Below are positions 1 through 64,000 of a stretch of DNA of 64,000 nt, one piece after another. Position numbers and translations under genes: made by a program. The notes beneath the pieces are model-generated. The model was not told the DNA's origin, ran no database searches, and was given only the letters and a program-made list of their open reading frames with translations. Each line of letters begins with the position of its first letter. Positions within the stretch are counted from its first letter, which is position 1. Source of the stretch: Parcubacteria group bacterium (GTDB taxonomy: Bacteria > Patescibacteriota > Minisyncoccia > UBA6257 > Colwellbacteraceae); assembly GCA_041649615.1 (NCBI GenBank), contig JBAZMT010000001.1, positions 26,981 to 90,980 on the forward strand, given 5' to 3'.

Positions 1-180
1 CACATAGCTGCAATTGCGTATTGTGGCTTACTTAAAGGCCCTCATTATCCGAGAGACAGCGAACTAATGAAGCGCCTTTCGGATTTCAAGAAGGACCCGA
101 TAGTCAGGGAAAGAGGAACGATAGAGCTTGTTGTGAACTCTCTTAAAAGATACCGCTTGATGCATGAGGGTGATTTGTAA
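1..180 (+). CDS. 3' end of an unidentified protein-coding gene (partial at window edge)
   Basis: Frame 1 is open from base 1 to TAA at 178-180. The stop overlaps the ATG of the next ORF (TAATG), which is typical operon coupling. No recognisable motif in the 59 aa seen. Confidence 0.3.
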   Translation, partial: HIAAIAYCGLLKGPHYPRDSELMKRLSDFKKDPIVRERGTIELVVNSLKRYRLMHEGDL

Positions 181-392
181 TGGATGTGAAAAAGCGGCGA
201 GACGAACTCGCGAGATACTATTACGGAGAGCCTTACAGTAACGTTTGTTGGTTGCGTCAGGGTATTATCGATAATCGGATAGACATGGAGATTACCGAAG
301 AGAGAGAACAGGCGGCAAAGAAAGCGAGAGAACAAAAGGCCGCAGACTCCGGCAACAGAAATAGGAAGTTTAACATCAGGAATTTCTTTTAA
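180..392 (+). CDS. small hypothetical protein (70 aa, charged/Lys-rich C-terminus)
   Basis: ORF is start-coupled to the upstream partial ORF and followed by an intrinsic terminator hairpin at 409-436. The antisense ORF 45..410 was judged a shadow. Confidence 0.35.
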   Translation: MDVKKRRDELARYYYGEPYSNVCWLRQGIIDNRIDMEITEEREQAAKKAREQKAADSGNRNRKFNIRNFF

Positions 393-408
393 AGAACCTC
401 CAAAACAC

Positions 409-436
409 ACCCGCGTAAAGGCGGGTCTTTTATTTT
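409..436 (+). terminator. rho-independent terminator (acccgcgtaaaggcgggt + T-run)
   Basis: Perfect 6-bp GC-rich stem with 6-nt loop followed by cttttatttt, directly after ORF 180..392. Confidence 0.6.
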
Positions 437-454
437 GTATGTTACACTGATTTC

Positions 455-1633
455 ATGAGTGAAATTGTGGAGAAACAAGAACAAAAACAGGAAGAAATTA
501 AAAAGAAACCGAAAATTTGGATATTTTTGATTATTGGTTTAGTCATTTTGTTTATCGGAGGAATTTCATGGTTTTTGGGATCTCTTGTTATAGATAATTT
601 CTTAAAGTGGTCACCGCCGGAGAAGCTTCAAGAGACTTTGCCTCAGTCTATGATCGGGTCAAATTCAATTGATTTGTCTGCCGTTCAAGTGGAAAGAGGA
701 GAAAATATTGAGGGTTCAATTTATCCAGTAAAAGTTATCGGTCGAGCGGTCGGTGACCAAAAGGCCGATTTATTATCGAACGGCGATTTTATGTGCCAGC
801 CGGAGCTTTTCGACCCGAAAACTACCGTATTTTACAAAGTTAAACTTGAAAATCAGTCACCCTCGGAGCTTTACAAAGTGGAGTGGCCAGACGGAACGTC
901 CACCGAGAATATGATGATAGACGGCTGGTGGAACGGGGAGGGCTCAAATAAAATTAATCTTCCGGAGCCGTTTGATGTAATTGTTTATAATTTTGGTTGC
1001 ATTACCGGCTGGTCTCATGTTCTTGAGATAACTAAAGACGGGGAAAGATGGGCACTATATACACACGTTTATGATTATAATTTTTCCGATGACGGAAAAA
1101 CGCTATATTTAGTAAACGAGGTCAAACAGCAAGGTGGTTTTGCGATGCGTAGACGAATAATCGATATAGATACCAAAAAAGCGGGAGAAATACCGAACTT
1201 AGGTTGCGTATCTCCATGGCGTCCGGCTTTATGGAACGGAGACAGATTGTTAACTTATGCTGAACAAGAGTATGGCGTTGATTATCAGCATGATATTTGC
1301 ATTTGGGACAAATCCGCGAATTTAATTTCAAGGTTAAGTACAACGACTGCAAGAGGAGCCTCAAACGAAGGTTATTTAGCCGAACAGATAGGAGTTCTAC
1401 CAAATGACCCAAACATCTTTTATGCTTATACTCACAAGGATACGAATACTTGTTCGTTAGTCTTAGCGGATATTACCGAAACAAATTCTTACAAATCTAT
1501 AGATATTTTAAGTGATAGAGATTATCCCTCTTCTTACCATTGCGTTGCCCCGGAGGTGAAATTTGATTTTTCCGATGTTTATTTTGACCGAGGAATTCTC
1601 AAATACGAGATATGGTCCGAAGACAAGAAATAA
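455..1633 (+). CDS. hypothetical membrane-anchored secreted protein (N-terminal TM helix)
   Basis: 392-aa ORF with a hydrophobic stretch IWIFLIIGLVILFIGGISWFLGSLVI near the N-terminus. No family recognised. Confidence 0.55.
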   Translation: MSEIVEKQEQKQEEIKKKPKIWIFLIIGLVILFIGGISWFLGSLVIDNFLKWSPPEKLQETLPQSMIGSNSIDLSAVQVERGENIEGSIYPVKVIGRAVGDQKADLLSNGDFMCQPELFDPKTTVFYKVKLENQSPSELYKVEWPDGTSTENMMIDGWWNGEGSNKINLPEPFDVIVYNFGCITGWSHVLEITKDGERWALYTHVYDYNFSDDGKTLYLVNEVKQQGGFAMRRRIIDIDTKKAGEIPNLGCVSPWRPALWNGDRLLTYAEQEYGVDYQHDICIWDKSANLISRLSTTTARGASNEGYLAEQIGVLPNDPNIFYAYTHKDTNTCSLVLADITETNSYKSIDILSDRDYPSSYHCVAPEVKFDFSDVYFDRGILKYEIWSEDKK

Positions 1634-1634
1634 T

Positions 1635-3902
1635 TTAAAGTTTTTTCGCTTTAAGTCTTAGTGAGTTGCCGACAACCGAAACGCTGCTTCCGGCCATGGC
1701 AAGCCCCGCAAAAATAGGGTTCAAAACTATTCCCCAGAGCGGAAAAAGCAATCCGGCGGCGATGGGGATGCCTACCACGTTATAAATAAAGGCCCAGAAT
1801 AGATTTTGTTTTATCGTTCTTATGGTCGCGCGGGAAAGTTTCATCGCTTCGGCGAGTTTGACTATGTCTCCGTGAAGAAGAGTTATACCCGCCGATTCTA
1901 TGGCAACGTCCGTACCGGTCGCCATGGCGATTCCCACGTCCGATTGCATAAGCGCCGGCGCATCGTTAATTCCGTCTCCCACCATGGCCACTTTTCTGCC
2001 TTCACTCTGCAATTCTTTTATTTTTCCGGCCTTATCTCCCGGGAGGACGTCGGCTATCACTTCGCCGATTCCGGCAAGGTCTGCGATATAACGCGCGGCG
2101 GAATCGTTGTCTCCGGTGAGCATCACAATTCTAATTCCTTGCTTCTTGATTCGGGAAATGGTTTCTTTCGCTTCGGGTCTTAAAATATCGCTCAAGGCGA
2201 TCATGCCGACTTTTATGTCGTTCAATTCAACGATGACCGCGGTTTTGCCTTGCTTTTGCAAGCGGATCAAACGCTCATCAATATCTTTTTCCGTTGGTTT
2301 GTGGATATAGACGTTTTTTTTGCCGATCTTCGCTTTTATACCTATTCCTTCAAGCGCGTGAAAATCAGATTCCGCAACCAAAGAAAGGTTCTGTTTTGAA
2401 GCTTCGGCGACTATCGCTTCGGCCAAAGGATGTTCCGACATTTTTTCCGCGCTGCCGGCAAACTTTAAAATCTCATTCTTATTCAATGATTCATCCAAAA
2501 TTATCACGTCGGTTACTTCCGGCTTTCCTTTAGTGATGGTGCCGGTTTTGTCAAAGACTATCGTGTTCACTTTGCTTAAAATTTCCAGGGCTTCGGCGTT
2601 TTTAATTAAAATTCCGTATTCCGCGCCTTTGCCGACTCCGACGATAATAGCCGTTGGCGTTGCAAGACCCAAGGCGCAAGGACAGGCAATGACCAATACT
2701 CCCACAAAAGAGAAAATCGCATACGATAAGGCCGTTTCAAAACCGATCGCAGAAATGCCGAATACGAGCCAGAGAATAAAAGAACATACGGCAATGATAA
2801 GAACGGTGGGAACGAAAATACCGGAGATTCGGTCTGCTAAAGCCTGGATCGGCGCTTTGGAACCTTCCGCTTCTTCAACCATTTTTATAATCTGAGCAAG
2901 CATGGTGTCCGTGCCGACTTTCGTAGCTTTGAATCTAAAACTTCCTTGCTTGTTTATGGTCGCGCCGATGACCAAATCACCGGCCGTTTTATCGGTCGGG
3001 ATCGGTTCTCCCGTTATCATGGATTCATCAACGGAAGTGTTTCCTTCGGTTATCACTCCGTCGGTCGGAATTTTCTCTCCGGGTTTTACGATAATTATGT
3101 CTCCCACGACGACTTCGCTCACTGGAATTTGGATTTCCACTCCTTTGCGCACGACCAAAGCGGTTTTTGCCTGAAGACCGAGCAGTTTTTCAATGGCTTC
3201 GCCGGTTTTAAATTTGGAACGCGCTTCAAGATATTTACCGAGGCTCACGAATCCGATAACGACAATGATTACGTCAAAGTAAGTCGTTTCGGGAAGACCA
3301 AGAAGCATTCTTATTTGGGGGAAAAGAGTAATAATCGCGCTGTATAAGTACGCGGTAAAAGCGCCGATACCGATAAGAGTATCCATATTGGCTGCCCGAT
3401 ACCTTATAAATCTCACTACGCCCAAGAGAAACGGTTTGCCGATCCAGAATATGGTGACCGAAGAAAGACCCAAGAGAATTACGTTTATGACATCCATTGA
3501 GAGCGGAATAGAAGGCAAAAGGCTTAAAAATTGCGTGGCGATATCCCACATCATAAAAAGGAAAACGGCGGCTGCGACGGGGAAAATAAACCTGACTTTG
3601 GTTTTTTGTTTGGCTAATTCCTGTTCTTTTTGACTTTTGGTCATTCCGGCACCCGTATGTTTGCTGTGATCCTCGGAGCTCATATTCATTTCGGCAGGGG
3701 AGAGAACGTATCCGAGCTTTTCCATCTCGTTATTTATTTTTTCAACCGAAGTTTTCTCTGGATCATATTCAATGTGCGCTTTTTCGGCCGCGAAGCTGAC
3801 ATCAGCTTTTTCAATTCCTTCCATTTTTTTCAGCCGGGAAGAAATGATATTGGCGCAACTCGCGCAATGCATACCGCCTATCGTGAAATTTTGTTTTGCC
3901 AT
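1635..3902 (-). CDS. copA: copper-translocating P1B-type ATPase
   Basis: N-terminal HMA motif GMHCASC; membrane CPC motif (ACPCALG); DKTGTIT phosphorylation site; [10 protein letters not shown] hinge. 755 aa. Confidence 0.9.
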
Positions 3903-3908
3903 ATTTAT

Positions 3909-5249
3909 TTAATTTACCACTTTTAACGTTCCTCTCGGCACGCCCATCGCGCAGGTAATCTGGTAAGTACCCGTTTTATTCGGCGTGAATTCCATAACGA
4001 GCGTACGTCCTTTCTTTAAAGATAATGGTTTTTGCCAGAGTCCAGGGATCATTATGGTACTCATACATCCGTAGCTGTCGTCTTTTACGATTATTTCAAA
4101 CCTGACCGGCTTATTACCCACCTTTACTTCAAAGGAACTCGGCTGAATGTCGGACGCTCGCGAATAAACGGCCTTTATTGTTTGAATTTCCGAATCGGGT
4201 TTTAAGACTCTCGTTTGATTGTCTTTTCTCAAATTCCATTTTTCCACGATAAACCTCGTGATGCCGAATTGAAAATTAAGGTTATAAGCGACAAAGAAAA
4301 TTATGAGAATGCCCGCGATTTTAAGAAATTTTTCGGAAAGCTTTTCGTTACTTAAGAATTTAGTACTTGAGAAACTAATTATCAAAAGCGGAATTGCGGT
4401 TCCCAGCGCGAATAACATCATTATGAGAAATCCGCGAAGCGAACTGCCGGACAAAACGGCAAACCCTTCGGCTACGATCGTAAATCCGCAAGGAAGAAGA
4501 AAAGTCAAAAATCCGACAATAAAAGGCTCCATGGAATTAAATTGCTGGTTTTTAATTAGAAAACCGGAAAGCTTTTTTGGTAGAGCGATCCTGAATCGGT
4601 TGAAAGATTTGAGACCGATCATCTGAAACGCCAGAACGATCATTATTCCCGAAACGAGAACCACAAAGACCGAAGTTATCACGGGAGATATTTTGAATTT
4701 TTCTCCCAAAAATCCGAGCAAAAGCCCAAGCAAGGAGAAGGAGATGAGACGCCCGAAATTGAATAAGAAGTGGGGCTTACTTTTTTCCATCAGGCTGTTG
4801 CCCTTGCCGAAACGTCCGCTCCATTGTTTTGAAAGAGACAAAACCAATCCTCCGATCAAAGCGGCGCAACTGGATATTCCGGCAATAAGCCCGAAAATAA
4901 AGAAAGCGGAGAGGGAACTAGCCGAAGACAGATTGATGAGCGATGACAAACCGGAATTTACGATGACTAAAAATATCGCTATCGCTAAAACTGCTCCAAC
5001 GATTATTTTCCAGAGATCGTTATTTTCTTTCTTAAAGGCTTTTTCGGAGAATGTATATCCGTGACTCTTAAATTTTTCGTTTAGCGTTTCTACGTCCGGT
5101 TTTTCTTTTTCGTAGCCGATGTTGACCGATCCGCGGGAGAGCGAAGCATTGGCAAACGTCACGCCGGTAATGGAAAGAAGCTCGCGTTCAATCAATATTT
5201 CACAGGAAGCGCAGCGCATGCCTTTCACGTAATAAGTATGTTTCATCAT
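3909..5249 (-). CDS. heavy-metal-associated (HMA) membrane protein with DsbD_2/CcdA-like permease core and C-terminal cupredoxin_1-like domain
   Basis: N-terminus has GMRCASC (HMA). Multiple TM helices carry a conserved LLPCGF cysteine. The C-terminal approx. 90 aa (FEVKVGNKPVRFEIIVKDDSYGCMS...FTPNKTGTYQITCAMGVPRGTLKV) matches the cupredoxin_1 pattern (C..H/M..C..GM). Confidence 0.7.
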   Translation of the reverse strand: MMKHTYYVKGMRCASCEILIERELLSITGVTFANASLSRGSVNIGYEKEKPDVETLNEKFKSHGYTFSEKAFKKENNDLWKIIVGAVLAIAIFLVIVNSGLSSLINLSSASSLSAFFIFGLIAGISSCAALIGGLVLSLSKQWSGRFGKGNSLMEKSKPHFLFNFGRLISFSLLGLLLGFLGEKFKISPVITSVFVVLVSGIMIVLAFQMIGLKSFNRFRIALPKKLSGFLIKNQQFNSMEPFIVGFLTFLLPCGFTIVAEGFAVLSGSSLRGFLIMMLFALGTAIPLLIISFSSTKFLSNEKLSEKFLKIAGILIIFFVAYNLNFQFGITRFIVEKWNLRKDNQTRVLKPDSEIQTIKAVYSRASDIQPSSFEVKVGNKPVRFEIIVKDDSYGCMSTIMIPGLWQKPLSLKKGRTLVMEFTPNKTGTYQITCAMGVPRGTLKVVN

Positions 5250-5250
5250 A

Positions 5251-5523
5251 TTAGCGATTAAACATTTTGGTTACGGAGAGAATCTCCTTGGTCATCTCGG
5301 CTTTCTTATTTTCGTTTTTGGTCGCCATGGCGTCTTTGAAGCAGCTGTTCAGGTGGCCTTCCATAAGCATCTGGTGGGCCGACCTCAAAAGGCCGATCAC
5401 CGCGAGATTCTGCTGCATGATGTCTATGCAGTAAGTGTCTTTTTTCGCCATTTCTATGATTTTCGTGAGATGACTCTGCGCTTTTTTGAAATTGGTTAAA
5501 GTTTTTTCTTTGCTTAAGTTCAT
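5251..5523 (-). CDS. csoR: CsoR/RcnR-family metal-sensing transcriptional repressor
   Basis: 90-aa helical protein with the C-x(n)-H-x(3)-C signature (YCIDIMQQ...HQMLMEGHLNSC). It sits at the head of the HMA-copA cluster on the same strand. Confidence 0.75.
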   Translation of the reverse strand: MNLSKEKTLTNFKKAQSHLTKIIEMAKKDTYCIDIMQQNLAVIGLLRSAHQMLMEGHLNSCFKDAMATKNENKKAEMTKEILSVTKMFNR

Positions 5524-5680
5524 AATTTCATTAACTTTGGTTTTTTAATTACGACCTATACCTGAGGTATAGGTCTATTTTAAGCTTCGGATAGCGGCTG
5601 TCAATGGTAATAATCTTTTGCTTCGGATTCGGCTTTGGAGTTAGAATCCACAGGTGCTGTCTTTTACAAAATAATTTGGT

Positions 5681-6901
5681 ATGAACGATAAAAAAAGGAA
5701 GACGAGGCAGCTAGCGACTATACTTTTCACTAATCTCATCAGCGTCATAGGAATGAGCGTGGTGATACCCATATTGCCTTTCTACGTTGAATCTTTGGGA
5801 GCGAGTCCGATAATAGTTACGGCTCTTTTTTCAGTCTTTTCAATCTGTTCCTTCGTGAGCGCGCCTTATTTGGGTTCGCTCTCTGAAAAATTAGGCAGAA
5901 AGCCCGTGCTTATGGCAAGCATTGCGTCCACTTCCGTAGGCTGGTTCGTTTTTGCCATCGCTAGAAATCCGATCTTGCTTTTTGTCGGACGAATAATAGA
6001 CGGTTTGGCGGCGGGGGATTTTTCCATAGCCCAAAACATATTAGGAGACATAGCCGAAGACGAAAAAGAAAGGAAAAAATTTTTTGGCTTTTTCGGCGCC
6101 ACTTTTGCCGCCGGATTCATATTGGGACCCGTTTTAGGAGGTCTTCTTGCGGAATATTCGCCTTCGGCGCCTTTTTTCATCGTATCGGGACTTGCCGTTT
6201 TGAATCTCATTATGGTCCATTTCGTGATTCCCGAAACTAATATGCACGCGGACAAGCAAAAGAAAGTGGAGTTAAATCCCATTAATCCGATTTTAAAAGC
6301 CGCAAAAGACAGAGAATTACGCAAAGTGATGCTTTCCTGGTTCTTCTTCATGATGAGCGTTTCGGGGGTGCAGTCCGTGGCGTCTCTTTATATGAAAGAG
6401 CGTTTTATGTTGAGGCCCATGTTCATAGGACTTGCAATGGTTGTGGGGAGCGTAATAGTCATCTTAAACCAGATTTTCGGAATGAAATTTTGGACGGCCA
6501 GCCGTAAGGACGAACTCGTGGAGCGCGGAATGCTTTTAGTCGCTTCCATCGGGTATTTTCTGATTATCGGAAATATTTTCATTGCCGTACTCGGCGCTTT
6601 GATCTGCACCATTACCGAAAGCACTTTGAGAGCATTTTTTTCCGAGAGAATATTTTCCAGGGCGAAACCCGGCGAGCAAGGGGAGATAATCGGAACTCAG
6701 TCGTCTTTGATGTCTCTCGCTTTCGCCATTATGCCGATGTTTGCCGGGCTCGCGTTCATAAACCACAAATCGCTGCCGTTTATAGCTAGTTCAATCTTAA
6801 CTTTTGTCGCTTTTACCATATCCACTAAATTTCTACCGAAAGAATTTCCAAGCAAAGTTCAGCCTGAAAATCTGAATGCCGATGAACTCTCCGGTTTTTA
6901 G
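5681..6901 (+). CDS. MFS transporter (drug:H+ antiporter-like)
   Basis: 406 aa, approx. 12 TM segments. MFS signature GRIIDGLAAG after TM2 (G-x3-D-R/K-x-G-R motif region). Confidence 0.8.
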   Translation: MNDKKRKTRQLATILFTNLISVIGMSVVIPILPFYVESLGASPIIVTALFSVFSICSFVSAPYLGSLSEKLGRKPVLMASIASTSVGWFVFAIARNPILLFVGRIIDGLAAGDFSIAQNILGDIAEDEKERKKFFGFFGATFAAGFILGPVLGGLLAEYSPSAPFFIVSGLAVLNLIMVHFVIPETNMHADKQKKVELNPINPILKAAKDRELRKVMLSWFFFMMSVSGVQSVASLYMKERFMLRPMFIGLAMVVGSVIVILNQIFGMKFWTASRKDELVERGMLLVASIGYFLIIGNIFIAVLGALICTITESTLRAFFSERIFSRAKPGEQGEIIGTQSSLMSLAFAIMPMFAGLAFINHKSLPFIASSILTFVAFTISTKFLPKEFPSKVQPENLNADELSGF

Positions 6902-6904
6902 AGA

Positions 6905-7138
6905 TTATTTGGCTAAAAATTCAAACAATTGGTAAACCAAAAATGCCGGCCAGGCGAGAGCTTTAAGAAATCCCAGAACGCCGAACCAAAAACTCGTAGC
7001 TTCACCGATGAAATAAACGGCCGCTCCGATAAGACCTATGCCGTAAACGGCTCCGCCGCAACCGCACTTCGGTTTATTGCACTTTTCCCCTTCGGTCTTT
7101 TTACCGAATTTTTTAAAACAATCGGAAAGTTTGTACAT
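6905..7138 (-). CDS. small Cys-rich membrane protein (2 TM)
   Basis: 77-aa ORF with CNKPKCGCGG followed by two hydrophobic helices. The overlapping + strand ORF is less protein-like. Confidence 0.4.
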   Translation of the reverse strand: MYKLSDCFKKFGKKTEGEKCNKPKCGCGGAVYGIGLIGAAVYFIGEATSFWFGVLGFLKALAWPAFLVYQLFEFLAK

Positions 7139-7176
7139 AAATTAATTATAACAGGGTTTTATGATATAATAGCCTG

Positions 7177-7596
7177 ATGGAAAAGAAAGTATATACGTGG
7201 CTTGCAGTGTTAATTTCCGCGTTTATCGGCGGTCCGTTCGGCGGAATTTATATGTTGAGCCAGAATTACAAAACGCTAGGCAAGGATGACCTCGCTAAAA
7301 AGTGGTTGCTCTTCGGAAGTTTGGCGATCGTCGGTTTTCTTGTCGTAATGTCGCTCCTGCCCGCGTCTTTCACGAGCCCCACGGCCGGAGCCGCGGCTTC
7401 TAGCGCGATCGCCATCGGACTCGGTCTTACCGCGAAGCAAAAACAGGATAAAGAAATCAAAGAAATCCTTGCCGCGGGCGGAAGGAAACAATCCGTCGGA
7501 AAAATCATAGGGATTAACGTACTCTCAATACTCATAACGCTCGTGTTAACTCTCGTTGTTACCGGAATTTTTGCGCTAATCGGATTAAATAAATAA
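7177..7596 (+). CDS. hypothetical integral membrane protein
   Basis: 139 aa with 4 predicted TM segments. No family recognised. Confidence 0.5.
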   Translation: MEKKVYTWLAVLISAFIGGPFGGIYMLSQNYKTLGKDDLAKKWLLFGSLAIVGFLVVMSLLPASFTSPTAGAAASSAIAIGLGLTAKQKQDKEIKEILAAGGRKQSVGKIIGINVLSILITLVLTLVVTGIFALIGLNK

Positions 7597-7657
7597 TTTT
7601 TATGAGGCAGGAAAAAAACTCGCTAAGTTGAGCGATTTTTTTATAGGCTATTTGTTT

Positions 7658-8881
7658 TTATTCATATCTCAAGGCTTCAATCGGATTTAGCGCTCCGGCT
7701 CGCCGAGCCGGATAGTAACCGAACGTAATACCGATAGCCGCCGAAACGCCAAAGGCGAGAAGAATGGAAGAGAGGGATATTTTAACGGGAACGATACCCG
7801 AAGAGCCGATAATTAAGGAAACAACGCAACCGAGAGCGACGCCGATCGTGCCGCCTAGAAGCGTGAGCACGATGGATTCAAATAGGAATTGCTTATTGAT
7901 ATCGCCTTTCTTTGCCCCCAATGCCTTCCTGAGACCGATTTCTCTGGTCCTTTCGGTAACGGTCGTGAGCATCATATTCATTATTCCGATGCCGCCGACA
8001 AGGAGCGAAATGCCCGCGATAGCGGCCAAAAGGAGGGTCAGGGTGTCCATAACGTCTGAAACCATATCCACGAGCTCCGCTTGGTTCATAACCGTAAAAT
8101 CGGCGGAATCGGGGTCTTTTATATTGTGTGCTTTTAACAGAATTTCGGTAACTTTTTCTTGAACGGCGGGCATAACGTTCGCCGAAGCGGCGGCGATGCC
8201 GATAGTTGAAAGATTTTCGCTGCCGACGAGAATTCGCTGCGCGGTTGAAAGGGGAACATAGATAATATCGTCCTGATTGAGCATTCCGCTGGAACCTTTA
8301 CTTTCCGTAACGCCTACGACTTTGAATTTCGTTCCGCGGATTTTCACGGTTTCGCCCACGGGGTTAACGTCCTCGCCGAATAAATCTTTAGCGGTTGTAG
8401 GTCCAAGCACGGCGATTTTGGAATAATTGGCTACGTTTTGTTCCGAAATGAAATCCCCGTATCGCATTTCCACGTTTCTCACAACCGCATATTCCGCACC
8501 GGTCCCCACAACCGAAGTATTCGTGTTACTGCCTCCGGCGGTAATCTGATATCTACTCGTAACTACGCCCGTTACGCCTATTACGTTTTTAAGCTCACTT
8601 TGCAATTTTTCAAGATCGCTCATTTTAAGCGAATCGGCCGAACCAAGCCCTGAGGAAACACGCGAACCGGAAGTCGTGAGCGCGCCTGGCATGACGGTAA
8701 TGAGATTTGAACCGATTGACTCTATTTGCGAAGTGATGGAATTTTCCGCTCCGTTGCCGATCGAGACCATGGTGATTACGGAGCTGATGCCGATAACGAT
8801 ACCTAAAATAGTGAGTCCCGAGCGGGACTTGTTTCGCTTTAAGGCGACAGTTGTTTCTTCCAAAATGTCAGACAGCTTCAT
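7658..8881 (-). CDS. ABC transporter permease, MacB/FtsX family
   Basis: N-terminal TM (LTILGIVIGISSVI), large periplasmic domain, C-terminal FtsX-like 3-TM bundle. Adjacent to the ABC ATPase. Confidence 0.85.
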   Translation of the reverse strand: MKLSDILEETTVALKRNKSRSGLTILGIVIGISSVITMVSIGNGAENSITSQIESIGSNLITVMPGALTTSGSRVSSGLGSADSLKMSDLEKLQSELKNVIGVTGVVTSRYQITAGGSNTNTSVVGTGAEYAVVRNVEMRYGDFISEQNVANYSKIAVLGPTTAKDLFGEDVNPVGETVKIRGTKFKVVGVTESKGSSGMLNQDDIIYVPLSTAQRILVGSENLSTIGIAAASANVMPAVQEKVTEILLKAHNIKDPDSADFTVMNQAELVDMVSDVMDTLTLLLAAIAGISLLVGGIGIMNMMLTTVTERTREIGLRKALGAKKGDINKQFLFESIVLTLLGGTIGVALGCVVSLIIGSSGIVPVKISLSSILLAFGVSAAIGITFGYYPARRAGALNPIEALRYE

Positions 8882-8892
8882 TGAATTTCAAT

Positions 8893-9627
8893 TTAAAATT
8901 TATAATTTTCAATTTCCATTAAATTCTCAATTTCTAATTTTCTTTTTCCATTCACCGGAGCGTCGCTCACGAGGCCGTCTTTAATGTGAATGATCCGGTC
9001 GGCGTAGGCGGCCACTTCCGCTTCGTGAGTGATGACGACTATGGTTCTTTTTTCCTGCGTGTTCAGACGGCGGAAAATATTCATAACCGTTTCGCCGGAA
9101 ACGGAATCAAGATTTCCGGTCGGCTCATCGGCCAAAATAATACTCGGGTTATTAACCAGAGCGCGGGCGATGGCGACCCGCTGCATTTGTCCTCCGGAAA
9201 GCTGATTTGAAGAGTGATGAAAATATTCTTCGCCAAGTCCCACGGATTCCAAACACTTTTTAGCACGTTCAATCCGCTTGTCTTTTTTTTCGTCGGTATA
9301 AACCAAAGGAAGGGAAACGTTTTCTACGGTTGAAGTACGGGGAAGGAGATTGAAAGACTGAAAAACGAAACCGATTCTTTCTCTTCTTATTTCAGCGAGC
9401 TTATCATCGGGCAGTTCCGAAACGTCCGCGCCGTCCAAGAAATATTTGCCTTCAGTGGGACTATCAAGACAACCCAAGATGTGCATGATGGTTGATTTTC
9501 CGGAGCCCGAAGGACCCATAATGGCGACGAATTCGCCGTCGTTCACGCTAAAGCTTATGCCTTTTAGAACTTCGGTTGAAACGTCTCCCGTCAGATATGT
9601 TTTTTTGACGTCTTTGACTTCTATCAT
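8893..9627 (-). CDS. ABC transporter ATP-binding protein (MacB/LolD-type)
   Basis: Walker [13 protein letters not shown] signature [15 protein letters not shown], Walker [12 protein letters not shown]. Confidence 0.9.
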
Positions 9628-11327
9628 CTCATTCTCGGCGCGCTTCCGCCGTTACTGCCAAACATCATTACATTGCGGTTGCTTCCAGAAGCAGATTCGC
9701 TTGCGCGGCTCGCGGAAGAAGAATTGCCTGAAACTGTTCTTTCAATGACAACATCTCCTTCGTTTAGTCCCGAAATTATTTCAACGTAATCGTCATTTTG
9801 GATTCCGATCGTGACCGGGACATTTTCCGGAACGGTTGAAAGCGCCACGGCTACCGAAGCCAATTTGGACGGGGGATTTTTAACGACCGAAACATAACTT
9901 TTGCCGCCTTGCGTTTTAACGGCGCTCGCGGGCACCAAGAGAATGTTTGCTTTGGTTTCGGTGAATATGGTGGCATTCACGTTCATACCCGATCTAATTT
10001 GCTCGTTTTCCACGTCAAAAGCGATTTTTGCGCCATAGGTAACGACTCCCTGCGAGGAAGATCCTACGGCGTCAACTTCGGTGACGATACCGGTAATGGT
10101 TACGTTATCAACTGCGTCAAAATCAAGAACGGCTTTTTCTCCGGTTTTGACCTTTGCGACATCAACTTCGTTTAAGGAAATTTCGGCAATACTTTTATCG
10201 GTTACGATGGTCGCGATGGAAGAACCGGAAGAAACGGAATCGGAAGAAACCGAGTCGGCGTTTTTAATATTCATTTTGGCGACCGTGCCGTCAAAAGGGG
10301 CGCGAATGTAATAGTCGCCCAATTTTTCCTTGGCGTCGGTTAAGGCGTTTTCTCTTTGAGTGAGGGAAATTTTGGCGGTCAAGGGATCCAGTGCGTCGCG
10401 AAGAGCGCTTTTGCGGGCAGAGAGTTCGGAAAGGCGGGAATTAAGAGCGGAGATGTAGCCGTCAACGGTTCTCAAGTCTTCCGTGATGGAAGCGGGGACG
10501 GTCTCGTTTCGATTGTTGAAATCGTCGCGAACGACGGTAAGGAAAACACGAGCACTTTCCGCCGTATCAAAGACGGCTTTGACGAGATTATAGGACGATG
10601 CGAGAGAAGAAAGCAGTTCATCGTGATCATCGCCTTGAAGAACGACTTTAGCCGAAGCTGACTTATAAAGTGAAACGGCGTTCAAGTAATTTTCATCGGC
10701 GAGCAAGGCGGCCGATGAAGCTTTATCCCGGCTGTTTTGAGTAAGACTTTTATAGTAATTGAAATTAGTCATGTATGAATAACCTCTGTCGTTTTCATAC
10801 ATTAGGTCGTCAAGATCTGATATGGTATCCGACATGGCCACAAGGGAACTAGAAACGGAATCGCGACTATTTATAATTTCACGGTTAAGCGAATCTTCGG
10901 TTGCTCTTGTTGTTTTTTCATAACTTAATCTTGCGTTCTCCAGATTAAGCTCTGCATCCCGAACGGCTTTTGCCGCGTTCTCATCGTCTATGCGGGCGAT
11001 AAGCTGCCCCTTTTCTACTTTGTCGCCGACTTTTACGCCGACGTAGACCACATCGCCCGAGACTTTTGGTTTGATGTCCACCTGGCTTTCGGCGATTACC
11101 GTTCCGCTGCCGGAGACGCTTGAAGAAATATTGTCTTTTATCGCGGCGGCCAAAACGTATTTGGTTTCATTCTTTCCTTGAGAAACTAGTTTAACTATGA
11201 CTATGACGGCGATAACGACCGCAAGGGCGATCATGATAGAAATGACCTTATGAGCCTTCATGAATCTACGAACGGCGTTTATAGCCAGTTTTATTTTTTC
11301 TTTCATTTTTTTTGTTTTTTGGGGCAA
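9624..11327 (-). CDS. HlyD/MacA-family periplasmic adaptor (membrane-fusion protein) with long coiled coil
   Basis: N-terminal TM anchor, biotinyl/lipoyl-like beta hairpins, about 250 aa of coiled coil, C-terminal beta-barrel. 4-bp overlap with the downstream ABC ATPase. Confidence 0.75.
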   Translation of the reverse strand: MPQKTKKMKEKIKLAINAVRRFMKAHKVISIMIALAVVIAVIVIVKLVSQGKNETKYVLAAAIKDNISSSVSGSGTVIAESQVDIKPKVSGDVVYVGVKVGDKVEKGQLIARIDDENAAKAVRDAELNLENARLSYEKTTRATEDSLNREIINSRDSVSSSLVAMSDTISDLDDLMYENDRGYSYMTNFNYYKSLTQNSRDKASSAALLADENYLNAVSLYKSASAKVVLQGDDHDELLSSLASSYNLVKAVFDTAESARVFLTVVRDDFNNRNETVPASITEDLRTVDGYISALNSRLSELSARKSALRDALDPLTAKISLTQRENALTDAKEKLGDYYIRAPFDGTVAKMNIKNADSVSSDSVSSGSSIATIVTDKSIAEISLNEVDVAKVKTGEKAVLDFDAVDNVTITGIVTEVDAVGSSSQGVVTYGAKIAFDVENEQIRSGMNVNATIFTETKANILLVPASAVKTQGGKSYVSVVKNPPSKLASVAVALSTVPENVPVTIGIQNDDYVEIISGLNEGDVVIERTVSGNSSSASRASESASGSNRNVMMFGSNGGSAPRMR

Positions 11328-11449
11328 AAAAGCCCTTTTACTTCAGGTAATAATAAACTCCTAAAGGCAGAAAAAATCAATAAATTCTCTTGACAAAAAA
11401 CTATAAATATGATACGGTGGGGGTGTAATCTGATAAAAATGGCGTAAGC

Positions 11450-11490
11450 TAAAAAAAACACCGTATTTCTGCGGTGTTTTTTTTATTTTT
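11450..11490 (-). terminator. rho-independent terminator (bidirectional)
   Basis: aacaccgtatttctgcggtgtt hairpin flanked by A-run and T-run. Lies immediately downstream of the minus-strand gene 11494..12087. Confidence 0.55.
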
Positions 11491-11493
11491 TAA

Positions 11494-12087
11494 TTATTGG
11501 CACTTAAATTGCGCGCGGCAATCTGTTTTCATTTCCTCAACGGGATACAAGTCGCAGATGGCGCATTGGTCCGATGTGGCCTGAATTTCGCCACTTCCGT
11601 CCATAAACGTTTGGAACGTTATGTTTGACGGCAATTCAAAGACGGAATAATCGTCTATCGTTTCTTTACAATTCATATTGAATCCTCGGACGAAATCAAT
11701 ATTTATGTTGCGTGAATCACTGAAAGATTGGTCGCTCATATCTCCCACATATATTTTCACTCCGTTATTACTGCCGGTTTCCCACGTATAAGCATATCCG
11801 TCTTTAATGAGACTATGATTGCTTAAGGTTTCTCCGTCGGAGGAGATAGTTTGATCCTGTCTTATTTTTCCTTCCGTTACGTATATTTTGTAATCTATCT
11901 CGCTTCCCGACGTATTATCTAAAACCGTGCAGGTTACCGACTTATTGGATGCGATAAGCTCGTTAAGCGATTCCGTTATGGTCATTTCGCTTCCGCCATC
12001 CGCGGAGTTCTTAATGTAGATGTATACTCCCGCTCCTGCGGCGATTATCGCAATGACAATGCCTATTATTATGAATATTTTGCTCAT
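11494..12087 (-). CDS. hypothetical secreted/membrane-anchored protein (Cys-containing)
   Basis: 197 aa with N-terminal TM/signal IFIIIGIVIAIIAAGAGVYIYI. No family recognised. Confidence 0.5.
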   Translation of the reverse strand: MSKIFIIIGIVIAIIAAGAGVYIYIKNSADGGSEMTITESLNELIASNKSVTCTVLDNTSGSEIDYKIYVTEGKIRQDQTISSDGETLSNHSLIKDGYAYTWETGSNNGVKIYVGDMSDQSFSDSRNINIDFVRGFNMNCKETIDDYSVFELPSNITFQTFMDGSGEIQATSDQCAICDLYPVEEMKTDCRAQFKCQ

Positions 12088-12126
12088 GCCTTTATTTTAC
12101 GACAAGCGCTTGACCTGTGTCACTCG

Positions 12127-12603
12127 TCAGTTACTAATTATCTTTAGTTCTTTAAGCCATTCGCACCAAACGGGTTCAATTCCGGGATTCTGTTCCCAAT
12201 CCTCTCGGCTTATTTGCCCTTTGAGATATTTTTCGGTTTTTAACGCCAATAAATTCAGTTCGTCTTTATCGTAAAAACCGACTTGTTTCGTTTCTTCTTC
12301 GCTGGCTTTGATTTCTCCGTTTGTATTTACTTCATAAATTTTCCAATAATGCCAATTTCCGTCTTCGCGGCGGCAATGATTTTCTTTCCGTCCTTCCGTA
12401 AGAAGTTTAATATCGTTGCCAATCAAGCCGACTTCTTCTTGCAATTCACGTTTGGCGGCCGATTCAAAGTCGTCTCCGTCTCCATCCACGTGCCCGGCAG
12501 GAGGAGCGAAACCGAAAGGAAATCTTTTTCTTTCAATTAAAAGCAGCCGATCATTTTTCCAAACCAACATGCCAACGCTTTTATGATCGCATCTATCGGG
12601 CAT
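12127..12603 (-). CDS. NUDIX hydrolase
   Basis: Canonical Nudix box GHVDGDGDDFESAAKRELQEEVGL (G-x5-E-x7-REUxEExGU). Confidence 0.75.
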   Translation of the reverse strand: MPDRCDHKSVGMLVWKNDRLLLIERKRFPFGFAPPAGHVDGDGDDFESAAKRELQEEVGLIGNDIKLLTEGRKENHCRREDGNWHYWKIYEVNTNGEIKASEEETKQVGFYDKDELNLLALKTEKYLKGQISREDWEQNPGIEPVWCEWLKELKIISN

Positions 12604-12604
12604 A

Positions 12605-12991
12605 TTATTGCAGTTTTTTGGCTAATTCTTCCGGAGAAGAAATTATTTCTCTGAATAAGACGTGCCGGCACAATTCATCATCTTTTGCCAAAGCGTATAA
12701 CGGCTTTCCGGAGGCTACCGCGTAGCCAATCTCCAGAGTTGTGCTGTTGCCGGAGTATCCGTCCTTATTGTAGACAAAAACGGCATCGGCCATTTTAATT
12801 TTATAGAAATGATCATGGGTCAATCCCAGAGCGATGAATTTTTGATAATCTTCCGACAGCCTTTCCCATTCTTCCTGCCCGGAATGGAGATACGGTTCAT
12901 ATACGACTACGCCCAATTCTTTAAGTTTTTTTGCAAATTCCCTTATTTCCGGTTTAAAACGGCGACTGCCGCACATTACGATTGATTTCAT
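12605..12991 (-). CDS. nucleoside 2-deoxyribosyltransferase-like protein
   Basis: 128-aa Rossmann-like pattern: MCGSRRF N-terminus and ADAVFVYNKDGYSGNSTTLEIGYAVASGKPLYAL C-terminus, as in the N-deoxyribosyltransferase-like superfamily. Stop is 2 bp from the NUDIX start. Confidence 0.5.
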   Translation of the reverse strand: MKSIVMCGSRRFKPEIREFAKKLKELGVVVYEPYLHSGQEEWERLSEDYQKFIALGLTHDHFYKIKMADAVFVYNKDGYSGNSTTLEIGYAVASGKPLYALAKDDELCRHVLFREIISSPEELAKKLQ

Positions 12992-13061
12992 ACGGCTATT
13001 CTAAATCATTCACGATCTTTTAAAAAACGAACCGGGGTTTTGGTTTTTGGAGCAGGGGATA

Positions 13062-15773
13062 TTAAGCCTCGTCGGCTTTAGGCAAAAGAAGCAATTTATT
13101 GGAGAGAAACTTCATTTTTAGCATATCAATGAGGACGATTTCGCATACGTTCACGGCAAGGATTATTATCCACTCTTTTGGCGAAAGAGCGACGGTTGAA
13201 AGTAATTTTTGAAGGACGGGAATGTAGATTGATCCAAGAACCATAAGAAAGCTGATTATAACGGCGCCAGTGAGCCAGCGGTTATTAAATAAACTTTTTC
13301 GCCAAATATTCCTATTGAATGAGCGCAAGGAGAACGCGAGAAGGAAGGATTCAAGGCACATGAGGACCATAACCATTGTTCTGGTTTTTTCCAAGTCTCC
13401 GGTTATGGACAAAGCAGTCAAATACAACGCCGTTGCAACGATACCACTCAAAAAGAAAGAGGTTATCATCCATAGCAATATAGGTTTGTTCACGACCGAT
13501 TCTCCCGGTTTTCTCGGGGGTTCCTGCATAATTCCGTCACGTTCTTCTTCTATAGTGAGCGCTATATCCGGAAGACCGCTTTCTACGAGATTTACGAAAA
13601 GAAGTTGCGCGGCGATCAAAGGAAGTGGAAGACCGAACGCGATAGAGAACAGAAATATGAAGAATTGGGAAAAATCTTGAGTGATAAGATACAAAAATAC
13701 TCTGCGGATGTTGTTAAAAATGATTCTGCCTTCTTCAATGGCTTTTACGATTGTGTTGAATCCGCTGTCCATAAGCACGATGTCGGCCACTTCGCGAGCC
13801 GCATCTATTTCGGGATTTACCGCAACGCCGATATTTGCCGCTTTTAGCGCGGGAGCATCATTAACGCCATCGCCAAACATTGCCACGGTTTCGCCAAGCT
13901 CTTGAAACGCTTGGACGATTCGCAACTTATGGCGCGGCGAAACTCTCGCGTACAATAACGTATTCTTGGTAGCTGCCTTGAGATCGGCATCGCTCATTTC
14001 TTCAATTTGGTGCCCAAGAAGGACTTGATCCTTGGTTATCGGAAGCCCGATTTTTTCGACAACCGCAAGGGCGGTCATATAGTGATCTCCTGTTACGATT
14101 ACCGTTCTAATTCCCGCATCACGCGTTTTCTCAAACGCACGCGGCACTTCTTTTCTGACGGGGTCATTTAGGGCGATGAGTCCGATGAGACTTAGACCTT
14201 TAATTTCCGAGCTCACATTATCGTTTTTTTTCCAGGAAGAAATTTCTTTTTCTACGCAGGCGACAAGGCGAAAACCTTGCTTGGCATACGTTTCTATCTG
14301 TTCTATGACTTCTTTATACGCTTTGCTTCTTTTTTTCTCATATCCTTCAGAGGTTTTAATAAAGGAAATGTGTTCAAGCATTTGCTCCGGCGCTCCGACA
14401 GCGTAAAGAAAGACATGACCCGACTGATCTTGTCTGACCGAAGCCGAATATTTGCGTTCGGAAGAAAAAAAGAGGGTATCAAGCACGACGCGCTCCTGAT
14501 CAAGAATGTCTTTTTTTAAGCCGTATTTGAATCCGGCGCGCAGAAAAGCTTGTTCAATTGATCTGCCGCGGATTACGAGCTTTTCATAAGGATCGTCAGG
14601 GTTTTCAATGAACGCGTCGCTTGAAAGCAGCGAAGCTTCAAGAGTCTGCCTGGCTAGCACGGGTAATTGAGAATTATTGCCGTTTGTTTCCGTGATTCCC
14701 TCGGCCGTGATAATGCTACTTACCGCCGTAGTTCCAAGCGTGAGAGTACCGGTTTTATCGGTGCAAATGACTGTAACCCCGCCCAGGGTTTCCATTGCCG
14801 CAAGCCTCCGGACCAACGCTTTTTGTTTAATGATGCGTCTCATGCCGAAAGTGAGAACGATAGTGATTGCGGGCAGGAGCCCTTCGGGAATAGAGGAGAC
14901 GAAAAGAGCCAGCGCTATCGCGAATATTTCCGCAAACGACCGGCCGGCAATATAACCCTCAATGACGATCAAAAGTATGACTAGGGAGATAAAAAGACCG
15001 ACTATTTTTAAAAGACCGCCAACCGTTTTTTGCAGGGGAGTCGGCTCTTCAGGAGTTTCCCTAAGCAGTGAAACAATATCTCCGTATTCCGTGCGCAATC
15101 CGGTTTCTACCACCACAATTTTTGCCGATCCTTCTTCAACGAGAGTGCCCATGAAAACCATAGACGTTCTTTCGCCGATTTCGGTAACTTCCAAAGATTG
15201 ATTAAGCTGTTTTTCAACGGATTTCGCTTCGCCAGTGAGATTTGATTCGTCAATTCTCAAACCGTTTAATTCAAAGATCCGGCCGTCCGCCGGAACTTTA
15301 TCTCCCACCCGGAGTATGACCACGTCTCCCGGAACGAGTTCGGATGCCAAAACTTCTTGTTCTCTTCCTCCGCGCAGAACTCGGGTCTCTTGTTTTATGA
15401 GTCCTTTAAGGGCATTAAGCGATTTGTTGGCTTTATATTCTTGGTAAAATCCGACCGAAGCATTGCTTAGCGTTACGATGATTATGAAAATAGTGTTGGA
15501 AACGTTGCCGATAAAATAGGAAATGAACGTGGCCAAAATCATCAAATACATGAGCGGGCTGCGGAATTGGTTTACAAAAAGTTTCCAAGGCGGTTCACCT
15601 TCGTTTTGCGGCAATTCATTTAAACCAAAAGATTGCAGTCTCTTTGCCGCTTCAACGTTTGATAATCCTTCCGGAGAACTCTTTATTTCCTGCCATACCT
15701 CTTCAAGAGAAAGAGCGAACCACTTCTTCTTTTCGGTTGAAGCACGCGGGCGTAAAATTTTTTTAAAATTCAT
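13062..15773 (-). CDS. P-type cation-transporting ATPase (P2-type, Ca2+/Mg2+-like)
   Basis: CTDKTGTLT phosphorylation motif, TGDHYMTA, MFGDGVNDAPALK. 903 aa with 10 TM segments. Confidence 0.9.
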   Translation of the reverse strand: MNFKKILRPRASTEKKKWFALSLEEVWQEIKSSPEGLSNVEAAKRLQSFGLNELPQNEGEPPWKLFVNQFRSPLMYLMILATFISYFIGNVSNTIFIIIVTLSNASVGFYQEYKANKSLNALKGLIKQETRVLRGGREQEVLASELVPGDVVILRVGDKVPADGRIFELNGLRIDESNLTGEAKSVEKQLNQSLEVTEIGERTSMVFMGTLVEEGSAKIVVVETGLRTEYGDIVSLLRETPEEPTPLQKTVGGLLKIVGLFISLVILLIVIEGYIAGRSFAEIFAIALALFVSSIPEGLLPAITIVLTFGMRRIIKQKALVRRLAAMETLGGVTVICTDKTGTLTLGTTAVSSIITAEGITETNGNNSQLPVLARQTLEASLLSSDAFIENPDDPYEKLVIRGRSIEQAFLRAGFKYGLKKDILDQERVVLDTLFFSSERKYSASVRQDQSGHVFLYAVGAPEQMLEHISFIKTSEGYEKKRSKAYKEVIEQIETYAKQGFRLVACVEKEISSWKKNDNVSSEIKGLSLIGLIALNDPVRKEVPRAFEKTRDAGIRTVIVTGDHYMTALAVVEKIGLPITKDQVLLGHQIEEMSDADLKAATKNTLLYARVSPRHKLRIVQAFQELGETVAMFGDGVNDAPALKAANIGVAVNPEIDAAREVADIVLMDSGFNTIVKAIEEGRIIFNNIRRVFLYLITQDFSQFFIFLFSIAFGLPLPLIAAQLLFVNLVESGLPDIALTIEEERDGIMQEPPRKPGESVVNKPILLWMITSFFLSGIVATALYLTALSITGDLEKTRTMVMVLMCLESFLLAFSLRSFNRNIWRKSLFNNRWLTGAVIISFLMVLGSIYIPVLQKLLSTVALSPKEWIIILAVNVCEIVLIDMLKMKFLSNKLLLLPKADEA

Positions 15774-15872
15774 ATCAAAATTGTCTTAATTTTATCTTTT
15801 TTTGCCTTTTTAAAGAAATCAAACGGAAAATTTGGCGCCAAACGAACAGAAAAATGGCATAATAGATATAGG

Positions 15873-18800
15873 TTGGCAAATAATTGTAAAATAAAGCAAA
15901 TGCACCATAAATCTAGAAAACTGCGTTCCGTGTTTTTGATTGCCGGGGTTGTTGCGTTACTTACGGGTACGGCGTATGCCGCGAACGTTGCTCGCGACAT
16001 GCTTGTTTACCGCGGCACCATTACATCGGTTCCGGTCTATAGGACTCATGACGGATCGACTTTCTCAAGTGAAAGCTCCGCTTTGTCCGTCAGCGTCGCC
16101 ATTAACAACATAAAAGTCGTTTCGAAACCGGGAACGGGCGCCGTTGAAAAAGTAATGTGCGCGACCAACACCTCTAACGACGTGTATTGCCAAGTTTACA
16201 ATGGAGCTTCTTGGGGAAATTCCATTACGCTTTCAACCGCCACCGGAGGACAAAGAGCTTTCGATCTGGCCTACGAGAGCGTTTCCGGTCGTGCCGTGGC
16301 TTGTTATCGCAGTCCGTTGAATACCCAGATGCCGTATTGCGCGATTTGGGATGGGTCAAGTTGGGGGACGCCTTTTACCGCAACGGCGACAGGTTCGGCT
16401 CTTACGACAATGCGATTGATTTCCGATCCGAACTCAAATTATATCGCGCTCATTACCCGCAACGGCGGGAACGACCTCAATACGCAAATTTGGAACGGAT
16501 CTTCTTTCAGCGCGATTCAATCCTTGACGGCGAACGGCTCGAATTGCGCAGGGTGTTTGTCCTATGCTGGCGCGTGGGAGGGAAGTTCCGGAGATTTTGT
16601 AGCCGGATGGTTTGATAACACTACGGGTAATTTACAAAGCAAAGAGTTCAATAAAACATCGGGTTGGGTAGCGACAATTAACAATGTAATTACTTCTGTA
16701 TCGACCGCCAATGTGTGGATTGAAATGGCTTCGCGACCTTTTGCGAACGATATTCTCGTGGCGGTTTTGGACGGTAGTAGCGTATTAAGAGCCAATCATT
16801 GGTCGGGCTCTAACTGGGATACAACAGGAACGACGGCAATAACACTCGCTTCGCCGATTTCGGGCACGGTTTCGTCCACAAACCATTTATTCGACATCGC
16901 TTACGAGCAAAGGGCGGATTACGACGCAGTCGTCGCTTACGGCTCGACCGCGAGCAGTTTGCAATACCGCGTTTGGGATACCGGCACGAATACTTGGGGG
17001 ACCGCCGCAACTCTGCCGACGGCTTCGCAGAACGCGACGTGGCTGCAACTGGCATCGGATCCAAAATTGGCAAATATCATGTTGACGCTGCTTGGTTCTA
17101 CGAACATCGGCACTCTTGAATGGAACGGGAACGCCTGGGATCCTTCGTGGACGGCGCAAAGCACCGCGAGCAACGATAACCGCTGGAATGCCTGGTTCGC
17201 CTACGATAAAGAGGACGAGAACGATCATGCGCCGTCTATCGTCATAAATAGTGCCGCAGAGAAAACGAACGGATCGGGACTCGTCGATATTTCCGTTAGC
17301 GTGAGTGACGTCGGTTTGGATAACGCAAAACTAAAAGTGGAATACGGTGCGTGCGATGGAACTTGGCAAAACGCCGCGATTACAAGCTTAGTTTCAGCGA
17401 CCTATGGAACTCCGGACATCAGCGGCGGCGATTATCAAATAGGCACGAATACTCCGATTGTCACAAATCCAGCTATCACGGGCTCTAGCGCGAACACACT
17501 CACATTTTTATGGGATTCAAAAACGGATCTGGCAAACGGAAACGCAACGTATTGTTTAAGATTCACCGGACATGACGGTGTAAGCGCCACGGAAATTCCG
17601 CCGACGACAACGTTGATGATAGATAACGTGAGGCCAGCAGTCCCTACAGATTTTCAGGGAGTCGGCACAACTTCGTCTATACAGCACTTAAACTGGACGT
17701 CCGCGTCAGATACGAATTTTAACCATTATGAATTTTGGTACGGCACAGACCAAACAAAAGTTGAAGATCAGATAAGTTCTCCGGGCGAAGCCGTGGAGTT
17801 CGGCCCGGCTGATTTTCCAACCCTAAATAATGCGGCGACTTATCACGCCCATATTATGGAGCTTGACCCGCTAACGACATATCACTTTGCGTTGTGGGCG
17901 GTTGACGATTTTGGAAATGAAACAATGGCGATGCTCAAGTCAGGTTTGGACGCTCCAAATGATTCGGGCGACTCGCTTACTTATACGACTCTTGAAACGG
18001 ATTTTAACGCCACTCCGATTTCGGCTGTTCCAACGGATATGGAACAAGTGGAAAATGACACGCGATATGTAACTTTTAGCGCGAGGATTTACGACATAGA
18101 TTTGGATGATGTTTTGATGCGCGTGCGATTTGCGACGGATGCAGACGGTTTTGCGACTTTTAATAATGCCAATATTGTTTCAGCCGAAGTCATAAATCCC
18201 GTAACGGACCCCGAAGGTCCTTGGGATGACGATAACATTGCCATAGATAATACGTTTGATTTTCAGGTTGGAAAAGGAAATCCCATAAGCCTCAATGAGT
18301 TTACGCCTCACGAAGATCTTGACGGAAACTCCGAAGGCGCCGTTCTTCTGATAATTTGGGACACAAAAGCCAGTGAACTTAATGGTTTTGCCGGAGACGT
18401 AAAAATTCAAGTAACGCCAATGGATATAAACGGTCAGATCGGTTCAGTTTACACAAGCGCCGAATTTGAAATAGACGATAAATATCCCACTTTGACCGAG
18501 ATTATTCCCGTACCGCAATATACGAACGACGCAACGCCAAGTTACACTTTTAATTCGAACGATGTTGCGACCCTTGAGTACGATGGATCTTGCAATAGTT
18601 CAACGACGTCAATATCGGCGGGAAATAAGACAATAACTCTTTCCGTTCCGGGCGAGGGAACGTATGACGACTGCACTATCACGGCCACGGACGATAATTA
18701 TAATTCGGATCCCGTTTTATCGGTTCTACATATCACTCCGTTTGTCGTTGATACGACTTTGCCGACAGGGTTAGCGAGTCTTGCGGCCGGAACTTCAACA

Positions 18801-19520
18801 ACCACAACCCAACAATTAACCTGGAATTCCGCAACAGACGCGAATTTTGATCACTATGAGATATGGTACGGAACGAATCAGCCTGATGTGGAGAATCGTG
18901 CAGGTTCGGCAAAAAAATGGAGCGTCACGAATGATGTGACGCTTGGTATTGCGGTAACCACCGAAACAACGATTAGCGGATTAACCTCTGGAACCACTTA
19001 TTCCTATAAAATATGGGCGGCTGATATTGCGGGAAACGAAGCGACGATTTCCGGCATTTTTAAAGCCACGAGTTCTTCTGGCGGAGGAAACAATAACGGA
19101 GGGAGTGGGAAAGGAAGTTCCTATATTCCACCACCGCCCTTACCTATAGAACAAGCAAGTCTCGGAGAGCTTATAAATCAGGTAAGGATTCTTATCGGGC
19201 AATATGTCGCCGCCGGCGGCACGCTTACGCCGGGTATGGTCGCTTTTCTTGAAACAAGCAATATTTTGGCGCCATCATCGTTGCCGGTGAGGGATCTCCA
19301 ATTCGGAATGATCGGCGAGGACGTGCGTACTTTGCAGAGAATTTTGATTGATCTGGGATATGCCATACCATCCGGCGCAACCAGCCGGTTCCTATGGGAA
19401 ACGCAAGCAGCTCTTTCCGCCTATCAGCGCGACCATAAAATTTCTCCGGCAGTGGGAATGTTCGGCCCGGTCACAAGAGCCTATATGAAAGAAGCTGGCG
19501 TCCCCGGGATTTGGTGGTGA
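15873..19520 (+). CDS. large secreted surface protein with repeated Ig/FN3-like modules and C-terminal peptidoglycan-binding (PG_binding_1-like) domain
   Basis: 1215 aa. Signal peptide LIAGVVALLTGTAYAA. Internal repeats NWTSASDTNFNHYEFWYGTDQ / TWNSATDANFDHYEIWYGTNQ. C-terminal LQRILIDLGY...AYQRDHKI resembles PG-binding helix-bundle repeats. Confidence 0.7.
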   Translation: MANNCKIKQMHHKSRKLRSVFLIAGVVALLTGTAYAANVARDMLVYRGTITSVPVYRTHDGSTFSSESSALSVSVAINNIKVVSKPGTGAVEKVMCATNTSNDVYCQVYNGASWGNSITLSTATGGQRAFDLAYESVSGRAVACYRSPLNTQMPYCAIWDGSSWGTPFTATATGSALTTMRLISDPNSNYIALITRNGGNDLNTQIWNGSSFSAIQSLTANGSNCAGCLSYAGAWEGSSGDFVAGWFDNTTGNLQSKEFNKTSGWVATINNVITSVSTANVWIEMASRPFANDILVAVLDGSSVLRANHWSGSNWDTTGTTAITLASPISGTVSSTNHLFDIAYEQRADYDAVVAYGSTASSLQYRVWDTGTNTWGTAATLPTASQNATWLQLASDPKLANIMLTLLGSTNIGTLEWNGNAWDPSWTAQSTASNDNRWNAWFAYDKEDENDHAPSIVINSAAEKTNGSGLVDISVSVSDVGLDNAKLKVEYGACDGTWQNAAITSLVSATYGTPDISGGDYQIGTNTPIVTNPAITGSSANTLTFLWDSKTDLANGNATYCLRFTGHDGVSATEIPPTTTLMIDNVRPAVPTDFQGVGTTSSIQHLNWTSASDTNFNHYEFWYGTDQTKVEDQISSPGEAVEFGPADFPTLNNAATYHAHIMELDPLTTYHFALWAVDDFGNETMAMLKSGLDAPNDSGDSLTYTTLETDFNATPISAVPTDMEQVENDTRYVTFSARIYDIDLDDVLMRVRFATDADGFATFNNANIVSAEVINPVTDPEGPWDDDNIAIDNTFDFQVGKGNPISLNEFTPHEDLDGNSEGAVLLIIWDTKASELNGFAGDVKIQVTPMDINGQIGSVYTSAEFEIDDKYPTLTEIIPVPQYTNDATPSYTFNSNDVATLEYDGSCNSSTTSISAGNKTITLSVPGEGTYDDCTITATDDNYNSDPVLSVLHITPFVVDTTLPTGLASLAAGTSTTTTQQLTWNSATDANFDHYEIWYGTNQPDVENRAGSAKKWSVTNDVTLGIAVTTETTISGLTSGTTYSYKIWAADIAGNEATISGIFKATSSSGGGNNNGGSGKGSSYIPPPPLPIEQASLGELINQVRILIGQYVAAGGTLTPGMVAFLETSNILAPSSLPVRDLQFGMIGEDVRTLQRILIDLGYAIPSGATSRFLWETQAALSAYQRDHKISPAVGMFGPVTRAYMKEAGVPGIWW

Positions 19521-19784
19521 ATGGTAGAATTGTAATAATACTTTGTTTCAACTTCCTCCCAACTTTATATGGGATATCGTAAAAATGATGGGCTGGTTTT
19601 TTATCAAACTTTGGTATGTTTGGGTGATAGTGATAGGGATTAATTTATTTTATTGGTGGTTTGATAGATGGATTAGTAAAAAGAAAAGGGAATTAAGAAA
19701 AAAACGGAGATAAATCGCTTTTTTCTTAATATTGGCTAGAACCAATCAGAACAAGACCGTTAATTATAAGCGATAAAAAATGTA

Positions 19785-20168
19785 TCAGGCTTTAATCTCT
19801 CTTATTTCTAATTGCGATTTACCTTCCTTTTTGGGTTGCTGGAAATTTATTAGAAGACCAATTTTTATTTTTAGAGTTTTCATATAATTTTTTATTTGTT
19901 GTTCCTCAGAGGGACCTAAATTTCCACTGATAGCTTTTAACTCAATTATTATTTTATTTTCGCCGGAGTTTACTATTATGTCGGGATATCCTTCACCTAC
20001 ATAATGATCTTTATATTTTATTTCTACTACCTTCTGACTCTCATATTTTGTTTTTGCTAAGCGAAGACTTACTTGCATAGCCCTATCATAAACCTTTTCG
20101 TCAAATCCAGAACCAAGCGATTGATAAACTTCTTTTGCTATTTGTTTGATTTTTGCGATATTTATCAT
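19785..20168 (-). CDS. GxxExxY-family protein (PD-(D/E)XK-like fold)
   Basis: 127 aa with GSGFDEKVYDRAM (GxxExxY) near the N-terminus and (D)IIVNSGENKIIIELK...GLLINF at the C-terminus, matching the GxxExxY family pattern. Confidence 0.65.
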   Translation of the reverse strand: MINIAKIKQIAKEVYQSLGSGFDEKVYDRAMQVSLRLAKTKYESQKVVEIKYKDHYVGEGYPDIIVNSGENKIIIELKAISGNLGPSEEQQIKNYMKTLKIKIGLLINFQQPKKEGKSQLEIREIKA

Positions 20169-20229
20169 TTTCGATGTATCTTAATCTTTAACCCTTTTTG
20201 TTTTGTTTCGATACAGTGTTGACTTGGTG

Positions 20230-20300
20230 CTGCCGGGCAGGGATTCGGACCCCGATACCATGCTCCAGAGGCATGTGTCCTACCATTAGACGACCCGGCA
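20230..20300 (-). tRNA. tRNA-Gln (anticodon CUG)
   Basis: Reverse complement TGCCGGGTCGTCTAATGGTAGGACACATGCCTCTGGAGCATGGTATCGGGGTCCGAATCCCTGCCCGGCAG folds as a cloverleaf: 7-bp acceptor, anticodon stem CATGC/GCATG, loop CTCTGGA. CCA is not encoded. Confidence 0.8.
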
Positions 20301-20343
20301 ATATCTTAATTTAACCCCGATATAATATAATTAAAGCACTAAA

Positions 20344-20928
20344 ATGGCAAAGGAAATTATTGCGAAATCTTTGGAGATTACAGCTGATCTGGACGGCATA
20401 AGTCTTAAGGCTTTAACGGAGCATTATAAACTTTACGAAGGATATGTGAAGAAAGTTAGCGAAATTCGCGAGAGATTGAAAACAGCCGACAGAACGACAG
20501 CGAATGCGACATACAGCGAGATAGGGGAATTGGGAAGGCAAGAGACATTCGCCTTGAATGGAGTGAAATTGCATGAGATTTATTTTGGAATCTTAGGAGG
20601 TGACGGAAAAATAAAAGGAAAAATAGCGGATATGATTACTCGGGATTACGGATCAGTTGAGAATTGGACTGCTATTATGTCTGCGGCGGGGCTTTCGGCG
20701 AGAGGATGGGTAATAACCGCTTATGACATCAACGAAGAAAGACTCCGGATTTTCAATGCTGACGCGCATAACGTTGGCATCGTTGCAGGAATTATTCCTT
20801 TAATAACGCTTGACGTTTACGAACACGCTTACTTTATGGATTACGGAACGAATCGCAAAGGATACATTGAAGCGTTTTTCAAGAATTTGAGTTGGGACGC
20901 AATAGATTCGCTCGCGAAAAATATATAG
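20344..20928 (+). CDS. Fe/Mn superoxide dismutase-like protein
   Basis: C-terminal LDVYEHAYFMDYGTNRKGYIEAFFKNLSWDAI matches the SOD C-terminal domain (D-x-W/Y-E-H ligands). Candidate N-terminal His ligands are in TEHYKLYEGYV and KLHEIYF. 194 aa. Confidence 0.5.
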   Translation: MAKEIIAKSLEITADLDGISLKALTEHYKLYEGYVKKVSEIRERLKTADRTTANATYSEIGELGRQETFALNGVKLHEIYFGILGGDGKIKGKIADMITRDYGSVENWTAIMSAAGLSARGWVITAYDINEERLRIFNADAHNVGIVAGIIPLITLDVYEHAYFMDYGTNRKGYIEAFFKNLSWDAIDSLAKNI

Positions 20929-20939
20929 CAAACAAAAAA

Positions 20940-21275
20940 ATGAAAACCCCTATTTTAAAAAACGCCATAGTCAATGCTTCTCTTGCCGCCGCATATATCG
21001 TAGCGGTATCTTTCGTAATGTTTAATAGCTCTAAATTTTTTGGAGGTTTCGAGAATACTATCTTTGTTCCCATTCTTATGCTTTGTTTGTTGGTGTTCTC
21101 CGTAGCGTTAATGGGGGCGCTCATCTTCGGCCGGCCGGTTATGTGGTATATAGATGGCAAGAAGAAAGAGGCTGTGTCTTTGCTTTTATGCACGCTTGGA
21201 GTGTTTTTTTTGTTTATTATCGTTATATTTGTGGTTTTGTCTGTCGTTCAGCCGAATCTGCCTTTTCATTTGTAA
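20940..21275 (+). CDS. hypothetical small membrane protein (3 TM)
   Basis: Start trimmed to the internal ATG at 20940 to remove overlap with the upstream gene. Hydrophobic helices throughout. The antisense ORF 20879..21193 was rejected. Confidence 0.4.
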   Translation: MKTPILKNAIVNASLAAAYIVAVSFVMFNSSKFFGGFENTIFVPILMLCLLVFSVALMGALIFGRPVMWYIDGKKKEAVSLLLCTLGVFFLFIIVIFVVLSVVQPNLPFHL

Positions 21276-21305
21276 TCAAATTGAATTTCCCGATTGATTT
21301 GAATC

Positions 21306-21893
21306 ATGCAGTCTTCAAATATAACAATAGAGCAAGCTCGAGAGTTGGTGCGTAAATATATCACGAGTCCTGTAACCAAATTACATCTTTTAGAAACGGA
21401 AGCTTTTATGCGATCTTTGGCAAAAAGATTTGGCGAGGACGAAGAAACGTGGGGAATAATCGGATTGCTTCATGATATAGATTGGGATTTAACAAAAGAC
21501 AATTACGCGGAGCATTGTATTAAATGCCAGGAAATATTGAAGGAAGCCGGGGCAAGTAATTTCCTGATAGAGACGATTGTCTCTCACGGATACTCCAATG
21601 AAGCGATTCCCAAGCTGAAGGATAAACAACGCGCGACAACTTTGGAACATTGTCTTGTCGCGGCTGAAACTTTAACGGGACTTATCATCGCCTCCGCGTT
21701 AATGACGTCCGATAAAAAACTTAAAAGTCTCTCAATTGAGAGTTTGAAAAAGAGATTTAAAGAGAAAAAATTTGCCGCGAAGTGCGATAGGAATTTGATT
21801 TTGGAATGCAAAAAAGCCGATATTCCGCCAGACGAGTTTTTACAGATCGGCCTAACTTCATTACAAAGTATTGCCGAAGAATTGGGCTTTTAG
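21306..21893 (+). CDS. HD-domain phosphohydrolase
   Basis: H...HD motif (GLLHDIDW) and downstream metal ligands in SHGYSNE. 195 aa. Confidence 0.7.
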   Translation: MQSSNITIEQARELVRKYITSPVTKLHLLETEAFMRSLAKRFGEDEETWGIIGLLHDIDWDLTKDNYAEHCIKCQEILKEAGASNFLIETIVSHGYSNEAIPKLKDKQRATTLEHCLVAAETLTGLIIASALMTSDKKLKSLSIESLKKRFKEKKFAAKCDRNLILECKKADIPPDEFLQIGLTSLQSIAEELGF

Positions 21894-22687
21894 TTAAAAA
21901 CGATTTTGAAGATGAATTGGTCCAGGAGGACCAAAGCGCCCAGGAGAAAAACGTAAAAAGAAAAGACTTTCATACTGGCGCGGGAGAAGAAATCAAGCAT
22001 AAAACGGATGGCGAAGTAGCCCGTAACGCCAGCGACAAGCATTCCCAAAACAAGAGGCCAAACGCCGACAATTTGGAACGTTTCTCCGGTTAAATTTTTA
22101 ACATCAAAAAGAGCCGAGCCGATAATCGCGGGGACGGACATCAGAAAAGAAAATTTAATGGCAAATTCTTTTTTAAACCCTCTGAACAATCCTACGGAAA
22201 TAGTTGACCCGGAACGGGAAAGAGCGGGGATTATCGCTGCCGCCTGAGCAAGCCCTACAAAAATCGCGTCCATATAAGACATACTGTCCAGGTCTTTGCC
22301 GTAGTGAATCTGTTCTTTATTCCGGTCGGCCAAAAAAAGCACGATACCCGTGAGGATAAAACAGGGCCCCAAAAATTTTCCCGATGAAAAAGCGTATTCA
22401 AAGAAATTATGAAAAGCGAATCCTACGACAACGGCGGGAATGGTCGCCAAAACAACGAGACGGGTCAGTTTGCTTAGAGGTCTTCGGATCATAAGCCAAA
22501 TTTCCCGCCAAAAAACGGCGATCACGGCTACGAGAGTCGCGACATGCAGAGCGATGTCAAAAGCGAGCGCTCCCTCGCTTACACCGAACACTTTTTGGAG
22601 AAGAACCAAATGACCGGAACTGGAGACGGGCAGAAATTCGGTCAATCCCTGAACGGCGCCTAAAACAACAGATTCTAAAATACTCAT
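21890..22687 (-). CDS. uppP: undecaprenyl-diphosphate phosphatase
   Basis: N-terminus SVVLGAVQGLTEFLPVSSSGHLVL is the BacA/UppP signature. 8 TM, 265 aa. Confidence 0.9.
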   Translation of the reverse strand: MSILESVVLGAVQGLTEFLPVSSSGHLVLLQKVFGVSEGALAFDIALHVATLVAVIAVFWREIWLMIRRPLSKLTRLVVLATIPAVVVGFAFHNFFEYAFSSGKFLGPCFILTGIVLFLADRNKEQIHYGKDLDSMSYMDAIFVGLAQAAAIIPALSRSGSTISVGLFRGFKKEFAIKFSFLMSVPAIIGSALFDVKNLTGETFQIVGVWPLVLGMLVAGVTGYFAIRFMLDFFSRASMKVFSFYVFLLGALVLLDQFIFKIVFN

Positions 22688-23526
22688 CGGATAATTATGG
22701 GTTTCTTACCTTCAACTTGAATGGACTTAATTATCAGTTTACTCTCAATAATTTCCGCATCCAAAAGCTTGACTCTTTTTCCGTTTTTAACGGTCCAACA
22801 CCCCGGTTCCGGAGTATAGGCTCTGATTTTTCGTTCAATAATATTTGGAAGGTCGTTTTCGCCGGCTTCGGCCGACTCAAGTTCTTTCGGAGAAACATAG
22901 GCGTCATCGGTCGTGATTTTTTTGGTGAAAGTCGCTTCGGTTTCTTTTTGAGATTCAAGTTTAAGAGAGGAAGAAATGGAGGGAATAATTTCCTTAACCA
23001 TATCGCTTCCCAAAATGGCGAGTCGGTCTCCCAAAGATTCGGTATTATCCTCTGAATGGATTACGAGCGAACGCGAAAGAATAATCGGTCCGTGATCCAT
23101 TTTCTCATCAATTAGGTAAAGAGTAGCACCTGTTTCTTTAAGTCCGTTTAGAATGGCGGATTGAATAGGTGTTGTGCCACGGAGCTTGGGAAGGAGGGAA
23201 GGATGGACGCCGATCGTCCCATAGCGGGGAATGTCAATCAGTTCTTTCGGCAGGATTTTTCCGTAAGCGGCGACAAGAAAAAAATCGGCGTTGAATTCGC
23301 GAAGACGGGCTAGAAATTCTTCGTTAATTTTTTCGGGCTGAAGAACGGGAATGCGGGGGTTTAATTTTTGGGAAGTGATTTTCGCGGCCGGAGAAGTGAT
23401 AACTTTCTTTCGACCAACCGGACGATCGGGGTTCGTGACTATCGCGAGAGGAGAAAGCCCTCCCTCAATAAGGCGGCCCAAAACTATGGCGGCAAATCGC
23501 GGAGTGCCGAAAAAAACGAAATTCAT
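22684..23526 (-). CDS. fmt: methionyl-tRNA formyltransferase
   Basis: Start moved to the internal ATG (MNFVFFGTPRFA) matching the Fmt N-terminus. Formyltransferase core and C-terminal Fmt domain present. 4-bp overlap with uppP. Confidence 0.9.
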   Translation of the reverse strand: MNFVFFGTPRFAAIVLGRLIEGGLSPLAIVTNPDRPVGRKKVITSPAAKITSQKLNPRIPVLQPEKINEEFLARLREFNADFFLVAAYGKILPKELIDIPRYGTIGVHPSLLPKLRGTTPIQSAILNGLKETGATLYLIDEKMDHGPIILSRSLVIHSEDNTESLGDRLAILGSDMVKEIIPSISSSLKLESQKETEATFTKKITTDDAYVSPKELESAEAGENDLPNIIERKIRAYTPEPGCWTVKNGKRVKLLDAEIIESKLIIKSIQVEGKKPIIIR

Positions 23527-23642
23527 ACTTTTAAAGAATACCTTGAAAATGGGGATTTTTGGAAGATTTGTTGACTGCACTCAAGAAAAAAGCGAATATA
23601 GGCAAATCGGTTTTTGAAAAATTTATAAGGAGGAACTATCGA

Positions 23643-24575
23643 ATGAACGAGATTGCCAAAGGAATAGACCTTTCGGCTTTGAAAGGCAATCAATACGACT
23701 GGTTACTCGCAAGACTCATTACGGAAGGGACGGAAACGCCGAGTCCGCAGAAAGAATCCGCGTGGAGGCTTCCGCCCGTAACTTTGGCCTACGACTTAAG
23801 GGTAGAAACTGGCGAAGCAGACAGGATTTTACTACCCGTGCCGAAGAGCAGTTCAAAAAACGGTATTTTCTCCGCTATCGGGGAAATAACGGCTTTTATG
23901 AACGGCGTCGTGACCCACGAAGGGTTAATGGAGTTTGGCTGCGACTGGTGGGAAAGATGGACGAGCGAGGAATATCTTAAACATTGCGAACTCGATCTTA
24001 TGCCCGGAGAATTGGGGCCCGGATCGTACGGAGCGGCGCTTCACGATTTTCCGACAGCGGAAGGAAAACCCTTCAACCAGGTGAAACACGTGACGGAGCA
24101 AATAAAAGAGCTCCCGTATCTTCGTACGCATCTTTGGACCACATGGATTCCGCAGTATATCGGAAGAGGCAAGGGCAAGAAGAGGCAAGTGGCGGTGGCT
24201 CCGTGCCATGGCACTATCACGGATTTTGTTCCGAACATACAGACGAAAGAGCTATCGCTTTATCACGTACAGCGCTCGGGTGACGTGCCGGTCGGCGTGA
24301 AATGGAACATAATCCAATATTGCGCGGCTCTTTTGATGATGGCGCATGTCACCGGCTATAAGCCCGCCTTCTACTACCATATCATTCTTGACCCGCACAT
24401 CTATGCGCGACAGGTGGAACCCGTGAAGGAATATCTCAAATTCCCGGAAAAAGATTTTCCGAACCTTGTTCTCAAAAATACCGACATCACGGATATCTTC
24501 GCTTTTCGTAATACGGATTTTGAGCTCGAAGGTTACCTCAAGAGGCCGTACATCAACATACCGACACCCGACTGA
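23643..24575 (+). CDS. thyA: thymidylate synthase family protein (ThyA-like, divergent, N177-type)
   Basis: Start chosen at the ATG preceded by a strong RBS (taaggaggaactatcgaATG). Catalytic APCH cysteine motif, QRSGD, KWNIIQY (Asn retained) and LDPHIYARQVEPVKEYL align with ThyA PCH / QRSxD / PFNIASY / GDxHxY. A Thr follows the conserved Arg of the RR pair. Confidence 0.75.
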   Translation: MNEIAKGIDLSALKGNQYDWLLARLITEGTETPSPQKESAWRLPPVTLAYDLRVETGEADRILLPVPKSSSKNGIFSAIGEITAFMNGVVTHEGLMEFGCDWWERWTSEEYLKHCELDLMPGELGPGSYGAALHDFPTAEGKPFNQVKHVTEQIKELPYLRTHLWTTWIPQYIGRGKGKKRQVAVAPCHGTITDFVPNIQTKELSLYHVQRSGDVPVGVKWNIIQYCAALLMMAHVTGYKPAFYYHIILDPHIYARQVEPVKEYLKFPEKDFPNLVLKNTDITDIFAFRNTDFELEGYLKRPYINIPTPD

Positions 24576-24594
24576 CTTCCGAAGGAGGATAAAT

Positions 24595-25548
24595 ATGAAT
24601 GCAATGCCTAAGGTTGCGATCATCGCGGCAGTATCGCTCAACGGCGTAATCGGAAAAGAGGGGAAAATCCCTTGGAAAATTCCGAGCGATCTCAAGAGAT
24701 TCAAAAAGATCACAATGGGACATCCTGTCCTTATGGGGAGGAAAACCTACAGGTCTATTGGAAAGCCTTTGCCCGGAAGGATGAACATTGTTCTTACAAG
24801 GAACCGCGATTGTTCCTTAGAGGGATGCGTCGTGGTCCATTCTTTTGACGAGGCGTTTGTCGCGTGCGACAAGAACGAAACACTTTTCGTAATTGGCGGA
24901 GGAGAGGTTTATCGCGAAGCGTTAAAATACGCGAGCGAGTTTCATTTCACGAGAGTAAATAAAGTGATTGAGCACGGGAACGCTTTTTTCCCGGAATGGG
25001 ATCAAGACCAATGGGAGGATGTCACTTTTCCGGAGTATTCTGATCTTTTGCAAGAAGGTGACGAGGTCTCCTACACTTTCAGGTCGCTCCGGCGAAAAAA
25101 TCTTTATACTACCGACAATGCCCGGACAGCCGATCAGCGCGAAGCAATGGAACGTATAATGGCCGGAGGCAAATGCAATTTCTGCTTGCCTGATCTCGGA
25201 GAAGAGCACAAGAAGCCGATCATTTACGTGGGCGAGCACTTCAAAGTAACGGAGAACCAATGGCCTTATCCGGCTGCCAAGAACCACATTCTTATCATTT
25301 CCAAGACTCACGTCAGTCGTCTTGCCGATCTGCCAAAAGGAGCGGGAGACGAATTGATACGCATCGCCTGTATGCTTCAGGAGACGTATAGCGTGAAAGG
25401 CGGAGCAATCTGCATGCGGTTCGGAGATTCAAATCTGAACGGTGCGAGTGTGGAGCACTTTCACGTTCATTTTCTAGTTCCGGACCCGGAAAAAGAAGCT
25501 CTCTTTTTCTGGATTGATAAAAAAGACAAAATAATAAGCCCCGTCTGA
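24595..25548 (+). CDS. folA: dihydrofolate reductase fused to a C-terminal HIT (histidine-triad, Hint-like) domain
   Basis: Start at the ATG after RBS ggaggat. N-terminal approx. 165 aa is DHFR (VAIIAAVSLNGVIGKEGKIPWKIPSDLKRFKKITMGHPVLMGRKTYRSIG, VIGGGEVY). C-terminal approx. 150 aa has CNFC and the histidine triad EHFHVHFLV. Confidence 0.75.
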   Translation: MNAMPKVAIIAAVSLNGVIGKEGKIPWKIPSDLKRFKKITMGHPVLMGRKTYRSIGKPLPGRMNIVLTRNRDCSLEGCVVVHSFDEAFVACDKNETLFVIGGGEVYREALKYASEFHFTRVNKVIEHGNAFFPEWDQDQWEDVTFPEYSDLLQEGDEVSYTFRSLRRKNLYTTDNARTADQREAMERIMAGGKCNFCLPDLGEEHKKPIIYVGEHFKVTENQWPYPAAKNHILIISKTHVSRLADLPKGAGDELIRIACMLQETYSVKGGAICMRFGDSNLNGASVEHFHVHFLVPDPEKEALFFWIDKKDKIISPV

Positions 25549-25568
25549 TCAGACGGGGTCTTTTTTTA
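25538..25568. terminator. bidirectional rho-independent terminator
   Basis: gccccgtctgatcagacggggtc hairpin flanked by A-run and T-run, between the convergent genes DHFR-HIT (+) and the dCMP-deaminase fusion (-). Confidence 0.65.
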
Positions 25569-26391
25569 CTTTGACTATCCCGATGCCGTTTTCCGCAAAA
25601 ATGCGTTTTGCGTCCAATCTTGAATATCCTTCCGTGACGTAAAGCGTTTTAATGCCCGCTTGTGAAAGAAGATTGGCACAAGGGGGACAAGGGAAAGTGG
25701 AAACGAACACTTCTGCTCCGGCAAGGCTTATTCCTTTTTTGGCCGCTTCAGCAATAAGGGCGGCTTCGGCGTGAATGGAGGAAGAAAGTTCAATGTGTTC
25801 GCCGGCGTTAAACGGCGTTCTCGGGTCACCCGAATAATACGGTTCAAGTTCGGTTGGCAGATGATGGTTATGGGCGGCAAGCAAAATATTTCCATCACGA
25901 AACGCGACCGCTCCGATTTGCCGCCACCAGTCGGAAGACAATTCTTTTTCACGAAAGGCGGTTTTCAATACGGAGGAGTCAAAATTTTCGCTTGTTATTT
26001 CTTTATCCCAAAAAACAGGTTCTTCCTGAAGAACGTTGAATTTATTCCAACGAAGAAAAACCGAATCAAAAACAATGTTCGTTTCGGTTGGCAATAACTT
26101 TGCGATTTCGGAAGAAATATCTTCTTTCGGCATGATAATGGGGCCTTTACGAGATTCGGCGATAATGTCGTTTATGTCGGCGTTTTTTATTTCATCTAAA
26201 ATGCCGAGAGACCTGATGGAAGAGGAAATTTCTTCGTTTTCCAGAGCGCGCATGTCTCTTTTGAGATATTCAATCGCACTTATTATGGTCTTATCGGGAA
26301 TCAGGAGAGTTCCTCCCGCGTATTTTTTGAAGAACTCAATATACCCGCGATGCAGAACCGGAACGTAGGCAACAATGGTATTTTTTTTCAT
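25549..26391 (-). CDS. dCMP/cytidine deaminase zinc-binding domain protein with approx. 150-aa N-terminal domain of unknown function
   Basis: C-terminal HAEAALIAEA and TFPCPPCANLL are the CMP/dCMP deaminase Zn ligands (H-A-E and P-C-x-x-C). The N-terminal half has no recognised motif. Confidence 0.7.
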   Translation of the reverse strand: MKKNTIVAYVPVLHRGYIEFFKKYAGGTLLIPDKTIISAIEYLKRDMRALENEEISSSIRSLGILDEIKNADINDIIAESRKGPIIMPKEDISSEIAKLLPTETNIVFDSVFLRWNKFNVLQEEPVFWDKEITSENFDSSVLKTAFREKELSSDWWRQIGAVAFRDGNILLAAHNHHLPTELEPYYSGDPRTPFNAGEHIELSSSIHAEAALIAEAAKKGISLAGAEVFVSTFPCPPCANLLSQAGIKTLYVTEGYSRLDAKRIFAENGIGIVKVKKDPV

Positions 26392-27062
26392 CAGCTGATT
26401 CCCGATAATTCGTTAAGCGCCGAATTAATCTTCTCTTTGACTTTGGCAAGAGTATCCGTATGCAATTTGTGTATTTTACCGGTCGTAGAAGTTTCCGCTT
26501 GAGGGGGAAGAATCAAAATATCTTTTGCCCAATTTTTGATTTCTCCGATCATTCCGTCTCTGCCGCCTTCGTGCAAGAAATCGGTGGATTCAGACAGGAT
26601 GAGAAAATCCGGTTTGATGAGTTCGCCCAATCTCCAGCTATATTCTTCCTCTTGCTTGATTATCACGTAATCCACATCTGTCGTGTAGGTTAACATTTCA
26701 GCGCGTTCATCTTGCGGGACTATCGGGCGATGTTCTCCTTTTCTCTTTCTGACTTCCGTATCGCTGTCAACGGCCACGATTAGAATGATGTCGTCCTTGT
26801 CCTTGCTTGTTTTTCTGGCGACACTTTCAATGGCAGACAAAAAATATCGGCAATGTCCGATATGAAACAAATCAAAAGTGCCGCTTAAAAAGACAATAAC
26901 CTTACCCAATACTTTTTGGGCATTAACTATCTCAACCAACCTGTCATAAGAGGGAATTATCTTTGAATTTTTTCCTTCACTTATACCGTTCATGACGTGA
27001 TACCTTAAAGCTAAAGCTTGATTGTATCCAGTGTCAATTGACAAAAAATCGCCATATTTCAA
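26391..27062 (-). CDS. cytidylyltransferase-like nucleotidyltransferase (RfaE-II/TagD-like HxGH family)
   Basis: GTFDLFHIGH (T/HxGH motif) followed by VAVDSDTEVRKRKGEHRPIVPQDERAEMLTYTTDVDYVII, as in TagD / RfaE domain II. Stop/start overlap with the deaminase gene. Confidence 0.6.
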   Translation of the reverse strand: MKYGDFLSIDTGYNQALALRYHVMNGISEGKNSKIIPSYDRLVEIVNAQKVLGKVIVFLSGTFDLFHIGHCRYFLSAIESVARKTSKDKDDIILIVAVDSDTEVRKRKGEHRPIVPQDERAEMLTYTTDVDYVIIKQEEEYSWRLGELIKPDFLILSESTDFLHEGGRDGMIGEIKNWAKDILILPPQAETSTTGKIHKLHTDTLAKVKEKINSALNELSGIS

Positions 27063-27070
27063 GGCGATTT

Positions 27071-27520
27071 TTATTTTAAGTAGTCAATTATCAGTTTTCC
27101 GTTCAGGTGATCGGTTTCGTGCTGGAAAATCCTAGCAAGAATTCCGAAGGCTTTGATTTTCAGCTTTTTGCCGGATTTGTCTTCGGCTTCAAGGGTAATC
27201 GTTTCGGAACGGGAGACGGGGACGATGACGCCGGGAACGCTCAAGCATCCTTCCTCCATTTCGGTCGTTTTTTCGGAATACTTCGTGATTCGCGGATTGA
27301 AAATAACGTAAAACTTACCGTCATAACTTACGATGAACATTCGCCAATTCAGTCCAACCTGATTTGCCGAAATACCAACGCCGTCACTTGCCTTCATCAT
27401 TTTTCTCATTTCCGAAACGGTCTGTCTTATCTCCTCTACAGAATGTTTCTTGAAATCAAAATCGGGCGTTTTACGCTTTAAGATTTTTCGGTTTTTGCTT
27501 TTTGTCGTGACTAATTCCAT
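27071..27520 (-). CDS. def: peptide deformylase
   Basis: EGCLSVPG and QHETDHLNG metal-binding motifs. 149 aa. Confidence 0.9.
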   Translation of the reverse strand: MELVTTKSKNRKILKRKTPDFDFKKHSVEEIRQTVSEMRKMMKASDGVGISANQVGLNWRMFIVSYDGKFYVIFNPRITKYSEKTTEMEEGCLSVPGVIVPVSRSETITLEAEDKSGKKLKIKAFGILARIFQHETDHLNGKLIIDYLK

Positions 27521-27866
27521 TTTTGTTGGTCTTAGAATTTAATCGCCAAACTTTCATAAAGTAGGCTCCTTTGTTTTTGACGCGGGGATTTTCGGCGATG
27601 GATTTGGCCGTGTAGAGCATTTTTTCTCCATTCTCTTCGCGCGCCATTTTAATATAGAGGGATTTGTGATCGTTGTCTCCTAAAGTTTCCGCAACCATCA
27701 AGCCGATCATCTGATGACGCGAATGAATCCGGTTTTTTTTCGCCCGCTCTTTTATCTTATCAAGATAAGCGTTGAATTGAGGTTTACTGTCCACAAGTCC
27801 ATTACGCCATAACTTTATAGAAATGTCAAACATCAGAAGATGCAAAATGCAAAGCGCAAAACGCAA
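27471..27866 (-). CDS. hypothetical basic protein
   Basis: 131-aa ORF on the same strand upstream of def, overlapping the def start by 50 nt. No motif recognised; the true start may be an internal Met. Confidence 0.25.
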   Translation of the reverse strand: MRFALCILHLLMFDISIKLWRNGLVDSKPQFNAYLDKIKERAKKNRIHSRHQMIGLMVAETLGDNDHKSLYIKMAREENGEKMLYTAKSIAENPRVKNKGAYFMKVWRLNSKTNKNGISHDKKQKPKNLKA

Positions 27867-27912
27867 GATTAATGTCTTTCACCGAAGGTGAAAATAATAT
27901 AGAATTTTCGTA

Positions 27913-29115
27913 ATGGCGGATAAAAAGAAAATTTTGAAAATAGGAATTTTGGTTTTGGCGGGCACGGTTATAGCGGGAGTGTTTCTTTACGGAGGATACA
28001 GATGGGGATACAGCCAAACCAAACTTATCAAGATAGAAGGAGTCGCGGACATTAATCCGGGAAGCGACGTTACCGCCGATTTCAGCGTATTCTGGCAGGC
28101 TTGGAGTAAAATAAAGGAAAATTATCTGCGCGCGGGAAGTCTCTCGGAAAAAGACATGGTTTACGGGGCGATAAAAGGACTCGCCGAAAACATTGGCGAT
28201 CCTTATACGACTTTCTTTTCGCCCGAAGACGCTCAAAAGTTTGAAGAAGATATCAGCGGAGAGTTCGGCGGAATAGGAGCCGAACTTGAAGAAAAAGACG
28301 GACAAATATTGGTGCTTGCGCCTTTAAAAGACACGCCGGCGGAGCGCGCGGGACTCAAGCCCAAAGACGTAATCGTTAAAGCGGGAGATATGGAACTTTT
28401 CGGCAAAACGGTTCAGGACGCGGTAAAAGTAATCCGCGGAACTCCCGGAAGCAAAATAAAGCTCGTAGTTTCGCGTGAAGGAACTTCAGGAGCGATGGAG
28501 TTTGAAATTACGCGCGAGATTATTACTTTGCCGGTGGTTGAATGGGAGTGGAAAGACAATAAGGTGGCTTATATCCGACTTGACAGTTTCAGCCAGACGG
28601 CGCCTTACGCGTTTTACAGCGCCGTCCGAGAAATAGCGGCGGGAGATCCGCGGGCGATAATACTGGATTTGAGAAATAATCCGGGAGGATATTTGGAAGT
28701 GGCGGTAAATCTCGCCGGATGGTTCGTGAATAAGGGAGAAGTGGTCGTTAAAGAAAGATATTCTTCCGGAGAAGAAACGGCATTTCGTTCTTATGGCAGT
28801 TCGGCTCTTAAAAAAATACCGACCGTTGTTCTTGTAAACAGTGGGACGGCTTCCGCCGCCGAAATTATGGCGGGAGCGATGAGGGACATTAACGGAACGA
28901 AGCTCGTGGGCGAACGCACCTTTGGGAAAGGAACGGTGCAGACTTTGGATGAACTCAAGGATGGGTCAATGCTTAAAATGACCGTGGCAAATTGGGTAAC
29001 GCCCGGAGGACATATAATTGAAGATTCGGGACTTGTGCCGGACGTGAACGTGGAACTTCCGGAGAAAGGAGACGAAGATACGCAGTTAAATAAAGCCCTG
29101 GAGTTATTACGATAG
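27913..29115 (+). CDS. ctpA: carboxyl-terminal processing protease (S41 family, PDZ-containing)
   Basis: N-terminal TM, PDZ domain, S41 catalytic region (NPGGYLEVA... VLVNSGTASAAEI with Ser/Lys dyad context). Confidence 0.85.
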   Translation: MADKKKILKIGILVLAGTVIAGVFLYGGYRWGYSQTKLIKIEGVADINPGSDVTADFSVFWQAWSKIKENYLRAGSLSEKDMVYGAIKGLAENIGDPYTTFFSPEDAQKFEEDISGEFGGIGAELEEKDGQILVLAPLKDTPAERAGLKPKDVIVKAGDMELFGKTVQDAVKVIRGTPGSKIKLVVSREGTSGAMEFEITREIITLPVVEWEWKDNKVAYIRLDSFSQTAPYAFYSAVREIAAGDPRAIILDLRNNPGGYLEVAVNLAGWFVNKGEVVVKERYSSGEETAFRSYGSSALKKIPTVVLVNSGTASAAEIMAGAMRDINGTKLVGERTFGKGTVQTLDELKDGSMLKMTVANWVTPGGHIIEDSGLVPDVNVELPEKGDEDTQLNKALELLR

Positions 29116-29122
29116 TACTTAG

Positions 29123-29542
29123 ATGAGGGTTATTTTTCTTAAAGATATAAAAAATGTGGGGAGAGTGGGGGATATAAAGGAAGTGACGGACGGGTATGCT
29201 AAGAATTTCTTGCTGCCTAAACGGTTTGCTAAGTTGGCGACTAAGGAAAGCTTAGGCGAGATGAATCAAAAAACGGCAGCGGAGGAAAAAACGGCCGCTG
29301 ATTTCAGGAAAAAAATAGAAGTGATAAAAAACACTCCCTTAACGTTCCACTTAAAAACGGGGGAGAAGGGAGAGGTTTACAATTCGGTAACGGAGACAGA
29401 GATAGAAAAAGAATTAAAGAAAAAGAATTTCGGCAAAGTGAAAGTGCACTTGGAAAAGCCGATAAGGACGTTTGGAGAATACGAAGTAGAAATAGGCATC
29501 GGTCACGGAACAACGGGAATAATAAGAATCACCGTGGAATAA
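29123..29542 (+). CDS. rplI: 50S ribosomal protein L9
   Basis: MRVIFLKDIKNVGRVGDIKEVTDGYAKNFLLPKRFA is the classic L9 N-domain. Confidence 0.9.
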   Translation: MRVIFLKDIKNVGRVGDIKEVTDGYAKNFLLPKRFAKLATKESLGEMNQKTAAEEKTAADFRKKIEVIKNTPLTFHLKTGEKGEVYNSVTETEIEKELKKKNFGKVKVHLEKPIRTFGEYEVEIGIGHGTTGIIRITVE

Positions 29543-29562
29543 AAAAACGCCTCTCGGCGTCT
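29540..29562. terminator. bidirectional terminator between rplI and rpmA
   Basis: acgcctctcggcgt hairpin preceded by an A-run; on the minus strand it is followed by a T-run. Confidence 0.5.
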
Positions 29563-29846
29563 TAAGCGGCGGCCGAAGAAATACTTACCACTTTTGATCT
29601 CCTAATTCTCGTGTTATAGCAAACTTTTCTTATGTCTTTAAAATTGACGATACCCGGTTTCATCGCAAAAAGAGTGTCGTCTTTTCCTCGTCCGACATTA
29701 ATTCCCGGAATGTATTTGGTGCCGCGCTGACGCAAAATAACTTCGCCGGCGGCAACAAACTGTCCATTATTTCTTTTTATCCCTAGTCTCTTAGAGCGAG
29801 AATCGCGTCCGTTTTTTGTAGAGCCTAGGGCCTTTGTATGGGCCAT
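29562..29846 (-). CDS. rpmA: 50S ribosomal protein L27
   Basis: [25 protein letters not shown]...[20 protein letters not shown] is the L27 signature. Confidence 0.9.
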
Positions 29847-30163
29847 ATGACTTAGACCAAATGCTATTATAAAAAGACCAATATGTCAAAGTTTTCCGAC
29901 AAAGGGGCGAGCGAAATTCCTCAATTTTCACTCGTTTTTTTGTGGCATAAAACTCCTTTTAAGCAGAAAATTGCGTTCGTTGTCATTTCAGTATTTGCTT
30001 TAACGCTCGCTTTTGGATTGGGCCTTATAGCGCAAGGGAAGCAGGATAGAGCGCCGATAATAATTGAGCAGTGCGTGGATTGACACAACACGCGTAAACT
30101 TATAGTTTGCAGATAGACGTTTAATAACGGGCTTCACCCGAAAATAAAGAGGAGTTGTTTTAG

Positions 30164-31066
30164 ATGAGTGAAAAGACTTCCGTGTTTGCACCGGTGCCAA
30201 TAGTAGCGGCGATGAAAAAGGTGCTACAGGTGTTAAAACTTTCCGAAGGTGCCGAAGCATGGGATCAAGTGCGGGCAACCGAACTGCAGCGCTCTTTCTT
30301 CCACGATTACTACGCGCTCCGAGGGAAAAACCCACTTGAGTGCTTTTCAAAAGACGAGCTCAAGAGTTACGCCTCCGCTTCCGCCGAGACGCTCAACAAG
30401 ATTCTCGAGAGAAACGGATTTCCCGACATGCGGCTCGCTGACCTGAATAGATGGGAATTCGGAACGGCCGCGATTCTCGACGTTATGCTTTCGTGGCGGA
30501 AGAAGGGCATAAAAACGAACCTGAAATACGAAGGAAAAAATTATCCGGCTGTCGAAATGGCAGGCGGGCTGGATGCCGGGTTTGAAATCGTAAGATACAA
30601 AGGAAACGACGTCGCGGCGATTAAGACGAAGAACGGGGACGTTGTCTATATGACGATTGCCGACAAAGCTTACGAGGGTTTCGCGCTCGCGAATCGAATC
30701 AATGCCATTGCGGACACGACCCCGAAAAATTCGGAAGAGAAAGTTGACAGCCTCTATTTTCCCATGATTGACGCGAAAGTCGACTCGGATATTTCGTGGC
30801 TTTGCGGCTTGCGGATAAAGCGGACGGATTTCTATATCGCGCAAGCTTTGGAACAGACCAAAATAAGAATGGATGAAACAGGCGTCCGGGTCACAAGCGC
30901 CGTATCGCTCGGCATGCAAATTACGGCTTACGCGCGAATCGTCCGCATTGATAAGCCGTTTTTCATGTGGATCGAGAGAACGGACAAGGAAGGAGGAAAA
31001 CTCCGGTATTTCTACGGATACTTCGCGGAAGATTCGTGGAAGGCTCCGGAAGGACTCACAAGATAA
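30164..31066 (+). CDS. short serpin-like (SERPIN superfamily) protein
   Basis: N-terminal SVFAPVPIVAAMKKVLQVLKLSEGAEAWDQV resembles the serpin NxFFSPxSIxxALAMxxLGA block. C-terminal IRMDETGVRVTSAVSL...IDKPFFMWIERTDKEGGKLRYFYGYF resembles the hinge/RCL and DRPFLFxI...LFxGRV blocks. Only 300 aa. Confidence 0.45.
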   Translation: MSEKTSVFAPVPIVAAMKKVLQVLKLSEGAEAWDQVRATELQRSFFHDYYALRGKNPLECFSKDELKSYASASAETLNKILERNGFPDMRLADLNRWEFGTAAILDVMLSWRKKGIKTNLKYEGKNYPAVEMAGGLDAGFEIVRYKGNDVAAIKTKNGDVVYMTIADKAYEGFALANRINAIADTTPKNSEEKVDSLYFPMIDAKVDSDISWLCGLRIKRTDFYIAQALEQTKIRMDETGVRVTSAVSLGMQITAYARIVRIDKPFFMWIERTDKEGGKLRYFYGYFAEDSWKAPEGLTR

Positions 31067-31072
31067 GACTAC

Positions 31073-31101
31073 AGCGAGGCTTTAAAGCCTCGCTTTTTTA
31101 T
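31073..31101. terminator. bidirectional rho-independent terminator
   Basis: agcgaggctttaaagcctcgct hairpin + ttttttatt, between convergent genes. Confidence 0.65.
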
Positions 31102-31859
31102 TTGTAGCCGATTTGTTTTAGCCAGGGTAAGTGTTCCCATTCCCAAAGCTTTTTAGCTCCCAAGAAGGCTTCGTAATCTTCGGCGAAATCGGGAAATTCC
31201 TGAATTTCTATTTCGCCTTTAACGGCGCTCCATTCATGTTCGCAGTTTTTGGCAAAACCGTTTCGCCAAGGAAGCTTTATTTTTTCGTTTCCGCCTTTCG
31301 TTCTTTTTATCGCTCCGCATTTGCGGCAAGACTGGTTTTGATCCACGCGCAGAATCCAGCGAGTTGAAATTTCGGGAATTTCATAACGGAGAGGCTCCAT
31401 ATAAGCCGAAGTTTGGAGACAATAATCGCGATATATGGCTTGCGAAGTTTTAATGTCCAGTACGCCGACTTTGCCGCCGATTTCAACAATCGCATCGGCG
31501 GTGCCGGAATATCTTTCGTCAAAATTGATAATTCTTTTTTCAACGTGTTCGCGACAAGTGGAAATCTTTAACCCTTCATTTATTTTTATAAAAGCTTCCG
31601 CCGCTCCGCGAATATCATCCGTAAGGGTAGGGGAATCACCAACCATGATCGCTTGGATAATTTCATGAATTGCCGTTCCTTCGTCGGCTGATTTTTGTTT
31701 GATCGCTTCTCCCATCGCATAACTCGGGAGAGAAGCATAGTACCGATATAAGGCAGGTTTGGCTTTGATATTTACGATACTCGTAACTCGGGGATACCAA
31801 ATGTCACCTATCACATAACCGGCTCCGGCTTTAAAGTCTTCCAGATTTTTATATTCCAT
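31098..31859 (-). CDS. Cas4-like / RecB-family PD-(D/E)XK nuclease with 4-Cys cluster (stand-alone)
   Basis: D...E-x-K core (SGTADAIVEI...VLDIKTS); one N-terminal Cys (STCREH) plus C-terminal CRKC...C. QxxxY-like YRDYCLQTSAY. 253 aa. No cas genes nearby. Confidence 0.55.
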   Translation of the reverse strand: MEYKNLEDFKAGAGYVIGDIWYPRVTSIVNIKAKPALYRYYASLPSYAMGEAIKQKSADEGTAIHEIIQAIMVGDSPTLTDDIRGAAEAFIKINEGLKISTCREHVEKRIINFDERYSGTADAIVEIGGKVGVLDIKTSQAIYRDYCLQTSAYMEPLRYEIPEISTRWILRVDQNQSCRKCGAIKRTKGGNEKIKLPWRNGFAKNCEHEWSAVKGEIEIQEFPDFAEDYEAFLGAKKLWEWEHLPWLKQIGYK

Positions 31860-31960
31860 GGGCAGAAGGAATTATAAACCAAAAGCCGTAATGTGGATAA
31901 CTCGTTTGTCCCAGGATATATATATATAATTAATGAGTTATAATTAGAAAAAATAACAAC

Positions 31961-32581
31961 ATGATATTTGCAATGCACAGTGGTTCCAGTGGCAGGTCTC
32001 TTAAGGGCTTCACGCTTATAGAGCTTCTTATAGTCATCGCCATCCTCGCGGTTCTTGCCGCCGCCGTGGTGGTTGTGTTGAATCCGGCTGAACTTCTCGC
32101 TCGGGCGAGAGACACGCAGAGGTTAAACGATTTGGATACGGTAAGGAACGCGCTCAATATTTATATAACTACGGTTTCTCCGATAGATTTAGGAGACTGT
32201 GTCGCTGCCGGAAGGGCAACCTTTCAGCCAGGCGCCACTATGGGACCGTTTGCGAATCACGTGGGTAGCGTAACGGTACCTGCAGCAGCGGATATGCAAA
32301 AAGTGAATAATGCTGGCTGGGTAAACGTTAATTTTACCCAGATTCCCGGAGGAGCGCCTCTCCCGTATCTTCCGATTGATCCTACAAACGATGCTAATTA
32401 CTTTTATGCCTACGCTTGCAGTGAATCGCCAAATTACATTTATGAATTAGCCGGAAGATTGGAGTCTCAAACGCATCGGGATAAAATGAAAATCGATGGG
32501 GGAAGTAATAGTACATGCGCCACTTATATTGAAAAGACGTGTTTTTATGAGTTAGGTACCGCTCCGGGATTGTCGCTATAA
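31961..32581 (+). CDS. type IV pilin-like protein (prepilin N-terminal methylation domain)
   Basis: GFTLIELLIVIAILAVLAA prepilin cleavage/methylation motif near the N-terminus. Confidence 0.75.
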   Translation: MIFAMHSGSSGRSLKGFTLIELLIVIAILAVLAAAVVVVLNPAELLARARDTQRLNDLDTVRNALNIYITTVSPIDLGDCVAAGRATFQPGATMGPFANHVGSVTVPAAADMQKVNNAGWVNVNFTQIPGGAPLPYLPIDPTNDANYFYAYACSESPNYIYELAGRLESQTHRDKMKIDGGSNSTCATYIEKTCFYELGTAPGLSL

Positions 32582-32653
32582 GCTATTAAGCTGTAAGGAG
32601 ATTTTTAATTTTCAATTTCTAATTTCCGAAAGACTTCAATTTCCCTCCCTATC

Positions 32654-34066
32654 CTAACGGGATAGAAGAAGGGGAGTAATATCCGAGATGTTTCCGGCGC
32701 CCATTAGGACGAGGATATCGCCCTTTTTTAAGGAGAGCTTAGCTATGCTTGGTTTAATATTTTTAACATTCTTAATATAAGTTGCTTTTGAAACCTGGAT
32801 TCCCGCCTTCGTGGGAATGACGGAAGATGGGAGATTATTAATATCGCGCGCGAGGGATTTGGAGTTTTTGGTTTTGGATAATTCATCTCTTCCTTTGGGA
32901 TTATAGGCATCAAGAAGAAGAACGTAATCGGCGTCGTTCCAAGAGGAAACGAAATCTTTATACAAAGCGGTGAGCCTTCGTTGTTGATGAGGCTCAAAAC
33001 AGACGGCGATACTCTGGCTTGGAAATTTTTCGCGGAGCGCTTGCAAGGTCGCTTTTATTTCCGTTGGATGATGAGCGTAATCGTCATAAACTTTAACGCC
33101 GTTTTTCGTAACGCCTTTATACTCAATTCGACGCCAAACCCCTTTGAATTCCGATAAGGCGCTTAAAATTGTTTTCTCGTTTATTCCTAACTTCTCTCCA
33201 AGTTTATATGCGGCAAGAGCGTTCATTATATTGTGTGTTCCCGGAATTTTGATAACGCGTTTTATTTTTTGAATTTCGGATTTGTTTTTTTCTGAAAAAT
33301 TAATTATGTTCCCCCATCCTTTTAAGCGGGGGATTAGAGATGCCGAATTTTTGTTGTCGCCGTTCAGGATTATATCTCCTTTTTTCGGAACGGATTTGAG
33401 AAACTTCAAAAACGAATTCTTGACGGCCTTCAAATCTTCATAAAAATCAACGTGCTCCAGATCAATGTTCGTGACAATCGCGGCGTACGGCCTGTAATGC
33501 CAAAAGGCGCCTTTATATTCGTCGGCTTCAATCACGAGCCAGTCACTTTTACCGTGTCGCATATTCCAACCGTTCAATTTGGTTCCAATAATGACCGTAG
33601 GGTCCATTTTAGCCTTAATAAGGATCGTTGAGACCATTGCGGTCGTAGTGCTCTTGCCGTGACTGCCGGCGATGGCGATTGTCTTATACTTCTTTGTTAA
33701 TTCTCCCAGAGCTTCGGGATAGGTCTCTCGCTTAATATCCAAATTATCCGCCTTCTGTAATTCGGAGTTATCTAAGGGTATAGCGGCTGAATAGATAACT
33801 AAATCAGCCTTTTCGGGCAAATTTACCGATTTGTGCCCAATTTTGACCTTTATCCCGTCTTTCTTTAATTCCCTGGTAATTTGACTTTCTACGGCATCAG
33901 AACCTGTTACGAGCCAATTTTCGGCCAAAAACCAACGAGCTAAGGAGCTCATTCCAATGCCGCCTATACCGATGAAATGAACCACTTTTCTGTTGGCCTG
34001 ATAGGGGAGACTGACGCCTGAGCGAACTTTAGGTTTTACAAATTTAGACATATTCGGATACAACAT
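32654..34066 (-). CDS. murC: UDP-N-acetylmuramate--L-alanine ligase
   Basis: VHFIGIGGIGMSSLARWF Rossmann N-terminus, Mur ligase P-loop GSHGKSTTTAM, C-terminal KKGDILVLMGAGNI. True start may be the Met at 34051. Contains an in-frame copy of the palindromic repeat (residues SVIPTKAGIQ). Confidence 0.85.
   Translation of the reverse strand: MLYPNMSKFVKPKVRSGVSLPYQANRKVVHFIGIGGIGMSSLARWFLAENWLVTGSDAVESQITRELKKDGIKVKIGHKSVNLPEKADLVIYSAAIPLDNSELQKADNLDIKRETYPEALGELTKKYKTIAIAGSHGKSTTTAMVSTILIKAKMDPTVIIGTKLNGWNMRHGKSDWLVIEADEYKGAFWHYRPYAAIVTNIDLEHVDFYEDLKAVKNSFLKFLKSVPKKGDIILNGDNKNSASLIPRLKGWGNIINFSEKNKSEIQKIKRVIKIPGTHNIMNALAAYKLGEKLGINEKTILSALSEFKGVWRRIEYKGVTKNGVKVYDDYAHHPTEIKATLQALREKFPSQSIAVCFEPHQQRRLTALYKDFVSSWNDADYVLLLDAYNPKGRDELSKTKNSKSLARDINNLPSSVIPTKAGIQVSKATYIKNVKNIKPSIAKLSLKKGDILVLMGAGNISDITPLLLSR
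32797..32823. repeat. palindromic repeat element copy A (GGATTCCCGCcttcGTGGGAATGACGG), inside murC coding sequence
   Basis: 8-bp inverted repeat ATTCCCGC/GTGGGAAT with 4-nt loop. Shares flanks aacCTGG...GAATGACrGAA with the other copies. Translated in-frame as SVIPTKAGIQ within murC. Confidence 0.8.
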
Positions 34067-34068
34067 AC

Positions 34069-34096
34069 CGGATTCCCGGCGTACCGGGAATGACAG
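34069..34096. repeat. palindromic repeat element copy B (CGGATTCCCGGcgtaCCGGGAATGACAGAA)
   Basis: Perfect 8-bp stem ATTCCCGG/CCGGGAAT, loop CGTA. Lies 3 bp upstream of the annotated murC start. Confidence 0.8.
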
Positions 34097-34526
34097 AAAA
34101 AAAGAGAGGTAGAAGGAATTAAATATAGATATATACTAGCGGGATCAAAAATTAAAATTCAAAGAAGGGAAGGGATATCAAATAATATGTGTGTCGCAAA
34201 AGGTGCATTATGCGACATATGATTAAGATGCGCAAGCCTACTCCCCCTACATCTCCTCCTACATATTACCCATAACCTCCCTTGCCAATTTAGCGAGAGC
34301 ATCAAAAAGCAAACTTAAGACATTCAATAAAGCCTTCGCGGCCGGCAAAATGTATTGCCATGAATTCTTTAAAGCCTCAAGCACTTTTTGAAATTCCGGA
34401 GCTGAGTCCATGACTCTTATTATAGCTCAAACATGAAGAGACGTTAAAAGCGTTAAACGCCGAAATGTGAAAACGGTGAAGACGGATATGAAAACATCAC
34501 GCTTGGCTCCAGACTGTGCGGACGGG

Positions 34527-35741
34527 CTAAAAATAATTGTTCGGGTCCATGGTGGTACCGACAGGGACAACTCCGGCACCCGCGAAACCTTTAAGCTCCA
34601 TCGTTTGGTAAACTCCGAAGTGTAAGTGAGGACCGGTAGCGTAACCGGTGTTTCCCGAATAGCCGATTATCTCTCCTTGCGTGACAGACTGGCCCACGGA
34701 AACCGATTGTTGCGACAGGTGGGCGTAAAGGGTAAAGAAATTGTCATCATGCTTTATGACGATGTATTTGCCGTATTGATAATTACCATTATTGCCAACG
34801 GCTAATATTCTTCCCGAGGCCGCGGCGATGATGGGCGTGCCGATAGGCATTCCATAATCGTTTCCGTTGTGAAAGCCGGTCTTATAAGCCGTTTTGGCGA
34901 AATCCGTGGCGCCGTACCGCTGGGTCATAATCCGTGAGCCGGTGAAAGGATTTTTAAGGTATCCCCTGCCCGGCGCCAAGGCGGCGTTGAAGTTCTTTCT
35001 AAGAACCGCTTCCAATCCTTCAATTTCCTCATTGATACTTTCTTGTTTCTTTTCCAGTTCGGAAAGCTGGCGTTGAAAAGCCGATTCCTGATTCTTCGTT
35101 TCTTTGAGAAGAGTTTCTTTATACGATTTCTGGTCTTGCACTATCACTTTGCGGTTTTTGAGATTAAGCTGTTCGTTCACCAAACCGGTTTTCTTGGAAT
35201 CAGTATCTTTGATGTTTTCATCAAGAGCGGACGACAAGTTTCTAAGCAAAACGATTTCGTTCCCTAGGGATGCCTGAAGTTCGTCAAGGTTTGAGAGTTC
35301 CGTAACGCTGTCGGCAAGACTCTTACTTGAAAGAAAAGTTTCCAGAACGCCGACTTTTTCACGCTGGTTTATTTCCCTGATGATCGTCGAAATACTCGCT
35401 TTCTTTTCGGATATCATTCTTTCCGTATCGGAGAGCTGAATGCCCAGATTCTCAAGCTCAAGAGTGAGCTTGTCTATATTTATTTCACTCCCTTTGATGT
35501 TCAGTTCAAGATTCTTGATGGTATATTCGGTGCTTTGGATTTCGCGTGAAAGCGATTTGCTCTGGGAACTTACGTTGTCAAGTTTGCCTTGAGTATCGTT
35601 GATCTGGCTTTGAACGTTTTCCAGTTCTTTGCTTTTCGCATCAATGCGCGCTCTTAAGTCGGCTTCGTTTTCCGCGAAAGCCACCGGAACGCTTCCCAGT
35701 AAGAACAATATAAAGACCAGAACGTTAAGAGAACGCTTCAT
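34527..35741 (-). CDS. M23-family peptidase with N-terminal coiled coil (EnvC-like murein hydrolase/activator)
   Basis: Signal peptide, approx. 250 aa coiled coil, C-terminal M23 motifs HNGNDYGMP...HLHFGVY. Confidence 0.8.
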   Translation of the reverse strand: MKRSLNVLVFILFLLGSVPVAFAENEADLRARIDAKSKELENVQSQINDTQGKLDNVSSQSKSLSREIQSTEYTIKNLELNIKGSEINIDKLTLELENLGIQLSDTERMISEKKASISTIIREINQREKVGVLETFLSSKSLADSVTELSNLDELQASLGNEIVLLRNLSSALDENIKDTDSKKTGLVNEQLNLKNRKVIVQDQKSYKETLLKETKNQESAFQRQLSELEKKQESINEEIEGLEAVLRKNFNAALAPGRGYLKNPFTGSRIMTQRYGATDFAKTAYKTGFHNGNDYGMPIGTPIIAAASGRILAVGNNGNYQYGKYIVIKHDDNFFTLYAHLSQQSVSVGQSVTQGEIIGYSGNTGYATGPHLHFGVYQTMELKGFAGAGVVPVGTTMDPNNYF

Positions 35742-35747
35742 GACGTT

Positions 35748-37136
35748 TTATTCGGAAATTTTTTCCAGAGCTTTATTAATTCGGGAAATGCTTTCTTCTT
35801 TACCCAAGCCTTCCATTATTTCAAAAGGTCCCGGAGATTCTTTAGACCCAGAAAGAGCGACTCTTAACGGCCAGAGATACTCCCCTTTCTTTCCTTCGGG
35901 AATTATGGCGAAAATGGATGCTTCCAAATTTTCTTCGGCGAATTTACCGGTTTCCGAAATTACCGAGAGCAATTTTTCCAAATTTTCTTTGATATTCCCC
36001 TTTTCGCCTTTCCAATAAAGTAAGTCGGTCGGATAATCCGGAGATTCAAAGAAAAACCGTACAGCATCTTCTAAGTCAGATAATTTTTCTAGCCGGGTTT
36101 TGACGGCATTCATAATACTCGGAGTAAGCCGCCAGTCTTTGGGGATGAAGTCCTGTCCCCTATTTGTAAGCTCTTCCGCGGGAATAATTTCCGAAATATA
36201 TTTTTTATTCAGCCAATTCAGTTTTTGAAAATCAAAAACCGCTCCCCCTTTTTGAATTCGGGAAAAATCAAATTCTTTAACCAAATCTTCTTTGGAGAAC
36301 ACCTCTCTGTCGTCTTTCGGATGCCACGAAAGAAGCGCCAAAAAATTAATAATCGCTTCGGACAAATATCCCTTGTCAAAAAATTCAACAAGAGCCGTGT
36401 CTCCTCCTCTTTTGGACATCTTGCTTCGATCAGGATTCAAGATAAGCGGCAAATGTCCAAAAACCGGTTCTTTCGCGCCTAAAGCTTCAAAGAGAGCGAT
36501 TTGCTTCGGAGTATTCGCCAAATGATCTTCGCCGCGAATAACGTGAGTGATTTCCATTTCTATGTCATCAACGACGACAGAAAAATTGTAAAGAGGTTCT
36601 TCAAGAGATTTAGCGACAACCACATCGCCGATAAGCGAAGCGTCGTAGCTCACTTCTCCCCGAATCATATCTTTAAAAGATATTTTTTTGTGAGGCATTC
36701 GGAATCGCCAGACGTAAGGTTCACCCGAAGCGATTCTTTTGTCCGATTCTTCTTTGGAAATCACGGCGCACTTACCCGAATAAACGAAAGGTTTCTTTTC
36801 TTTTTCAGCTTTGATTCGCTCCGCGTCAAGTTCACTTTCGGAACAAAAGCAAGGGTAGACTTTATCTTTTTTAATCAGGTTTTCCAGACGCTCTTTGTAA
36901 AGATTCGTTCGTTCGCTTTGTCTGTAAAATTCGTCCCAGTCAAGACCAAGCTTTTTTAAGCCTTCCACGATACTTTCTTCGTATTCTTTTTTGGAACGCT
37001 CCTTGTCCGTGTCTTCAATCCGCAGAATGAATTTGCCGCCGTTTTGACGAGCGAAAAGCCATACAAAAAGACCGGCGCGAGCCGTGCCGATATGCATCAT
37101 TCCCGTGGGAGATGGAGCCAATCTGACTTTAACCAC
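35748..37136 (-). CDS. gltX: glutamate--tRNA ligase
   Basis: PSPTGMMHIGTAR (HIGH), KMSKRGG (KMSKS), class I catalytic core. 462 aa. Confidence 0.9.
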   Translation of the reverse strand: MVKVRLAPSPTGMMHIGTARAGLFVWLFARQNGGKFILRIEDTDKERSKKEYEESIVEGLKKLGLDWDEFYRQSERTNLYKERLENLIKKDKVYPCFCSESELDAERIKAEKEKKPFVYSGKCAVISKEESDKRIASGEPYVWRFRMPHKKISFKDMIRGEVSYDASLIGDVVVAKSLEEPLYNFSVVVDDIEMEITHVIRGEDHLANTPKQIALFEALGAKEPVFGHLPLILNPDRSKMSKRGGDTALVEFFDKGYLSEAIINFLALLSWHPKDDREVFSKEDLVKEFDFSRIQKGGAVFDFQKLNWLNKKYISEIIPAEELTNRGQDFIPKDWRLTPSIMNAVKTRLEKLSDLEDAVRFFFESPDYPTDLLYWKGEKGNIKENLEKLLSVISETGKFAEENLEASIFAIIPEGKKGEYLWPLRVALSGSKESPGPFEIMEGLGKEESISRINKALEKISE

Positions 37137-38286
37137 GAGCTAATTCTACCAGTTTTTCGGCAATTTTCCGAGCCGCATCCGGTTTTGCGAATTCTTTTGC
37201 CGAAGCGGCCATTGATTCCAAAAGGGAGGTTTTGGAAATCAGTTCTCCCAAGACTCGCAAAAATATAGACGGATTTAATTCCTCTTCCCTTAAAACTATG
37301 CAGGCTTTGGCGCGTTCGTAAGCGAGCGCGTTTTTAAGCTGATGGTTTTGAGCCGCTTCGGGAAGAGGAATCAAAATTGACGGCTTGCCAAGCGCGGCAA
37401 ATTCAAAGATGGATGATCCGGCGCGAGAAATGAAAATGTCGGCGGCGGCGAAAACTTCTTTAATATCGCGGTCAATGAAATCGGTCATTCGATAACCCGA
37501 TGAATTCATTTCTTCGGGAGAATCAAAAAGATTGCCGATCGCTCCACTTACTTCGGCAAACGATTTCGCTCCGGTCTGGTGAAATATCTGGAGGCCCATT
37601 CCAAGCATTTCGGAGACGGACGAAACTACGAGATCATTCATTCTCTGCGAACCTTGAGAGCCGCCGATAACAACCGCTAAAAGTTTTTCCGGGTTAAATC
37701 CCAAAGAAAGTTTGGCGGCACGTTTATCCGGCAGATTTTCAAAAACGATCGGACGCAAAGGATTTCCGACCACCTCGCTTTTTTTTCGGTCTTTGTCGCG
37801 AAGATCGTCCTTTGCGTCTTCAAACGCCAAAAATATTTTTCTTGCGAAACGAGCCGAAATTCGGGTCGTGATACTCGGAACGGAATCCGATTCGTGAATC
37901 ACAACCGGAAGAGAAAAAATCCGACCGGCGATAATCGGCGCTAAACTTCCAGGACCTCCTTTCCCGAAAATCACATCAGGCTTCTCTTTAAAAACAAGCA
38001 TCATGGATTGCACCAAACTCAAAATAAATTTCGGCGCTTCCAAAAAATTTTCAACCGAAAAATATCTTCGCAGTTTGCTCGGAATGATTTTTCTTATTGT
38101 AATTCCCAATTCTTCAAATTTATCCGCATAATCTCCCGGATTACCGACATAAACCAGTCGCAGGATTAGTCCTTTCTTATCCGCGATATTTTTTGCCTCC
38201 GAGCACACCGCGAGAAGCGGATTGATATGACCGGCCGTGCCGCCGCCCGCAAGCATAATTTTTATTTCTTTCTTTTCTCTATCCAT
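37129..38286 (-). CDS. murG: undecaprenyldiphospho-muramoylpentapeptide beta-N-acetylglucosaminyltransferase
   Basis: Start set at the internal Met (MDREKKEIKIMLAGGGTAGHINP). G-loop GGGTGGH and C-terminal GT-B UDP-GlcNAc binding region. Confidence 0.85.
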   Translation of the reverse strand: MDREKKEIKIMLAGGGTAGHINPLLAVCSEAKNIADKKGLILRLVYVGNPGDYADKFEELGITIRKIIPSKLRRYFSVENFLEAPKFILSLVQSMMLVFKEKPDVIFGKGGPGSLAPIIAGRIFSLPVVIHESDSVPSITTRISARFARKIFLAFEDAKDDLRDKDRKKSEVVGNPLRPIVFENLPDKRAAKLSLGFNPEKLLAVVIGGSQGSQRMNDLVVSSVSEMLGMGLQIFHQTGAKSFAEVSGAIGNLFDSPEEMNSSGYRMTDFIDRDIKEVFAAADIFISRAGSSIFEFAALGKPSILIPLPEAAQNHQLKNALAYERAKACIVLREEELNPSIFLRVLGELISKTSLLESMAASAKEFAKPDAARKIAEKLVELARG

Positions 38287-39373
38287 GTCGCAAAGCGTTA
38301 ACCATAAGTCCCGCCATAGCCATAAAAGTAACAAGAGCGGTACCTCCGTAACTTACAAAGGGCAGAGGCACTCCGGTTAAGGGAATGAACCCCGAAACGG
38401 AAGCTATGTGGGTAAAAGCTTGAAGGCCGATTATGGAAGAAAAGCCGATAAGTATCAACTTCCCGAAGTCGGAGTGGGCCCGCGCAGAACCCGAAAGGCC
38501 GGTAAAAACCAGAAGGAAATAAAGGGCGATAAAGAACATTGATCCCACAAAACCGAATTCTTCGGCGACCACGGCAAAAATGGAATCCCCGATCGGCTCC
38601 GGCAGAGAATTCTTGAGAGTGGAATTTCCGTAACCGACTCCCGTAAGACCGCCAGAACCGACCGTAATGAGAGATTGGTTCAGATGATAATTCGTGCCGC
38701 GAACATCCGTGTCGGGACTTAAGAAAGACAAAATTCTTGATTTTCTGTAAGGCGTAAAAGTGATAACGAGCGTAAGTATCAAAATGCCCACAAGTCCCAT
38801 AATGGCGATAAAAGACAGTTTCGTGCCGCTCATAAAGTAAACGATCAGGGTAGAAATCATAATGATTATCAAAATGCTCGTTGAAGGCTGCGCTAAAAGC
38901 AATCCGCCGATAACGGCGCAGATTATCATAAAAGGCAGAAGCCCTTCCGACAGATCTTTTTTGCGGTCTCTTCCTTTGGAGGTCAGCCAGGCGGAGATAT
39001 AAACGATAAAAGTGAATTTGAGCAGTTCCGAAGGCTGGATCTGAAAACCGAAAATATCAAGCCATCTCGCGGAAGTGCCGAACTCGCTGCCCAAGGGCGT
39101 GAAGACAAGGATTAATCCGGCGATATTGATGAGCAACAGAACGAAAGAAATCTTTTTGAGGAATTTAAGCGGAACGAACATGGCGGCGAGAAAAGCAACG
39201 AGCCCAATGCCCAATCCGAAAATAAACTGATGCTTCAGATAGTAATACGCGTCTCCGAATTTTATTTCGCCCAAAGAGGACGAAGCGCTCGCAAGAATCG
39301 CCATACCCAATACAATCAGGGCGGCGGAGATGACTATTATGATAACGTCGGCGTTTTTTTTAATGACGTGCAT
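38279..39373 (-). CDS. ftsW: SEDS-family peptidoglycan glycosyltransferase (FtsW/RodA)
   Basis: 10 TM, conserved SEDS blocks (NxxxL..xGxxxQPSE, PxxHTDFIF-like region IPEPIGDSIFAVVAEEFGFVG). Located in the dcw cluster next to murG. Confidence 0.85.
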   Translation of the reverse strand: MHVIKKNADVIIIVISAALIVLGMAILASASSSLGEIKFGDAYYYLKHQFIFGLGIGLVAFLAAMFVPLKFLKKISFVLLLINIAGLILVFTPLGSEFGTSARWLDIFGFQIQPSELLKFTFIVYISAWLTSKGRDRKKDLSEGLLPFMIICAVIGGLLLAQPSTSILIIIMISTLIVYFMSGTKLSFIAIMGLVGILILTLVITFTPYRKSRILSFLSPDTDVRGTNYHLNQSLITVGSGGLTGVGYGNSTLKNSLPEPIGDSIFAVVAEEFGFVGSMFFIALYFLLVFTGLSGSARAHSDFGKLILIGFSSIIGLQAFTHIASVSGFIPLTGVPLPFVSYGGTALVTFMAMAGLMVNALRHG

Positions 39374-39378
39374 AGTAT

Positions 39379-40836
39379 TCAGATATTAACTATTTCACCG
39401 GAATGGACGTTATTGAAAGAGCCCTCTTCAAAAGCGATTTCGCCGTTTACAATCGTGATTTCCGGTCGGTTGTTTTTAACAATGGTGATATCGGCGGCAT
39501 ATCCTTCCTTGATAACGCCTCTTTTTCTAAAACCCAAAATACGCGCGGGGGCGGAAAGCTTTTTGCCCACGAGTTCAGGCCGAATTCCCAGCCGGTCGGA
39601 GAGCCGGATAAATTCGGCAAAGGGATCGGAAAGTTCCCTGTGTTTTATGGATATTTTTGACATCGGACTCCAGCCGGAGCTGCCGATAATGCTTCTTCCG
39701 TGAGAAGCGATCTTTTCTATCAGTTCTCTATCAGCCATACGCGTTAAAAATTCCGTATCCGCGCCGCACATCGAAACGATGCGGACAAAGGCTTCTTCAG
39801 GGACTATTCCCCTATTTGCCGCAAATTCGGCGACCGATTTTCCCAGGAGAAACTTCATTTCTTTTCGCGGCGCAGAAAAGATAAACGTCTCCTGCGGATC
39901 GAAGGCTCGGGTTCTTTTAGAAAGAAAACCGAAAAACCTTTTTTTCTTCAAAGCGTCAATAAGCCCAACAGATTTTTCTCTGTTAACGGATTTCGGGAGA
40001 ATATCTGCGGCCTTGAAGCGATGGTAGGGATAAGGCGAAAAAGAGAAAGCAAATTCCGCTTTGGGAGATTTTCTCTCAATGGCGTTAACGATTTTTTCAA
40101 AAGCGGAGGCGGAAGAGAGCGAACCGTTCAAGTTTCCGATGATGACTTTAATGCCGGATTCAGCGAAGGGCGCGTAAGATTTATCTTCGGCGGAAAGAGG
40201 AATGAAAGCCGTTTTGTTTTCCTTGAGAAGAATATTTTTCAGGGTATTCAATTCTTCTTCAGAAGCGTCAAATTCGGCAAATCCCCTGTCGCCCACCGAT
40301 ACGCCGACCGAATTATCGGCAAATTCTTGTCCTAGGATGTGAGACAAGACGCCAATTTCTTTTACGCCCAGATTTCTCGGCTTTGGCGTAAGAGAACGCC
40401 TTAAAGTTTCATAGCCTAAAAAACTCGTGAAATTGACGCCCGGATGAAGCGTTTGCACCGAATTCAGATATTCACCCATTCCCCGCCAGCCGGCATTTGA
40501 GGAAGAAACGTCTCCTGCATACATAGCGGGGGCTAAAGACTTGCCTTCGGCGCCGCAAACTATAGTGGTAACTCCCTGTCTTAAAAAATCCGCCTGATCG
40601 GGTTCGCTCAAAAGCGACAAACGATGATCGGAGACGGATGAAATATCTATAAACCCCGGGAAAATCAAGCTTCCGGTTGCCGAAATGATGCGATTGGCTT
40701 TGTATGCCGGAAAATCTCCCAAAGCAGCGATGCGGCGGCCGATAATGAGCACGTCGCTTTTTTTCGGCGCGCCACCCAAACCGTCAATAACTTCGCCACC
40801 TTTGATAAGGAGAGACATTGCTCCATTATAACTCAA
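39379..40836 (-). CDS. D-aminoacylase-like amidohydrolase-family protein with degenerate HxH metal site
   Basis: N-terminal LLIKGGEVIDGLGGAPKKSDVLIIGRRIAALGD...PGFIDISSVSDH (amidohydrolase beta-sandwich + first strand) and C-terminal RGVIKEGYAADITIVK. The PGFIDxHxH His pair is replaced by SSV. No Mur-ligase P-loop, so not murD. Confidence 0.6.
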   Translation of the reverse strand: MSYNGAMSLLIKGGEVIDGLGGAPKKSDVLIIGRRIAALGDFPAYKANRIISATGSLIFPGFIDISSVSDHRLSLLSEPDQADFLRQGVTTIVCGAEGKSLAPAMYAGDVSSSNAGWRGMGEYLNSVQTLHPGVNFTSFLGYETLRRSLTPKPRNLGVKEIGVLSHILGQEFADNSVGVSVGDRGFAEFDASEEELNTLKNILLKENKTAFIPLSAEDKSYAPFAESGIKVIIGNLNGSLSSASAFEKIVNAIERKSPKAEFAFSFSPYPYHRFKAADILPKSVNREKSVGLIDALKKKRFFGFLSKRTRAFDPQETFIFSAPRKEMKFLLGKSVAEFAANRGIVPEEAFVRIVSMCGADTEFLTRMADRELIEKIASHGRSIIGSSGWSPMSKISIKHRELSDPFAEFIRLSDRLGIRPELVGKKLSAPARILGFRKRGVIKEGYAADITIVKNNRPEITIVNGEIAFEEGSFNNVHSGEIVNI

Positions 40837-40892
40837 ATCTTAAAACTCAAATGTCAAAACCGAAGCATATAAACCCTAAAACTGTGGAAAAG

Positions 40893-41942
40893 TTAAATTA
40901 TCCTATCTAGAAAGAACAGGATGAGGCCGGCGCCGGCGGTAACTCCGGAAATAATCCAAAAACGCATAGTGATTTGGGATTCAGGCATGCCTTTCGCTTC
41001 AAAGTGATGATGAATCGGCGTAGAGAGGAAAAGTTTCTTTTTAAATATCTTCTTGTAAATCATTTGGATGATAACGGAGAGGGATTCAATGACCATGACG
41101 AGAGCGAAGAAAGGAAGAAGGATGACCGTGTTCGTGAGCAAAGCGATTACGCCCATGGTAATCCCCAAAGCCATTGAACCGGTATCGCCCATGAAAAATT
41201 TGGTCGGATAGACGTTGTTCCAAAGAAAAGCGATCATGGCTCCGATCATGGCTCCCGTAAAAGCCGCAAGATCGTATCGGCCGAGAACGAAGGCTATCAC
41301 GGCGAGCGCTCCAAAAGCGAAAATTGATACTCCTCCCAGAAGCCCGTCCAGACCATCCGTTTCGTTTGCGGAAAAAGCGCTCGCGGCAATGATGAAAATA
41401 AAAATGGGAATATACCAAAGCCCGATATCGACGGCACCGAAGAAAGGGATATTCAACACGTGCCAATCCAAGTGGGTCGGCGAATAAAACCACCAAGCGC
41501 CAAAGGCCCCCAAAGCCGCATAAAGAAGAAGTTTGTGTTTTACGGAGAGTCCTCCTCCTTTGGGTCCGATCCTAAAAACGCCAAGCAAATCGTCCGCCAG
41601 TCCCACAAGAGCGGCGATAATCATCGCGGCAAGGGGTAAATAAGTTTCCGCCCGATCTATAAAATTAAGGTTTTCGTATATGCCGCCAAGGATTTTACTT
41701 GCAAGAAACATTAAGACGGCAGTCGCAAGAACGGTTCCCCAGATAATCACTCCTCCCATGGTCGGAGTTCCTTCTTTTTTGGCATGAAGAGCGGACATAA
41801 CCGGAGCGGAAGAAGCGTCTCTTATCTGTTTTTTAAGACCGAATCGGCGCAATAATTTCAAAATCAGCGGCGTAACCGCAATGGCTATGGCAAAAGCCGT
41901 CATCGTGACGGCAAGAACTTTAATCGCCTGAGTCAGTATCAT
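40893..41942 (-). CDS. mraY: phospho-N-acetylmuramoyl-pentapeptide transferase
   Basis: KKEGTPTMGG motif, DD and HHH-region motifs (STPIHHHFE), 10 TM. Confidence 0.9.
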   Translation of the reverse strand: MILTQAIKVLAVTMTAFAIAIAVTPLILKLLRRFGLKKQIRDASSAPVMSALHAKKEGTPTMGGVIIWGTVLATAVLMFLASKILGGIYENLNFIDRAETYLPLAAMIIAALVGLADDLLGVFRIGPKGGGLSVKHKLLLYAALGAFGAWWFYSPTHLDWHVLNIPFFGAVDIGLWYIPIFIFIIAASAFSANETDGLDGLLGGVSIFAFGALAVIAFVLGRYDLAAFTGAMIGAMIAFLWNNVYPTKFFMGDTGSMALGITMGVIALLTNTVILLPFFALVMVIESLSVIIQMIYKKIFKKKLFLSTPIHHHFEAKGMPESQITMRFWIISGVTAGAGLILFFLDRII

Positions 41943-42852
41943 CGTTTAAGAACCGAATTATTTTTTCGGCCTCCGTAATTCTATCATCCGCTCCGAGAAT
42001 GATAACGGCATAAGGTTTTCCTTTGACCGAAAAGACGGCAATGAGATTTTCGTTGGCGTCTTCGGTAAAGCCGGTTTTACCTCCCAGAAAATCGTTTCTC
42101 GCGGCAAGAGAATTAATATTCGTCAGACGAACGCTTTTATTGGAATTGAGCTCTTTGATAATGGTGGTTTTTCTGGAAGAAACGGAGAAAAGTTCCGGGT
42201 GAGCGCTCCAGGCATATTCCACGAGCAAGCTAAGATCGTTCGCGGTTCCCTGATTCAGCATGGAAAGCCCGGTGGTCTCCACAAAATGAGTGGCGTTCAT
42301 TCCGAGCTCCGCGGCTTTCCTATTCATAGCTTCCACGAATTGACCGGCCGGCATATTTTCGGACAATGCCACGGCCGCATCGTTTGAAGAGACGACCATC
42401 ATCGCGTAAATAAGGTCTTCAACCGAATATTTCTCCCCTTCCATAAATCCGCCGGAAACACCTTCGGTCGCAATGGCAGTTCCTGAAAAAACTATTTTTT
42501 GATTTAAATCCATTTTCTCCAAAGCCACGATGGAGCTCATTAATTTGGAAAGAGAGGCAAGAGGCCATTTTTCCGTTTTACGGAGAGAAAAGATTTCTTC
42601 TCCGGAAGACAGATCGGTGACCATGCCCGCCTGCATGGACAAATTTTCGGGCGTTTTCGGTTCTTTTTTGCCGGGAAGTTCTCCCGCTCCCGGAAGAGAG
42701 GGATTTTCAGCGGAAGGAATTGAAGAAACAATATTTGCCATTGTGTTCGTGTTTTTACCGTCGGAAGAAAAAGCCGCTAACCCTAATTTAGCGCCTAAAC
42801 CGACGAGAAGAAAGACGGCTCCAAAAATTACGGCTTTAACGGTATTACTCAT
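41920..42852 (-). CDS. D-alanyl-D-alanine carboxypeptidase (S11, PBP5-like)
   Basis: Signal peptide; SxxK (LASLSKLM), SxN (SSND) and KTG (GKTGFT) active-site motifs. Confidence 0.8.
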   Translation of the reverse strand: MSNTVKAVIFGAVFLLVGLGAKLGLAAFSSDGKNTNTMANIVSSIPSAENPSLPGAGELPGKKEPKTPENLSMQAGMVTDLSSGEEIFSLRKTEKWPLASLSKLMSSIVALEKMDLNQKIVFSGTAIATEGVSGGFMEGEKYSVEDLIYAMMVVSSNDAAVALSENMPAGQFVEAMNRKAAELGMNATHFVETTGLSMLNQGTANDLSLLVEYAWSAHPELFSVSSRKTTIIKELNSNKSVRLTNINSLAARNDFLGGKTGFTEDANENLIAVFSVKGKPYAVIILGADDRITEAEKIIRFLNDDTDSGD

Positions 42853-43378
42853 TTTCTATTTCTTCTTTTAATTTCTGGTATTTATCAAACTCAGGTAGTT
42901 CGTTCTTATCCGAGATTCCCAAATGTCTTATGAGATCCGCGGTCGGCCGGTAAAGATAAGCATTTGTTTTTTTGGGATGAGGAATTCGTTCGATCAGTCC
43001 GCGGATCAATAGATTCCGCAAAGTGAAACTTGAATTCACTCCTCTTATATATTCTAGCGAAGATTTGGAAATAGGGCTAAGGTAACTTATAAGCGATAAC
43101 GTTTCAAGAGCGGCCGGAGTCAGACTCTCGTGGATTTCCGTTTTCACGAGTTCTTCCAGAATAGGAGATAATTCGGGTTTGGTCGCAAGTTGTATGCCCG
43201 AATCGTGCGAGACAAGATGAATGCCGCTTTTTTCGGAAGCGTATTTTTGTTTTAAAGATTCTACAGCCTCTGAAACTTTTTCTTCTTTTTCATGGACGAT
43301 GCTCGCGAGTTTTTTAAGACTAACGGGATCTTCTATCGCGAAAAGCACCGCTTCAATTTTTTGTTCCGTGTTATCCAT
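42845..43378 (-). CDS. scpB: segregation and condensation protein B
   Basis: IEAVLFAIEDPVSLKKLASIV winged-helix N-terminus typical of ScpB. 177 aa. Overlaps scpA stop. Confidence 0.85.
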   Translation of the reverse strand: MDNTEQKIEAVLFAIEDPVSLKKLASIVHEKEEKVSEAVESLKQKYASEKSGIHLVSHDSGIQLATKPELSPILEELVKTEIHESLTPAALETLSLISYLSPISKSSLEYIRGVNSSFTLRNLLIRGLIERIPHPKKTNAYLYRPTADLIRHLGISDKNELPEFDKYQKLKEEIENE

Positions 43379-44066
43379 TGGGCGTTATCGTTATTTCCGA
43401 GAAGGGACTGTCTTGGCTGATGCTCACCTTATTATCTTTTAAGAGATGCAAAAGCGCCAAAAATAAAACAATCACTTCGTTTTTATTTCTGTTTTCGGCG
43501 ACACTGCCGAATTTGGAAACGCTTTTGCCGATCCTCGTAATGAGTTCCGAGACATAAGCTTCAAAATTAAGAGGTTCGTAGTCCTCGTATTGAGTTTTCA
43601 GAGCCGTAATGGAAGAGCGCATCGCGGCGATTGAGGCAAGAAGAGAAGGCAAGCTGATTTCCGAAGATGGAATGAAAACGGGGTTTTGTTCCAAAGGAGT
43701 CGGGTCTTTTGCAAAAGATATCCGATTTTTTTTCCAAAGACTCAAAAAGTTTTCCTCGGCATCCTTCAGCGATTTATAAATTATGAGCCGCCTTTCAAGG
43801 TCTTTTATCCCTTCCTCTTCTTCGGGAGTGAGCTCAAAATCGGGAATCAACGTTCTTGATTTAATGAGAATCAGTTTGGCGGCTACGGCAATGAAATCCG
43901 CGAGAAGACGAGGCTCGTCATTTTCCACGATCTTAAGATAATCCAAAAAATCGCCGGTAATTTTCGCCAGGTTTATTTCGGTTATCTCGTATTTTTTATC
44001 TTCTATGAATTCAAGAAGCTTTTGAATGGGTCCCTTAAATCCGGTTGTTTCAATTTCGTAGGCCAT
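43371..44066 (-). CDS. scpA: segregation and condensation protein A
   Basis: FKGPIQKLLEFIEDKKYEITEINLAKITGDFLDYL kleisin N-terminus. 231 aa. Confidence 0.85.
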   Translation of the reverse strand: MAYEIETTGFKGPIQKLLEFIEDKKYEITEINLAKITGDFLDYLKIVENDEPRLLADFIAVAAKLILIKSRTLIPDFELTPEEEEGIKDLERRLIIYKSLKDAEENFLSLWKKNRISFAKDPTPLEQNPVFIPSSEISLPSLLASIAAMRSSITALKTQYEDYEPLNFEAYVSELITRIGKSVSKFGSVAENRNKNEVIVLFLALLHLLKDNKVSISQDSPFSEITITPNG

Positions 44067-44067
44067 T

Positions 44068-45441
44068 TTAATAATTGGTTTTGAGCCAGTTTAAAATTTT
44101 AACGGTATCCGAATGGACGTCTTCCGACCCCAAAACGATAATCGCTACCGGACGTTCTTCGCCGGACAAATCAAGATTAAAAACGCTAAGGAACGTTTCT
44201 TTGGCGGCCGAAGTCTTCCCTATTTTCCCGCCGAAGAAAGAAGGATCGTCCCCGAAAAGGTTGAAATTTGAAAGGTTGCTGAAGGAAGGCCTTCCGTAGA
44301 CGGAATCTTTGAGGTCGCCCGAAGATATTTTCAAAATGAAGTTGCGGTTGTTATACAAATATTTTGCGAGATTAAAGAGTTCTACGGCGTTGCTTTTGTT
44401 TCCTTCGCTTGATCCCGAAGGGTCCGTGAAGGCGGTTTTATCCATTCCGATAGCTTTCGCTTTTTTGTTCATAAGCGATATGAACCGGTCTCGTCCCAGG
44501 TGATCTGCAAATGTTTCAGCCGCTTCGTTTGACGACTCTAAAAGAAGGGGGAACAAGAGATCATAAGCAGTAACGCTCATGCCGGCCGTTAAACGCGGCG
44601 TAGAAGTTTTGACTAACGCTTCTTCGGGAACAACCACGTTCGCTTCAAGATTGATGTATTCTCCGGCAATCAAGGCGGTCATAATTTTCGTGATAGAGGC
44701 GATCGGAAGAATGTCCCCCGAATCTTTTTCAAGCAGGACGTGATTGTTTTTTAAGTCAGCTACCAGGAAAGAATTGGTAGTCAGGTCGGAGGGACCGAGA
44801 CTGTAAACAAAATCATCGGCGTAGAAATCGCGTTCAAAAACGATGACGGGCATTCCGATATGCGCAAGGCGAAATATGTTTTCGGCAGATTCATCGGAAA
44901 GCCTGATGCAACCGCCCGAGAAGCTGGATTCAACCGGCCGTCCATCGGGATAATAGGGCCAGCCGTGAATGAAGAAATTTCCTTGAAAGGACATGCTCCA
45001 AGGCTGGTACACTCTCCCGAAAGAAGAGAAATGATTTTTCTCCATGGTTTCAATTTTGTATATGCCGGCCGGCGTTTCCCACCAGGAGCCTTCTTTTCCT
45101 TTGGTCAAGATGGGCGCTTCGTATTCCAAGTTACCTTTGAGGTAAACGCGAATAGTCATGTCCGATAAATTGGCTTCAATAAAGTCCGCTTCGTTTTTAA
45201 CGAAAGATTCTTTAACGTCCGTAAAAAAATCGGGGTTGGCCAGAGCGGGCAGTGCGCCGAATTCAAGTTCTTCCGGATTGGGAGAAGTGTTGCCGACAAA
45301 AAGAGAATAATTAACGTTCTCCCGAAAAACGGACATAAAAACGGAAAATCCGACAACCAAAAAAGCGAGCAAAGTCAAAACTATGCTTAGAGGAATTTTA
45401 GCGTTTAAAATATCTTTTATCTTTCTAACGGCAACCATCAT
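44068..45441 (-). CDS. fusion protein: L,D-transpeptidase (YkuD) domain + D-alanyl-D-alanine carboxypeptidase (S11) domain
   Basis: N-terminal TM; YkuD catalytic motif FFIHGWPYY...SGGCIRL; downstream SxxK (ASITKIM), SxN (ESSNEA) and KTG (GKIGKTS). Confidence 0.65.
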   Translation of the reverse strand: MMVAVRKIKDILNAKIPLSIVLTLLAFLVVGFSVFMSVFRENVNYSLFVGNTSPNPEELEFGALPALANPDFFTDVKESFVKNEADFIEANLSDMTIRVYLKGNLEYEAPILTKGKEGSWWETPAGIYKIETMEKNHFSSFGRVYQPWSMSFQGNFFIHGWPYYPDGRPVESSFSGGCIRLSDESAENIFRLAHIGMPVIVFERDFYADDFVYSLGPSDLTTNSFLVADLKNNHVLLEKDSGDILPIASITKIMTALIAGEYINLEANVVVPEEALVKTSTPRLTAGMSVTAYDLLFPLLLESSNEAAETFADHLGRDRFISLMNKKAKAIGMDKTAFTDPSGSSEGNKSNAVELFNLAKYLYNNRNFILKISSGDLKDSVYGRPSFSNLSNFNLFGDDPSFFGGKIGKTSAAKETFLSVFNLDLSGEERPVAIIVLGSEDVHSDTVKILNWLKTNY

Positions 45442-46641
45442 TTAGATACCCTTAAATCCTTCTTTTTGATCGTAATTGTTTTTGGGATCCCACATCATCC
45501 AGCCGGCATCGGAAGTGTCCTCCACGGCTTTGATCTGGGCTCTTACCTGATCTTCTCCGTATTCATATCCCAAATTGAAATCCTGAAGCCACGGACGAAG
45601 TTTTGTTTCCGGAAGTTCCCCTTCCGGCACGAGCGCTTGGATTCTTTTTTCCGCCGATTCGCCGGAATATTTTACCACTTCGTAAGGAAAAGCGGCAGGG
45701 TTTTTATAACCGATAAAGCCGGAAGCGAAGTGCGAAGGATAAACCATGGGACAAATGAAATCAAAATTACCGTAAGCATCCTCAAGATATTGGCCGATAC
45801 CCATATCATCCGAAGCACTCGTTACAAGACCGAACAAGTCGGCCGAAATAACTTCTCCCTTAAGCGCCTCCCTAAGATAGACAAAGAAATCTTTAATCGC
45901 TTCTCTTTTGGTTTTAATTCCGTTGTAAAAAGGAAAAGACATTTCGGAGAGAGCTCCGTCCGAAGGAAAACGCACGTAATCAAAATTCACTTCGTCAAAG
46001 CCTTTGGCAAAAGCGTTTTTGGCGATCGCAATGTTATAATCCCAAACTTCTTTTGAGGACGGATCCATCCAGGCAAGTTTTTTGTTATCTACCCAAATTT
46101 CTCCCGTTTTGGAATCTTTAACGGCGAGATCCGGTCGCGCAATCGCGAGCACGGGATCTTGAAAAACGACTACCCTCGCTATCACGTACACGTTTTCGGC
46201 ATGCAGTTTCGCGATAAGGGCGTCAACGTCTTTTATTTTCGGACTTTCGGTTTTATATTTCGCGATTTCGGGATCATTTGTTCTGTAAGCGATATAGCCG
46301 GAGAAGTCCTTAATATCTATGACTATCGCGTTGATTCCGGTTTCTTTGATGACTCGCAAAAGATAATCCACTTTGGAAGCTGATCCGGCAGACCAAGCAG
46401 TGGCGTAAATGGCTTTCACTTTTTCCGGCGGAATGGCGAGTTTTTCAGCCGACAGCGTAATTTCTCCGGCGCTTTCGCTTTCTACAGGCAGTACGGGATT
46501 TTCTTCTTCGGAAGAAACCGTTACCCCTGAAAAATCTTCCGTCCCGATAACGGGGTTTTTCAATTTTTCGCCAAAAATCAAAAAAGCGGCAACCGCCGCT
46601 ACAGTGATAAAAAAGATGAAGAAGACGGCTTTTTTCACCAT
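45442..46641 (-). CDS. secreted putative glycoside-hydrolase-like TIM-barrel protein (DUF4015/GH-like)
   Basis: Signal peptide; pattern AIVIDIKDFSGYIAY...DPSS...DEVNFDYVRFP typical of the hypothetical glycosyl hydrolase family often placed near cell-wall genes. Weak assignment. Confidence 0.4.
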   Translation of the reverse strand: MVKKAVFFIFFITVAAVAAFLIFGEKLKNPVIGTEDFSGVTVSSEEENPVLPVESESAGEITLSAEKLAIPPEKVKAIYATAWSAGSASKVDYLLRVIKETGINAIVIDIKDFSGYIAYRTNDPEIAKYKTESPKIKDVDALIAKLHAENVYVIARVVVFQDPVLAIARPDLAVKDSKTGEIWVDNKKLAWMDPSSKEVWDYNIAIAKNAFAKGFDEVNFDYVRFPSDGALSEMSFPFYNGIKTKREAIKDFFVYLREALKGEVISADLFGLVTSASDDMGIGQYLEDAYGNFDFICPMVYPSHFASGFIGYKNPAAFPYEVVKYSGESAEKRIQALVPEGELPETKLRPWLQDFNLGYEYGEDQVRAQIKAVEDTSDAGWMMWDPKNNYDQKEGFKGI

Positions 46642-46689
46642 AAAAGCGCCTTTATTTTACATTCATTTGACTTATAATGAAAGCATAAA

Positions 46690-47796
46690 ATGGCTTTCGC
46701 GATGTATCGGCGGTATCGCCCCACAAAGATATCGGAGGTTGCGGGGCAAGACTCCGTCTCCGAGGTAATAAAAAACGCCGCTAAAACGGGAAGACTTGCG
46801 CATGCTTATCTTTTTTACGGACCGAGAGGCACCGGAAAAACATCAGTCGCGCGAATACTCGCGAAGTTGGCAAATTGCGAAAAGAGAAAAAACGATCCGG
46901 CGTTCAGAAAAGAAGGAGAGCCGTGCAACGAGTGCCCGCGCTGCCGAGAAATAGATGAAGGAAGATCGCTTGACGTCATAGAAATTGACGCCGCCTCTAA
47001 CAGAGGGATAGACGAAATAAGAGAATTGAAAGAAGGAGCGAGATTGACGCCCGCGTATTCCGAAAGAAAAGTATTCATCATTGACGAAGCTCATCAGTTA
47101 ACCAAAGAAGCGTTCAACGCTCTTCTAAAAATCCTTGAAGAGCCGCCGGCGCACGTAATGTTTATTTTGGCGACGACCGAATATGACAAATTGCCCGCAA
47201 CGATCGTTTCAAGAACCCAGCGTTTTTCTTTCAAAAGAGCCTCTATCGGGAAGATAATGGAAAAACTCAAAACCATTTCCAAGGCGGAAGGAGTGAAAAT
47301 AAGCGATGATGCGCTTGAGGTTATCGCTTCGGCCGCGGAAGGAAGTTTCAGGGACGCGGAATCGCTTTTTGAACAAGTAGTGGCAATGGAAGACGAGAAC
47401 ATCACTCTTTCCGAAGTGGAGCGGATTTTGGGAAAAGCCGGTTCGCAGAAAACCGAATTACTCGCGGAAAAAATCGTGAACAAAGATTTACCTGGCGCTT
47501 TGGAAACGCTTGCGCGCATAAACGAGGAAGGATACAACCTTTCGCAACTCACGAAAGATTTGATCCATTACTTAAGAAGAGTCTTAGTTGTTTCTTACAG
47601 TCCCAGAATGGCGGACTTATTTAAAGATGAAGTCACTTCGGAGACGGCAAAAAAAATAACGCAAAGCGCCGAAGAGTGCGACAGAGAAAAATTGATCGTC
47701 GCGTTAAGGGCGTTGATTGAGGCGTACGGAGAAATAAAATACTCCCCTTTCGCCATTATTCCATTGGAAGTGGCGATAGTGGAAAGCCTTAAGTAA
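46690..47796 (+). CDS. dnaX: DNA polymerase III subunit gamma/tau (short form)
   Basis: YRPTKISEVAGQ, Walker A GPRGTGKTS, Zn module CNECPRCREI, SRTQRF sensor. True start probably the Met at 46702. Confidence 0.9.
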   Translation: MAFAMYRRYRPTKISEVAGQDSVSEVIKNAAKTGRLAHAYLFYGPRGTGKTSVARILAKLANCEKRKNDPAFRKEGEPCNECPRCREIDEGRSLDVIEIDAASNRGIDEIRELKEGARLTPAYSERKVFIIDEAHQLTKEAFNALLKILEEPPAHVMFILATTEYDKLPATIVSRTQRFSFKRASIGKIMEKLKTISKAEGVKISDDALEVIASAAEGSFRDAESLFEQVVAMEDENITLSEVERILGKAGSQKTELLAEKIVNKDLPGALETLARINEEGYNLSQLTKDLIHYLRRVLVVSYSPRMADLFKDEVTSETAKKITQSAEECDREKLIVALRALIEAYGEIKYSPFAIIPLEVAIVESLK

Positions 47797-47814
47797 GTTC
47801 AAAATTTCTAATTT

Positions 47815-48180
47815 TCAATTTCTAAACTTTCTCGCATCTTCTACTCGCTCGTAGCCATCAAAATAAACTTTATCTTCCGATAAAACTTTAACCACTTTAT
47901 AACGCCCTTTTGTCCAGACTTCGCCGTTACGAAGGAAGTGAGCGCTCTCCAAAATAATCACGCTCGCTTTCGGTTTGGATAAAACTCCCCCGCCTTTAGT
48001 TTCGCGAAGCGGGATTTCGCCCAAAAGCCAATAATGTTTCTGCCCGTTTTTAAGAAACGGATATTCTTTTCCTTCTTCCAGAGCTTCGGGGAGGCATTCG
48101 CTTTCTTCTCTCCTTCCCTCTTTGAGTTCCTTGATATTTCGGAGCGCAAGATCGGGACAATATTCGGCAATAATGGCCAT
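47815..48180 (-). CDS. hypothetical protein
   Basis: 121-aa ORF, no recognised motif. Divergent from the next ORF. Confidence 0.4.
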   Translation of the reverse strand: MAIIAEYCPDLALRNIKELKEGRREESECLPEALEEGKEYPFLKNGQKHYWLLGEIPLRETKGGGVLSKPKASVIILESAHFLRNGEVWTKGRYKVVKVLSEDKVYFDGYERVEDARKFRN

Positions 48181-48252
48181 GACGGGTTAATTTTGCCATA
48201 TGAAGGGACATATGTTAATCTCCCTCTAGTTTTTTGAAAGGAGATATGCGTC

Positions 48253-48633
48253 ATGTTCCAGGTCATAATTCTCGCGAGTCCTCAATTTGTTGAGGCGTTA
48301 TCGACCGATAGGTACAAGAACTGGAAAGAGACTCTTATCGGATTTATAACGTTTGCATGGCCGGCCGCAAAGGAAAGCACCATTCACCTTATAGTGATAA
48401 AGGCGGAATTCATTGAGGGATTAGATTTCCATATTGAGGTCTGCTACACTCCTGGACAATGGAAGTATGGGCGAAAGAAGTTCAATCCCGGCGAAGGAGA
48501 TAGAGATCATTTGTACAGAGTTTTGTATGAAAACCTGGACAATGTATTGCCGGGATTCAAATACTCTATCTGTCTCGTACCCAATGACAATGTTGTCTTT
48601 GGAACTCACGGGATTATTAAGACCGCCGAATAA
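48253..48633 (+). CDS. hypothetical protein
   Basis: 126-aa ORF, no recognised motif. Immediately upstream of tRNA-Gln. Confidence 0.4.
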   Translation: MFQVIILASPQFVEALSTDRYKNWKETLIGFITFAWPAAKESTIHLIVIKAEFIEGLDFHIEVCYTPGQWKYGRKKFNPGEGDRDHLYRVLYENLDNVLPGFKYSICLVPNDNVVFGTHGIIKTAE

Positions 48634-48686
48634 GGCGGTTTTTTTTCTTGAAAAAAAGGAAAGCAGCTCGTAAAATTCCATTAGAT

Positions 48687-48760
48687 TGTCAGGTCGTCTA
48701 ATGGTAGGACAGCGGCCTTTGAAGCCGTGAATCATGGTTCGAATCCATGCCTGACAGCCA
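48687..48760 (+). tRNA. tRNA-Gln (anticodon UUG)
   Basis: TGTCAGGTCGTCTAATGGTAGGACAGCGGCCTTTGAAGCCGTGAATCATGGTTCGAATCCATGCCTGACAGCCA: 7-bp acceptor, anticodon loop CTTTGAA, TTCGAAT T-loop, encoded CCA. Confidence 0.8.
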
Positions 48761-48778
48761 ACTTGTAAAATACAATAC

Positions 48779-49225
48779 ATGAACAAAATAACACTTCACA
48801 ATCAATGGATTGTTAAAGCTCCTATAAACGATGTATTTAGAATAGTAACCGACTTCGAAAAATTCCCGGAGTATTTTCCAAGGGTGGCTGAATCAATACG
48901 GATTAATAAACGGGAGGGAAATTATTTAGAAATGGAAGCAACATTAAGATCGTTCGGTAAAAGATTTAAGGTAAAGATGAAGACTCAAATTCTTCCAGGT
49001 AAAGGCTTTATTTCGGACAATGACAGTTATCAGTTTGGGACTTCTGGACATGAAGAGTTGTTGCTTTCTGAACACCCTAAAGGAACTTTGATTGACTATA
49101 CCTATCAAGTCACCATTCATAAAAAATGGCTAGGTATAATCGCTGTACCTCTATTACGCTGGTATTCGATGAAAGCCTGGGAAAAAGCAGTTATTGATCA
49201 GCTTAAAAAGATTCTTGAGAAATAA
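48779..49225 (+). CDS. SRPBCC-family (polyketide cyclase/START-like) protein
   Basis: WIVKAPINDVFRIVTDFEKFPEYFP is the typical SRPBCC N-terminal beta-strand/helix signature. 148 aa. Confidence 0.65.
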   Translation: MNKITLHNQWIVKAPINDVFRIVTDFEKFPEYFPRVAESIRINKREGNYLEMEATLRSFGKRFKVKMKTQILPGKGFISDNDSYQFGTSGHEELLLSEHPKGTLIDYTYQVTIHKKWLGIIAVPLLRWYSMKAWEKAVIDQLKKILEK

Positions 49226-49288
49226 TGGTTCTAACATTGTCCAAGGCTTCCAGCATATGCCAGAATCCTGTCCGATATGAAAAGAAAA

Positions 49289-49314
49289 GAGCCTCCGCAA
49301 ATTTGCGGAGGCTC
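49289..49314. terminator. bidirectional rho-independent terminator
   Basis: Perfect hairpin gagcctccgcaaatttgcggaggctc flanked by A-rich and T-rich runs, between convergent genes. Confidence 0.7.
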
Positions 49315-49336
49315 AAAAGTCAAAAGGAACAAATTT

Positions 49337-50140
49337 TTAAGGATTAGGCACCTTGTCGAACTTTCGTGCTGTGGACACGCCAACCGTGTCGCTACATTTG
49401 TCGAGCCACAAAGCACTGATAGATATGCCTTCCTCGCCAGAATAGCCTATGCTGACTCGACCACCGAGCCCCGGGTCGACGTCTCTACATCGAACACGGA
49501 CGTATTCGAAGAGTCGCTCGCCAGTTGTGAGATAGTGGCCGATGATCATGTAAGTCATCGCGCGAGTAGTCGGTGTTTCTTCATTTTTTGCAAGAAGCGC
49601 CTGCTGTCCAAACCAATCTCTATAAGTTGAGCCATCCACGGGAGTTTTTCGGATAAGGCACCAGCTTGCGTCGCCTCTTTCATTTGCGAATGCTTGCCCA
49701 TTAATCCAGGCATCCGCGTGATCTTCGAAAAGTTCATGTTCTACCCTGCCGCGGATATCGAGGATTGAAAGCGGAAAAACTGAAACGAGAACGTGCGTCT
49801 TTCTGCATTCTTTGAGCGTGTCTTCGGTGAACGGAACTTCAGCAAGAACGTCGAGCTGCTCTTTCGTAGGTCTGACTCCGAATTGAGCGATTGATTCCTC
49901 GATGCCAAACATGTTGCTTCCCATGATCTCACGGGCCTGCCTTTGAGATGTGGTAGCTTCGAATCCGCAATTTTGGATCAATCTTACCACTATCTTTGTC
50001 GCAAGCTCGTTGTTCTTGGATTCAATGACTCTCTGGGCAAGATTATTCGTGAGCCCTGCTTTCTCCAGCTTAAGGAGAAGTTCGTGTTCGACGTGCACCG
50101 AAATGATGCGTCCTCTCTTTTGGCCTACCATGGGTTCCAT
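49337..50140 (-). CDS. hypothetical protein (ORFan; atypically high GC; strong RBS)
   Basis: Start set at the Met preceded by aaggaggtg (MEPMVGQKRG...). Local GC is about 52-58 % versus about 42 % in neighbours. No recognised family; contains an R-x4-H (RGRVEH) motif of uncertain meaning. Confidence 0.5.
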   Translation of the reverse strand: MEPMVGQKRGRIISVHVEHELLLKLEKAGLTNNLAQRVIESKNNELATKIVVRLIQNCGFEATTSQRQAREIMGSNMFGIEESIAQFGVRPTKEQLDVLAEVPFTEDTLKECRKTHVLVSVFPLSILDIRGRVEHELFEDHADAWINGQAFANERGDASWCLIRKTPVDGSTYRDWFGQQALLAKNEETPTTRAMTYMIIGHYLTTGERLFEYVRVRCRDVDPGLGGRVSIGYSGEEGISISALWLDKCSDTVGVSTARKFDKVPNP

Positions 50141-50329
50141 AGCACACCTCCTTGTTTTTGTTTGCCGGAAATCTATCCAGCTGGATCTATTATAAAACGA
50201 GCATTCAAAAACCAATTTGGCAGTTCTAAACACTCGTATAATATGACCAATCCCGAAATCCTATTTATTAAAGAACGCCTCCTTTTTAACAGAAACGCAT
50301 TGTTCTTTCAATAGATTTACCATTTCATC

Positions 50330-51115
50330 CTACTTCCCCGTTGAGAAGAGCAAAAGAGTTACATCGCAAGGGCACTCGGACGGCGCGTTTTCGGGATTAT
50401 TTTGATAATCAATACGAAAACGAGTGAGAATAATTTCTCCATCTTTGCGATAACCGGCTTGGCCGCCAATATGCCCGCCAGCGTCTAAATCAAGCGCTTC
50501 GCTCCAACCAAGAGCTTTTAATTTTCCGTCGTAATATCCGCTGAAGGGCGTAATAATGCTTGCGGGATTCATACCGACTGATATCGGATCGGTAAAAATA
50601 CTTGTGCCGGTGTAAGATGAATCGCCGATTAAGAAACTTTCCGTAGTGGTCGTACTCCAAGTTGCACCCGTGTAGAGCGGATAAAGGTCTGCCGAAAGCA
50701 CCGGATGAGAAATAGTGAACAACGCGCTTTCCGCGAATATGTCGTCGGTGACAGGAATTGATCCATAGGAATGAACTTCAAGTACATAATTGCCATCTGG
50801 GTACATCGGCGAAATTTCCCATTCAACCGAACCCGTATTAGGTAAATCAAAAAAGACGATAGGATCAAATTCTTGACCTTCCGTCTTTAGCGGCGGAGGC
50901 GGTATACGGCGAATGATTACCGAAATTTTGTTGTCTTTGGAAATTCCGCGGGTTTTCCAAGAAATAACGTGTTTTTCGCCACTTTGCCACGTTTCACCGC
51001 CGGCAGGCGAAGTAACGACAACTGTCGACGTATTTGGCTGCCTGAAATACCAAAAACACCAAGCGGCTGCGCCAATAACAAGAATCACTAAAAGCCAGGG
51101 CAAATATTTCTTCAT
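50330..51115 (-). CDS. hypothetical secreted protein (signal/TM anchor, PPPP linker)
   Basis: 261 aa, N-terminal LPWLLVILVIGAAAW hydrophobic segment. No family recognised. Confidence 0.5.
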   Translation of the reverse strand: MKKYLPWLLVILVIGAAAWCFWYFRQPNTSTVVVTSPAGGETWQSGEKHVISWKTRGISKDNKISVIIRRIPPPPLKTEGQEFDPIVFFDLPNTGSVEWEISPMYPDGNYVLEVHSYGSIPVTDDIFAESALFTISHPVLSADLYPLYTGATWSTTTTESFLIGDSSYTGTSIFTDPISVGMNPASIITPFSGYYDGKLKALGWSEALDLDAGGHIGGQAGYRKDGEIILTRFRIDYQNNPENAPSECPCDVTLLLFSTGK

Positions 51116-51288
51116 TGTTCTAAGTATACCTTCTTATTAAAAAGCCGCGAAGGATAATCGCGGCTTTACAAAGTTTTTATTAACGCAATTTTCTCGGAAA
51201 GCGGCTTAACAGGCCGGTCCGACGTGTCACGGAGACTCTCTCCGGTGATGCCTTGCAGAAAACGGGCAAGCTTTAGCTCCTTTCCTCG

Positions 51289-51816
51289 TCAGACGGCGAA
51301 GAGAAGTGCCTTGTCCTTAGGAACCTTCTTGAAGACGACCTTCCCTATAAGTCTTCTCTGGTTGTCTCCGAGATGCGCTTCGGCAAAGAATCTCCTGCCC
51401 CGTAACACTCTCGGGAGCCAGAATCTGTCCGCCGGCGCCATGTCAAGAAGAGGCAAAGAGTTTCTCCAAAACCACGTGGGATTTATCATCTCTTCCGAAG
51501 GTTCCGGCATTCCGTTCCATCCGCGAAGAATGAAAACGTGCACCCGCCAAACAGATTCGCTTCCGTCAAGAGCGACATTGATGAAGTCAATAATCGCCAC
51601 TTTGCGCAAGCGAGCTTCGGAAGTCGTAATCTTCCCTTCTTCGTACGGTTCTCTCACCGCCGCTTCTAAAGGCGTTTCGCCTTTTTTGATCCGGCCGCCG
51701 TATCCGTTCCAGAAACCTTGAGCAATGCGCCTCATCTTCCATGCCATGAGAACTCGGTCTTCGTAGATCGGGAAAACGAGAACTGCCTGAGTAATCTTTC
51801 TCTCCAGTTCAGACAT
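51289..51816 (-). CDS. NUDIX-family hydrolase (divergent Nudix box)
   Basis: GYGGRIKKGETPLEAAVREPYEEGKI approximates G-x5-E-x7-REUxEExGU. 175 aa. Confidence 0.55.
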   Translation of the reverse strand: MSELERKITQAVLVFPIYEDRVLMAWKMRRIAQGFWNGYGGRIKKGETPLEAAVREPYEEGKITTSEARLRKVAIIDFINVALDGSESVWRVHVFILRGWNGMPEPSEEMINPTWFWRNSLPLLDMAPADRFWLPRVLRGRRFFAEAHLGDNQRRLIGKVVFKKVPKDKALLFAV

Positions 51817-51949
51817 GAGCGTTTACCTCCTTTCGCACCAGATTTTTAATTTTCAAAAACCGTACGAACAGACTATACCTTAAAACCGGAAAAGTAAAAT
51901 GTTATCAACAGTTATCCGCCATATTCAGTTGTTATAATGAGAATAACAA

Positions 51950-52375
51950 ATGAAAAGAAATTCTCTTCCTCCAAAAAGAAAAACTTTTATATTGATGTTC
52001 GTTTTGGTCGCCGCGGCAATCGTTTTAGTCACAACGGTCGTGTTCATGACAACGGATATTTACGTGAACAGAGCTTATCTCGCCAAAAAGGATTTTTGCA
52101 GCGCTTTTAAGGCGAGACTTACGGGCAATTGCGACATGTTCAATAAATACATTCTGAAAGACACCGAGGGATGGAAATCAAAATGCGCGGCGGAGAAAAG
52201 TTTGACAACCGAACCTTTTTACGGATTCAGGATTTTAAACGTTACGGCTAACGGGGAGGACGCTTTCGTTCAAGTGGAACTTAAGAGAGGGGTGAGAAAA
52301 GAAACTTATCCCGTAACGTACGAAATGAGGCTCGTGGACGGCGTCTGGAAAATAAACCAGTCCGCCAACAATTAG
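51950..52375 (+). CDS. hypothetical membrane-anchored protein
   Basis: 141 aa, N-terminal TM FILMFVLVAAAIVLVTTVVFM. Confidence 0.45.
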   Translation: MKRNSLPPKRKTFILMFVLVAAAIVLVTTVVFMTTDIYVNRAYLAKKDFCSAFKARLTGNCDMFNKYILKDTEGWKSKCAAEKSLTTEPFYGFRILNVTANGEDAFVQVELKRGVRKETYPVTYEMRLVDGVWKINQSANN

Positions 52376-52812
52376 GATTCTTTTTCTTCGCAGGAAACGG
52401 AATTAATCAGCCAGCGATTGTTTTCTGATATGAGTTTGACGCGCGCTTGCAGGGAAGAAGCCGGATTATTCCAGATGACGGTCGCTTTGTCGGCTTTTAT
52501 TATCGCGGGACTCACCGTGAAGTTCGCCGGAAACGATTCCGAACAAGTAACGGGATTCAGTTCTCCCGAGTAACCGATTAGAGAATCATTGAATTCATCC
52601 GTTAAATCCGTCTTAAAGGTATGGAAGCCTTCCGAGAACGGATCTTTTTCTTTTTTCCACTTTACGTAGAAAGAAGAAACGATTTCTTCTGGAGTCAGGT
52701 TTTCTTTTTCTTTAATTTTGTCTGACGCGTTTTTCGCGACTATGGAACACCCAACAATCGTGCCGACTCCGAACAAGATGATTATGATAGACAGTCTTTT
52801 AATCGTATCCAC
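52372..52812 (-). CDS. hypothetical membrane-anchored protein
   Basis: 146 aa, N-terminal TM LSIIIILFGVGTIVGCSIV. Confidence 0.45.
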   Translation of the reverse strand: MDTIKRLSIIIILFGVGTIVGCSIVAKNASDKIKEKENLTPEEIVSSFYVKWKKEKDPFSEGFHTFKTDLTDEFNDSLIGYSGELNPVTCSESFPANFTVSPAIIKADKATVIWNNPASSLQARVKLISENNRWLINSVSCEEKES

Positions 52813-52830
52813 CGTTAAAGAAATTATAAC

Positions 52831-52861
52831 AAAAAATGCCTCAATAATGAGGCATTTTTTG
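52831..52861 (-). terminator. rho-independent terminator downstream of rnpB (bidirectional hairpin)
   Basis: aatgcctcaataatgaggcatt hairpin flanked by A6 and T6, immediately 3' of the RNase P RNA 3' end on the minus strand. Confidence 0.65.
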
Positions 52862-53375
52862 TGCGGCCGGGTAAGCCGGATTCTGTAATCACCTCTCCAG
52901 TTTTACGTCTGTAAAACTGGAGAGGGATGATGGCAATTTATCTAGGTCTAAGATTACTCTTAGACTCAAGCGACTCCCTATGACCCGCTTTTGCTCTTGC
53001 GAGCTATAGCGAGGCATAGTACGGTCTTGCATTCCACAAGGATTTAGCCGTTTCACTTCCGTTTTTTGTCCCTATCACGGAATTAAGCCTTCTACGTTGG
53101 GATGGGGCTCTCCTCAGCTTTTCAGCTCGATATTTCTATCGGCTCGCTTTTGCGCTTGCGCGCTATAGCGTAGCGAAGACGTCACTGCTCGCACCTCTCT
53201 TATCAAATAAATTGGTAAGGACGGCTTTTAACCGCTGTGTTTTTCCCCTCTCCAGTTTTCGTAAAAACTGAGGAGGGAGAAAGTCCAGACTTTCCTCATC
53301 TCATTTCTTAATACTGATTCCCGCTTTCGTGGAAATAACAGAGAGAAACAAAACGCTGCCATCCGGGCCGCAATT
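52862..53375 (-). ncRNA. rnpB: RNase P RNA, bacterial type A (M1 RNA-like), unusually long
   Basis: Minus-strand sequence contains GAGGAAAGUCUGGACUUUC (P4 5' strand, cf. GAGGAAAGUCCGGGCUCC; + strand 53285-53297) and ACAGAAUCCGGCUUA (P4 3' strand; + strand 52872-52886). It also has CCUAGAUAAAUUGCC (cf. CCUAGAUGAAUGAC), GCUUGAG + P17-like hairpin, AAGGCUUAAU...AGGG (cf. AAGGCCAAAUAGGGG) and CCCAUCCCAACGUAGAAGGCU (cf. CCACCCGGAGCAAGGCC). A putative P1 pairs GCGGCC (53363-53372 region) with GGCCGC at the 3' end. Ends are approximate. Confidence 0.65.
53316..53346. repeat. degenerate repeat-like hairpin (GATTCCCGCtttcGTGGAAATAACAGAG), alternatively the P3 helix of rnpB
   Basis: Resembles the repeat consensus with 2 stem mismatches. 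On the minus strand it forms an AUUUCCAC-GAAA-GCGGGAAU hairpin (GNRA loop) at the position expected for RNase P P3. Confidence 0.4.
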
Positions 53376-53412
53376 GTTTATAACATAAAAATGCAACAAC
53401 GTCAATCAACCT

Positions 53413-53439
53413 GAATTCCCGCCTGCGCGGGAATGACAG
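53413..53439. repeat. palindromic repeat element copy C (GAATTCCCGCctgcGCGGGAATGACAG)
   Basis: Stem ATTCCCGC/GCGGGAAT, loop CTGC, flank aacCTGA...GACAGAAAAA. Intergenic between the rnpB 5' end and the ppiB start. Confidence 0.8.
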
Positions 53440-53476
53440 AAAAAGGAAAGAATAAATGTGGTAAAATGGGAAAAAT

Positions 53477-54151
53477 ATGAAAAATAAACTGATAATAGCG
53501 GGACTGGTCGCTTTAGTGGCAACGGCGTCAACGCTTATCTTTTTTGCCGCTAAGACCGAATCAAGTAAAAAGACCGCCGAACCGGAAGAGATAGTAATCA
53601 GCGAAACCGTTCCTTCCGAGGGAATAACGAATGAAGAAACAAATACAAACCAATCAACAAACAAAGTGGAAAATTTTAAACATATCGTAACGCTTGAGAC
53701 ATCTTTGGGAACCATAAAAATAGAAACTTATGACGCTGACGCGCCGAAAACCGTAGAAAACTTTTTGAAGCTCGCGAGCGATGGATTTTATAACGGTGTG
53801 ATGTTTCATCGCGTCATAGACGGATTCATGATCCAAGGCGGAGATCCGACCGGAACGGGCTTTGGAGGTCCCGGATACACGTTCGCGGACGAACTTAATC
53901 CGAAAACGGAGTCATACAAAAACGATTATAAGAAGGGCGTAGTCGCCATGGCGAATTCGGGACCGAATACCAACGGCAGTCAGTTCTTCATAGTGGTTGC
54001 CGATTATCCTTTGCCGCATAATTACACGATTTTTGGAAGGGTCATTGAGGGACAAGATGTGGCGGATAAGATTGCGAAAGTAAAAAGAGATTCAGCCGAT
54101 AAACCGTTAGAAGACGTAGTGATCAGAAAAGCAACCGTAACGGAAAAATGA
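53477..54151 (+). CDS. ppiB: peptidyl-prolyl cis-trans isomerase (cyclophilin type), membrane-anchored
   Basis: FHRVIDGFMIQGGDP...MANSGPNTNGSQFFIV cyclophilin signature. N-terminal TM. Confidence 0.9.
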   Translation: MKNKLIIAGLVALVATASTLIFFAAKTESSKKTAEPEEIVISETVPSEGITNEETNTNQSTNKVENFKHIVTLETSLGTIKIETYDADAPKTVENFLKLASDGFYNGVMFHRVIDGFMIQGGDPTGTGFGGPGYTFADELNPKTESYKNDYKKGVVAMANSGPNTNGSQFFIVVADYPLPHNYTIFGRVIEGQDVADKIAKVKRDSADKPLEDVVIRKATVTEK

Positions 54152-54268
54152 GCAAAAGAAAAACCCGCATCAATAAGATACGGGTTTTAAGGAAAGGAGT
54201 GGGGCAAAAATGTTTTAAGCTTCAATCTTCGTTATAGCATAGATAAACCGATTTGTCAATAGCAGGCT

Positions 54269-55096
54269 TTATTTCCAGGGGAGCTTTAAAGGATTTGAGG
54301 CATCAATCACAAAGCTAGCGGCCGCTTTATGCCCTCCTCCGCCGTATTTAAGGGCGATTCGCGATACGTCCACTTTGCCGTTTGAACGCAAAGAAACTTT
54401 GAGCTTATCCCCTTTTTTACACCAAACGATACCGATGCCTTTGGCTTTAGTTGCGAGAACGTGCCCGATCTCTGAAACAAATACAGGAGAATTCACGGCA
54501 AGACATTTTCGGCCGGCAAATTTGACCCATTCGGCCGTAGAAGAAAGAGTTTCTATGTTCTGTTTGGAAAAGCTAAGAATGGAAGAGCCTTTATTAAAGA
54601 ATTCTTTTCTTTTGTCCGGATTTTCAAAATCTTTTATTAGTTTGTCCCAAGTCTTGAGGTCAAAAGGTAAAGTATCCAAATAAGCCAGATATTCTCTCGT
54701 ACCTTTGAGAGCAAACTTCCAGGTGTCGTTATCCTGAATGTGAAGCAATAGTTTTGGAGCGCTCTTTTTGGGGAAGAAATATTTCCAGGCAAGAATGGCG
54801 CCGGAATTAGTTTCTCCAAAAACGTATTCCGTTGAGACCTTAACCGCCTCGCGCTGGCTCACGTGATGATCCAAAACGACAACTTTTGCGGCTGATTTTA
54901 AAACCGATTTCATTTTATCCTCGGAATAACAATAATCAACCATATACACTTCTCTGCCTTTTAAATCTTTAGGGGGCGAAGAAGGATGCGCGGCGGCGAG
55001 ATATTCGGCTTTGGCGCCGAATTTTTTGCGGGCTGCCCAAGCGGCGCCGAAACCATCGGGGCAATTTTTGTGGTAAATGACGAGGATCTTTTTCAT
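54269..55096 (-). CDS. DHH-family phosphoesterase (NrnA-like)
   Basis: DHH motif I (IYHKNCPDGFGAA), motif III VLDHH. 275 aa. Confidence 0.65.
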   Translation of the reverse strand: MKKILVIYHKNCPDGFGAAWAARKKFGAKAEYLAAAHPSSPPKDLKGREVYMVDYCYSEDKMKSVLKSAAKVVVLDHHVSQREAVKVSTEYVFGETNSGAILAWKYFFPKKSAPKLLLHIQDNDTWKFALKGTREYLAYLDTLPFDLKTWDKLIKDFENPDKRKEFFNKGSSILSFSKQNIETLSSTAEWVKFAGRKCLAVNSPVFVSEIGHVLATKAKGIGIVWCKKGDKLKVSLRSNGKVDVSRIALKYGGGGHKAAASFVIDASNPLKLPWK

Positions 55097-56151
55097 CTAT
55101 ATTTGATTCCCAGGGCTTCAAGAGCGGGAAGTTTTTTGCCTGCGAGAAATTCTAGCATCGCTCCGCCTCCGGTTGAAAGAAAAGAAAATTTCCTTTCCAG
55201 ACCGAAGGAAATAATGGCCGAGGTGGTTTCCCCACCTCCCACAACCGAAAAACAATCCGTCTTTGCTATCGCCTCCGCCACCGTTTCCGTTCCATGACTG
55301 AAAGCTTTGCGTTCAAACATGCCGAGCGGCCCCGCCCAAACAACGGTTTTGGAAGAGCGTACAATTTCCGCAAATTTTTTGGCCGTGTTCGGCCCGATGT
55401 CTAAGATATTCTTCTTAGAAGTTCGGAAATCAAAAGGATACAAGACTTTGGGATTTTTAATCAGTTTCTTCGCTTCCGGAATAAGCGATTTTTCAAAAAG
55501 AGAATTCATCACATCATAACCGGCAGCCTTGAGAGCGGTATTCCCCACTCCCCCTCCCAAGAGAACGTAATCCGCTTTAGCGAGAAGATTTTTGATGACG
55601 GGCAGCTTGCTTTTCATTTTTCCGCCGCCGACAATCAAGGTAAAAGGATGCGCCGGATGAGCCATTATTTTTTTAAGGGCCACTAGTTCGGTTTTCATTA
55701 TCGGGCCTTCAAGGCTCGTTAAAAATTCGGTGATGCCCACGTTTGAGGCTTGCGTCCGGTGAGCGGTCGCGAAATCGTCATTTATAAAAACGTCGCCGAA
55801 AGAGGCAAACGTTCTCGCGAGTGCGGAACTGTTTTTCATCTCTCCGGAAAAGAATCTAGTGTTTTCCAGAGCGAAAATACCTTTTTTTACAAGCACGCGC
55901 TCCAGGTGCTTTTCGGGAGAGCCTTCCAGGAAAGATATTCTCCGGCGGGATTTTTCGGAGAGCTCCTTAATAATCGGTTTTAGACTCAAGGAACCATCAA
56001 CTCCGTTCGGTCTTCCCCGGTGACTCAAGATGACGATTCGTCCGAATTTGGGAGACAGATTTTTTACGGACTCCACCGCTCTTTTCATTCGCAGAGAAGA
56101 AGAAACATCGTGAGCGTCAATATCAAGATTTAAACGGACAACCGCGTTCAT
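55093..56151 (-). CDS. pgk: phosphoglycerate kinase
   Basis: ILSHRGRP, FINDDFATAHR, GGGKMKSK, GGGETTSAI motifs. N-terminus somewhat short; an alternative upstream start is possible. Confidence 0.85.
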   Translation of the reverse strand: MNAVVRLNLDIDAHDVSSSLRMKRAVESVKNLSPKFGRIVILSHRGRPNGVDGSLSLKPIIKELSEKSRRRISFLEGSPEKHLERVLVKKGIFALENTRFFSGEMKNSSALARTFASFGDVFINDDFATAHRTQASNVGITEFLTSLEGPIMKTELVALKKIMAHPAHPFTLIVGGGKMKSKLPVIKNLLAKADYVLLGGGVGNTALKAAGYDVMNSLFEKSLIPEAKKLIKNPKVLYPFDFRTSKKNILDIGPNTAKKFAEIVRSSKTVVWAGPLGMFERKAFSHGTETVAEAIAKTDCFSVVGGGETTSAIISFGLERKFSFLSTGGGAMLEFLAGKKLPALEALGIKYR

Positions 56152-56219
56152 ATTTCCTTACTATAGTAAAGAAATCTCAAAACTCAAAACTCATCAGCCT
56201 CTAATCTTTTAAACTAAAA

Positions 56220-56243
56220 CCCCCTCCGCCAATGGCGGAGGGG
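56220..56243 (-). terminator. rho-independent terminator for the upstream minus-strand surface-protein gene
   Basis: cccctccgccaatggcggagggg hairpin; on the minus strand it is followed by a T-rich run. Confidence 0.5.
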
Positions 56244-56353
56244 GAAAGGTCTCGGGGCAAAGTAATCCTCGGAGTTGAACTTGCGTTCGTCCCTCGGAGA
56301 TAACTTCACTCGCAGGCGTATTGTAGCAGATTATCTCTTAAAAGTCAATGCTT

Positions 56354-58012
56354 TTAATTTTCCGGAGTGGCAGAAACAGAATTCTTTTGTCCTTTTTCTT
56401 CCTTCCGTTCTTTTTTTCTCATAACAACAAGGTAAACGATGGTGATGAGCATAAGAATAAAGAGAAGCAAGAAGAGCCAGCTGCCGGTGATTGATTCGGC
56501 GAAGCTAGAAAGAGAGGCGAGGAAATTAAATCGGCTACCACCGACAGTTACGGCAATGTAGGAATTAACCGTCTGTGCTCTTTTGGCCGCATCGGTGAAA
56601 TCAAGAGAAGAATTAAAGACGAGGTTCTGACCCTTGTCGGCGTCATCGTGTATTTTCACTTTGACGATAATGATTCCCTGACTGCCCTTTTCAACGTCTC
56701 CGATCGTGAAGGTCAAGTTATTGGCCATCCACGAGGTCGGTTTAACGTTCGCGTCCACGTATTCCGTTCCGTATGGAAGAAGGACTTTTATAACGGAACT
56801 GGTGATTTTTCCGTTTGAAGCGTTCCTATAGGTGAGAACGTAATCAATCGTGTCGCCCGCTTTGGGATCAAGATCGCTTACCGAAGGATCAAGCAAGACG
56901 CCTGAATCGTTCGTTACGACAATCGGCGGATTAACGATTATGCTGCCGCTAGCAGTTTTAAAGTATCTTATTTCACCGTAATTCGTGCCGTAGGAATTTT
57001 CCGCAACCGCGCGATAGTAATAAGTAACATTCGCGGCCAAATTGGAAACGTTAATGTAGTAGTCGTTTTGTGAAGCATAAGAAGGAACGGACACGCTTGA
57101 GGATCTGATGTAGAGATCGCTTGAAGTGGGACCGTACTCAAACCACATGGTCGCGGCAGAGCCGTTAGCGCTTACTCTTCCCTGAAGAGTAGCGGAATTT
57201 TGAAGAACGTTAGAGTGCCAAACGGTCGTTACTTGAGGAGCGTTGTAGTAAGTGGGAGGAACATAACCTCCGGAAGTATTGAAGCTCCGAGTGGAACTGT
57301 AGTCCGTGCCGTACGAATTGCGGGCAATCAACCGGTAATAGTAAGTAGTGTCTTCGTTCAAACTGTAAACCGAAGCGGAAACATTGGTGTTTCCATAATA
57401 GCTTCCGAGAGACCGAGTGCTCGTTCTCTGCGACAAATTGCCGCTTCGAGTACCGTATTCAAACCAGTATTCGGTTGAGGAACCGTTCGGGCTAACATAG
57501 CCTTCCAAAGAAGCCGAATTACGAGTGATGCTATAGGCGGAAGAAATTGAAACTTCAGGAGCACTGCCAACGGGACCCGGGGGGTTGTAACCGCCGGAAG
57601 TGGTAAAGGTTTTATCTTGACCATACTGAATTTCTCCTTGGCTGTTTTTGGCCACTACGTGAAACCTATAAGTAGTTCCCGTTTCAAGTCCGGAGATCGT
57701 TTTTGAAACAGCCGTATATCCGCTTCCGGATCCGATGGAAGAAGAGCTTGTTAACACATCAAACATGCTGGAACCGGAGGTAGTGTATTCAAACCAATAT
57801 TCGGTTGAAACGCCGTTAGGATTGACCTTTCCATTTAAGGTAACAGAACTTTGGGAAACATTTGTCGCATCGCTTGAAATAGCCGAAGGAGCGGAAGCCA
57901 AGGCTATGGCCGGGATAAGCGACGGTAAAACAGCGGTTATAGCCGCAATGGGTAATATTTTTCTAAACATAGTCATAAGGCGGAGCTTATCATAATTACT
58001 TAATTCTGTCAA
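56354..58012 (-). CDS. secreted surface protein with three tandem beta-sandwich (FN3/PKD-like) repeats, DUF11-like domain and C-terminal TM anchor
   Basis: Signal peptide; three repeats each ending ...TYYYR(A/L)(I/V)A(R/E)NSYGT(D/N)Y...F(N/K)T(S/A)GG; C-terminal hydrophobic anchor + basic tail. Confidence 0.6.
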   Translation of the reverse strand: MTELSNYDKLRLMTMFRKILPIAAITAVLPSLIPAIALASAPSAISSDATNVSQSSVTLNGKVNPNGVSTEYWFEYTTSGSSMFDVLTSSSSIGSGSGYTAVSKTISGLETGTTYRFHVVAKNSQGEIQYGQDKTFTTSGGYNPPGPVGSAPEVSISSAYSITRNSASLEGYVSPNGSSTEYWFEYGTRSGNLSQRTSTRSLGSYYGNTNVSASVYSLNEDTTYYYRLIARNSYGTDYSSTRSFNTSGGYVPPTYYNAPQVTTVWHSNVLQNSATLQGRVSANGSAATMWFEYGPTSSDLYIRSSSVSVPSYASQNDYYINVSNLAANVTYYYRAVAENSYGTNYGEIRYFKTASGSIIVNPPIVVTNDSGVLLDPSVSDLDPKAGDTIDYVLTYRNASNGKITSSVIKVLLPYGTEYVDANVKPTSWMANNLTFTIGDVEKGSQGIIIVKVKIHDDADKGQNLVFNSSLDFTDAAKRAQTVNSYIAVTVGGSRFNFLASLSSFAESITGSWLFLLLFILMLITIVYLVVMRKKERKEEKGQKNSVSATPEN

Positions 58013-58111
58013 GCCTCTCTTCGGGAGAGCTTCACCGCCGCATTATAGGGATTTTTGAATAAAAAAAGAACCCTCATCCGCTAAGATTTGGGTTCGTTCT
58101 GATAAGGAGGA

Positions 58112-58744
58112 TTAATTGCTCGGGGTCCATGTTTTGGTGGTCCCCGTGATGACCGTTCCGTCCAGCAATTTTATCATGGGCTGGATGGTGGTTTTTGAGC
58201 AAGGTTTTTCTATCCTTTGCTCAATCCTATGATTTCCTTGATAGACGCGCCAGGGTTCGCTTCTGCCGTTCAATTTGAACGACCACTGCGCAACTTCCGA
58301 CGTATCTCCCGTCAGGGCAAAAGTCATGATGAGGAAGGTTTCTCCGTCCACCGTTTCCTCTCGAATTGGCGGATCAAGATAGATACTAAGCTCCTCGGAA
58401 GGCACTTTTGTCTTTTGGGGTGTCTTTGTAGGCGCAGGTGTAGGTGTCTTGGTCTTGACTGGTCCCTTTGTTTTAACGGGTTTTTGCGTCTTCTTAGGCG
58501 CTTCCGTTTTGGCAGGGCACCCAGTTTTAACGCATATGCACGTCTCAACGGGTGAGTAAGCGTTCTCTACCTCGACATCTCTGTGCTCCGCAGGCCTTTG
58601 AAAAAATACTCCCCAAACGATCAGGCCGATTATGGCTAAACCGAGTACTACAATAGCCACGAATATTGCGATAATCCAGCCTTTTTGGTCGTCTCTTGGA
58701 GTTTCCTCATCTGGATCTGGGGGAACAATGGGCGGTCTCGGCAT
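58112..58744 (-). CDS. hypothetical membrane-anchored protein with Pro/Thr/Lys-rich linker
   Basis: TM IIAIFVAIVVLGLAIIGLIVWGV; PKKTQKPVKTKGPVKTKTPTPAPTKTPQKTKVP low-complexity linker. Confidence 0.5.
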   Translation of the reverse strand: MPRPPIVPPDPDEETPRDDQKGWIIAIFVAIVVLGLAIIGLIVWGVFFQRPAEHRDVEVENAYSPVETCICVKTGCPAKTEAPKKTQKPVKTKGPVKTKTPTPAPTKTPQKTKVPSEELSIYLDPPIREETVDGETFLIMTFALTGDTSEVAQWSFKLNGRSEPWRVYQGNHRIEQRIEKPCSKTTIQPMIKLLDGTVITGTTKTWTPSN

Positions 58745-58871
58745 TTCAGGTACCTCCTTTTCTAAAATTTTTATTGTCCAGCTTTCATTTTATCATAAAA
58801 GAACGATTTTGTCAATCTTCCTCCGCTGAAGCTAAGAAAGGATACAGCATAGGGATGATAACAAAAAACCT

Positions 58872-58898
58872 GGATTCCCGGTACGCCGGGAATGACAG
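58872..58898. repeat. palindromic repeat element copy D (GGATTCCCGGtacgCCGGGAATGACAG)
   Basis: Perfect stem ATTCCCGG/CCGGGAAT, loop TACG, flank aaaCCTGG...GACAGAAGG. Intergenic, 3' of the gtrA-like gene. Confidence 0.8.
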
Positions 58899-58929
58899 AA
58901 GGAGCGCATGTCCGCCCATAATAATGTAA

Positions 58930-59355
58930 TTACTTTTTGAAGACGATAAATTTATAGCCTAAGAAGTTCCAAATAAGAGAAATACCCGTGGCGAGGACGG
59001 CTCCGACATTTACCCATAACGCTTGAGAAAGACCGAACATCGGTTTGATGAAAGTTGAAATCAGATAAACTATCCCCGAATTTATCGCCCATCCGATAAT
59101 GCTTACAATCAAAAATTGACCGACTTGAAAAACGCGAACGGATTCTTTGTCTTTGAACGTCCAAAATTTATTCCACAAATAACTATTCGTGGTCGCGATT
59201 ATAAAGGCGGTGCTCGTTAACGGAATGATTGAGATTCCTTTCGTTATGCCCGTTATAAAAATGAGGAAGTTCAATACGCCAAAGTAGATCGCCGTATTAA
59301 GAACTCCGATCACGGCAAATTTTCCGAATTGAAGAAAAAGCTTTTTGATGTCCAT
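58930..59355 (-). CDS. GtrA-family membrane protein
   Basis: Start set at the internal Met (MDIKKLFLQFGKFAVIGVLNTAIYFGVLNFL), the typical GtrA N-terminus. The automated ORF extends further only by reading through a palindromic repeat located in the tpiA 3' end. Confidence 0.7.
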   Translation of the reverse strand: MDIKKLFLQFGKFAVIGVLNTAIYFGVLNFLIFITGITKGISIIPLTSTAFIIATTNSYLWNKFWTFKDKESVRVFQVGQFLIVSIIGWAINSGIVYLISTFIKPMFGLSQALWVNVGAVLATGISLIWNFLGYKFIVFKK

Positions 59356-59359
59356 TACT

Positions 59360-60118
59360 TTATTGTACTGGATTCCCGCTTCCGCGGGAATGACGGAGGG
59401 ATGCAATTACTATCGGGACTTCTTTTAATTTTAAACTAGCGCCGCCAACAAGAACACCGGAAACGTCCGGGGCTTCGGCGTATATTTCCGCGTTCGCCGG
59501 ATTAACCGATCCGCCGTAAAGCACTTTAGCTTTTTTACCGAAGATTTTTTGGAATCTTTCCGCCATCGCTTCCATAACCGGCGCCATTTCTTTCAAAGTC
59601 GCATTCCTTCCTCCGCTCGTGGTGCTTATGGCCCAAACGGGTTCGTAGGTGAGAATGATTTTATCCGCCTTTTCTTTCGGAACCCCCGAGAGAGAATCGT
59701 TTAATTGCGCAATAACCGTTTTAATGGCGGATGGAACGCTTGTTCTTTTTCTTTCGCCAACGCAAACAATGGGGATAACGCCCGCGTTTATCGCGGCTAA
59801 AGTTTTTTTGGAAACCGATTCGGAGGTTTCGCCAAAGTTTTTTCTTCGCTCTGAATGACCCAAAATGGCGTATTTAACGCCAAGACTTTCAAGCTGCGCA
59901 AAAGAATACTCCCCCGTGTATGCGCCCTCCGTATAAAATCCGTCTTGCGAGCCCAAGGACGCGTGTTTTAATTTGCCCGCGACAAGAGACAAAAAAGGCG
60001 CCGGCGGACAGACGATGACGTTTGGGGAATCCGAGGCGGAAGCAAGCAATTTCGCTTCGGCAGAAGAAGCGGGATTGCATTTCCAGTTCATAACTACGAG
60101 TTTATCGGAGGTTTTCAT
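59360..60118 (-). CDS. tpiA: triose-phosphate isomerase
   Basis: NWKCN, ILGHSERR, YEPVWAI(S/G)TG motifs. C-terminal 10 residues (SLRHSRGSGNPVQ) are encoded by a copy of the palindromic repeat. Confidence 0.9.
   Translation of the reverse strand: MKTSDKLVVMNWKCNPASSAEAKLLASASDSPNVIVCPPAPFLSLVAGKLKHASLGSQDGFYTEGAYTGEYSFAQLESLGVKYAILGHSERRKNFGETSESVSKKTLAAINAGVIPIVCVGERKRTSVPSAIKTVIAQLNDSLSGVPKEKADKIILTYEPVWAISTTSGGRNATLKEMAPVMEAMAERFQKIFGKKAKVLYGGSVNPANAEIYAEAPDVSGVLVGGASLKLKEVPIVIASLRHSRGSGNPVQ
59370..59396. repeat. palindromic repeat element copy E (GGATTCCCGCttccGCGGGAATGACGG), inside tpiA 3' end
   Basis: Stem ATTCCCGC/GCGGGAAT, loop TTCC. Encodes the last residues of TpiA (RHSRGSGNPVQ*). 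The automated ORF for gtrA read through it as SVIPAEAGIQ. Confidence 0.8.
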
Positions 60119-60126
60119 GGGAGTAA

Positions 60127-60594
60127 TTATATGACAGAAAGCAGATTAGAGCCCGTTTGCACGAAAAAAGAAACGATGATGCCCGAAATTATGGCGCCAA
60201 GAATTATCATTATAGCCGCTTTTTTAAGCGGAACGCCGAAAACAAGCGCCATTAACGTTCCCGTCCAAACGCCGGTCAAAGGAAAAGGCAGGGCCACAAA
60301 AATAAAAAGAGCGAGACTTTCCCACTTTTTAAATCCCCAGGAATGTCTTTTGCGCGTCATATCGGTGAGCCAGGCGAAGAGCCGGTTAAAATAGTAAAAG
60401 TGATCGGCGAGCTTTTCGGCTATAAAATTCCAAAATAAAAGAAGAGGAATAACCGGCAAAAGATTTCCCAAAGTGGAAAGCAGAAACGCCTTAAGAACCG
60501 AAAAATGCCAAATAAAAACGGCGAAGGGCATTGCTCCTTCCAATTCAAAAAAAGGAGAAGCGCCAATAAGAACGGTCAACAATTCTCCTTTCAT
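60127..60594 (-). CDS. small membrane protein (COG2426-like putative small multidrug export protein)
   Basis: 155 aa, 4 TM. Family call tentative. Confidence 0.45.
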   Translation of the reverse strand: MKGELLTVLIGASPFFELEGAMPFAVFIWHFSVLKAFLLSTLGNLLPVIPLLLFWNFIAEKLADHFYYFNRLFAWLTDMTRKRHSWGFKKWESLALFIFVALPFPLTGVWTGTLMALVFGVPLKKAAIMIILGAIISGIIVSFFVQTGSNLLSVI

Positions 60595-61628
60595 CGTCCT
60601 TTGAGAAACGCGGCGCCGTCATCCGGATCAACAACCGTTATTTCTATGCCCGTACCCAATTCAAAGCCCGCCGAGATAACGATCTTCGGCTGAATTTCAA
60701 TGTGCCAGTGATAAAAAGGATAATCTTCCCTGTTCTTGACCGGAGCCGTGTGAATGAAAAAGTTATAATCAACGCAGCCTAATCTGTCTTCAAGCATTTT
60801 TAGAGATTTTTGCAAAGCTTCGGCAATGTACTTCAGGCAAGACGGACCGCAATCTTCAAAAAACGGGGAATGAATTTTAGGGAATACTCTTATTTCAAAA
60901 GGTTCCCGTGAAACGAAAGGAAGAAAAGCGATCGCTCCCCGATTTTCAAAGATAATTCGTTTTTTCTCGGCTTTTTCTTTTTTTAAAATGGTGCAATGAA
61001 CGCAAGAACCGTTTTCTTTGTAATACCGTTCCGAACCGCGCAAAGAGTGGCTTACGTCCGGAGGAACGATCGGAATGGAAATCATTTGATAATGAGGATG
61101 ATAAACGGAAGCTCCCGCCGCGAGTCCCCAGTTGTGAAATATGGAAACGTACGCGATTCGTTCGTCTCTCGCGACCATGCGGTATCTTTCCTGCATTACT
61201 TCCAAGCACATTGTCGCTTCGGCCGGAGAAAGGCGCGGAAAATTTTCATCATGGCCCCGGGTTATGACGACATCATGATAGCCCACTCCTTTCATCAAGT
61301 AATAGGGACCGTTTTTCAGGACGGCGGTTGTTTGTTCGGTACCTGAAAAAACAGCCGGATAAAGATTCGGAACGACTTGGATCCGCCAGTTGCCGCGTTT
61401 GTCCTCGCGAATCAGAACCGGTTCGGCGTTTCCCGAAGCCTGGGGATTCTCAAAAGGACATTTATCTTTCGGAACAACGATCTTTTCTTTTTTTACTATG
61501 AGCTCTTGAGGTCTTTTTTTTCGTCCGGTCGCGATAAGAACCCAATCGCCGGACACGATGTCTTGCCTGAATTCGGATCCGTCAGAGGGAACGCTGGTTT
61601 TTTTTCGGCTGCCGAAAATTCCTGCCAT
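60591..61628 (-). CDS. galT: galactose-1-phosphate uridylyltransferase (GalT/HIT-like)
   Basis: IFHNWGLAAGASVYHPHYQ (HxHxQ active site), Cys/His zinc ligands CVHC. 345 aa. Confidence 0.8.
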   Translation of the reverse strand: MAGIFGSRKKTSVPSDGSEFRQDIVSGDWVLIATGRKKRPQELIVKKEKIVVPKDKCPFENPQASGNAEPVLIREDKRGNWRIQVVPNLYPAVFSGTEQTTAVLKNGPYYLMKGVGYHDVVITRGHDENFPRLSPAEATMCLEVMQERYRMVARDERIAYVSIFHNWGLAAGASVYHPHYQMISIPIVPPDVSHSLRGSERYYKENGSCVHCTILKKEKAEKKRIIFENRGAIAFLPFVSREPFEIRVFPKIHSPFFEDCGPSCLKYIAEALQKSLKMLEDRLGCVDYNFFIHTAPVKNREDYPFYHWHIEIQPKIVISAGFELGTGIEITVVDPDDGAAFLKGR

Positions 61629-63493
61629 TAATCAATATTAATTCTATTGTCATAATACCATCTAAAAACATCGTAGGCCACCGGAACGGCGTTTAAACTT
61701 CCCTCTTTTGCGTTTTCAACGAGAACCAAAAGACAAATGGGCGCGTAGTTTTCCGATTCAAGAGGCATCGGGCCGCAGCCGACAAAGAAGGCGTTCGTTT
61801 TCGCTTTATTCTGCACTTGCGCGCTGCCGGTTTTGCCGTAAGTTTCAAAGGGAAGAGAATTCAACATCGCGGCCGTGCCGTATGATTTCTGGACCGCGTC
61901 TCTCATTCCTTCGGCAACTTGGGAAAGTTCGTCTTTCAGATAACTCAAGTCGGCGAGTTTTTCGGGGTTAGCGCCAAAAACAAGATTCGGCTTCCAAAGC
62001 GTTCCACCGTTTACAACCGAAGAAACCGCCGTTATGAGGCCGATAGGCGTAACGGTAAGGTCTCCCTGGCCGATAGAAACGTTGTAGGTGTCGCCCAAGG
62101 TCCAATCGGTACCGGTTCTTTCTTTTTTGTCTTCGGCAGACGGAAGATATCCGACCGATTCGCCGCTCAAAGAAATGCCCGTTTTTTTATTAAGCCCAAA
62201 AAGAGAAAAATATTGTTTGAGTCTCCCGATGCCAAGCCCTACCGAAATATCGGAGTCCCCCATAAAGAGATCGCGATTGTAAGGCAGGCCTCCTCCCACG
62301 GCATAAAAGAAAATATTTGAAGATCTCGCGAGAGCGGAGTAAATATCAACCCAGCCGTGAGCTTTCCAGTCAACGAATCGCGTGGGAGATCCTGGATCGT
62401 ATTTGTTCGGAACGTCAAAGTAACCGTTCGAAAGAACCATTTCCCTGGTGCCGATTATTTTTTCTTTGAGAGCGGCTGTAGCCACGATGAGCTTGATGGT
62501 TGAACCGGGGCTGTAAAGACCGGTAACCGCCCGATTAAAGAGCGGCTTTTCCGGATCAGAAAGTCCCGCTGAAATATCAGAGGAAGAAAAGCTCGGCAAG
62601 CTGACCAGACTCAAAATTTCGCCGTTCAAGGGATTAACCGCTATTCCCACTCCTCCGGGACCGGCATTTGAAAGAGCTTGATTTAGCCTCTTGTAAAAAT
62701 ATCTTTCTAAGTCGGCGTCAATCGTCGTTTTCAGATCGGCACCGGTAACGGGTTCGCTAAAGGTTTGAGCGCCAAGAAGCTCGCCTTTAACGTTTCGGTA
62801 CTCAACCGTTTGGCCGTTTTTGCCGCGGAGAGTATCGTCATAAATCGCTTCCAGATTGGTTCTTCCCACGACATCCACGGAAGAAAGGTCTTTGTCTTCT
62901 ATTTCTTCCTTGTCAGGATAGCTGACATAGCCGACAACGTGAGCAAATTCATTCTCAAAAGTTCTTTTGGTGTCTTTTGCCACGTAAACGGATTTGAGAT
63001 CGGAACTTTCAACGGCGATCGCTTCGGCTTTCGTAATGTCTTTTTTAACGACCACTTCGCTTACTTTTTCAAGATTGCTTTCGGAAAGAATTTCCCTCAA
63101 TTGTTCTTCCGTTATGCCGAGGCTGCCGAGGAACGATTCCACTTTTTCGGCTTCGTCATACTTTATAAGTTCTGACGGCCGGAGCCTGAGGCTCAAGATG
63201 GGAACGTTTTCCACTAATTTCTCGCCGTACCGGTCGAAGATGAAGCCGCGATCTGCGGCGGTAATCGTAACTTTGTTAACGGCACCGTCCGCTCGCGCGC
63301 TGTAAAATTTACCTTTGATTCCGCCGAGATAAACGATTCTAAAAAGAATCACCGCGCCGAAAGCAAGAAATAAACCGGCAATGGCAAAAAAAACGACGTT
63401 CCTGAGAGGGTGTTCGCGACGATTAAGACCGGTACCCAAATTATCGGTAGTTATCTCGTCAAAGAAAAATTTTCTCTCGCGTTTTTTGGGCAT
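61628..63493 (-). CDS. mrdA: penicillin-binding protein 2 (class B transpeptidase, PBP2/FtsI family)
   Basis: N-terminal TM, dimerisation domain, STIK (SxxK), SSN (SxN), KTGS (KTG) motifs. Follows the mreD-like gene. Confidence 0.85.
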   Translation of the reverse strand: MPKKRERKFFFDEITTDNLGTGLNRREHPLRNVVFFAIAGLFLAFGAVILFRIVYLGGIKGKFYSARADGAVNKVTITAADRGFIFDRYGEKLVENVPILSLRLRPSELIKYDEAEKVESFLGSLGITEEQLREILSESNLEKVSEVVVKKDITKAEAIAVESSDLKSVYVAKDTKRTFENEFAHVVGYVSYPDKEEIEDKDLSSVDVVGRTNLEAIYDDTLRGKNGQTVEYRNVKGELLGAQTFSEPVTGADLKTTIDADLERYFYKRLNQALSNAGPGGVGIAVNPLNGEILSLVSLPSFSSSDISAGLSDPEKPLFNRAVTGLYSPGSTIKLIVATAALKEKIIGTREMVLSNGYFDVPNKYDPGSPTRFVDWKAHGWVDIYSALARSSNIFFYAVGGGLPYNRDLFMGDSDISVGLGIGRLKQYFSLFGLNKKTGISLSGESVGYLPSAEDKKERTGTDWTLGDTYNVSIGQGDLTVTPIGLITAVSSVVNGGTLWKPNLVFGANPEKLADLSYLKDELSQVAEGMRDAVQKSYGTAAMLNSLPFETYGKTGSAQVQNKAKTNAFFVGCGPMPLESENYAPICLLVLVENAKEGSLNAVPVAYDVFRWYYDNRINID

Positions 63494-63778
63494 TTAACTT
63501 AAAAACAAATAGGCGTTCATTATGGCAAAAGAAATGACGATGGAGAGAAAAACGTTTAACCCTCTGGCGAACGGGAGTTTTTCCTCTAAAATTGTTCCCA
63601 AAATCAAACTCGCGAGAAAAACAATGTTCGTAACATCAAATCCCGAGCGAAATTTCACAAAAAGCGCTATGGCGAGAATAATTATTCCCTTTACAAAAGG
63701 GCTCTTAAAAAAGGAGACGACAAGCAGGGCGGCTACAAGAGCGATATTTCCGGCATTAATGAGAGACAATAAGGACAT
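63494..63778 (-). CDS. small polytopic membrane protein, possibly MreD-like
   Basis: 94 aa, 3 TM. Positioned between the mreC tail and the PBP2 gene, as mreD usually is. No sequence motif to confirm. Confidence 0.35.
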   Translation of the reverse strand: MSLLSLINAGNIALVAALLVVSFFKSPFVKGIIILAIALFVKFRSGFDVTNIVFLASLILGTILEEKLPFARGLNVFLSIVISFAIMNAYLFLS

Positions 63779-64000
63779 TTCTCAAGTTTTTTATCTCAAA
63801 CATCGGCTCAACGGAAGCTTCTTTAAGCAATCCCTCGGAGACTTGGAGAGTGCGGCCTATTCCCAGGCCATAAGGCAGTGATGAGGCAGCGGAGACGATT
63901 ATTTCACCAGGAGGGATGGGCTTGTCAGAATCAATCATTTTTAATTTCGGATCCATTCCCCCGATATAGAGGGCATCTGTTTCGGCTTCCCCGATGCGGA
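63756..64000 (-). CDS. mreC: rod shape-determining protein MreC, C-terminal fragment (gene continues beyond window)
   Basis: C-terminal GEIIVSAASSLPYGLGIGRTLQV resembles the MreC GxVVTSGLGGxFPxGLPIG motif. The frame is open to the window edge. Confidence 0.5.
   Translation of the reverse strand, partial: RIGEAETDALYIGGMDPKLKMIDSDKPIPPGEIIVSAASSLPYGLGIGRTLQVSEGLLKEASVEPMFEIKNLRNVLIVSH

Follow-up and report, generated by a model that had tools for sequence, protein, structure and literature searches.

A conserved Patescibacterial gene cluster assigned to dTMP synthesis, with three nucleotide-handling parts of proposed accessory function

Why would a set of thymidylate genes keep a nucleotidyltransferase, a HIT (histidine triad) protein, and an additional deaminase domain in its company? 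The question is raised by a 64,000-nucleotide stretch of a Parcubacteria group genome, which is the part of the genome covered by the analysis and is referred to here as the window. An earlier note on this DNA described a four-gene module with unusual fusions lying between def and fmt and left open a nucleotide-modification function. We consider it probable, taking the pathway and the accessory hypothesis together, that the module is a housekeeping dTMP cluster of the ultra-small Patescibacteria. In the pathway, a zinc deaminase domain of the dCMP-deaminase type would supply dUMP, ThyA would methylate dUMP to dTMP with release of dihydrofolate, and DHFR would restore tetrahydrofolate. This assignment is firm and draws on sequence and comparative evidence; the mechanism that we suggest for the accessory parts is a hypothesis. 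Although such a pathway is ordinary, the cluster includes three conserved nucleotide-handling parts (the nucleotidyltransferase, or NTase; an NTase-like domain, or N-domain; and the HIT protein) with no published role. A literature search returned no published description of the cluster, and to our knowledge no experiment or precedent gives the NTase, the N-domain, or HIT a part in dTMP synthesis.

Gene content and signals of the locus

Profile matches in Pfam and NCBIfam bear out the gene and domain calls of the earlier note. From fmt to def, the order is thyA, the DHFR-HIT fusion, the N-domain deaminase, and the NTase, at the following window positions:

22684..23526, minus strand: fmt (methionyl-tRNA formyltransferase), 280 aa; TIGR00460 207.7 bits, cut-off 201.5
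23627..23633, plus strand: Shine-Dalgarno AAGGAGG, 9 nt before the thyA ATG, from the sequence
23643..24575, plus strand: thyA, divergent thymidylate synthase, 310 aa; PF00303 150.9 bits
24582..24588, plus strand: Shine-Dalgarno AAGGAGG, 6 nt before the DHFR-HIT ATG, from the sequence
24595-25548, plus strand: DHFR-HIT fusion gene; PF00186 and PF01230
24595..25110, plus strand: DHFR (FolA) domain of the fusion; PF00186 178 bits
25111..25548, plus strand: HIT domain of the fusion; PF01230 29.3 bits
25538..25559, no strand: bidirectional terminator-like hairpin in which both convergent genes have their stop codons
25549-26391, minus strand: deaminase fusion gene, 280-aa protein; N-domain and C-terminal dCMP-deaminase domain
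25549..25986, minus strand: dCMP-deaminase domain, residues about 136-280; PF00383 47 bits; HAE and PCxxC zinc motifs
25987..26391, minus strand: N-terminal domain of the deaminase protein, residues 1-135; predicted cytidylyltransferase-like fold
26391..27062, minus strand: CTP_transf_like gene, the cytidylyltransferase-family NTase; PF01467 50.7 bits
27071..27520, minus strand: def (peptide deformylase), 149 aa; PF01327 144 bits, TIGR00079 130 bits

For fmt, thyA, and DHFR-HIT, the listed open reading frames reach too far upstream, and the likely starts are 23526, 23643, and 24595; the NTase most likely begins at the ATG at 26993 (200 aa), a position matched in alignment by the start of its counterpart in the closest relative. 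Several signals described earlier were recovered. The divergent genes fmt and thyA are separated by 116 bp, and AAGGAGG precedes both thyA and DHFR-HIT, unlike most genes here, as Shine-Dalgarno matches of at least 7 nt occur at about 5 of the 63 window genes. A perfect hairpin, GCCCCGTCTGA/TCAGACGGGGT, spans both convergent stops with T-runs flanking it on both sides, consistent with a shared bidirectional terminator. The proposed tight coupling of def, NTase, and deaminase holds in part: all three are co-oriented and the NTase stop and deaminase start overlap as TGATG, but def lies ≈75 nt from the NTase when the latter starts at 26993.

Conservation of the cluster across Patescibacteria

For comparison, we used 80 Patescibacterial loci (±10 kb) selected for carrying the fusion deaminase, their deaminases being 39-67% identical to that of the window. 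Their layout is [NusG L11] [DHFR<] NTase> deaminase> <HIT [<HIT] [<DHFR] <thyA [glyA dut tmk folD]. Of the 80 genomes, 74-79 retain the core NTase>deaminase> <HIT <thyA (by part, NTase 79, HIT 76, thyA 74, and DHFR 63), with the NTase upstream of the deaminase in 79. That the core persists alongside deaminases of such modest identity places the arrangement far outside what chance would give. The cluster lies on chromosomes throughout the phylum rather than on phages, and the catalytic motifs of HIT and the NTase are invariant across the phylum.

Fusions vary around this core. HIT is in most relatives a separate gene of ≈150 aa directly 3' of thyA or DHFR, and full-length DHFR-HIT fusions are found in about 24 database protein clusters and 4 of the 80 loci; we know of no described DHFR-HIT enzyme. 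DHFR is instead fused to ThyA in six loci, and contigs from two samples encode the NTase, N-domain, and deaminase as a triple fusion, one protein of 469 aa. The earlier note had allowed that gene order and fusions might simply be standard in related genomes and the extra domains known housekeeping ones. In relatives, both the order of the genes and the fused deaminase are indeed standard, but the N-domain, HIT, and NTase lack well-characterized housekeeping functions.

The outer flanks include NusG/L11/L1, glyA (33 loci), dut (37 loci), tmk, and folD, and relatives also carry a dNMP-kinase-like gene in the cluster. Because def adjoins the module in only one locus (L001) and fmt in two (L001 and L007, the two closest relatives), with different flanks elsewhere, the description of def and fmt as split by the module does not stand; they are lineage-specific neighbors outside the conserved module, and the flanks reflect local rearrangement in this lineage. 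Unrelated conserved genes (NusG, L11, argS, and recO) also lie near the cluster, indicating long-range synteny. Streamlined genomes can keep synteny without a functional link.

The NTase, the HIT protein, and the N-domain

The NTase has the motifs HxGH, RKGxxRP, and TST, all invariant in its family alignment. It shares HxGH, RKGxxRP, and (S/T)T(S/T) with ethanolamine-phosphate cytidylyltransferase (ECT), HldC/RfaE domain II, CCT, and TagD at E values of 1e-12 to 1e-32, and profile comparison with the PDB gives ECT at 4.8e-32 and HldC at 4.5e-26. Unlike these enzymes, it falls under every equivalog cut-off (73.7 bits against RfaE domain II, cut-off 181.5) and has no linked envelope or lipid genes. 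That an HxGH nucleotidyltransferase has no obvious role in the route from dCMP through dUMP to dTMP had been remarked before and is borne out here; canonical routes require neither it nor the N-domain or HIT. The HIT domain contains CxxC, a conserved His, and an EHFHVHF triad; in the family alignment, C22, C25, H67, H116, and H118 are invariant and the third triad His varies (H/Q/N). It shares the His-x-His nucleophile motif of the HIT superfamily (Hint, Fhit, Ap4A phosphorylase, and the GalT branch), and we take its CxxC, His, and His pattern to resemble the GalT or Hint zinc site. Its label in the source databases is Ap4A hydrolase or ATP adenylyltransferase. In contrast to the wider superfamily, it belongs to a subfamily of its own that is seen in Patescibacteria alone and always adjoins thyA or DHFR.

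No Pfam or NCBIfam model matches the 135-aa N-domain. Its AF2 model (pLDDT 87) nevertheless has the predicted fold of a cytidylyltransferase, with 3glv, TagD, PPAT, and HldC as top Foldseek matches (probability 0.9-1.0, TM 0.5-0.6). HxGY replaces HxGH, the His, Gly, Arg, and acidic positions are retained, and P11, Y17, R48, P88, and F112-W115 are invariant. Sequence comparison with TagD suggests that residues lining the CTP site of TagD-type enzymes are retained too. Its profile is found only in this deaminase architecture (604 clusters) and has no significant sequence similarity to that of the NTase (hhalign E = 0.12).

We suggest that the N-domain is a degenerate, nucleotide-binding cytidylyltransferase-fold domain. 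Its most likely task would be to sense or hold a (d)NTP (dCTP or dTTP, for example) or to dock the deaminase onto the neighboring NTase. Such docking would be analogous to the paired CT domains of ECT, which are arranged in tandem, whereas here the partner of the NTase is on a separate protein, the deaminase. The NTase would transfer an NMP to a phosphate ester, and HIT would cleave the NMP from such a conjugate or transfer it; by these chemistries, both would therefore act on the 5'-phosphate side of pyrimidine nucleotides. Our best guess is that together they draw on triphosphates or nucleotide conjugates to provide monophosphate substrate (dCMP or dUMP), or else regulate its provision. A step of this kind would be required in cells that obtain all their nucleotides by salvage.

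Alternatively, the cluster could be syntenic but functionally divided, with ThyA, DHFR, and the deaminase forming the dTMP route, the NTase acting in the envelope or cofactor synthesis (CDP-glycerol, CDP-alcohol, ADP-heptose, or FAD), and HIT being a generic Hint/Fhit-type hydrolase. The NTase is a typical ECT/HldC/CCT/TagD-type enzyme and has lost none of its motifs, HIT is similar to Hint and Fhit proteins, and NusG, L11, argS, and recO lie adjacent, all of which fits this division. We nonetheless think it unlikely, given the gene overlap and 79-of-80 retention of the NTase/deaminase pair while outer flanks vary, the triple fusion, the repeated DHFR-HIT fusion, and the NTase-fold domain on the deaminase itself.

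The fused deaminase might also be a zinc-dependent dCTP or dual dCTP/dCMP deaminase that replaces canonical Dcd, the N-domain gripping the triphosphate, dCTP being converted to dUTP, and a neighboring dUTPase yielding dUMP for ThyA. We regard this as doubtful. Its best NCBIfam/PADLOC matches are anti-phage dCTP deaminases, but the matched stretch, which surrounds the zinc motifs, is only ≈70 residues long and scores 57 against a 400-bit cut-off. The best Foldseek matches are dCMP deaminases (S-TIM5, T4, human, and S. mutans), although PBCV-1 dCMP/dCTP deaminase is also among them. The TagD-like CTP-site residues and the dut genes in the clusters would suit dCTP as substrate, yet dUTPase is near-universal anyway, and the separate NTase and HIT would be left unexplained. 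DcdV and the anti-phage enzymes likewise place a nucleotide-binding N-domain ahead of a zinc deaminase; theirs, however, has a P-loop kinase fold rather than a cytidylyltransferase fold, and the present context is dTMP housekeeping, not a defense island.

ThyA and the product of the route

ThyA matches PDB thymidylate synthases at E values of about 1e-24 and scores 101.9, just short of the 108.35 set as the NCBIfam equivalog cut-off. All 62 of the 62 family members have E58, W80, W83, Y94, C146, H147, Q165, R166, S167, D169, N177, and H207, and most relatives retain a TS-like C terminus. A family-specific insertion, WIPQY..RGKGK, precedes the catalytic Cys, and R21 and R127, two of the four phosphate-binding arginines, are replaced. 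The view that every enzyme here is divergent or has an extra domain is thus upheld by ThyA, the DHFR-HIT fusion, and the deaminase N-domain. The domain calls, ThyA catalytic residues, and deaminase fold likewise agree with a three-enzyme route including folate recycling. DHFR is required only where dihydrofolate is produced. Because all catalytic residues checked, including Asn177, are kept and DHFR is linked, ThyA is by its sequence an enzyme that yields dTMP, not a modified base.

A modification module resembling phage pyrimidine hypermodification systems (dUMP/dCMP hydroxymethylases), in which the ThyA-like enzyme makes, for example, 5-hydroxymethyl-dUMP and the NTase and HIT decorate it, is very improbable. 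In its favor, phage ThyA homologs do such chemistry, their modules likewise joining a ThyA-family enzyme to a dCMP deaminase and further enzymes acting on nucleotides, and the divergence of ThyA and two unexplained nucleotide-handling enzymes would fit. Against it stand Asn177 and the other catalytic residues checked, the TS-type C terminus kept in most relatives, the linked or fused DHFR, the glyA, folD, dut, and tmk neighbors, the phylum-wide chromosomal distribution, the lack of a second thyA in the window or the ±10-kb loci, and recurrent neighbor families among which no modification enzyme, such as a glycosyltransferase or an hmdU kinase, was identified (some ORFs being unannotated).

The housekeeping dTMP cluster resembles the thyA-folA cycle unit with a dCMP deaminase of the ComEB, T4 Cd, or human DCTD type, sharing the three chemistries, folds, and catalytic residues, folA directly after thyA, and, in relatives, nearby folate and nucleotide genes. 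It differs in the 135-aa NTase-fold domain of the deaminase, which the known enzymes lack, the ThyA insertion and lost arginines, and HIT and NTase genes as fixed members. DHFR genes of the Candidate Phyla Radiation (Patescibacteria) complemented an Escherichia coli strain lacking folA (PMC11974145). Fusion of thymidylate-cycle partners is shared by the bifunctional DHFR-TS of protozoa and plants and the six loci encoding DHFR-ThyA; DHFR in the window is joined to HIT instead.

Gene content of the window locus

Six genes occupy window positions 22684-27520, with the thymidylate genes lying between fmt and def.

Genes of the locus (window positions, strand, product)
22684-23526, -, fmt, equivalog-level match
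23643-24575, +, thyA, PF00303 match of 150.9 bits
24595-25548, +, DHFR-HIT as a single ORF: full DHFR domain (178 bits) ahead of a HIT domain (CxxC, EHFHVHF)
25549-26391, -, N-domain-deaminase of 280 aa: N-domain (first 135 residues), then a dCMP-deaminase domain as the C-terminal half
26391-27062, -, NTase of the cytidylyltransferase family, start probably at the ATG at 26993
27071-27520, -, def, peptide deformylase gene

The sequence AAGGAGG lies upstream of both thyA and DHFR-HIT, and Shine-Dalgarno sequences as strong as this precede ~5 of the 63 genes in the window. The convergent DHFR-HIT and deaminase genes meet with zero spacer, and both of their stop codons fall inside a perfect palindromic hairpin (25538-25559) that is flanked by T-runs on either side. 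The NTase stop and the deaminase start overlap as TGATG. A second copy of thyA, DHFR, deaminase, HIT, or NTase is absent from the 64-kb window, as are dut, glyA, tmk, and folD.

Conserved gene order and recurrent gene fusions

The fusion deaminase belongs to a large family of full-length proteins annotated from Parcubacteria and Patescibacteria metagenome-assembled genomes. Scanning a single genome for each species yielded 553 confirmed loci, of which the best 80 were kept, and the window proteins were mapped onto these. Because the 80 loci were picked for carrying the fusion deaminase, the following counts describe genomes of that kind.

Occurrence of each part among the 80 loci
NTase directly upstream of the deaminase, 79/80
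HIT gene, 76/80
thyA, convergent and immediately downstream, 74/80
DHFR within 10 kb, position variable, 63/80
def adjacent, 1/80
fmt adjacent, 2/80

Clustering of the neighboring ORFs gives the following typical layout:
[NusG L11 (L1)] [DHFR<] NTase> deaminase> <HIT [<second HIT] [<DHFR] <thyA [glyA> dut> ...]

Genes for tmk, folD, and a dNMP-kinase-like P-loop protein also recur near the cluster. Together with the locus counts, this clustering identifies the conserved unit as a thymidylate and folate cluster, which is chromosomal in all 80 Patescibacterial genomes. An earlier note on this DNA had described the genes as a module splitting def from fmt. Domain scores and the sequence itself bear out its account of the genes, their domains, the strong Shine-Dalgarno sequences, and the shared bidirectional hairpin, whereas its def/fmt framing falls with the counts. 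We reject def and fmt as members of the system, as they adjoin it only in the closest relatives, and the placement between them is a rearrangement private to the lineage of the window. Such an arrangement is the norm in the phylum, which makes the finding less remarkable than a single genome had suggested. We are firm in regarding the cluster as the standard Patescibacterial dTMP cluster. Full-text literature searches returned no description of it or its fusions.

Several of the parts are fused to one another in independent combinations. Besides the window, four of the 80 loci encode a DHFR-HIT fusion, and the database contains about 24 clusters of such proteins at 35-58% identity to that of the window. 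In the closest relative (L001, 77% nucleotide identity), DHFR and HIT are instead overlapping ORFs, and a 4-nt indel at the junction (window 25095-25115, compared with L001 about 11290-11330) decides between one fused ORF and two overlapping ones. The junction in the window is known from one assembly, since L082, the sole further assembly of the genome, stops short of it. An assembly artifact is nevertheless rejected as a general explanation because the roughly 24 fusion clusters in the database are independent and full length. A further fusion, P0358, joins NTase, N-domain, and deaminase in a single protein of 469 aa and was assembled from two samples. Its contigs derive from ENA samples ERZ1426824 and ERZ1426813, and beside it lie a 315-aa DHFR protein, which is probably another DHFR-HIT, and then a 304-aa ThyA. 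DHFR-ThyA fusions of 466-553 aa with the DHFR domain N-terminal, an architecture classically linked to protozoa and plants, occur in the related loci L029, L035, L037, L051, L057, and L060 (about 11.3-13 kb).

One alternative is that the NTase and HIT genes are unrelated housekeeping genes kept in place by synteny. Independent fusions (NTase-deaminase, DHFR-HIT, and DHFR-ThyA) tie the accessory parts to the dTMP pathway.

The core enzymes: ThyA, DHFR, and the deaminase

The ThyA match to PF00303 (thymidylate synthase, EC 2.1.1.45) is far above the gathering threshold of 24.3 bits and covers profile positions 2-262 of 266. The protein scores below the TIGR03284 equivalog cut-off (101.9 versus 108.35 bits) and far below those of all NF0024xx equivalogs, and it is a member of a divergent clade that has an insertion before the catalytic cysteine. 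We aligned 62 family sequences with E. coli ThyA, whose numbering is used here; PDB alignments independently confirm the regions around R126/R127 and the Cys. Residues E58, W80, W83, Y94, C146, H147, Q165, R166, S167, D169, N177, and H207 are invariant in all 62, and position 209 is Tyr in 54 and Phe in 8; the checked residues are all present in the window protein. Among the phosphate-binding arginines, the family keeps R126 and R166, with R21 replaced by Gln, Ile, or Pro and R127 by Thr. Canonical thymidylate synthases close over the folate with their C-terminal residue, and most relatives have a TS-like C-terminus (the TS-typical PVAI, or PTPV). The window protein, whose gene ends at 24573-24575, has IPTPD at this end, and that of L001 has PTPT.

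Asn177 is the residue that specifies dUMP rather than dCMP. The genomic coupling of ThyA to DHFR is extensive, the two being adjacent in the window and fused at six loci, with DHFR within 10 kb at the 63 loci counted above. Such coupling makes sense only if this ThyA yields dihydrofolate. Because Asn177 is kept and the linkage to DHFR, including the six DHFR-ThyA fusions, is lasting, the sequence data speak for a genuine thymidylate synthase and against a hydroxymethylase.

The DHFR domain spans positions 2-159 of the 159 in PF00186 (DHFR_1) at 178.1 bits and falls below the type 3 DHFR equivalog (135.6 versus 168). DHFR genes from other Patescibacterial (Candidate Phyla Radiation, CPR) genomes complement E. 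coli lacking folA (PMC11974145).

The deaminase domain (PF00383, 47 bits against a threshold of 25) carries the zinc motifs HAE and PCxxC, with H207, E209, C235, and C238 invariant. Its best Foldseek matches are dCMP deaminases (target-normalized TM 0.63-0.83), and its closest superpositions are with the dCMP deaminases of S-TIM5, T4, human, and S. mutans and with the dCMP/dCTP enzyme of PBCV-1. Unlike ComEB/DCTD-type dCMP deaminases, which are single-domain proteins of ~140-190 aa, the Patescibacterial protein reaches 280 aa with its extra N-domain, and it scores 41 bits against 219 for the ComEB equivalog TIGR02571. A rival assignment as a dCTP deaminase accords with the PBCV-1 superposition. 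The anti-phage dCTP deaminases (NF041025/PADLOC dCTPase), however, match only over ~70 residues around the zinc motifs (57 versus 400 bits), and their N-terminal domain is kinase-like, whereas the N-domain of the fusion deaminase is predicted to have an NTase fold. With the domain and residue matches of ThyA, DHFR, and deaminase in hand, the proposal in the earlier note of a dCMP to dUMP to dTMP pathway proves right.

The accessory components and their possible roles

The NTase matches PF01467 at 50.7 bits (threshold 21) and carries the HxGH motif as GTFDLFHIGH and the C-terminal STT-type motif as AETSTTG, with G61, D64, H67, G69, H70, R107, K108, G109, R112, P113, and T193 invariant. No catalytic motif is missing from it that defines the ECT/HldC/CCT/TagD family, whose members transfer an NMP onto a phosphate monoester. 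The protein falls below all equivalog cut-offs, including that for heptose-1-phosphate adenylyltransferase (RfaE domain II/HldC; TIGR02199, 73.7 versus 181.5 bits), and no heptose or LPS genes were found among its neighbors at related loci. A P-loop protein of ~189 aa lies beside the NTase gene at L012:8795-9364 (+) and at about eight other loci; its similarity to deoxynucleotide monophosphate kinase (PF21448) and to dNK is weak.

The N-domain has no sequence homolog in Pfam, NCBIfam, or a profile search of the PDB. Its AlphaFold model is confident (pLDDT 87), and Foldseek aligns it to the cytidylyltransferase-fold enzymes 3glv, TagD, PPAT, and HldC (probability 0.9-1.0, TM 0.5-0.6, E 6e-3 to 5e-2), which would place it in the Rossmann-like HUP (HIGH-motif nucleotidyltransferase) class. 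The first strand-loop-helix contains HxGY in place of the cytidylyltransferase HxGH, and the ISTT motif is absent. Comparison with the profile of the neighboring NTase by hhalign was not significant (E = 0.12), although the sole local alignment sets HxGY on HxGH. Residue R48, the acidic pair E90/D91, and an FLRW motif (R114) vary little or not at all; by our own comparison, made without a tool, these presumably align to the CTP-binding Lys/Arg, the Asp, and the Arg of RTEGISTT in TagD. When 1.84 billion representative proteins were searched exhaustively with its profile, 604 clusters contained the domain; in each it forms the N-terminal part of such a deaminase or of a fragment of one. Its likely role is nucleotide binding, either regulating the deaminase or docking it to the NTase.

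The HIT domain (PF01230, 29.3 bits against 21.5; EHFHVHF present) forms a subfamily seen only in Patescibacteria. A CxxC, one further His, and the His-x-His of the nucleophile motif (H116, H118) are invariant, and the third His is His, Gln, or Asn. We take the CxxC+H+H pattern to resemble the zinc sites of GalT or Hint. Matches to the PDB are weak (Hint/Fhit-like proteins, ~1e-5) and do not fix the substrate branch. A second, longer HIT paralog (~190-205 aa) lies between the deaminase and the short HIT gene in about 20 of the 80 loci, for example at L062:5132-5704 (-), L072:10922-11536 (+), and L049:10901-11482 (-). It has a conserved C-terminal extension, RVE..YKG...FEK.R, and some copies are below Pfam detection.

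NTase and HIT would both act on the 5′-phosphate side of nucleotides. As a best guess, the two may provide or gate the monophosphate substrates of cells that depend on nucleotide salvage. Patescibacteria have no de novo nucleotide synthesis and must rebalance the nucleotides that they scavenge, so dTMP supply is a bottleneck for their DNA replication. The dTMP genes form one phylum-wide cluster with familiar pathway chemistry. Genuinely uncharacterized, in contrast, are its three conserved accessory parts (NTase, N-domain, and HIT), which merit testing as candidates for absent steps or controls in the salvage of pyrimidine deoxynucleotides across a very large and mostly uncultured share of bacterial diversity.

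A more elaborate scheme, to which we give very little credence, is a dTMP pathway run on capped nucleotides. The NTase would add an NMP to the 5′-phosphate of a deoxypyrimidine monophosphate, giving a dinucleoside diphosphate or a comparable conjugate linked through an NDP; this cap would be recognized by the NTase-like N-domain on the deaminase, and the ThyA clade, without R21 and R127 (two of the four phosphate-clamping arginines), could take the bulkier 5′ substituent. In the last step the cap would be taken off by the HIT protein, a neighbor or fusion partner of DHFR and ThyA whose superfamily cleaves nucleotide-phosphate conjugates. Intermediates at the dUMP level would in this way stay out of the kinase and polymerase pools.

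A nucleotide-modification module, the function that the earlier note had left open, is strongly disfavored: phage-type hypermodification modules lie on mobile or viral elements and combine a ThyA-like hydroxymethylase without DHFR coupling with modification enzymes (kinases, glycosyltransferases, or aminoacyltransferases), whereas the Patescibacterial cluster keeps Asn177, has a coupled or fused DHFR and housekeeping neighbors, is chromosomal throughout, and has no modification enzymes identified among its recurrent neighbor families. Phage and defense origins were likewise rejected, as the matches in PHROGs were all to generic families (TS, DHFR, dCMP-deaminase, and heptose-NTase) and PADLOC yielded just the partial deaminase-motif match.

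Other genes surround the locus in the window. A 131-aa ORF (27471-27866, -) without a Pfam or NCBIfam match overlaps the start of def by 50 nt, and L001 has a homolog of it in the equivalent place. Just upstream of the region are genes for a PD-(D/E)XK_3 family protein (19785-20168, -), a tRNA (20230-20300, -), and an Fe/Mn superoxide dismutase (20344-20928, +). A protein of 1215 aa (15873-19520, +), whose only domains are fn3 and peptidoglycan-binding domains near the C-terminus, may be a large surface protein; its gene adjoins that of a P-type cation ATPase (13062-15773, -). Two ORFs without a Pfam match, of 300 aa (30164-31066, +) and 253 aa (31098-31859, -), adjoin a gene (31961-32581) whose product has a type IV pilin-like methylation motif at its N-terminus.

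Follow-up and report, generated by a model that had tools for sequence, protein, structure and literature searches.

The open reading frame at 24595-25548 of the window, as we call the whole 64-kb stretch of DNA analysed here, is a single genuine gene for a two-domain enzyme with a dihydrofolate reductase (DHFR) at the N-terminus and a histidine-triad (HIT) domain at the C-terminus. Its best explanation, to which we assign a probability of roughly 0.6, is a bifunctional enzyme of the thymidylate cycle whose HIT half would handle a pyrimidine deoxynucleotide. A full-text literature search found no paper describing a DHFR-HIT fusion, in line with the initial annotation, which knew of no characterised example.

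The DHFR-HIT fusion gene

Translation starts at the ATG at 24595 and ends at the TGA at 25546-25548. The gene and its parts are:

24595..25548, + strand: whole DHFR-HIT fusion gene, 317 aa (GenBank protein MFA5052491.1)
24584..24588, + strand: Shine-Dalgarno sequence GGAGG, read from the sequence, 6 nt 5′ of the ATG
24613..25095, + strand: FolA-type dihydrofolate reductase domain, residues 7-167 (Pfam DHFR_1, E 9.9e-53)
25095..25100, + strand: junction of the two halves, a run of six As (A6) within GGCGAAAAAAT; in split relatives the counterpart is GGCGAGAAGAAT, longer by 1 nt
25096..25545, + strand: C-terminal HIT half (residues 168-317), with TENQWPY as its signature at residues 219-225
25096..25167, + strand: linker followed by the helix that opens the HIT half (residues 168-191), with a NAR motif containing R177 (nt 25123-25125)
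25538..25559, no strand assigned: candidate bidirectional terminator, a palindromic hairpin flanked on either side by T-runs; the two convergent genes have their stop codons within it

A complete DHFR followed, in one reading frame, by a domain with CNFC and HFHVHFL had been recognised initially, and this description is borne out. The frame is free of stops over 317 amino acids plus the stop codon, neither a stop nor a frameshift separates the domains in the window sequence, and the two halves match the Pfam profiles DHFR_1 (E 9.9e-53) and HIT (E 1e-6). GenBank entry MFA5052491.1 is the window's own fusion protein (317 aa, 100% the same), and a shorter prediction of 314 aa (P0006), which starts at the second ATG, is found on contig k141_511920 of ENA ERZ27247363. 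The AlphaFold2 (AF2) model of the full-length fusion has a pLDDT of 91.3 and places the helix behind the linker at residues 179-191; the length of the linker differs among 23 aligned DHFR-HIT fusions. The hairpin at the 3′ end was found on both strands, with 9 and 8 pairs including 6 G-C pairs, and is likely to act as a bidirectional terminator.

The N-terminal half is a standard FolA-type DHFR, predicted to be catalytically complete. Its match to DHFR_1 scores 178.5 bits against a cut-off of 25 and covers profile positions 2-159 of 159. In Foldseek comparisons with solved DHFRs from B. anthracis and E. coli (3sa1 and related entries) it reached a target-normalised TM-score of 0.94 with an rmsd of 1.3 Å at 40-41% identity. 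The motif classes of the catalytic acid and of NADPH and folate binding (PW..DL..F, MGR.T..S and GGG.VY) are present as IPWKIPSDLKRF, LMGRKTYRSI and VIGGGEVY. Residues D32, F36, T40, R62, G101 and G102, which we take to be the equivalents of D27, F31, T35, R57, G95 and G96 of E. coli DHFR, are invariant across the 23 fusions. Other folA genes of the CPR have been shown to complement an E. coli folA deletion (PMC11974145).

The fusion is not an assembly artefact. The same architecture, for which a search in other genomes had been suggested, is encoded in numerous independent assemblies. Patescibacteria MAGs contain more than 60 diverged DHFR-HIT fusion clusters, about 25 of them with 35-58% identity to the window protein over at least 91% of the query, and 63 of 172 strong family members are fused to DHFR. 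In GenBank these fusions are labelled just "dihydrofolate reductase". A sequencing or assembly frameshift would imply two overlapping genes, as in the related loci L001 and L002, that were joined by a 1-nt homopolymer error. The junction does fall exactly on the A6 run (25095-25100), and with seven As the upstream +1 frame would read ...SGEKN..., as does the N-terminus of the standalone protein P0001 (MTSRFSGEKN). However, neither simulated correction gave a sensible two-gene model. With A7, the HIT gene lacks the orthologous ATG (ACA here) and the DHFR overshoots its normal end by 30 codons to 199 aa, and with A5 the HIT gene is left without any start codon. Moreover, the same 317-aa protein occurs in two assembly records on contigs of 188 kb and 203 kb, and, judging by its name (k141_), the contig probably stems from a short-read assembly made with MEGAHIT, in which homopolymer indels should be rare. 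The diverged fusions make the architecture real whatever happened at this junction and an error here moot, so that we rejected this barely credible explanation.

Comparison with the closest relatives shows how the fusion arose. In the split-gene loci L001, L002 and L005 the gene order is as in the window, and folA and HIT are separate genes that overlap by 32-44 nt out of frame. The HIT gene lies in the +1 frame in 18 of 21 split folA-HIT pairs. Between conserved anchors the window is 1 nt shorter than L001 and L002, which joins the +1 HIT frame to the DHFR frame; the position of the orthologous HIT ATG is occupied by ACA and the orthologous DHFR stop codon is gone. The fusion derives from neighbouring, overlapping folA and HIT genes with HIT at +1. 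Loss of 1 nt within the overlap merged the frames, and the HIT start codon and the DHFR stop codon, redundant after the merger, have been lost. The constant +1 overlap also prompted us to consider programmed +1 frameshifting in the split relatives. This was rejected, as HIT starts from an ATG of its own, with a purine-rich stretch upstream; no recognisable slippery site was seen in these relatives.

The HIT half and its clade

Three motifs of the HIT half are:

25174..25185, + strand: CNFC (C194-x-F196-C197), a CxxC motif typical of HIT proteins, residues 194-197
25417..25425, + strand: phosphate-site loop R275-F-G277, with the Arg aligned to Asn99 of Hint
25456..25476, + strand: histidine triad H288-F-H290-V-H292-F-L294 (HFHVHFL), residues 288-294

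Triad, profile match and fold all place the domain in the HIT superfamily. Pfam HIT covers residues 226-297 with 29.7 bits against a cut-off of 21.5, and CwfJ_C_1 is also matched in the fusion protein (26.4 bits, cut-off 21). The AF2 model of the HIT half (pLDDT 93.5, pTM 0.88) matched Hint/HIT hydrolases and Rv2613c in Foldseek with E-values of about 1e-6 and a probability of 1.0, with a query-normalised TM-score of only about 0.5 to Hint-branch structures. A PDB search with the single sequence gave 1ems as top match (E 0.005). The solved structures closest to it in sequence are Hint-type hydrolases and not transferases, a counterpoint to the thymidylate-cycle explanation.

The family comprises 261 clusters at E≤1e-30. 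Among 236 family members, H288, H290 and Ser/Thr285 are found in 235 each, R275 in 234, G277 in 235, C194 and C197 in 230 each and F196 in 232; R177 and Q181 of the N-terminal region are kept in 215 and 202 of them. Triad position 292 is more variable, with His in 172, Gln in 58 and Asn in 5 members. H290 is the predicted nucleophile, and the HIT half is, by its conserved residues, a predicted catalytically intact histidine-triad nucleotide hydrolase or transferase. It is very improbable that it serves mainly as a structural or regulatory part, namely a dimerisation or nucleotide-sensing module for DHFR or ThyA with little catalysis. HIT proteins are generally known as dimers, and the relatives P0165, P0181 and P0209 carry a degenerate tandem second HIT half without a triad, both of which would suit such a role. 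Nevertheless, 234-235 of 236 members retain the nucleophilic His with its neighbours and the residues of the phosphate site, which argues for selection on catalysis, and most family members are standalone proteins.

The term Hint-like, under which the domain was first described, is appropriate in one respect and misleading in another. The best PDB match of the family profile is indeed the Hint-branch structure 3oj7 (E 9e-8), and with Hint/HinT proteins (human HINT1, E. coli HinT; 3oj7, 5uvm, 6d6j) the clade shares the fold, the CxxC motif (CNFC aligned with the CIFC of solved HIT proteins), the H-phi-H-phi-H-phi-phi triad and the Ser/Thr preceding it. Unlike Hint, it has Arg for Asn99 (234/236; HINT1 numbering, from the alignment to 3oj7, HINT1 and FHIT), Ala, Ser or Gly for Gln106 (A284 in the window protein) and Gln for the third His in 25% of members, whereas Asn99, Gln106 and a strict third His mark the Hint branch. 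Further differences are an added helix at the N-terminus that carries a conserved Arg (NAR...Q), the TENQWPY signature and a 2-residue loop insertion. Because Asn99 and Gln106 are replaced and Gln is allowed as third His, the clade is not orthologous to Hint.

Nor does the window protein fit the GalT-type nucleotidyltransferases, which have two tandem HIT-like halves and H-x-H-x-Q, the motif of the GalT branch; it has one HIT domain with H-x-H-x-H, no Pfam match to GalP_UDP_transf and only 13 bits to TIGR00209 (cut-off 102). The clade resembles the Rv2613c/GalT branch in the additional N- and C-terminal elements around the HIT fold, in giving its longest structural alignments there and in having H-x-H-x-Q in a quarter of its members. 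It differs in its marginal sequence similarity (E 7e-4 to 0.04) and in that most members are single HIT domains; a degenerate, triad-free second half in tandem is limited to some relatives (P0165, P0181, P0209). A separate true GalT-like protein is encoded in the window at 60591-61628. A second HIT paralogue, HIT2, also exists.

These resemblances raise the question of an Ap4A/Np4N phosphorylase or hydrolase of the Rv2613c/ATP-adenylyltransferase type, which would tie alarmone turnover, and not substrate supply, to folate or thymidylate stress. The best NCBIfam match of the HIT half is an ATP adenylyltransferase (NF052622, E 7.6e-4, residues 31-147), the longest fold alignments are to Rv2613c (3ano, 3wo5; 126-134 columns), JGI labels one homologue an Ap4A HIT hydrolase, and the use of either His or Gln as third triad residue is reminiscent of transferase-branch enzymes. 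Yet the NF052622 score of 19 bits lies far under the family cut-off of 290, the profile match to Rv2613c (3ano, E 7e-4) is weaker than that to the Hint type (9e-8), and the constant linkage to thyA and a dCMP-deaminase-like gene would be left without a reason. We therefore regard alarmone turnover as quite improbable. As judged from sequence, the clade is distinct from the known branches and was seen here only in Patescibacteria. A scan of viral contigs revealed no members, and PHROGs matches to the HIT half were limited to families of unknown function.

A conserved thyA-folA-HIT gene module

The fusion gene has these neighbours:

23643..24575, + strand: thyA, thymidylate synthase (Pfam Thymidylat_synt, E 4.9e-44), directly 5′ of the fusion gene
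25549..26391, − strand: convergent deaminase gene, with an N-terminal domain of about 135 aa and a dCMP/cytidine-deaminase domain
26391..27062, − strand: cytidylyltransferase-like nucleotidyltransferase gene (Pfam CTP_transf_like, E 2.7e-13)

The gap between thyA (stop codon 24573-24575) and the fusion gene, both on the + strand, is 19 nt. The thyA frame is open from 23559, and the ATG at 23643 gives 310 aa, in line with relatives of 304-349 aa. The translation contains the PCH nucleophile motif and, in ...KWNIIQY..., the Asn that is presumably the dUMP-specifying position of E. coli ThyA. In the convergent deaminase, Pfam dCMP_cyt_deam_1 is found at residues 138-252, and profile searches of its N-terminal domain (25981-26391) against Pfam, NCBIfam, PHROG and PDB gave no match. 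The stop of the nucleotidyltransferase gene overlaps the start of the deaminase gene by 1 nt; its best NCBIfam match is rfaE_dom_II (E 1.3e-20, yet under the cut-off of that family). Among the approximately 55 scanned ORFs of the window neither dut nor tmk was found, in a region too small to infer their absence.

The arrangement is widely conserved. In 56 species-representative genomes, retrieved with the single peptide pattern [VLA]TENQWPY from 14 closer sequences, which biases the distribution, and in 12 metagenome loci, HIT adjoins thyA or only folA intervenes. The order is thyA, sometimes folA, then HIT, facing the dCMP-deaminase-like and nucleotidyltransferase-like genes. The latter two are always paired and occur in every locus long enough to show them, while the outer flanks vary. 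The module is kept at protein identities of only 24-45%, and no clade member was found outside it in the loci examined. In the 56 species loci, folA is fused to HIT in 5, adjacent but split in 17, elsewhere in the locus in 25 and not seen in 8. The fusion is not universal (5/56, with 17 split), a further counterpoint to the thymidylate-cycle explanation: the physical linkage to DHFR is dispensable, and thyA is the tighter partner. In one lineage, HIT is fused to ThyA itself (L042; NCBI HRH31222.1).

An incidental fusion is an unlikely alternative: a housekeeping HIT protein, i.e. a Hint-type phosphoramidase or acyl-adenylate hydrolase, would happen to reside in a thyA-folA operon and to have been joined to DHFR by a neutral indel, without any shared pathway. 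It would agree with the top sequence and fold matches to Hint/HinT-type proteins, with the frequent switching between fused and unfused states (Fitch parsimony requires 40 or more changes on an NJ tree, which is noisy) and with the changing place of folA itself within the locus. It accounts poorly for the adjacency of HIT and thyA and the facing gene pair, which are kept at 24-45% identity with differing outer flanks, for the fusion of HIT to ThyA, for the absence of family members outside the module in the loci examined, and for the replacement of Asn99 and Gln106 together with the frequent Gln as third His. How the two activities might be coupled, which had been considered unclear, is hence narrowed down by the constant membership of the HIT clade in the thyA/folA/dCMP-deaminase-like cluster. 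Since the pairing of folA and HIT, whether fused or overlapping, is always found in a dTMP gene cluster, this uncharacterised HIT enzyme probably belongs to the dTMP pathway.

A proposed role in thymidylate synthesis

In the bifunctional enzyme that we favour, the DHFR half would recycle the dihydrofolate released by the ThyA encoded 19 nt upstream. As in other HIT enzymes, the middle His (H290) would attack the α-phosphate of an NMP-X substrate and a nucleoside 5′-monophosphate would be released. Since ThyA and the deaminase, both encoded in the module, are the putative consumers of such monophosphates (dUMP and dCMP, respectively), the HIT half most likely yields or processes dUMP or dCMP. 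The substrate that we infer would be a precursor with a phosphoanhydride link, for example dUTP, dUDP, dCTP or a (d)NDP-X, the last made by the neighbouring nucleotidyltransferase, and the dUMP or dCMP formed could feed the ThyA-DHFR cycle. With Arg in place of Asn99 and Gln allowed as third His, a phosphate or pyrophosphate leaving group would seem to fit better than the amine of Hint. A polypeptide shared with DHFR, or with ThyA in one lineage, would ensure that the activities are co-expressed and co-localised. Because HIT proteins are typically dimers, DHFR may in addition be dimerised through the HIT half.

A further-reaching proposal is speculative. The patescibacterial HIT clade might represent an unrecognised enzyme of dTMP synthesis, which would use its HIT fold to hydrolyse or phosphorolyse (deoxy)pyrimidine nucleotides and so make dUMP or dCMP, either as a non-canonical dUTPase/dCTPase or by (d)NDP-X cleavage, within a ThyA-DHFR-HIT assembly. 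If so, it would form, together with the N-terminal domain of the deaminase and the nucleotidyltransferase, a new route of dTMP supply in ultra-small bacteria, and the recurrent DHFR-HIT and HIT-ThyA fusions would betray the physical assembly. A full-text search returned no literature that assigns HIT enzymes to dTMP synthesis or addresses the dUTPase status in the CPR; PMC12455944 mentions thyA transfer only.

The bifunctional DHFR-TS of protozoa and plants (for instance Plasmodium, Leishmania and Toxoplasma) is comparable in its N-terminal FolA-type DHFR, its variable linker and a dimeric partner from the thymidylate cycle, and in the logic of co-expression and possibly channelling in dTMP synthesis. 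Here, however, the partner is a HIT domain and ThyA is encoded upstream by a gene of its own, which ends at 24575, one lineage of Patescibacteria fuses ThyA to HIT and not to DHFR, and the fusion is bacterial and evolutionarily labile. NitFhit of C. elegans and Drosophila (1ems) likewise joins a HIT domain to an enzyme of another family encoded by separate genes in other lineages, but combines a nitrilase-family partner with a Fhit-branch HIT, in contrast to DHFR and a distinct HIT clade. In phage T4, thymidylate synthase, DHFR and dCMP deaminase are also encoded together as a pathway unit (td-frd-cd, dNTP-synthesis complex), whereas the patescibacterial module is chromosomal. We know of no HIT or cytidylyltransferase-like component in T4.

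The fusions serve as a 'Rosetta stone' that points an orphan HIT clade to a pathway. Should the HIT half prove an ordinary hydrolase with a housekeeping role, the finding would shrink to a labile operon-level fusion of modest interest. Database labels of clade proteins read only 'dihydrofolate reductase', 'thymidylate synthase' or 'hypothetical', and our proposal would correct the annotation of more than 60 fusion clusters and their standalone relatives. Few biosynthetic capacities are left in the ultra-small, host-dependent Patescibacteria, and thymidylate synthesis is among them. A fixed, intact extra enzyme repeatedly fused to DHFR or ThyA points to a deoxypyrimidine-supply step that is missing from the standard pathway maps.

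One reading frame for a reductase and a histidine-triad domain

The initial annotation, which had placed a DHFR and a histidine-triad domain in one gene, was borne out by an uninterrupted open reading frame of 317 codons (window 24595-25548, +), with GGAGG 6 nt and the stop codon of the upstream thyA gene 19 nt before its ATG. The Pfam profiles of both halves score above their cut-offs, and both HIT motifs are present:

residues 7-167, DHFR_1 (Pfam, E 9.9e-53)
residues 194-197, CNFC
residues 226-297, HIT (Pfam, 29.7 bits; cut-off 21.5)
residues 288-294, HFHVHFL
fusion protein, CwfJ_C_1 (Pfam, above cut-off)

AlphaFold2 models were confident for the full-length protein (pLDDT 91.3, pTM 0.77) and for the isolated HIT half, residues 168-317 (pLDDT 93.5, pTM 0.88). 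Solved bacterial DHFRs matched the full model over about 165 residues with a target-normalised TM of 0.94, an rmsd of 1.3 A and about 40% identity, and the HIT half matched Hint/HinT, other HIT hydrolases and Rv2613c at a Foldseek probability of 1.0; no solved chain spanning both halves was found with the full model. The protein displays every tested feature of FolA-type DHFRs and of the HIT superfamily. A single chain combines a complete DHFR with a complete HIT active site, directly downstream of thyA in a conserved thymidylate module.

The fusion junction falls in an A6 run. Between conserved anchors the window lacks exactly 1 nt relative to the split relatives L001 and L002, and the difference lies inside GGCGAAAAAAT, for which the relatives carry GGCGAGAAGAAT. 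As such a run is a classic error site, this raises the suspicion that an assembly error falsely joined two genes. A search with the HIT half only returned five proteins, every one standalone (154-161 aa), on contigs sharing the gene order of the window: fmt on the opposite strand, thyA, folA and HIT, faced by deaminase, cytidylyltransferase-like and pdf genes. There, folA and HIT are separate, with an overlap of 32-44 nt in different frames or a gap of 20 nt. However, where the split orthologues begin HIT with ATG, the window reads ACA, and it lacks the DHFR stop codon at the orthologous position; a hypothetical A7 would extend DHFR to 199 aa and leave HIT without a normal start, and A5 would leave it without any start codon. 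Moreover, the 317-aa protein appears unchanged in two records: MFA5052491.1, from a 188-kb contig, and a gene call on a 203-kb contig from ENA (ERZ27247363 k141_511920). Decisively, when the same fusion was sought in other genomes, the full-length search yielded about 25 clusters of diverged fusions (307-331 aa, 35-58% identity, at least 91% of the query aligned), making an artefact extremely improbable. When the HIT half was used for an exhaustive profile search, 261 clusters were recovered at E<=1e-30, and a domain census found an N-terminal DHFR in 63 of 172 strong members. Therefore, the DHFR-HIT architecture is real and common, independent of reads at one homopolymer.

The initial annotation knew of no characterised DHFR-HIT fusion, and our literature search found no description of one. 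Such sequences are already public, annotated by one half only; MFA5052491.1 is titled 'MAG: dihydrofolate reductase [Parcubacteria group bacterium]'. One study, which makes no mention of a HIT domain, showed complementation of an E. coli folA deletion by CPR folA genes (PMC11974145). By analogy, the gene may be likened to DHFR-TS, as a bifunctional thymidylate-cycle enzyme, and to NitFhit, as a Rosetta-stone HIT fusion, although it is a member of neither; the features tested for DHFR-TS were absent.

Active site and affiliation of the HIT half

The catalytic core of the HIT half is nearly invariant.

Conservation of the HIT core in 236 family members (window protein numbering)
H288: 235
H290: 235
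Ser/Thr285: 235
G277: 235
R275: 234
H239: 231
C194: 230
C197: 230
R177 (in the N-terminal helix): 215
Third His of the triad (position 292): H 172, Q 58, N 5

In alignments to 3oj7, HINT1 and FHIT, R275 occupies the position of Hint Asn99 and of the Gln in Fhit MQDG, and Ala/Ser/Gly284 that of Hint Gln106 and Fhit Gln83. The near-invariant core and the altered Hint positions are such that, judged from sequence conservation, the HIT half is a bona fide HIT enzyme with an intact active site and forms its own clade, with the signatures NAR..Q, CPFC, TENQWPY and MRFG. A mainly structural or regulatory role is very unlikely. The designation 'Hint-like' holds insofar as Hint-type hydrolases are the closest solved proteins by family profile (E 9e-8), ahead of Fhit (~3e-5), Rv2613c (7e-4) and GalT (4e-3 and weaker), but not as orthology, given R275 for Asn99.

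The HIT superfamily reportedly follows a three-branch scheme by Brenner. Assignment to the Hint branch was rejected on Arg at Asn99, Ala/Ser/Gly at Gln106 and the variable third His, and features tested for the GalT branch and the Rv2613c type (profile E 7e-4) were likewise absent. ATP adenylyltransferase was the top NCBIfam match, far under cut-off, and an Ap4A-type phosphorylase is a doubtful reading. The genome encodes a second, unrelated HIT-superfamily enzyme, missed by the family profile of the fusion: a GalT-like protein of 345 aa (window 60591-61628, -) with GalP_UDP_transf N and C domains and DUF4921.

A constant module with a labile fusion

A pattern scan with one genome per species gave 56 loci, all in Patescibacterial gene context. 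In the BLASTP census, HIT always adjoins thyA or has only folA in between, and it is faced by a convergent gene pair wherever the contig reaches far enough; genes beyond these four vary from locus to locus. In the window, the pair comprises:

25549-26391, -, deaminase-like protein (~280 aa across loci: N-domain of ~135 aa without known match, then a dCMP-deaminase domain)
26391-27062, -, cytidylyltransferase-like protein (~200 aa across loci)

The deaminase N-domain (window 25981-26391, -), with the motifs Y-x-P-V-x-H-x-G-Y and F-L-R-W, is conserved in all related loci; neither Pfam, NCBIfam and PHROGs nor PDB sequences gave a match to it. A perfect palindrome (GCCCCGTCTGA followed by TCAGACGGGGT, window 25538-25559) holds the two stop codons at which the convergent genes end, and therefore both proteins end in Pro-Val; given the T-rich runs on either side, the two genes appear to share it as a bidirectional terminator.

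Within the module, folA is the mobile element.

Position of folA in the 56 loci
Fused to HIT: 5
Split, with folA immediately before HIT: 17
At another place in the locus: 25
No folA seen in the locus: 8
HIT fused to ThyA instead (464 aa, HRH31222.1): 1

A few loci bear taxon labels evidently wrong from automated binning; species-representative MAGs titled Pseudomonadales, Gammaproteobacteria or Rhodospirillaceae (L016, L018, L029, L050, L055, L066) are probably mislabelled or contaminated bins, given their typically Patescibacterial module. A viral-contig scan found no viral relatives of the HIT clade.

A separate HIT gene directly follows folA in 21 loci, overlapping it in 19 by 4-74 nt (e.g. 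L046, L049, L055, L001, L002), a range that rests on chosen start codons and may be too high. These overlaps are unusually long and uniform for bacterial genes. HIT lies in the +1 frame relative to folA in 18 of the 21, and therefore the translationally coupled pair would become a single gene on losing one base within the overlap. In a neighbour-joining tree built from 236 HIT domains, the window HIT lies closest to the split L002 and L001, followed by the fused clusters P0007, P0010 and P0008; Fitch parsimony counts at least 40 changes of state, indicative only as the tree is noisy. The fusion is clearly evolutionarily labile, and linker length differs among fusions, as expected of repeated, unconstrained joining. 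One metagenome sample holds both the fused window form (k141_511920) and a relative with overlapping split genes (L005, ERZ27247363 k141_2299028), whose HIT is 58-62% identical.

Other architectures occur. In HRH31222.1 (L042:2644-4038; P0141/P0273), for which GenBank gives no label but thymidylate synthase, HIT is joined to the N-terminus of ThyA. A second HIT-like paralogue, HIT2 (~190-225 aa), directly follows HIT in 26 loci (e.g. L025:4503-5129, L031:4520-5146, L026:4531-5145, -); its motifs are CPFC, MRFG/MRYG and HLHxN/H, and its C-terminus is extended (...LAK...FEKLR...). No Pfam family matches HIT2, which the window lacks. The triad is lost in the second half of tandem HIT-HIT proteins (P0165, P0181; ~270 aa) and of a DHFR-HIT-HIT protein (P0209, 429 aa), which recall the pseudo-dimeric arrangement of GalT. 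The cytidylyltransferase-like neighbour shares an ORF with a PHO4 phosphate-transporter segment in L024:6888-8204 (-; 438 aa) and has an N-terminal extension of ~360 aa of no known identity in L021:5311-6927 (-; 538 aa in total). Among the homologues, DHFR is joined to a GNAT acetyltransferase in P0082 (325 aa) and to PF04961, the formiminotransferase-cyclodeaminase C-terminal family, in P0106 (422 aa).

The rest of the window is an ordinary Patescibacterial chromosome (mur/ftsW/mraY genes, gltX, scpAB, pgk, dnaX, P-type ATPases). Further features are:

12127-12603, -, Nudix hydrolase, and 12605-12991, -, adjoining nucleoside 2-deoxyribosyltransferase-like protein; the two may form a pair for deoxynucleotide salvage
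15873-19520, +, 1215 aa, fn3 and peptidoglycan-binding domains, and 56354-58012, -, 552 aa, fn3, DUF11 and purple-acid-phosphatase N-domain-like repeats; both probably cell-surface proteins
21306-21893, HD-domain protein
51289-51816, second Nudix gene

With longest-ORF starts (TTG 23559 and GTG 23580), the divergent thyA and fmt would overlap; relatives suggest ATG 23643 (310 aa) for thyA and the Met of MNFVFFGTP (23526) for fmt.

Possible role in thymidylate synthesis

ThyA converts dUMP and methylene-THF to dTMP and DHF, from which DHFR regenerates THF. Catalysis by HIT enzymes proceeds through a covalent His-NMP intermediate, with a nucleoside monophosphate as the product released. The HIT half would most likely deliver or process a pyrimidine deoxynucleoside monophosphate for ThyA or the deaminase. 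Its precursor would be phosphoanhydride-linked; a phosphate or pyrophosphate leaving group fits better than an amine because of the Arg-for-Asn change and the Gln tolerated at the leaving-group histidine. The initial annotation had called a functional coupling unclear: constant thyA adjacency narrows it to the thymidylate module, whereas the HIT substrate we still infer. We give a probability of roughly 0.6 to a functional coupling of the HIT half, as a nucleotide enzyme, with thymidylate synthesis; that it specifically supplies dUMP or dCMP is a tentative suggestion. That a housekeeping HIT gene was fused only incidentally, at the level of the operon, appears unlikely. The fusion matters mainly for pointing to an orphan HIT clade that is a fixed component of the Patescibacterial dTMP module.

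What the first reader, a model, noticed from the sequence alone, without database searches (positions are those of the whole stretch)
32797..59396. Family of short palindromic repeat elements (RPE/REP-like) scattered through the window
At least five copies of the same 27-35 bp element (consensus aaCCTGGATTCCCGS-N4-SCGGGAATGACRGAAr) occur at 32797, 34069, 53413, 58872 and 59370, plus a degenerate relative at 53316. The 8-bp arms are conserved. The 4-nt loop differs between copies, with compensatory changes in the stem (CCCGC/GCGGG versus CCCGG/CCGGG). That pattern argues for selection on hairpin structure, or for a mobile DNA/RNA hairpin, rather than on a protein sequence. Copies sit at gene boundaries (upstream of murC, upstream of rnpB, downstream of gtrA) and inside coding sequence. 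Their translation gives the peptide ...VIPAxAGIQ..., which I believe also turns up in spurious metagenomic ORF calls; I cannot confirm that here. This looks like a compact MITE/REP-type element family; one or both of its in-frame insertions have reshaped proteins.
Basis: seen in the sequence. Interest (0 to 1): 0.75.

Follow-up and report, generated by a model that had tools for sequence, protein, structure and literature searches.

The report
Known NTS/dRS3 hairpin repeats in Parcubacteria
The repeats are real and belong to a known family of 28-35 bp DNA hairpins (Neisseria NTS/dRS3, the recognition sites of small Ssn single-strand DNA nucleases), found here in a Parcubacteria genome where copies have landed in frame inside essential genes and inside the RNase P RNA.

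Summary
There are five strong copies and one degenerate copy of a ~33-bp element, all in one orientation, where chance predicts none.

The element is not new. Three copies match the 28-nt Neisseria Transformation Sequence (NTS, which contains dRS3) with 1-2 mismatches. Two more match the published Ssn-related-motif (SRM) pattern exactly. The flank bases reported as critical for binding and cutting by SsnA, a ~95-aa GIY-YIG single-strand DNA nuclease, are mostly conserved (Chenal et al. 2025).

The host is a Parcubacteria (CPR) MAG, a group that paper's main text does not mention. No Ssn gene lies in the window. I did find a 100-aa Ssn-like gene in another Patescibacteria MAG, bracketed by identical elements.

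Relatives show presence/absence differences:
- MurC carries an in-frame 11-codon loop insertion.
- TpiA is extended by ~10 residues.
- The degenerate copy sits at the tip of helix P3 of rnpB.

Only the copy upstream of murC is shared, and with one relative only.

Verdict: a real feature and a new member of a known kind. Interest is moderate, and lies in the host phylum and the frequent insertion into genes.

The parts
32793..32825 (-). Copy A. Minus strand reads TTCCGTCATTCCCACGAAGGCGGGAATCCAGGT. It is in frame inside murC, in the Mur_ligase_C domain loop, and encodes SVIPTKAGIQ.
   Evidence: (1 mismatch to NTS). Hairpin weakened to -3.6 kcal/mol. AlphaFold places it in a loop between helix 402-410 and strand 428-432, where local pLDDT is 72-78.
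34066..34098 (-). Copy B. CCCGG/CCGGG stem variant, core ATTCCCGGTACGCCGGGAAT on the minus strand. It lies 16 bp upstream of the true murC start (ATG at 34051).
   Evidence: (exact SRM match). An orthologous but diverged copy is at L001:9960-9984.
53311..53343 (-). Copy C. Degenerate (GTTATTTCCACGAAAGCGGGAATCAG), inserted at the tip of helix P3 of the RNase P RNA gene.
   Evidence: cmscan alignment; RNA fold. The relative's rnpB has a short P3 without it.
53409..53441 (-). Copy D. It lies between the divergent rnpB (5' end at 53374) and the cyclophilin gene (start at 53477). T replaces the C that normally follows the palindrome.
   Evidence: 2 mismatches to NTS; -10.5 kcal/mol.
58868..58900 (-). 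Copy E. CCCGG/CCGGG variant whose core is the exact reverse complement of copy B's core. It lies 34 bp downstream of the gtrA stop, is followed by a T-run, and sits upstream of a strong promoter-like site (58815-58787).
   Evidence: exact SRM match; scored terminator-like.
59366..59398 (-). Copy F. It supplies the last ~10 codons of tpiA (RHSRGSGNPVQ*) and lies 12 bp upstream of the gtrA ATG (59355).
   Evidence: (1 mismatch to NTS). In relative L122, tpiA ends 5 bp before gtrA with no element.
32654..34051 (-). murC (UDP-N-acetylmuramate--L-alanine ligase), host of copy A and flanked upstream by copy B.
   Evidence: Pfam; 100% identical to P0001, 'MAG: Parcubacteria group bacterium'; alignment A1.
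52856..53374 (-). rnpB (bacterial type A RNase P RNA), 519 nt. It scores below the Rfam gathering threshold. Host of copy C.
   Evidence: 72.6 bits, E 1.2e-21, full model 1-367. Relative L122 is 404 nt.
58930..59355 (-). gtrA-family membrane protein gene, bracketed by copies F and E in direct orientation.
   Evidence: Pfam PF04138. The L122 orthologue has no flanking elements.
59360..60118 (-). tpiA (triosephosphate isomerase), with an element-encoded C-terminal extension.
   Evidence: Pfam PF00121.

Best explanation
The six copies are members of the NTS/SRM family of directional DNA hairpin repeats, the family that contains Neisseria dRS3. These repeats are the recognition sites of Ssn, a ~95-100 aa single-domain GIY-YIG endonuclease that acts only on single-stranded DNA.

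Shown here:
- The sequence matches the published NTS or SRM pattern, including the asymmetric flanks: GTC upstream in 5 of 6 copies and C immediately downstream in 5 of 6.
- The 8-bp arms form a stable hairpin in single-stranded DNA.
- The family has spread in this Parcubacteria lineage as ~33-bp insertions. They occur between genes, in frame in coding sequence (5 of the 6 reading frames of the element are open) and in a peripheral helix of RNase P RNA.
- Sites are occupied or empty in different relatives.
- In another Patescibacteria genome, the same 28-nt element brackets an Ssn-like gene in an IS-like inverted arrangement.

Inferred from the published Neisseria and Wolbachia biochemistry:
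- When DNA is single-stranded (replication, repair or uptake of transforming DNA), the hairpin forms. An Ssn encoded elsewhere in this genome, or formerly present, binds the hairpin plus the 3' C and nicks a few nucleotides upstream.
- Nick-associated repair or copying, or mobilisation with the NTS-ssn-NTS unit, seeds new copies.
- The cellular effect is restriction or modulation of incoming single-stranded DNA carrying the sites.

Individual copies may have been co-opted. Copy E looks like the gtrA terminator. The copies inside MurC and rnpB are decaying passengers, tolerated because they sit in a surface loop and at a helix tip.
For: Identity with the known family:
- Chenal et al. 2025 (PMC11893778) define NTS as CGTCATTCCCGCGMAVGCGGGAATCYRG. 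They define an SRM pattern and report the Ssn partner, the directionality, and the critical GTC and 3' C positions.
- Copies at 59368, 32795 and 53411 match NTS with 1, 1 and 2 mismatches. Copies at 58870 and 34068 match the SRM pattern exactly.
- Enrichment: 5 matches against 0 expected. The family is D1 in the de novo repeat search.
- Hairpin energies are given.

Mobility:
- The MurC loop insertion is absent in P0004/7/10/11. It is present as a perfect copy in L182 and differs in others.
- Relative L122 has no element in 20.7 kb. It has a short rnpB P3, and its tpiA stop lies 5 bp from gtrA.
- The murC-upstream copy is shared only with L001. It is at a different position in L181 and absent in L180 and L182.
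- Further in-frame insertions occur in GluRS of L181 and LepA of L183.

Partner gene in the phylum:
- P0268 is a GIY-YIG protein from a Patescibacteria MAG. It sits between dnaK and dnaJ and is flanked by TGTCATTCCCGCGAAAGCGGGAATCCAG on both sides in inverted orientation.
- It belongs to the same subfamily as the NTS-flanked GIY-YIG genes of four other loci: hhalign probability 100%, 55% identity.
Against: - No Ssn or GIY-YIG gene is present in the 64-kb window or in about 75 kb fetched from its closest relatives. The best tblastn E-value is 0.26 and the best HMM E-value is 0.39.
- The rest of the source genome could not be retrieved, so a partner in this organism is unproven.
- That the GIY-YIG subfamily found here is the paper's cd10448/SsnA is inferred from size, single-domain architecture and NTS flanking. 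I had no Neisseria SsnA sequence to compare.
- How copies are made is unknown, even in the published systems.
- Copy D lacks the 3' C reported as most important for binding.
- In Neisseria only 2% of NTS lie in genes. Here 3 of 6 lie inside a gene (two in protein-coding sequence, one in rnpB), so the dynamics differ.
Confidence: 0.75

Rival explanations
1. Orphan fossils. The elements are relics of a past invasion by an NTS-ssn unit and this genome no longer encodes an Ssn. The copies are inert, slowly decaying DNA with no current mechanism. This is a sub-case of the main explanation that differs on present activity.
For: No Ssn gene was found in the window or in the relatives' loci. Two of the six copies are degraded. 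Relatives carry few copies: L122 has 0 in 20.7 kb, L180 has 0 in 21 kb, L001 has 1. The paper reports that 19% of SRM-rich genomes lack an Ssn homologue.
Against: Four copies are perfect 8-bp hairpins with intact flanks. L182 has a perfect copy at 3082-3106 in its 4-kb contig. Lineage-specific insertions imply activity after these lineages diverged (66-74% protein identity). Only 64 kb of the genome was examined.
Confidence: 0.3
2. Host-selected RNA hairpins that act as intrinsic terminators or mRNA-stabilising structures, as proposed for some REP sequences.
For: All six copies are co-oriented with the surrounding minus-strand genes. Copy E is scored terminator-like, with a T-run, and sits between the gtrA stop and the next promoter.
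Against: Only one of the six has a T-run. Copies lie inside murC, tpiA and rnpB and upstream of promoters, where termination would be harmful. The same 28-nt sequence, not just the structure, recurs across many phyla with conserved asymmetric flanks. In L183 the copies occur in both orientations.
Confidence: 0.08
3. Operator sites of a palindrome-binding transcription factor that controls murC, rnpB/ppiase and gtrA.
For: The core is an 8-4-8 palindrome. Three copies lie within 50 bp upstream of gene starts. The murC-upstream copy is retained in L001.
Against: Copies occur inside coding sequence and inside rnpB. The position upstream of murC differs, or the copy is absent, in L180, L181 and L182. 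The orthologous loci of L122 lack the elements altogether. The sequence is identical in unrelated phyla, where it flanks a nuclease gene.
Confidence: 0.03
4. Integration (att) sites for an IS110/Piv-type recombinase or filamentous prophage, as dRS3 is for Nf phages in Neisseria, or DNA-uptake sequences.
For: The core equals dRS3 (ATTCCC-N8-GGGAAT) in five copies. dRS3 is a reported phage-recombinase target. CPR bacteria are thought to rely on DNA uptake (my own knowledge).
Against: No integrase, transposase or prophage genes were found among the 40 window ORFs scanned with Pfam; the remaining ORFs were identified only by synteny with annotated relatives or not at all. Density, about 1 per 10 kb, is far below that of known uptake sequences. 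In Neisseria the NTS lowers rather than promotes transformation.
Confidence: 0.04

Closest known systems
NTS / Ssn-related motifs (SRM) with SsnA GIY-YIG ssDNA nucleases (Chenal et al., Nat Commun 2025, PMC11893778)
   Same: The 28-nt sequence is nearly identical (1-2 mismatches in three copies, exact SRM match in two). The 8-bp hairpin arms, directional flanks (GTC upstream, C downstream), multicopy clustering and gene-bracketing pairs all match. In Patescibacteria locus L183 the same element brackets a ~100-aa single-domain GIY-YIG gene.
   Different: The host is Parcubacteria/Patescibacteria, which the paper's main text does not mention. No ssn gene is in the window. Three of six copies lie inside genes or an RNA gene, against 2% in N. 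meningitidis. There is a private CCCGG/CCGGG stem sub-family. All six copies share one orientation.
Neisseria dRS3 / NIME repeats
   Same: The core ATTCCC-N8-GGGAAT is present in five copies. Copies occur in pairs flanking short segments.
   Different: No RS repeat units lie between copies, so there is no NIME mosaic. No Nf prophage or Piv/IS110 recombinase is nearby.
REP/BIME elements with RAYT (IS200/IS605-like Y1 transposases)
   Same: These are short, single-hairpin, high-copy, mostly intergenic repeats thought to be handled as ssDNA hairpins by a dedicated small nuclease or transposase.
   Different: The sequence is unrelated. The candidate partner is GIY-YIG rather than HUH/Y1. These copies also enter coding sequence.
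Rickettsia palindromic elements (RPE)
   Same: Palindromic repeats inserted in frame into housekeeping genes of a reduced genome, adding peptide segments that are tolerated on the protein surface (review PMC10969869).
   Different: RPEs are ~100-150 bp and encode a longer conserved peptide. These elements are ~33 bp (11 codons) and their sequence is unrelated to the RPE consensus as far as I tested. The 2025 paper lists Rickettsia among SRM-rich genera, so a link is possible but was not examined here.
Correia elements / bacterial MITEs
   Same: Small non-autonomous repeats that can carry terminator or promoter activity and insert near genes.
   Different: MITEs have terminal inverted repeats around an internal body and make target-site duplications. 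Neither is seen here.

Membership tests
NTS/SRM (Ssn-associated hairpin repeats) | Match to the NTS consensus CGTCATTCCCGCGMAVGCGGGAATCYRG or to the SRM degenerate pattern | tested here: met
   Three copies have 1, 1 and 2 mismatches to NTS. Two copies match SRM exactly. The degenerate copy matches neither.
NTS/SRM (Ssn-associated hairpin repeats) | Semi-palindrome able to form a hairpin in single-stranded DNA | tested here: met
   Four copies fold at -8.5 to -10.5 kcal/mol (z -3.4 to -5.5). Two in-gene copies are weakened.
NTS/SRM (Ssn-associated hairpin repeats) | Orientation-defining non-palindromic flanks: three conserved nucleotides upstream and a C immediately after the palindrome | tested here: met
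   GTC is upstream in 5 of 6 copies (GTT in the degenerate one). C is downstream in 5 of 6 (T in copy D).
NTS/SRM (Ssn-associated hairpin repeats) | Over-representation relative to shuffled sequence | tested here: met
   5 matches against 0 in 100 shuffles, within the window only. The genome-wide count could not be tested.
NTS/SRM (Ssn-associated hairpin repeats) | An ssn (cd10448 GIY-YIG, ~95 aa) gene in the same genome, typically flanked by the repeats | tested here: inconclusive
   The gene is absent from the window and from about 75 kb of close relatives. The rest of the genome was not retrievable. In another Patescibacteria MAG the NTS-flanked GIY-YIG gene is present.
NTS/SRM (Ssn-associated hairpin repeats) | Strand-specific cleavage of ssDNA a few nucleotides upstream of the hairpin by the cognate Ssn | not testable with these tools
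   This needs purified protein and oligonucleotides.
dRS3 | 20-bp ATTCCC-N8-GGGAAT | tested here: met
   Five copies match exactly or with 1 mismatch in the extended core. The degenerate copy has 2 mismatches.
dRS3 / NIME | dRS3 pairs flanking 50-150 bp RS repeat units, and use as an Nf-phage integration site | tested here: not met
   No other repeat family lies between copies. No recombinase or phage genes were found among the 40 window ORFs scanned with Pfam.
MITE | Terminal inverted repeats enclosing a body, target-site duplication, and descent from an IS | tested here: not met
   The whole element is one 8-4-8 hairpin plus 6-7 nt asymmetric flanks. No duplicated flank is visible in the aligned copies. 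No empty site close enough in sequence for exact boundaries was available.
REP/RAYT | Association with an IS200/IS605-like Y1 transposase gene flanked by the repeats | tested here: not met
   No such gene was found among the 40 window ORFs scanned with Pfam. The gene found flanked by the repeats in other loci is GIY-YIG.

The most novel reading that the evidence does not exclude
In Patescibacteria the NTS/Ssn pair may be an active hairpin-based mobile system. It would copy its ~33-bp site through a nick-and-copy step that can invert the hairpin. It would also routinely seed in-frame 11-codon insertions into essential genes (murC, tpiA, gltX, lepA) and into structural RNAs such as RNase P P3. 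That would make a GIY-YIG ssDNA nuclease a driver of protein and RNA-loop evolution in ultra-small genomes.

Three observations point this way. Copies B and E are flip/flop isomers. L182 murC carries tandem duplications of the element's 5' half. All six window copies have the NTS-forward sequence on the sense strand.
Probability: 0.15. Interest if true: 0.7.

Novelty: new member of a known kind. Interest (0 to 1): 0.4.

Why it matters
- It extends a recently characterised nuclease/recognition-site system (Ssn/NTS) to the Candidate Phyla Radiation. Those organisms are thought to depend on DNA uptake, so a single-strand DNA restriction-like system could shape gene flow.
- It explains recurrent odd peptides in metagenomic protein calls (VIPAxAGIQ, SFPRxRES, HSRxxGNP) as translations of one DNA hairpin.
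- It gives concrete cases where such a hairpin sits in frame in essential enzymes and in RNase P RNA. These are useful for annotation (wrong starts, false extensions, rnpB scoring below threshold) and for studying tolerance of insertions.
- The Patescibacteria Ssn (P0268) and its perfectly matched sites are a ready enzyme/substrate pair for the ssDNA tool applications proposed for this family.

Tried and rejected
- **Locating the source contig.** The look-up of encoding contigs found no record for the window's own TpiA or MurC. The single metagenome scan, with TpiA, returned only 7 loci and not the source.
- **Genome-collection scan.** I spent the single scan on the lineage-specific stem variant TCATTCCCGGNNNNCCGGGAATC, hoping to hit the source genome. 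It gave 51 scattered hits in many phyla and no Parcubacteria. By my arithmetic about 4 are expected by chance, and several hits look like conserved coding sequence.
- **Viral-contig scan.** It did yield NTS-flanked GIY-YIG genes to use as probes.
- **First Ssn profile search.** The protein database returned only Sphingomonadales-type hits. A low-GC probe from L164 was needed to reach the Patescibacteria homologue.
- **NCBIfam.** It has no model for the Ssn-like protein.
- **Supplements.** The paper's supplements are not held, so I had no Neisseria SsnA sequence and no per-genome SRM counts.
- **Apparent anomaly at 23.6-24.5 kb.** An apparently broken ORF region turned out to be an intact thyA that my crude ORF picker mis-called.
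- **Second hairpin in rnpB.** A search for another hairpin family suggested by two similar hairpins inside rnpB found nothing beyond those.
- **Literature.** I found no paper on Ssn/NTS in CPR, and none of the peptide strings searched (VIPAKAGIQ, IPAKAGI, RLRGND, SFPRKRES) occurred in any of the 20 top-ranked papers listed.
- **Replication strand.** GC skew is flat across 32-64 kb, so the replication strand of the copies could not be assigned.


Full report
**1. The observation**

All five hits are on the + strand, and none appeared in 100 dinucleotide-preserving shuffles. The palindromic core ATTCCCG-N6-CGGGAAT adds the degenerate copy at 53317.

An unsupervised repeat search returns the same six copies as its first-listed family, with the longest unit (39 nt) and the most copies (6) of the 20 families shown.

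I aligned the copies on the minus strand. The element is about 33 bp: yTTCYGTC-ATTCCCGS-N4-SCGGGAAT-CCAGGT. The flanks are asymmetric and conserved.

As single-stranded DNA, four copies fold into 8-bp hairpins of -8.5 to -10.5 kcal/mol (z -3.4 to -5.5). The copies inside MurC and rnpB have lost one or two pairs and fold at -3.6 and -3.0 kcal/mol.

**2. Genomic context**

The window is housekeeping DNA from a Parcubacteria (CPR/Patescibacteria) MAG. Its MurC is 100% identical to P0001, 'MAG: Parcubacteria group bacterium'. Pfam scans of 40 of its ORFs (chosen as the element-flanking genes and those without obvious identity) found cell-wall, glycolysis, nucleotide and transport genes and no transposase, integrase or GIY-YIG gene.

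- **Copy A** lies in frame in the C-terminal domain of MurC and encodes SVIPTKAGIQ.
  - In an alignment of 22 homologues, the closest relatives P0004, P0007, P0010 and P0011 have no insertion there.
  - P0005 and P0009 have a longer insertion ending in SVIPAKAGIQ. Others carry unrelated sequence at the same loop.
  - At DNA level the window has 11 extra codons relative to the empty site in L181.
  - An AlphaFold model (mean pLDDT 87) places the segment between helix 402-410 and strand 428-432, where confidence dips locally.
- **Copy B** is 16 bp upstream of the real MurC start. The alignment shows the start is the ATG at 34051.
- **Copy F** supplies the last ~10 codons of TpiA (RHSRGSGNPVQ*) and lies 12 bp upstream of gtrA. 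In relative L122, tpiA stops 5 bp before gtrA with no element.
- **Copy E** is 34 bp past the gtrA stop. It is followed by a T-run and then a strong promoter-like site, and it is the only copy that looks like a terminator.
- **rnpB** is on the minus strand at 52856-53374. It scores 72.6 bits (E 1e-21), which is below the Rfam gathering score, so the default scan missed it.
- **Copy D** is ~36 bp upstream of the rnpB 5' end, between rnpB and a divergent cyclophilin gene.
- **Copy C**, the degenerate one, is inside rnpB at the tip of helix P3, where it folds as a coaxial extension. The L122 rnpB is 404 nt with a short P3 and no element.

**3. What the element is**

The minus-strand reading GTCATTCCCGCG...GCGGGAATCCAG recalled Neisseria dRS3. 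The literature search led to Chenal et al. 2025 (PMC11893778).

- They define the 28-nt Neisseria Transformation Sequence, CGTCATTCCCGCGMAVGCGGGAATCYRG, which contains dRS3, and a degenerate Ssn-related motif (SRM).
- They show these are bound as ssDNA hairpins and cut a few nucleotides upstream by SsnA.
- SsnA is a 94-aa single-domain GIY-YIG nuclease, often encoded between two copies.
- The three bases upstream of the palindrome matter for cleavage. The C immediately after it matters most for binding. Changing the stem sequence while keeping the structure abolishes activity.

In the window, three copies match NTS with 1, 1 and 2 mismatches, and two match the SRM pattern exactly. GTC upstream is kept in 5 of 6 copies, as is the C downstream. 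On sequence and anatomy these are NTS/SRM elements.

The paper's main text does not mention Patescibacteria.

**4. The partner gene**

No GIY-YIG gene is present in the window or in the loci fetched from its relatives. I tested this with a regex, tblastn and two HMMs. The best E-values were 0.26 and 0.39.

NTS-flanked GIY-YIG genes do occur in four of the roughly 170 element-centred loci taken from the viral and genome collections. Pfam confirms PF01541 for one of them.

Using the low-GC member as a probe, I found P0268, a 100-aa GIY-YIG protein from a Patescibacteria MAG.

- In locus L183 (GCA_964596405.1, 45% GC) it sits between dnaK and dnaJ.
- TGTCATTCCCGCGAAAGCGGGAATCCAG lies upstream in forward orientation.
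- The same 28-mer lies in reverse orientation across the gene's stop codon. This is the IS-like NTS-ssn-NTS layout.
- It aligns to the other NTS-flanked proteins with hhalign probability 100% and 55% identity.
- The same contig has an in-frame pair of elements inside LepA.

So the nuclease/site pair exists in this phylum with the same site sequence. Whether the window's own genome still has the gene could not be tested, because the source genome is in none of the searchable contig collections.

**5. Evidence for mobility rather than conserved sites**

- L122, which has 66% TpiA identity and conserved gene order at tpiA-gtrA with rnpB also present, has no element in 20.7 kb.
- The murC-upstream copy is shared with L001 at the same position, but diverged and with the other stem variant.
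- In L181 an element lies ~50 bp upstream instead. L180 and L182 have none.
- L181 has an in-frame ...SRHSREGENP... insertion in GluRS.
- L182 has a perfect copy in the MurC loop, preceded by tandem partial duplications of the element's 5' half.

No relative is close enough to define exact boundaries or a target duplication.

**6. Details bearing on mechanism**

- The CCCGG/CCGGG stem variant is rare elsewhere. It appeared 0 times among 161 copies sampled from viral contigs, and the pattern TCATTCCCGG-N4-CCGGGAATC gave 51 hits across 185,579 species genomes, none with the window's loops.
- The two window copies that carry this variant (B and E) have cores that are exact reverse complements of one another, while their flanks keep the same orientation.
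  - They are therefore one sub-family related by a hairpin flip, not two independent compensatory events.
  - A flip could arise from gene conversion between oppositely oriented copies, since the arms are symmetric. It could also arise from a nick-and-copy step through the hairpin. I cannot tell which.
- All six copies have the NTS-forward sequence on the minus strand, the sense strand of the surrounding genes. The two-sided binomial p is about 0.03 (my arithmetic).
- In L183 both orientations occur.
- GC skew is flat over 32-64 kb, so I draw no conclusion about the replication strand.

**7. Verdict**

The family has been known since 2025, and its core since the dRS3 descriptions.

What is new here:
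- the host phylum;
- the high fraction of copies inside genes (3 of 6 here, against 2% in N. meningitidis);
- an insertion in RNase P RNA;
- a private stem sub-family with flip isomers.

I rate it a new member of a known kind, of moderate interest.

Noticed in passing
window 34192-34217 (minus strand); also L001, L180, L181, L182: A 26-nt inverted-repeat motif, TGTCGCATAATGCACCTTTTGCGACA, is almost invariant in all five relatives. It lies between a conserved 50-aa ORF and murC, while the surrounding spacer is poorly conserved. It may be a regulatory or RNA element.
   Followed up: no
window 52856-53374 (minus strand): rnpB scores 72.6 bits, below the Rfam gathering score of 100, so a default scan misses it. 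It is 519 nt against 404 nt in relative L122. Besides the P3 element it has other expansions, including two similar long hairpins (CCTCTCCAGTTTT...AAAACTGGAGAGG) at about 52893-52927 and 53246-53279.
   Followed up: partly
window 34072-34091 and 58874-58893: The two CCCGG/CCGGG-stem copies have cores that are exact reverse complements of each other (loops CGTA and TACG) with flanks in the same orientation. This is a flip/flop pair.
   Followed up: partly
L182 3015-3110 (murC of a relative): Upstream of a perfect element inside murC, the 5' half of the element is tandemly duplicated (CTGTCATT x4, CTGTCATTCCCGC x2). This encodes SVITTTTSVIPATSVITTTTSVIPAKAGIQ.
   Followed up: no
L183 9790-10310, 3440-3499 and 19209-19275: In a Patescibacteria MAG, the Ssn-like gene lies between dnaK and dnaJ. 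Its stop codon is supplied by the downstream element (..TGFPLSRE*). A nested-hairpin variant lies upstream at about 9811-9860. Tail-to-tail pairs of two element sub-types occur in the adh_short-hrcA spacer (3440-3499) and, in frame, inside lepA (19209-19275).
   Followed up: partly
window 8898-8919, 32601-32622, 47804-47825: There are three copies (86-100% identical) of a 22-nt AT-rich motif, ATTTCTAATTTTCAATTTCTAA, located at gene ends or short spacers. One lies between the pilin-like gene and the murC stop.
   Followed up: no
window 58930-59406 and 34052-34066: Longest-ORF calling runs through the elements and creates false N-terminal extensions: GtrA gains LHPSVIPAEAGIQYNKV, and MurC gains MLYPN (as in database entry P0001). 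Database Ssn homologues P0129 and P0221 similarly start with element-coded SFPRKRESS.
   Followed up: yes
window 19785-20168 (minus strand): A stand-alone 127-aa PD-(D/E)XK nuclease (PF13366, PDDEXK_3) lies next to tRNA-Gln. I saw no link to the repeats.
   Followed up: no
window 24466-25548 (+): The DHFR domain is fused to a HIT/CwfJ-C-like domain in one ORF. In L001 these are two overlapping genes. In L180 the DHFR gene product is 311 aa with only a DHFR Pfam hit listed, which may be a similar fusion. thyA (23643-24569) overlaps the start of the ORF.
   Followed up: no
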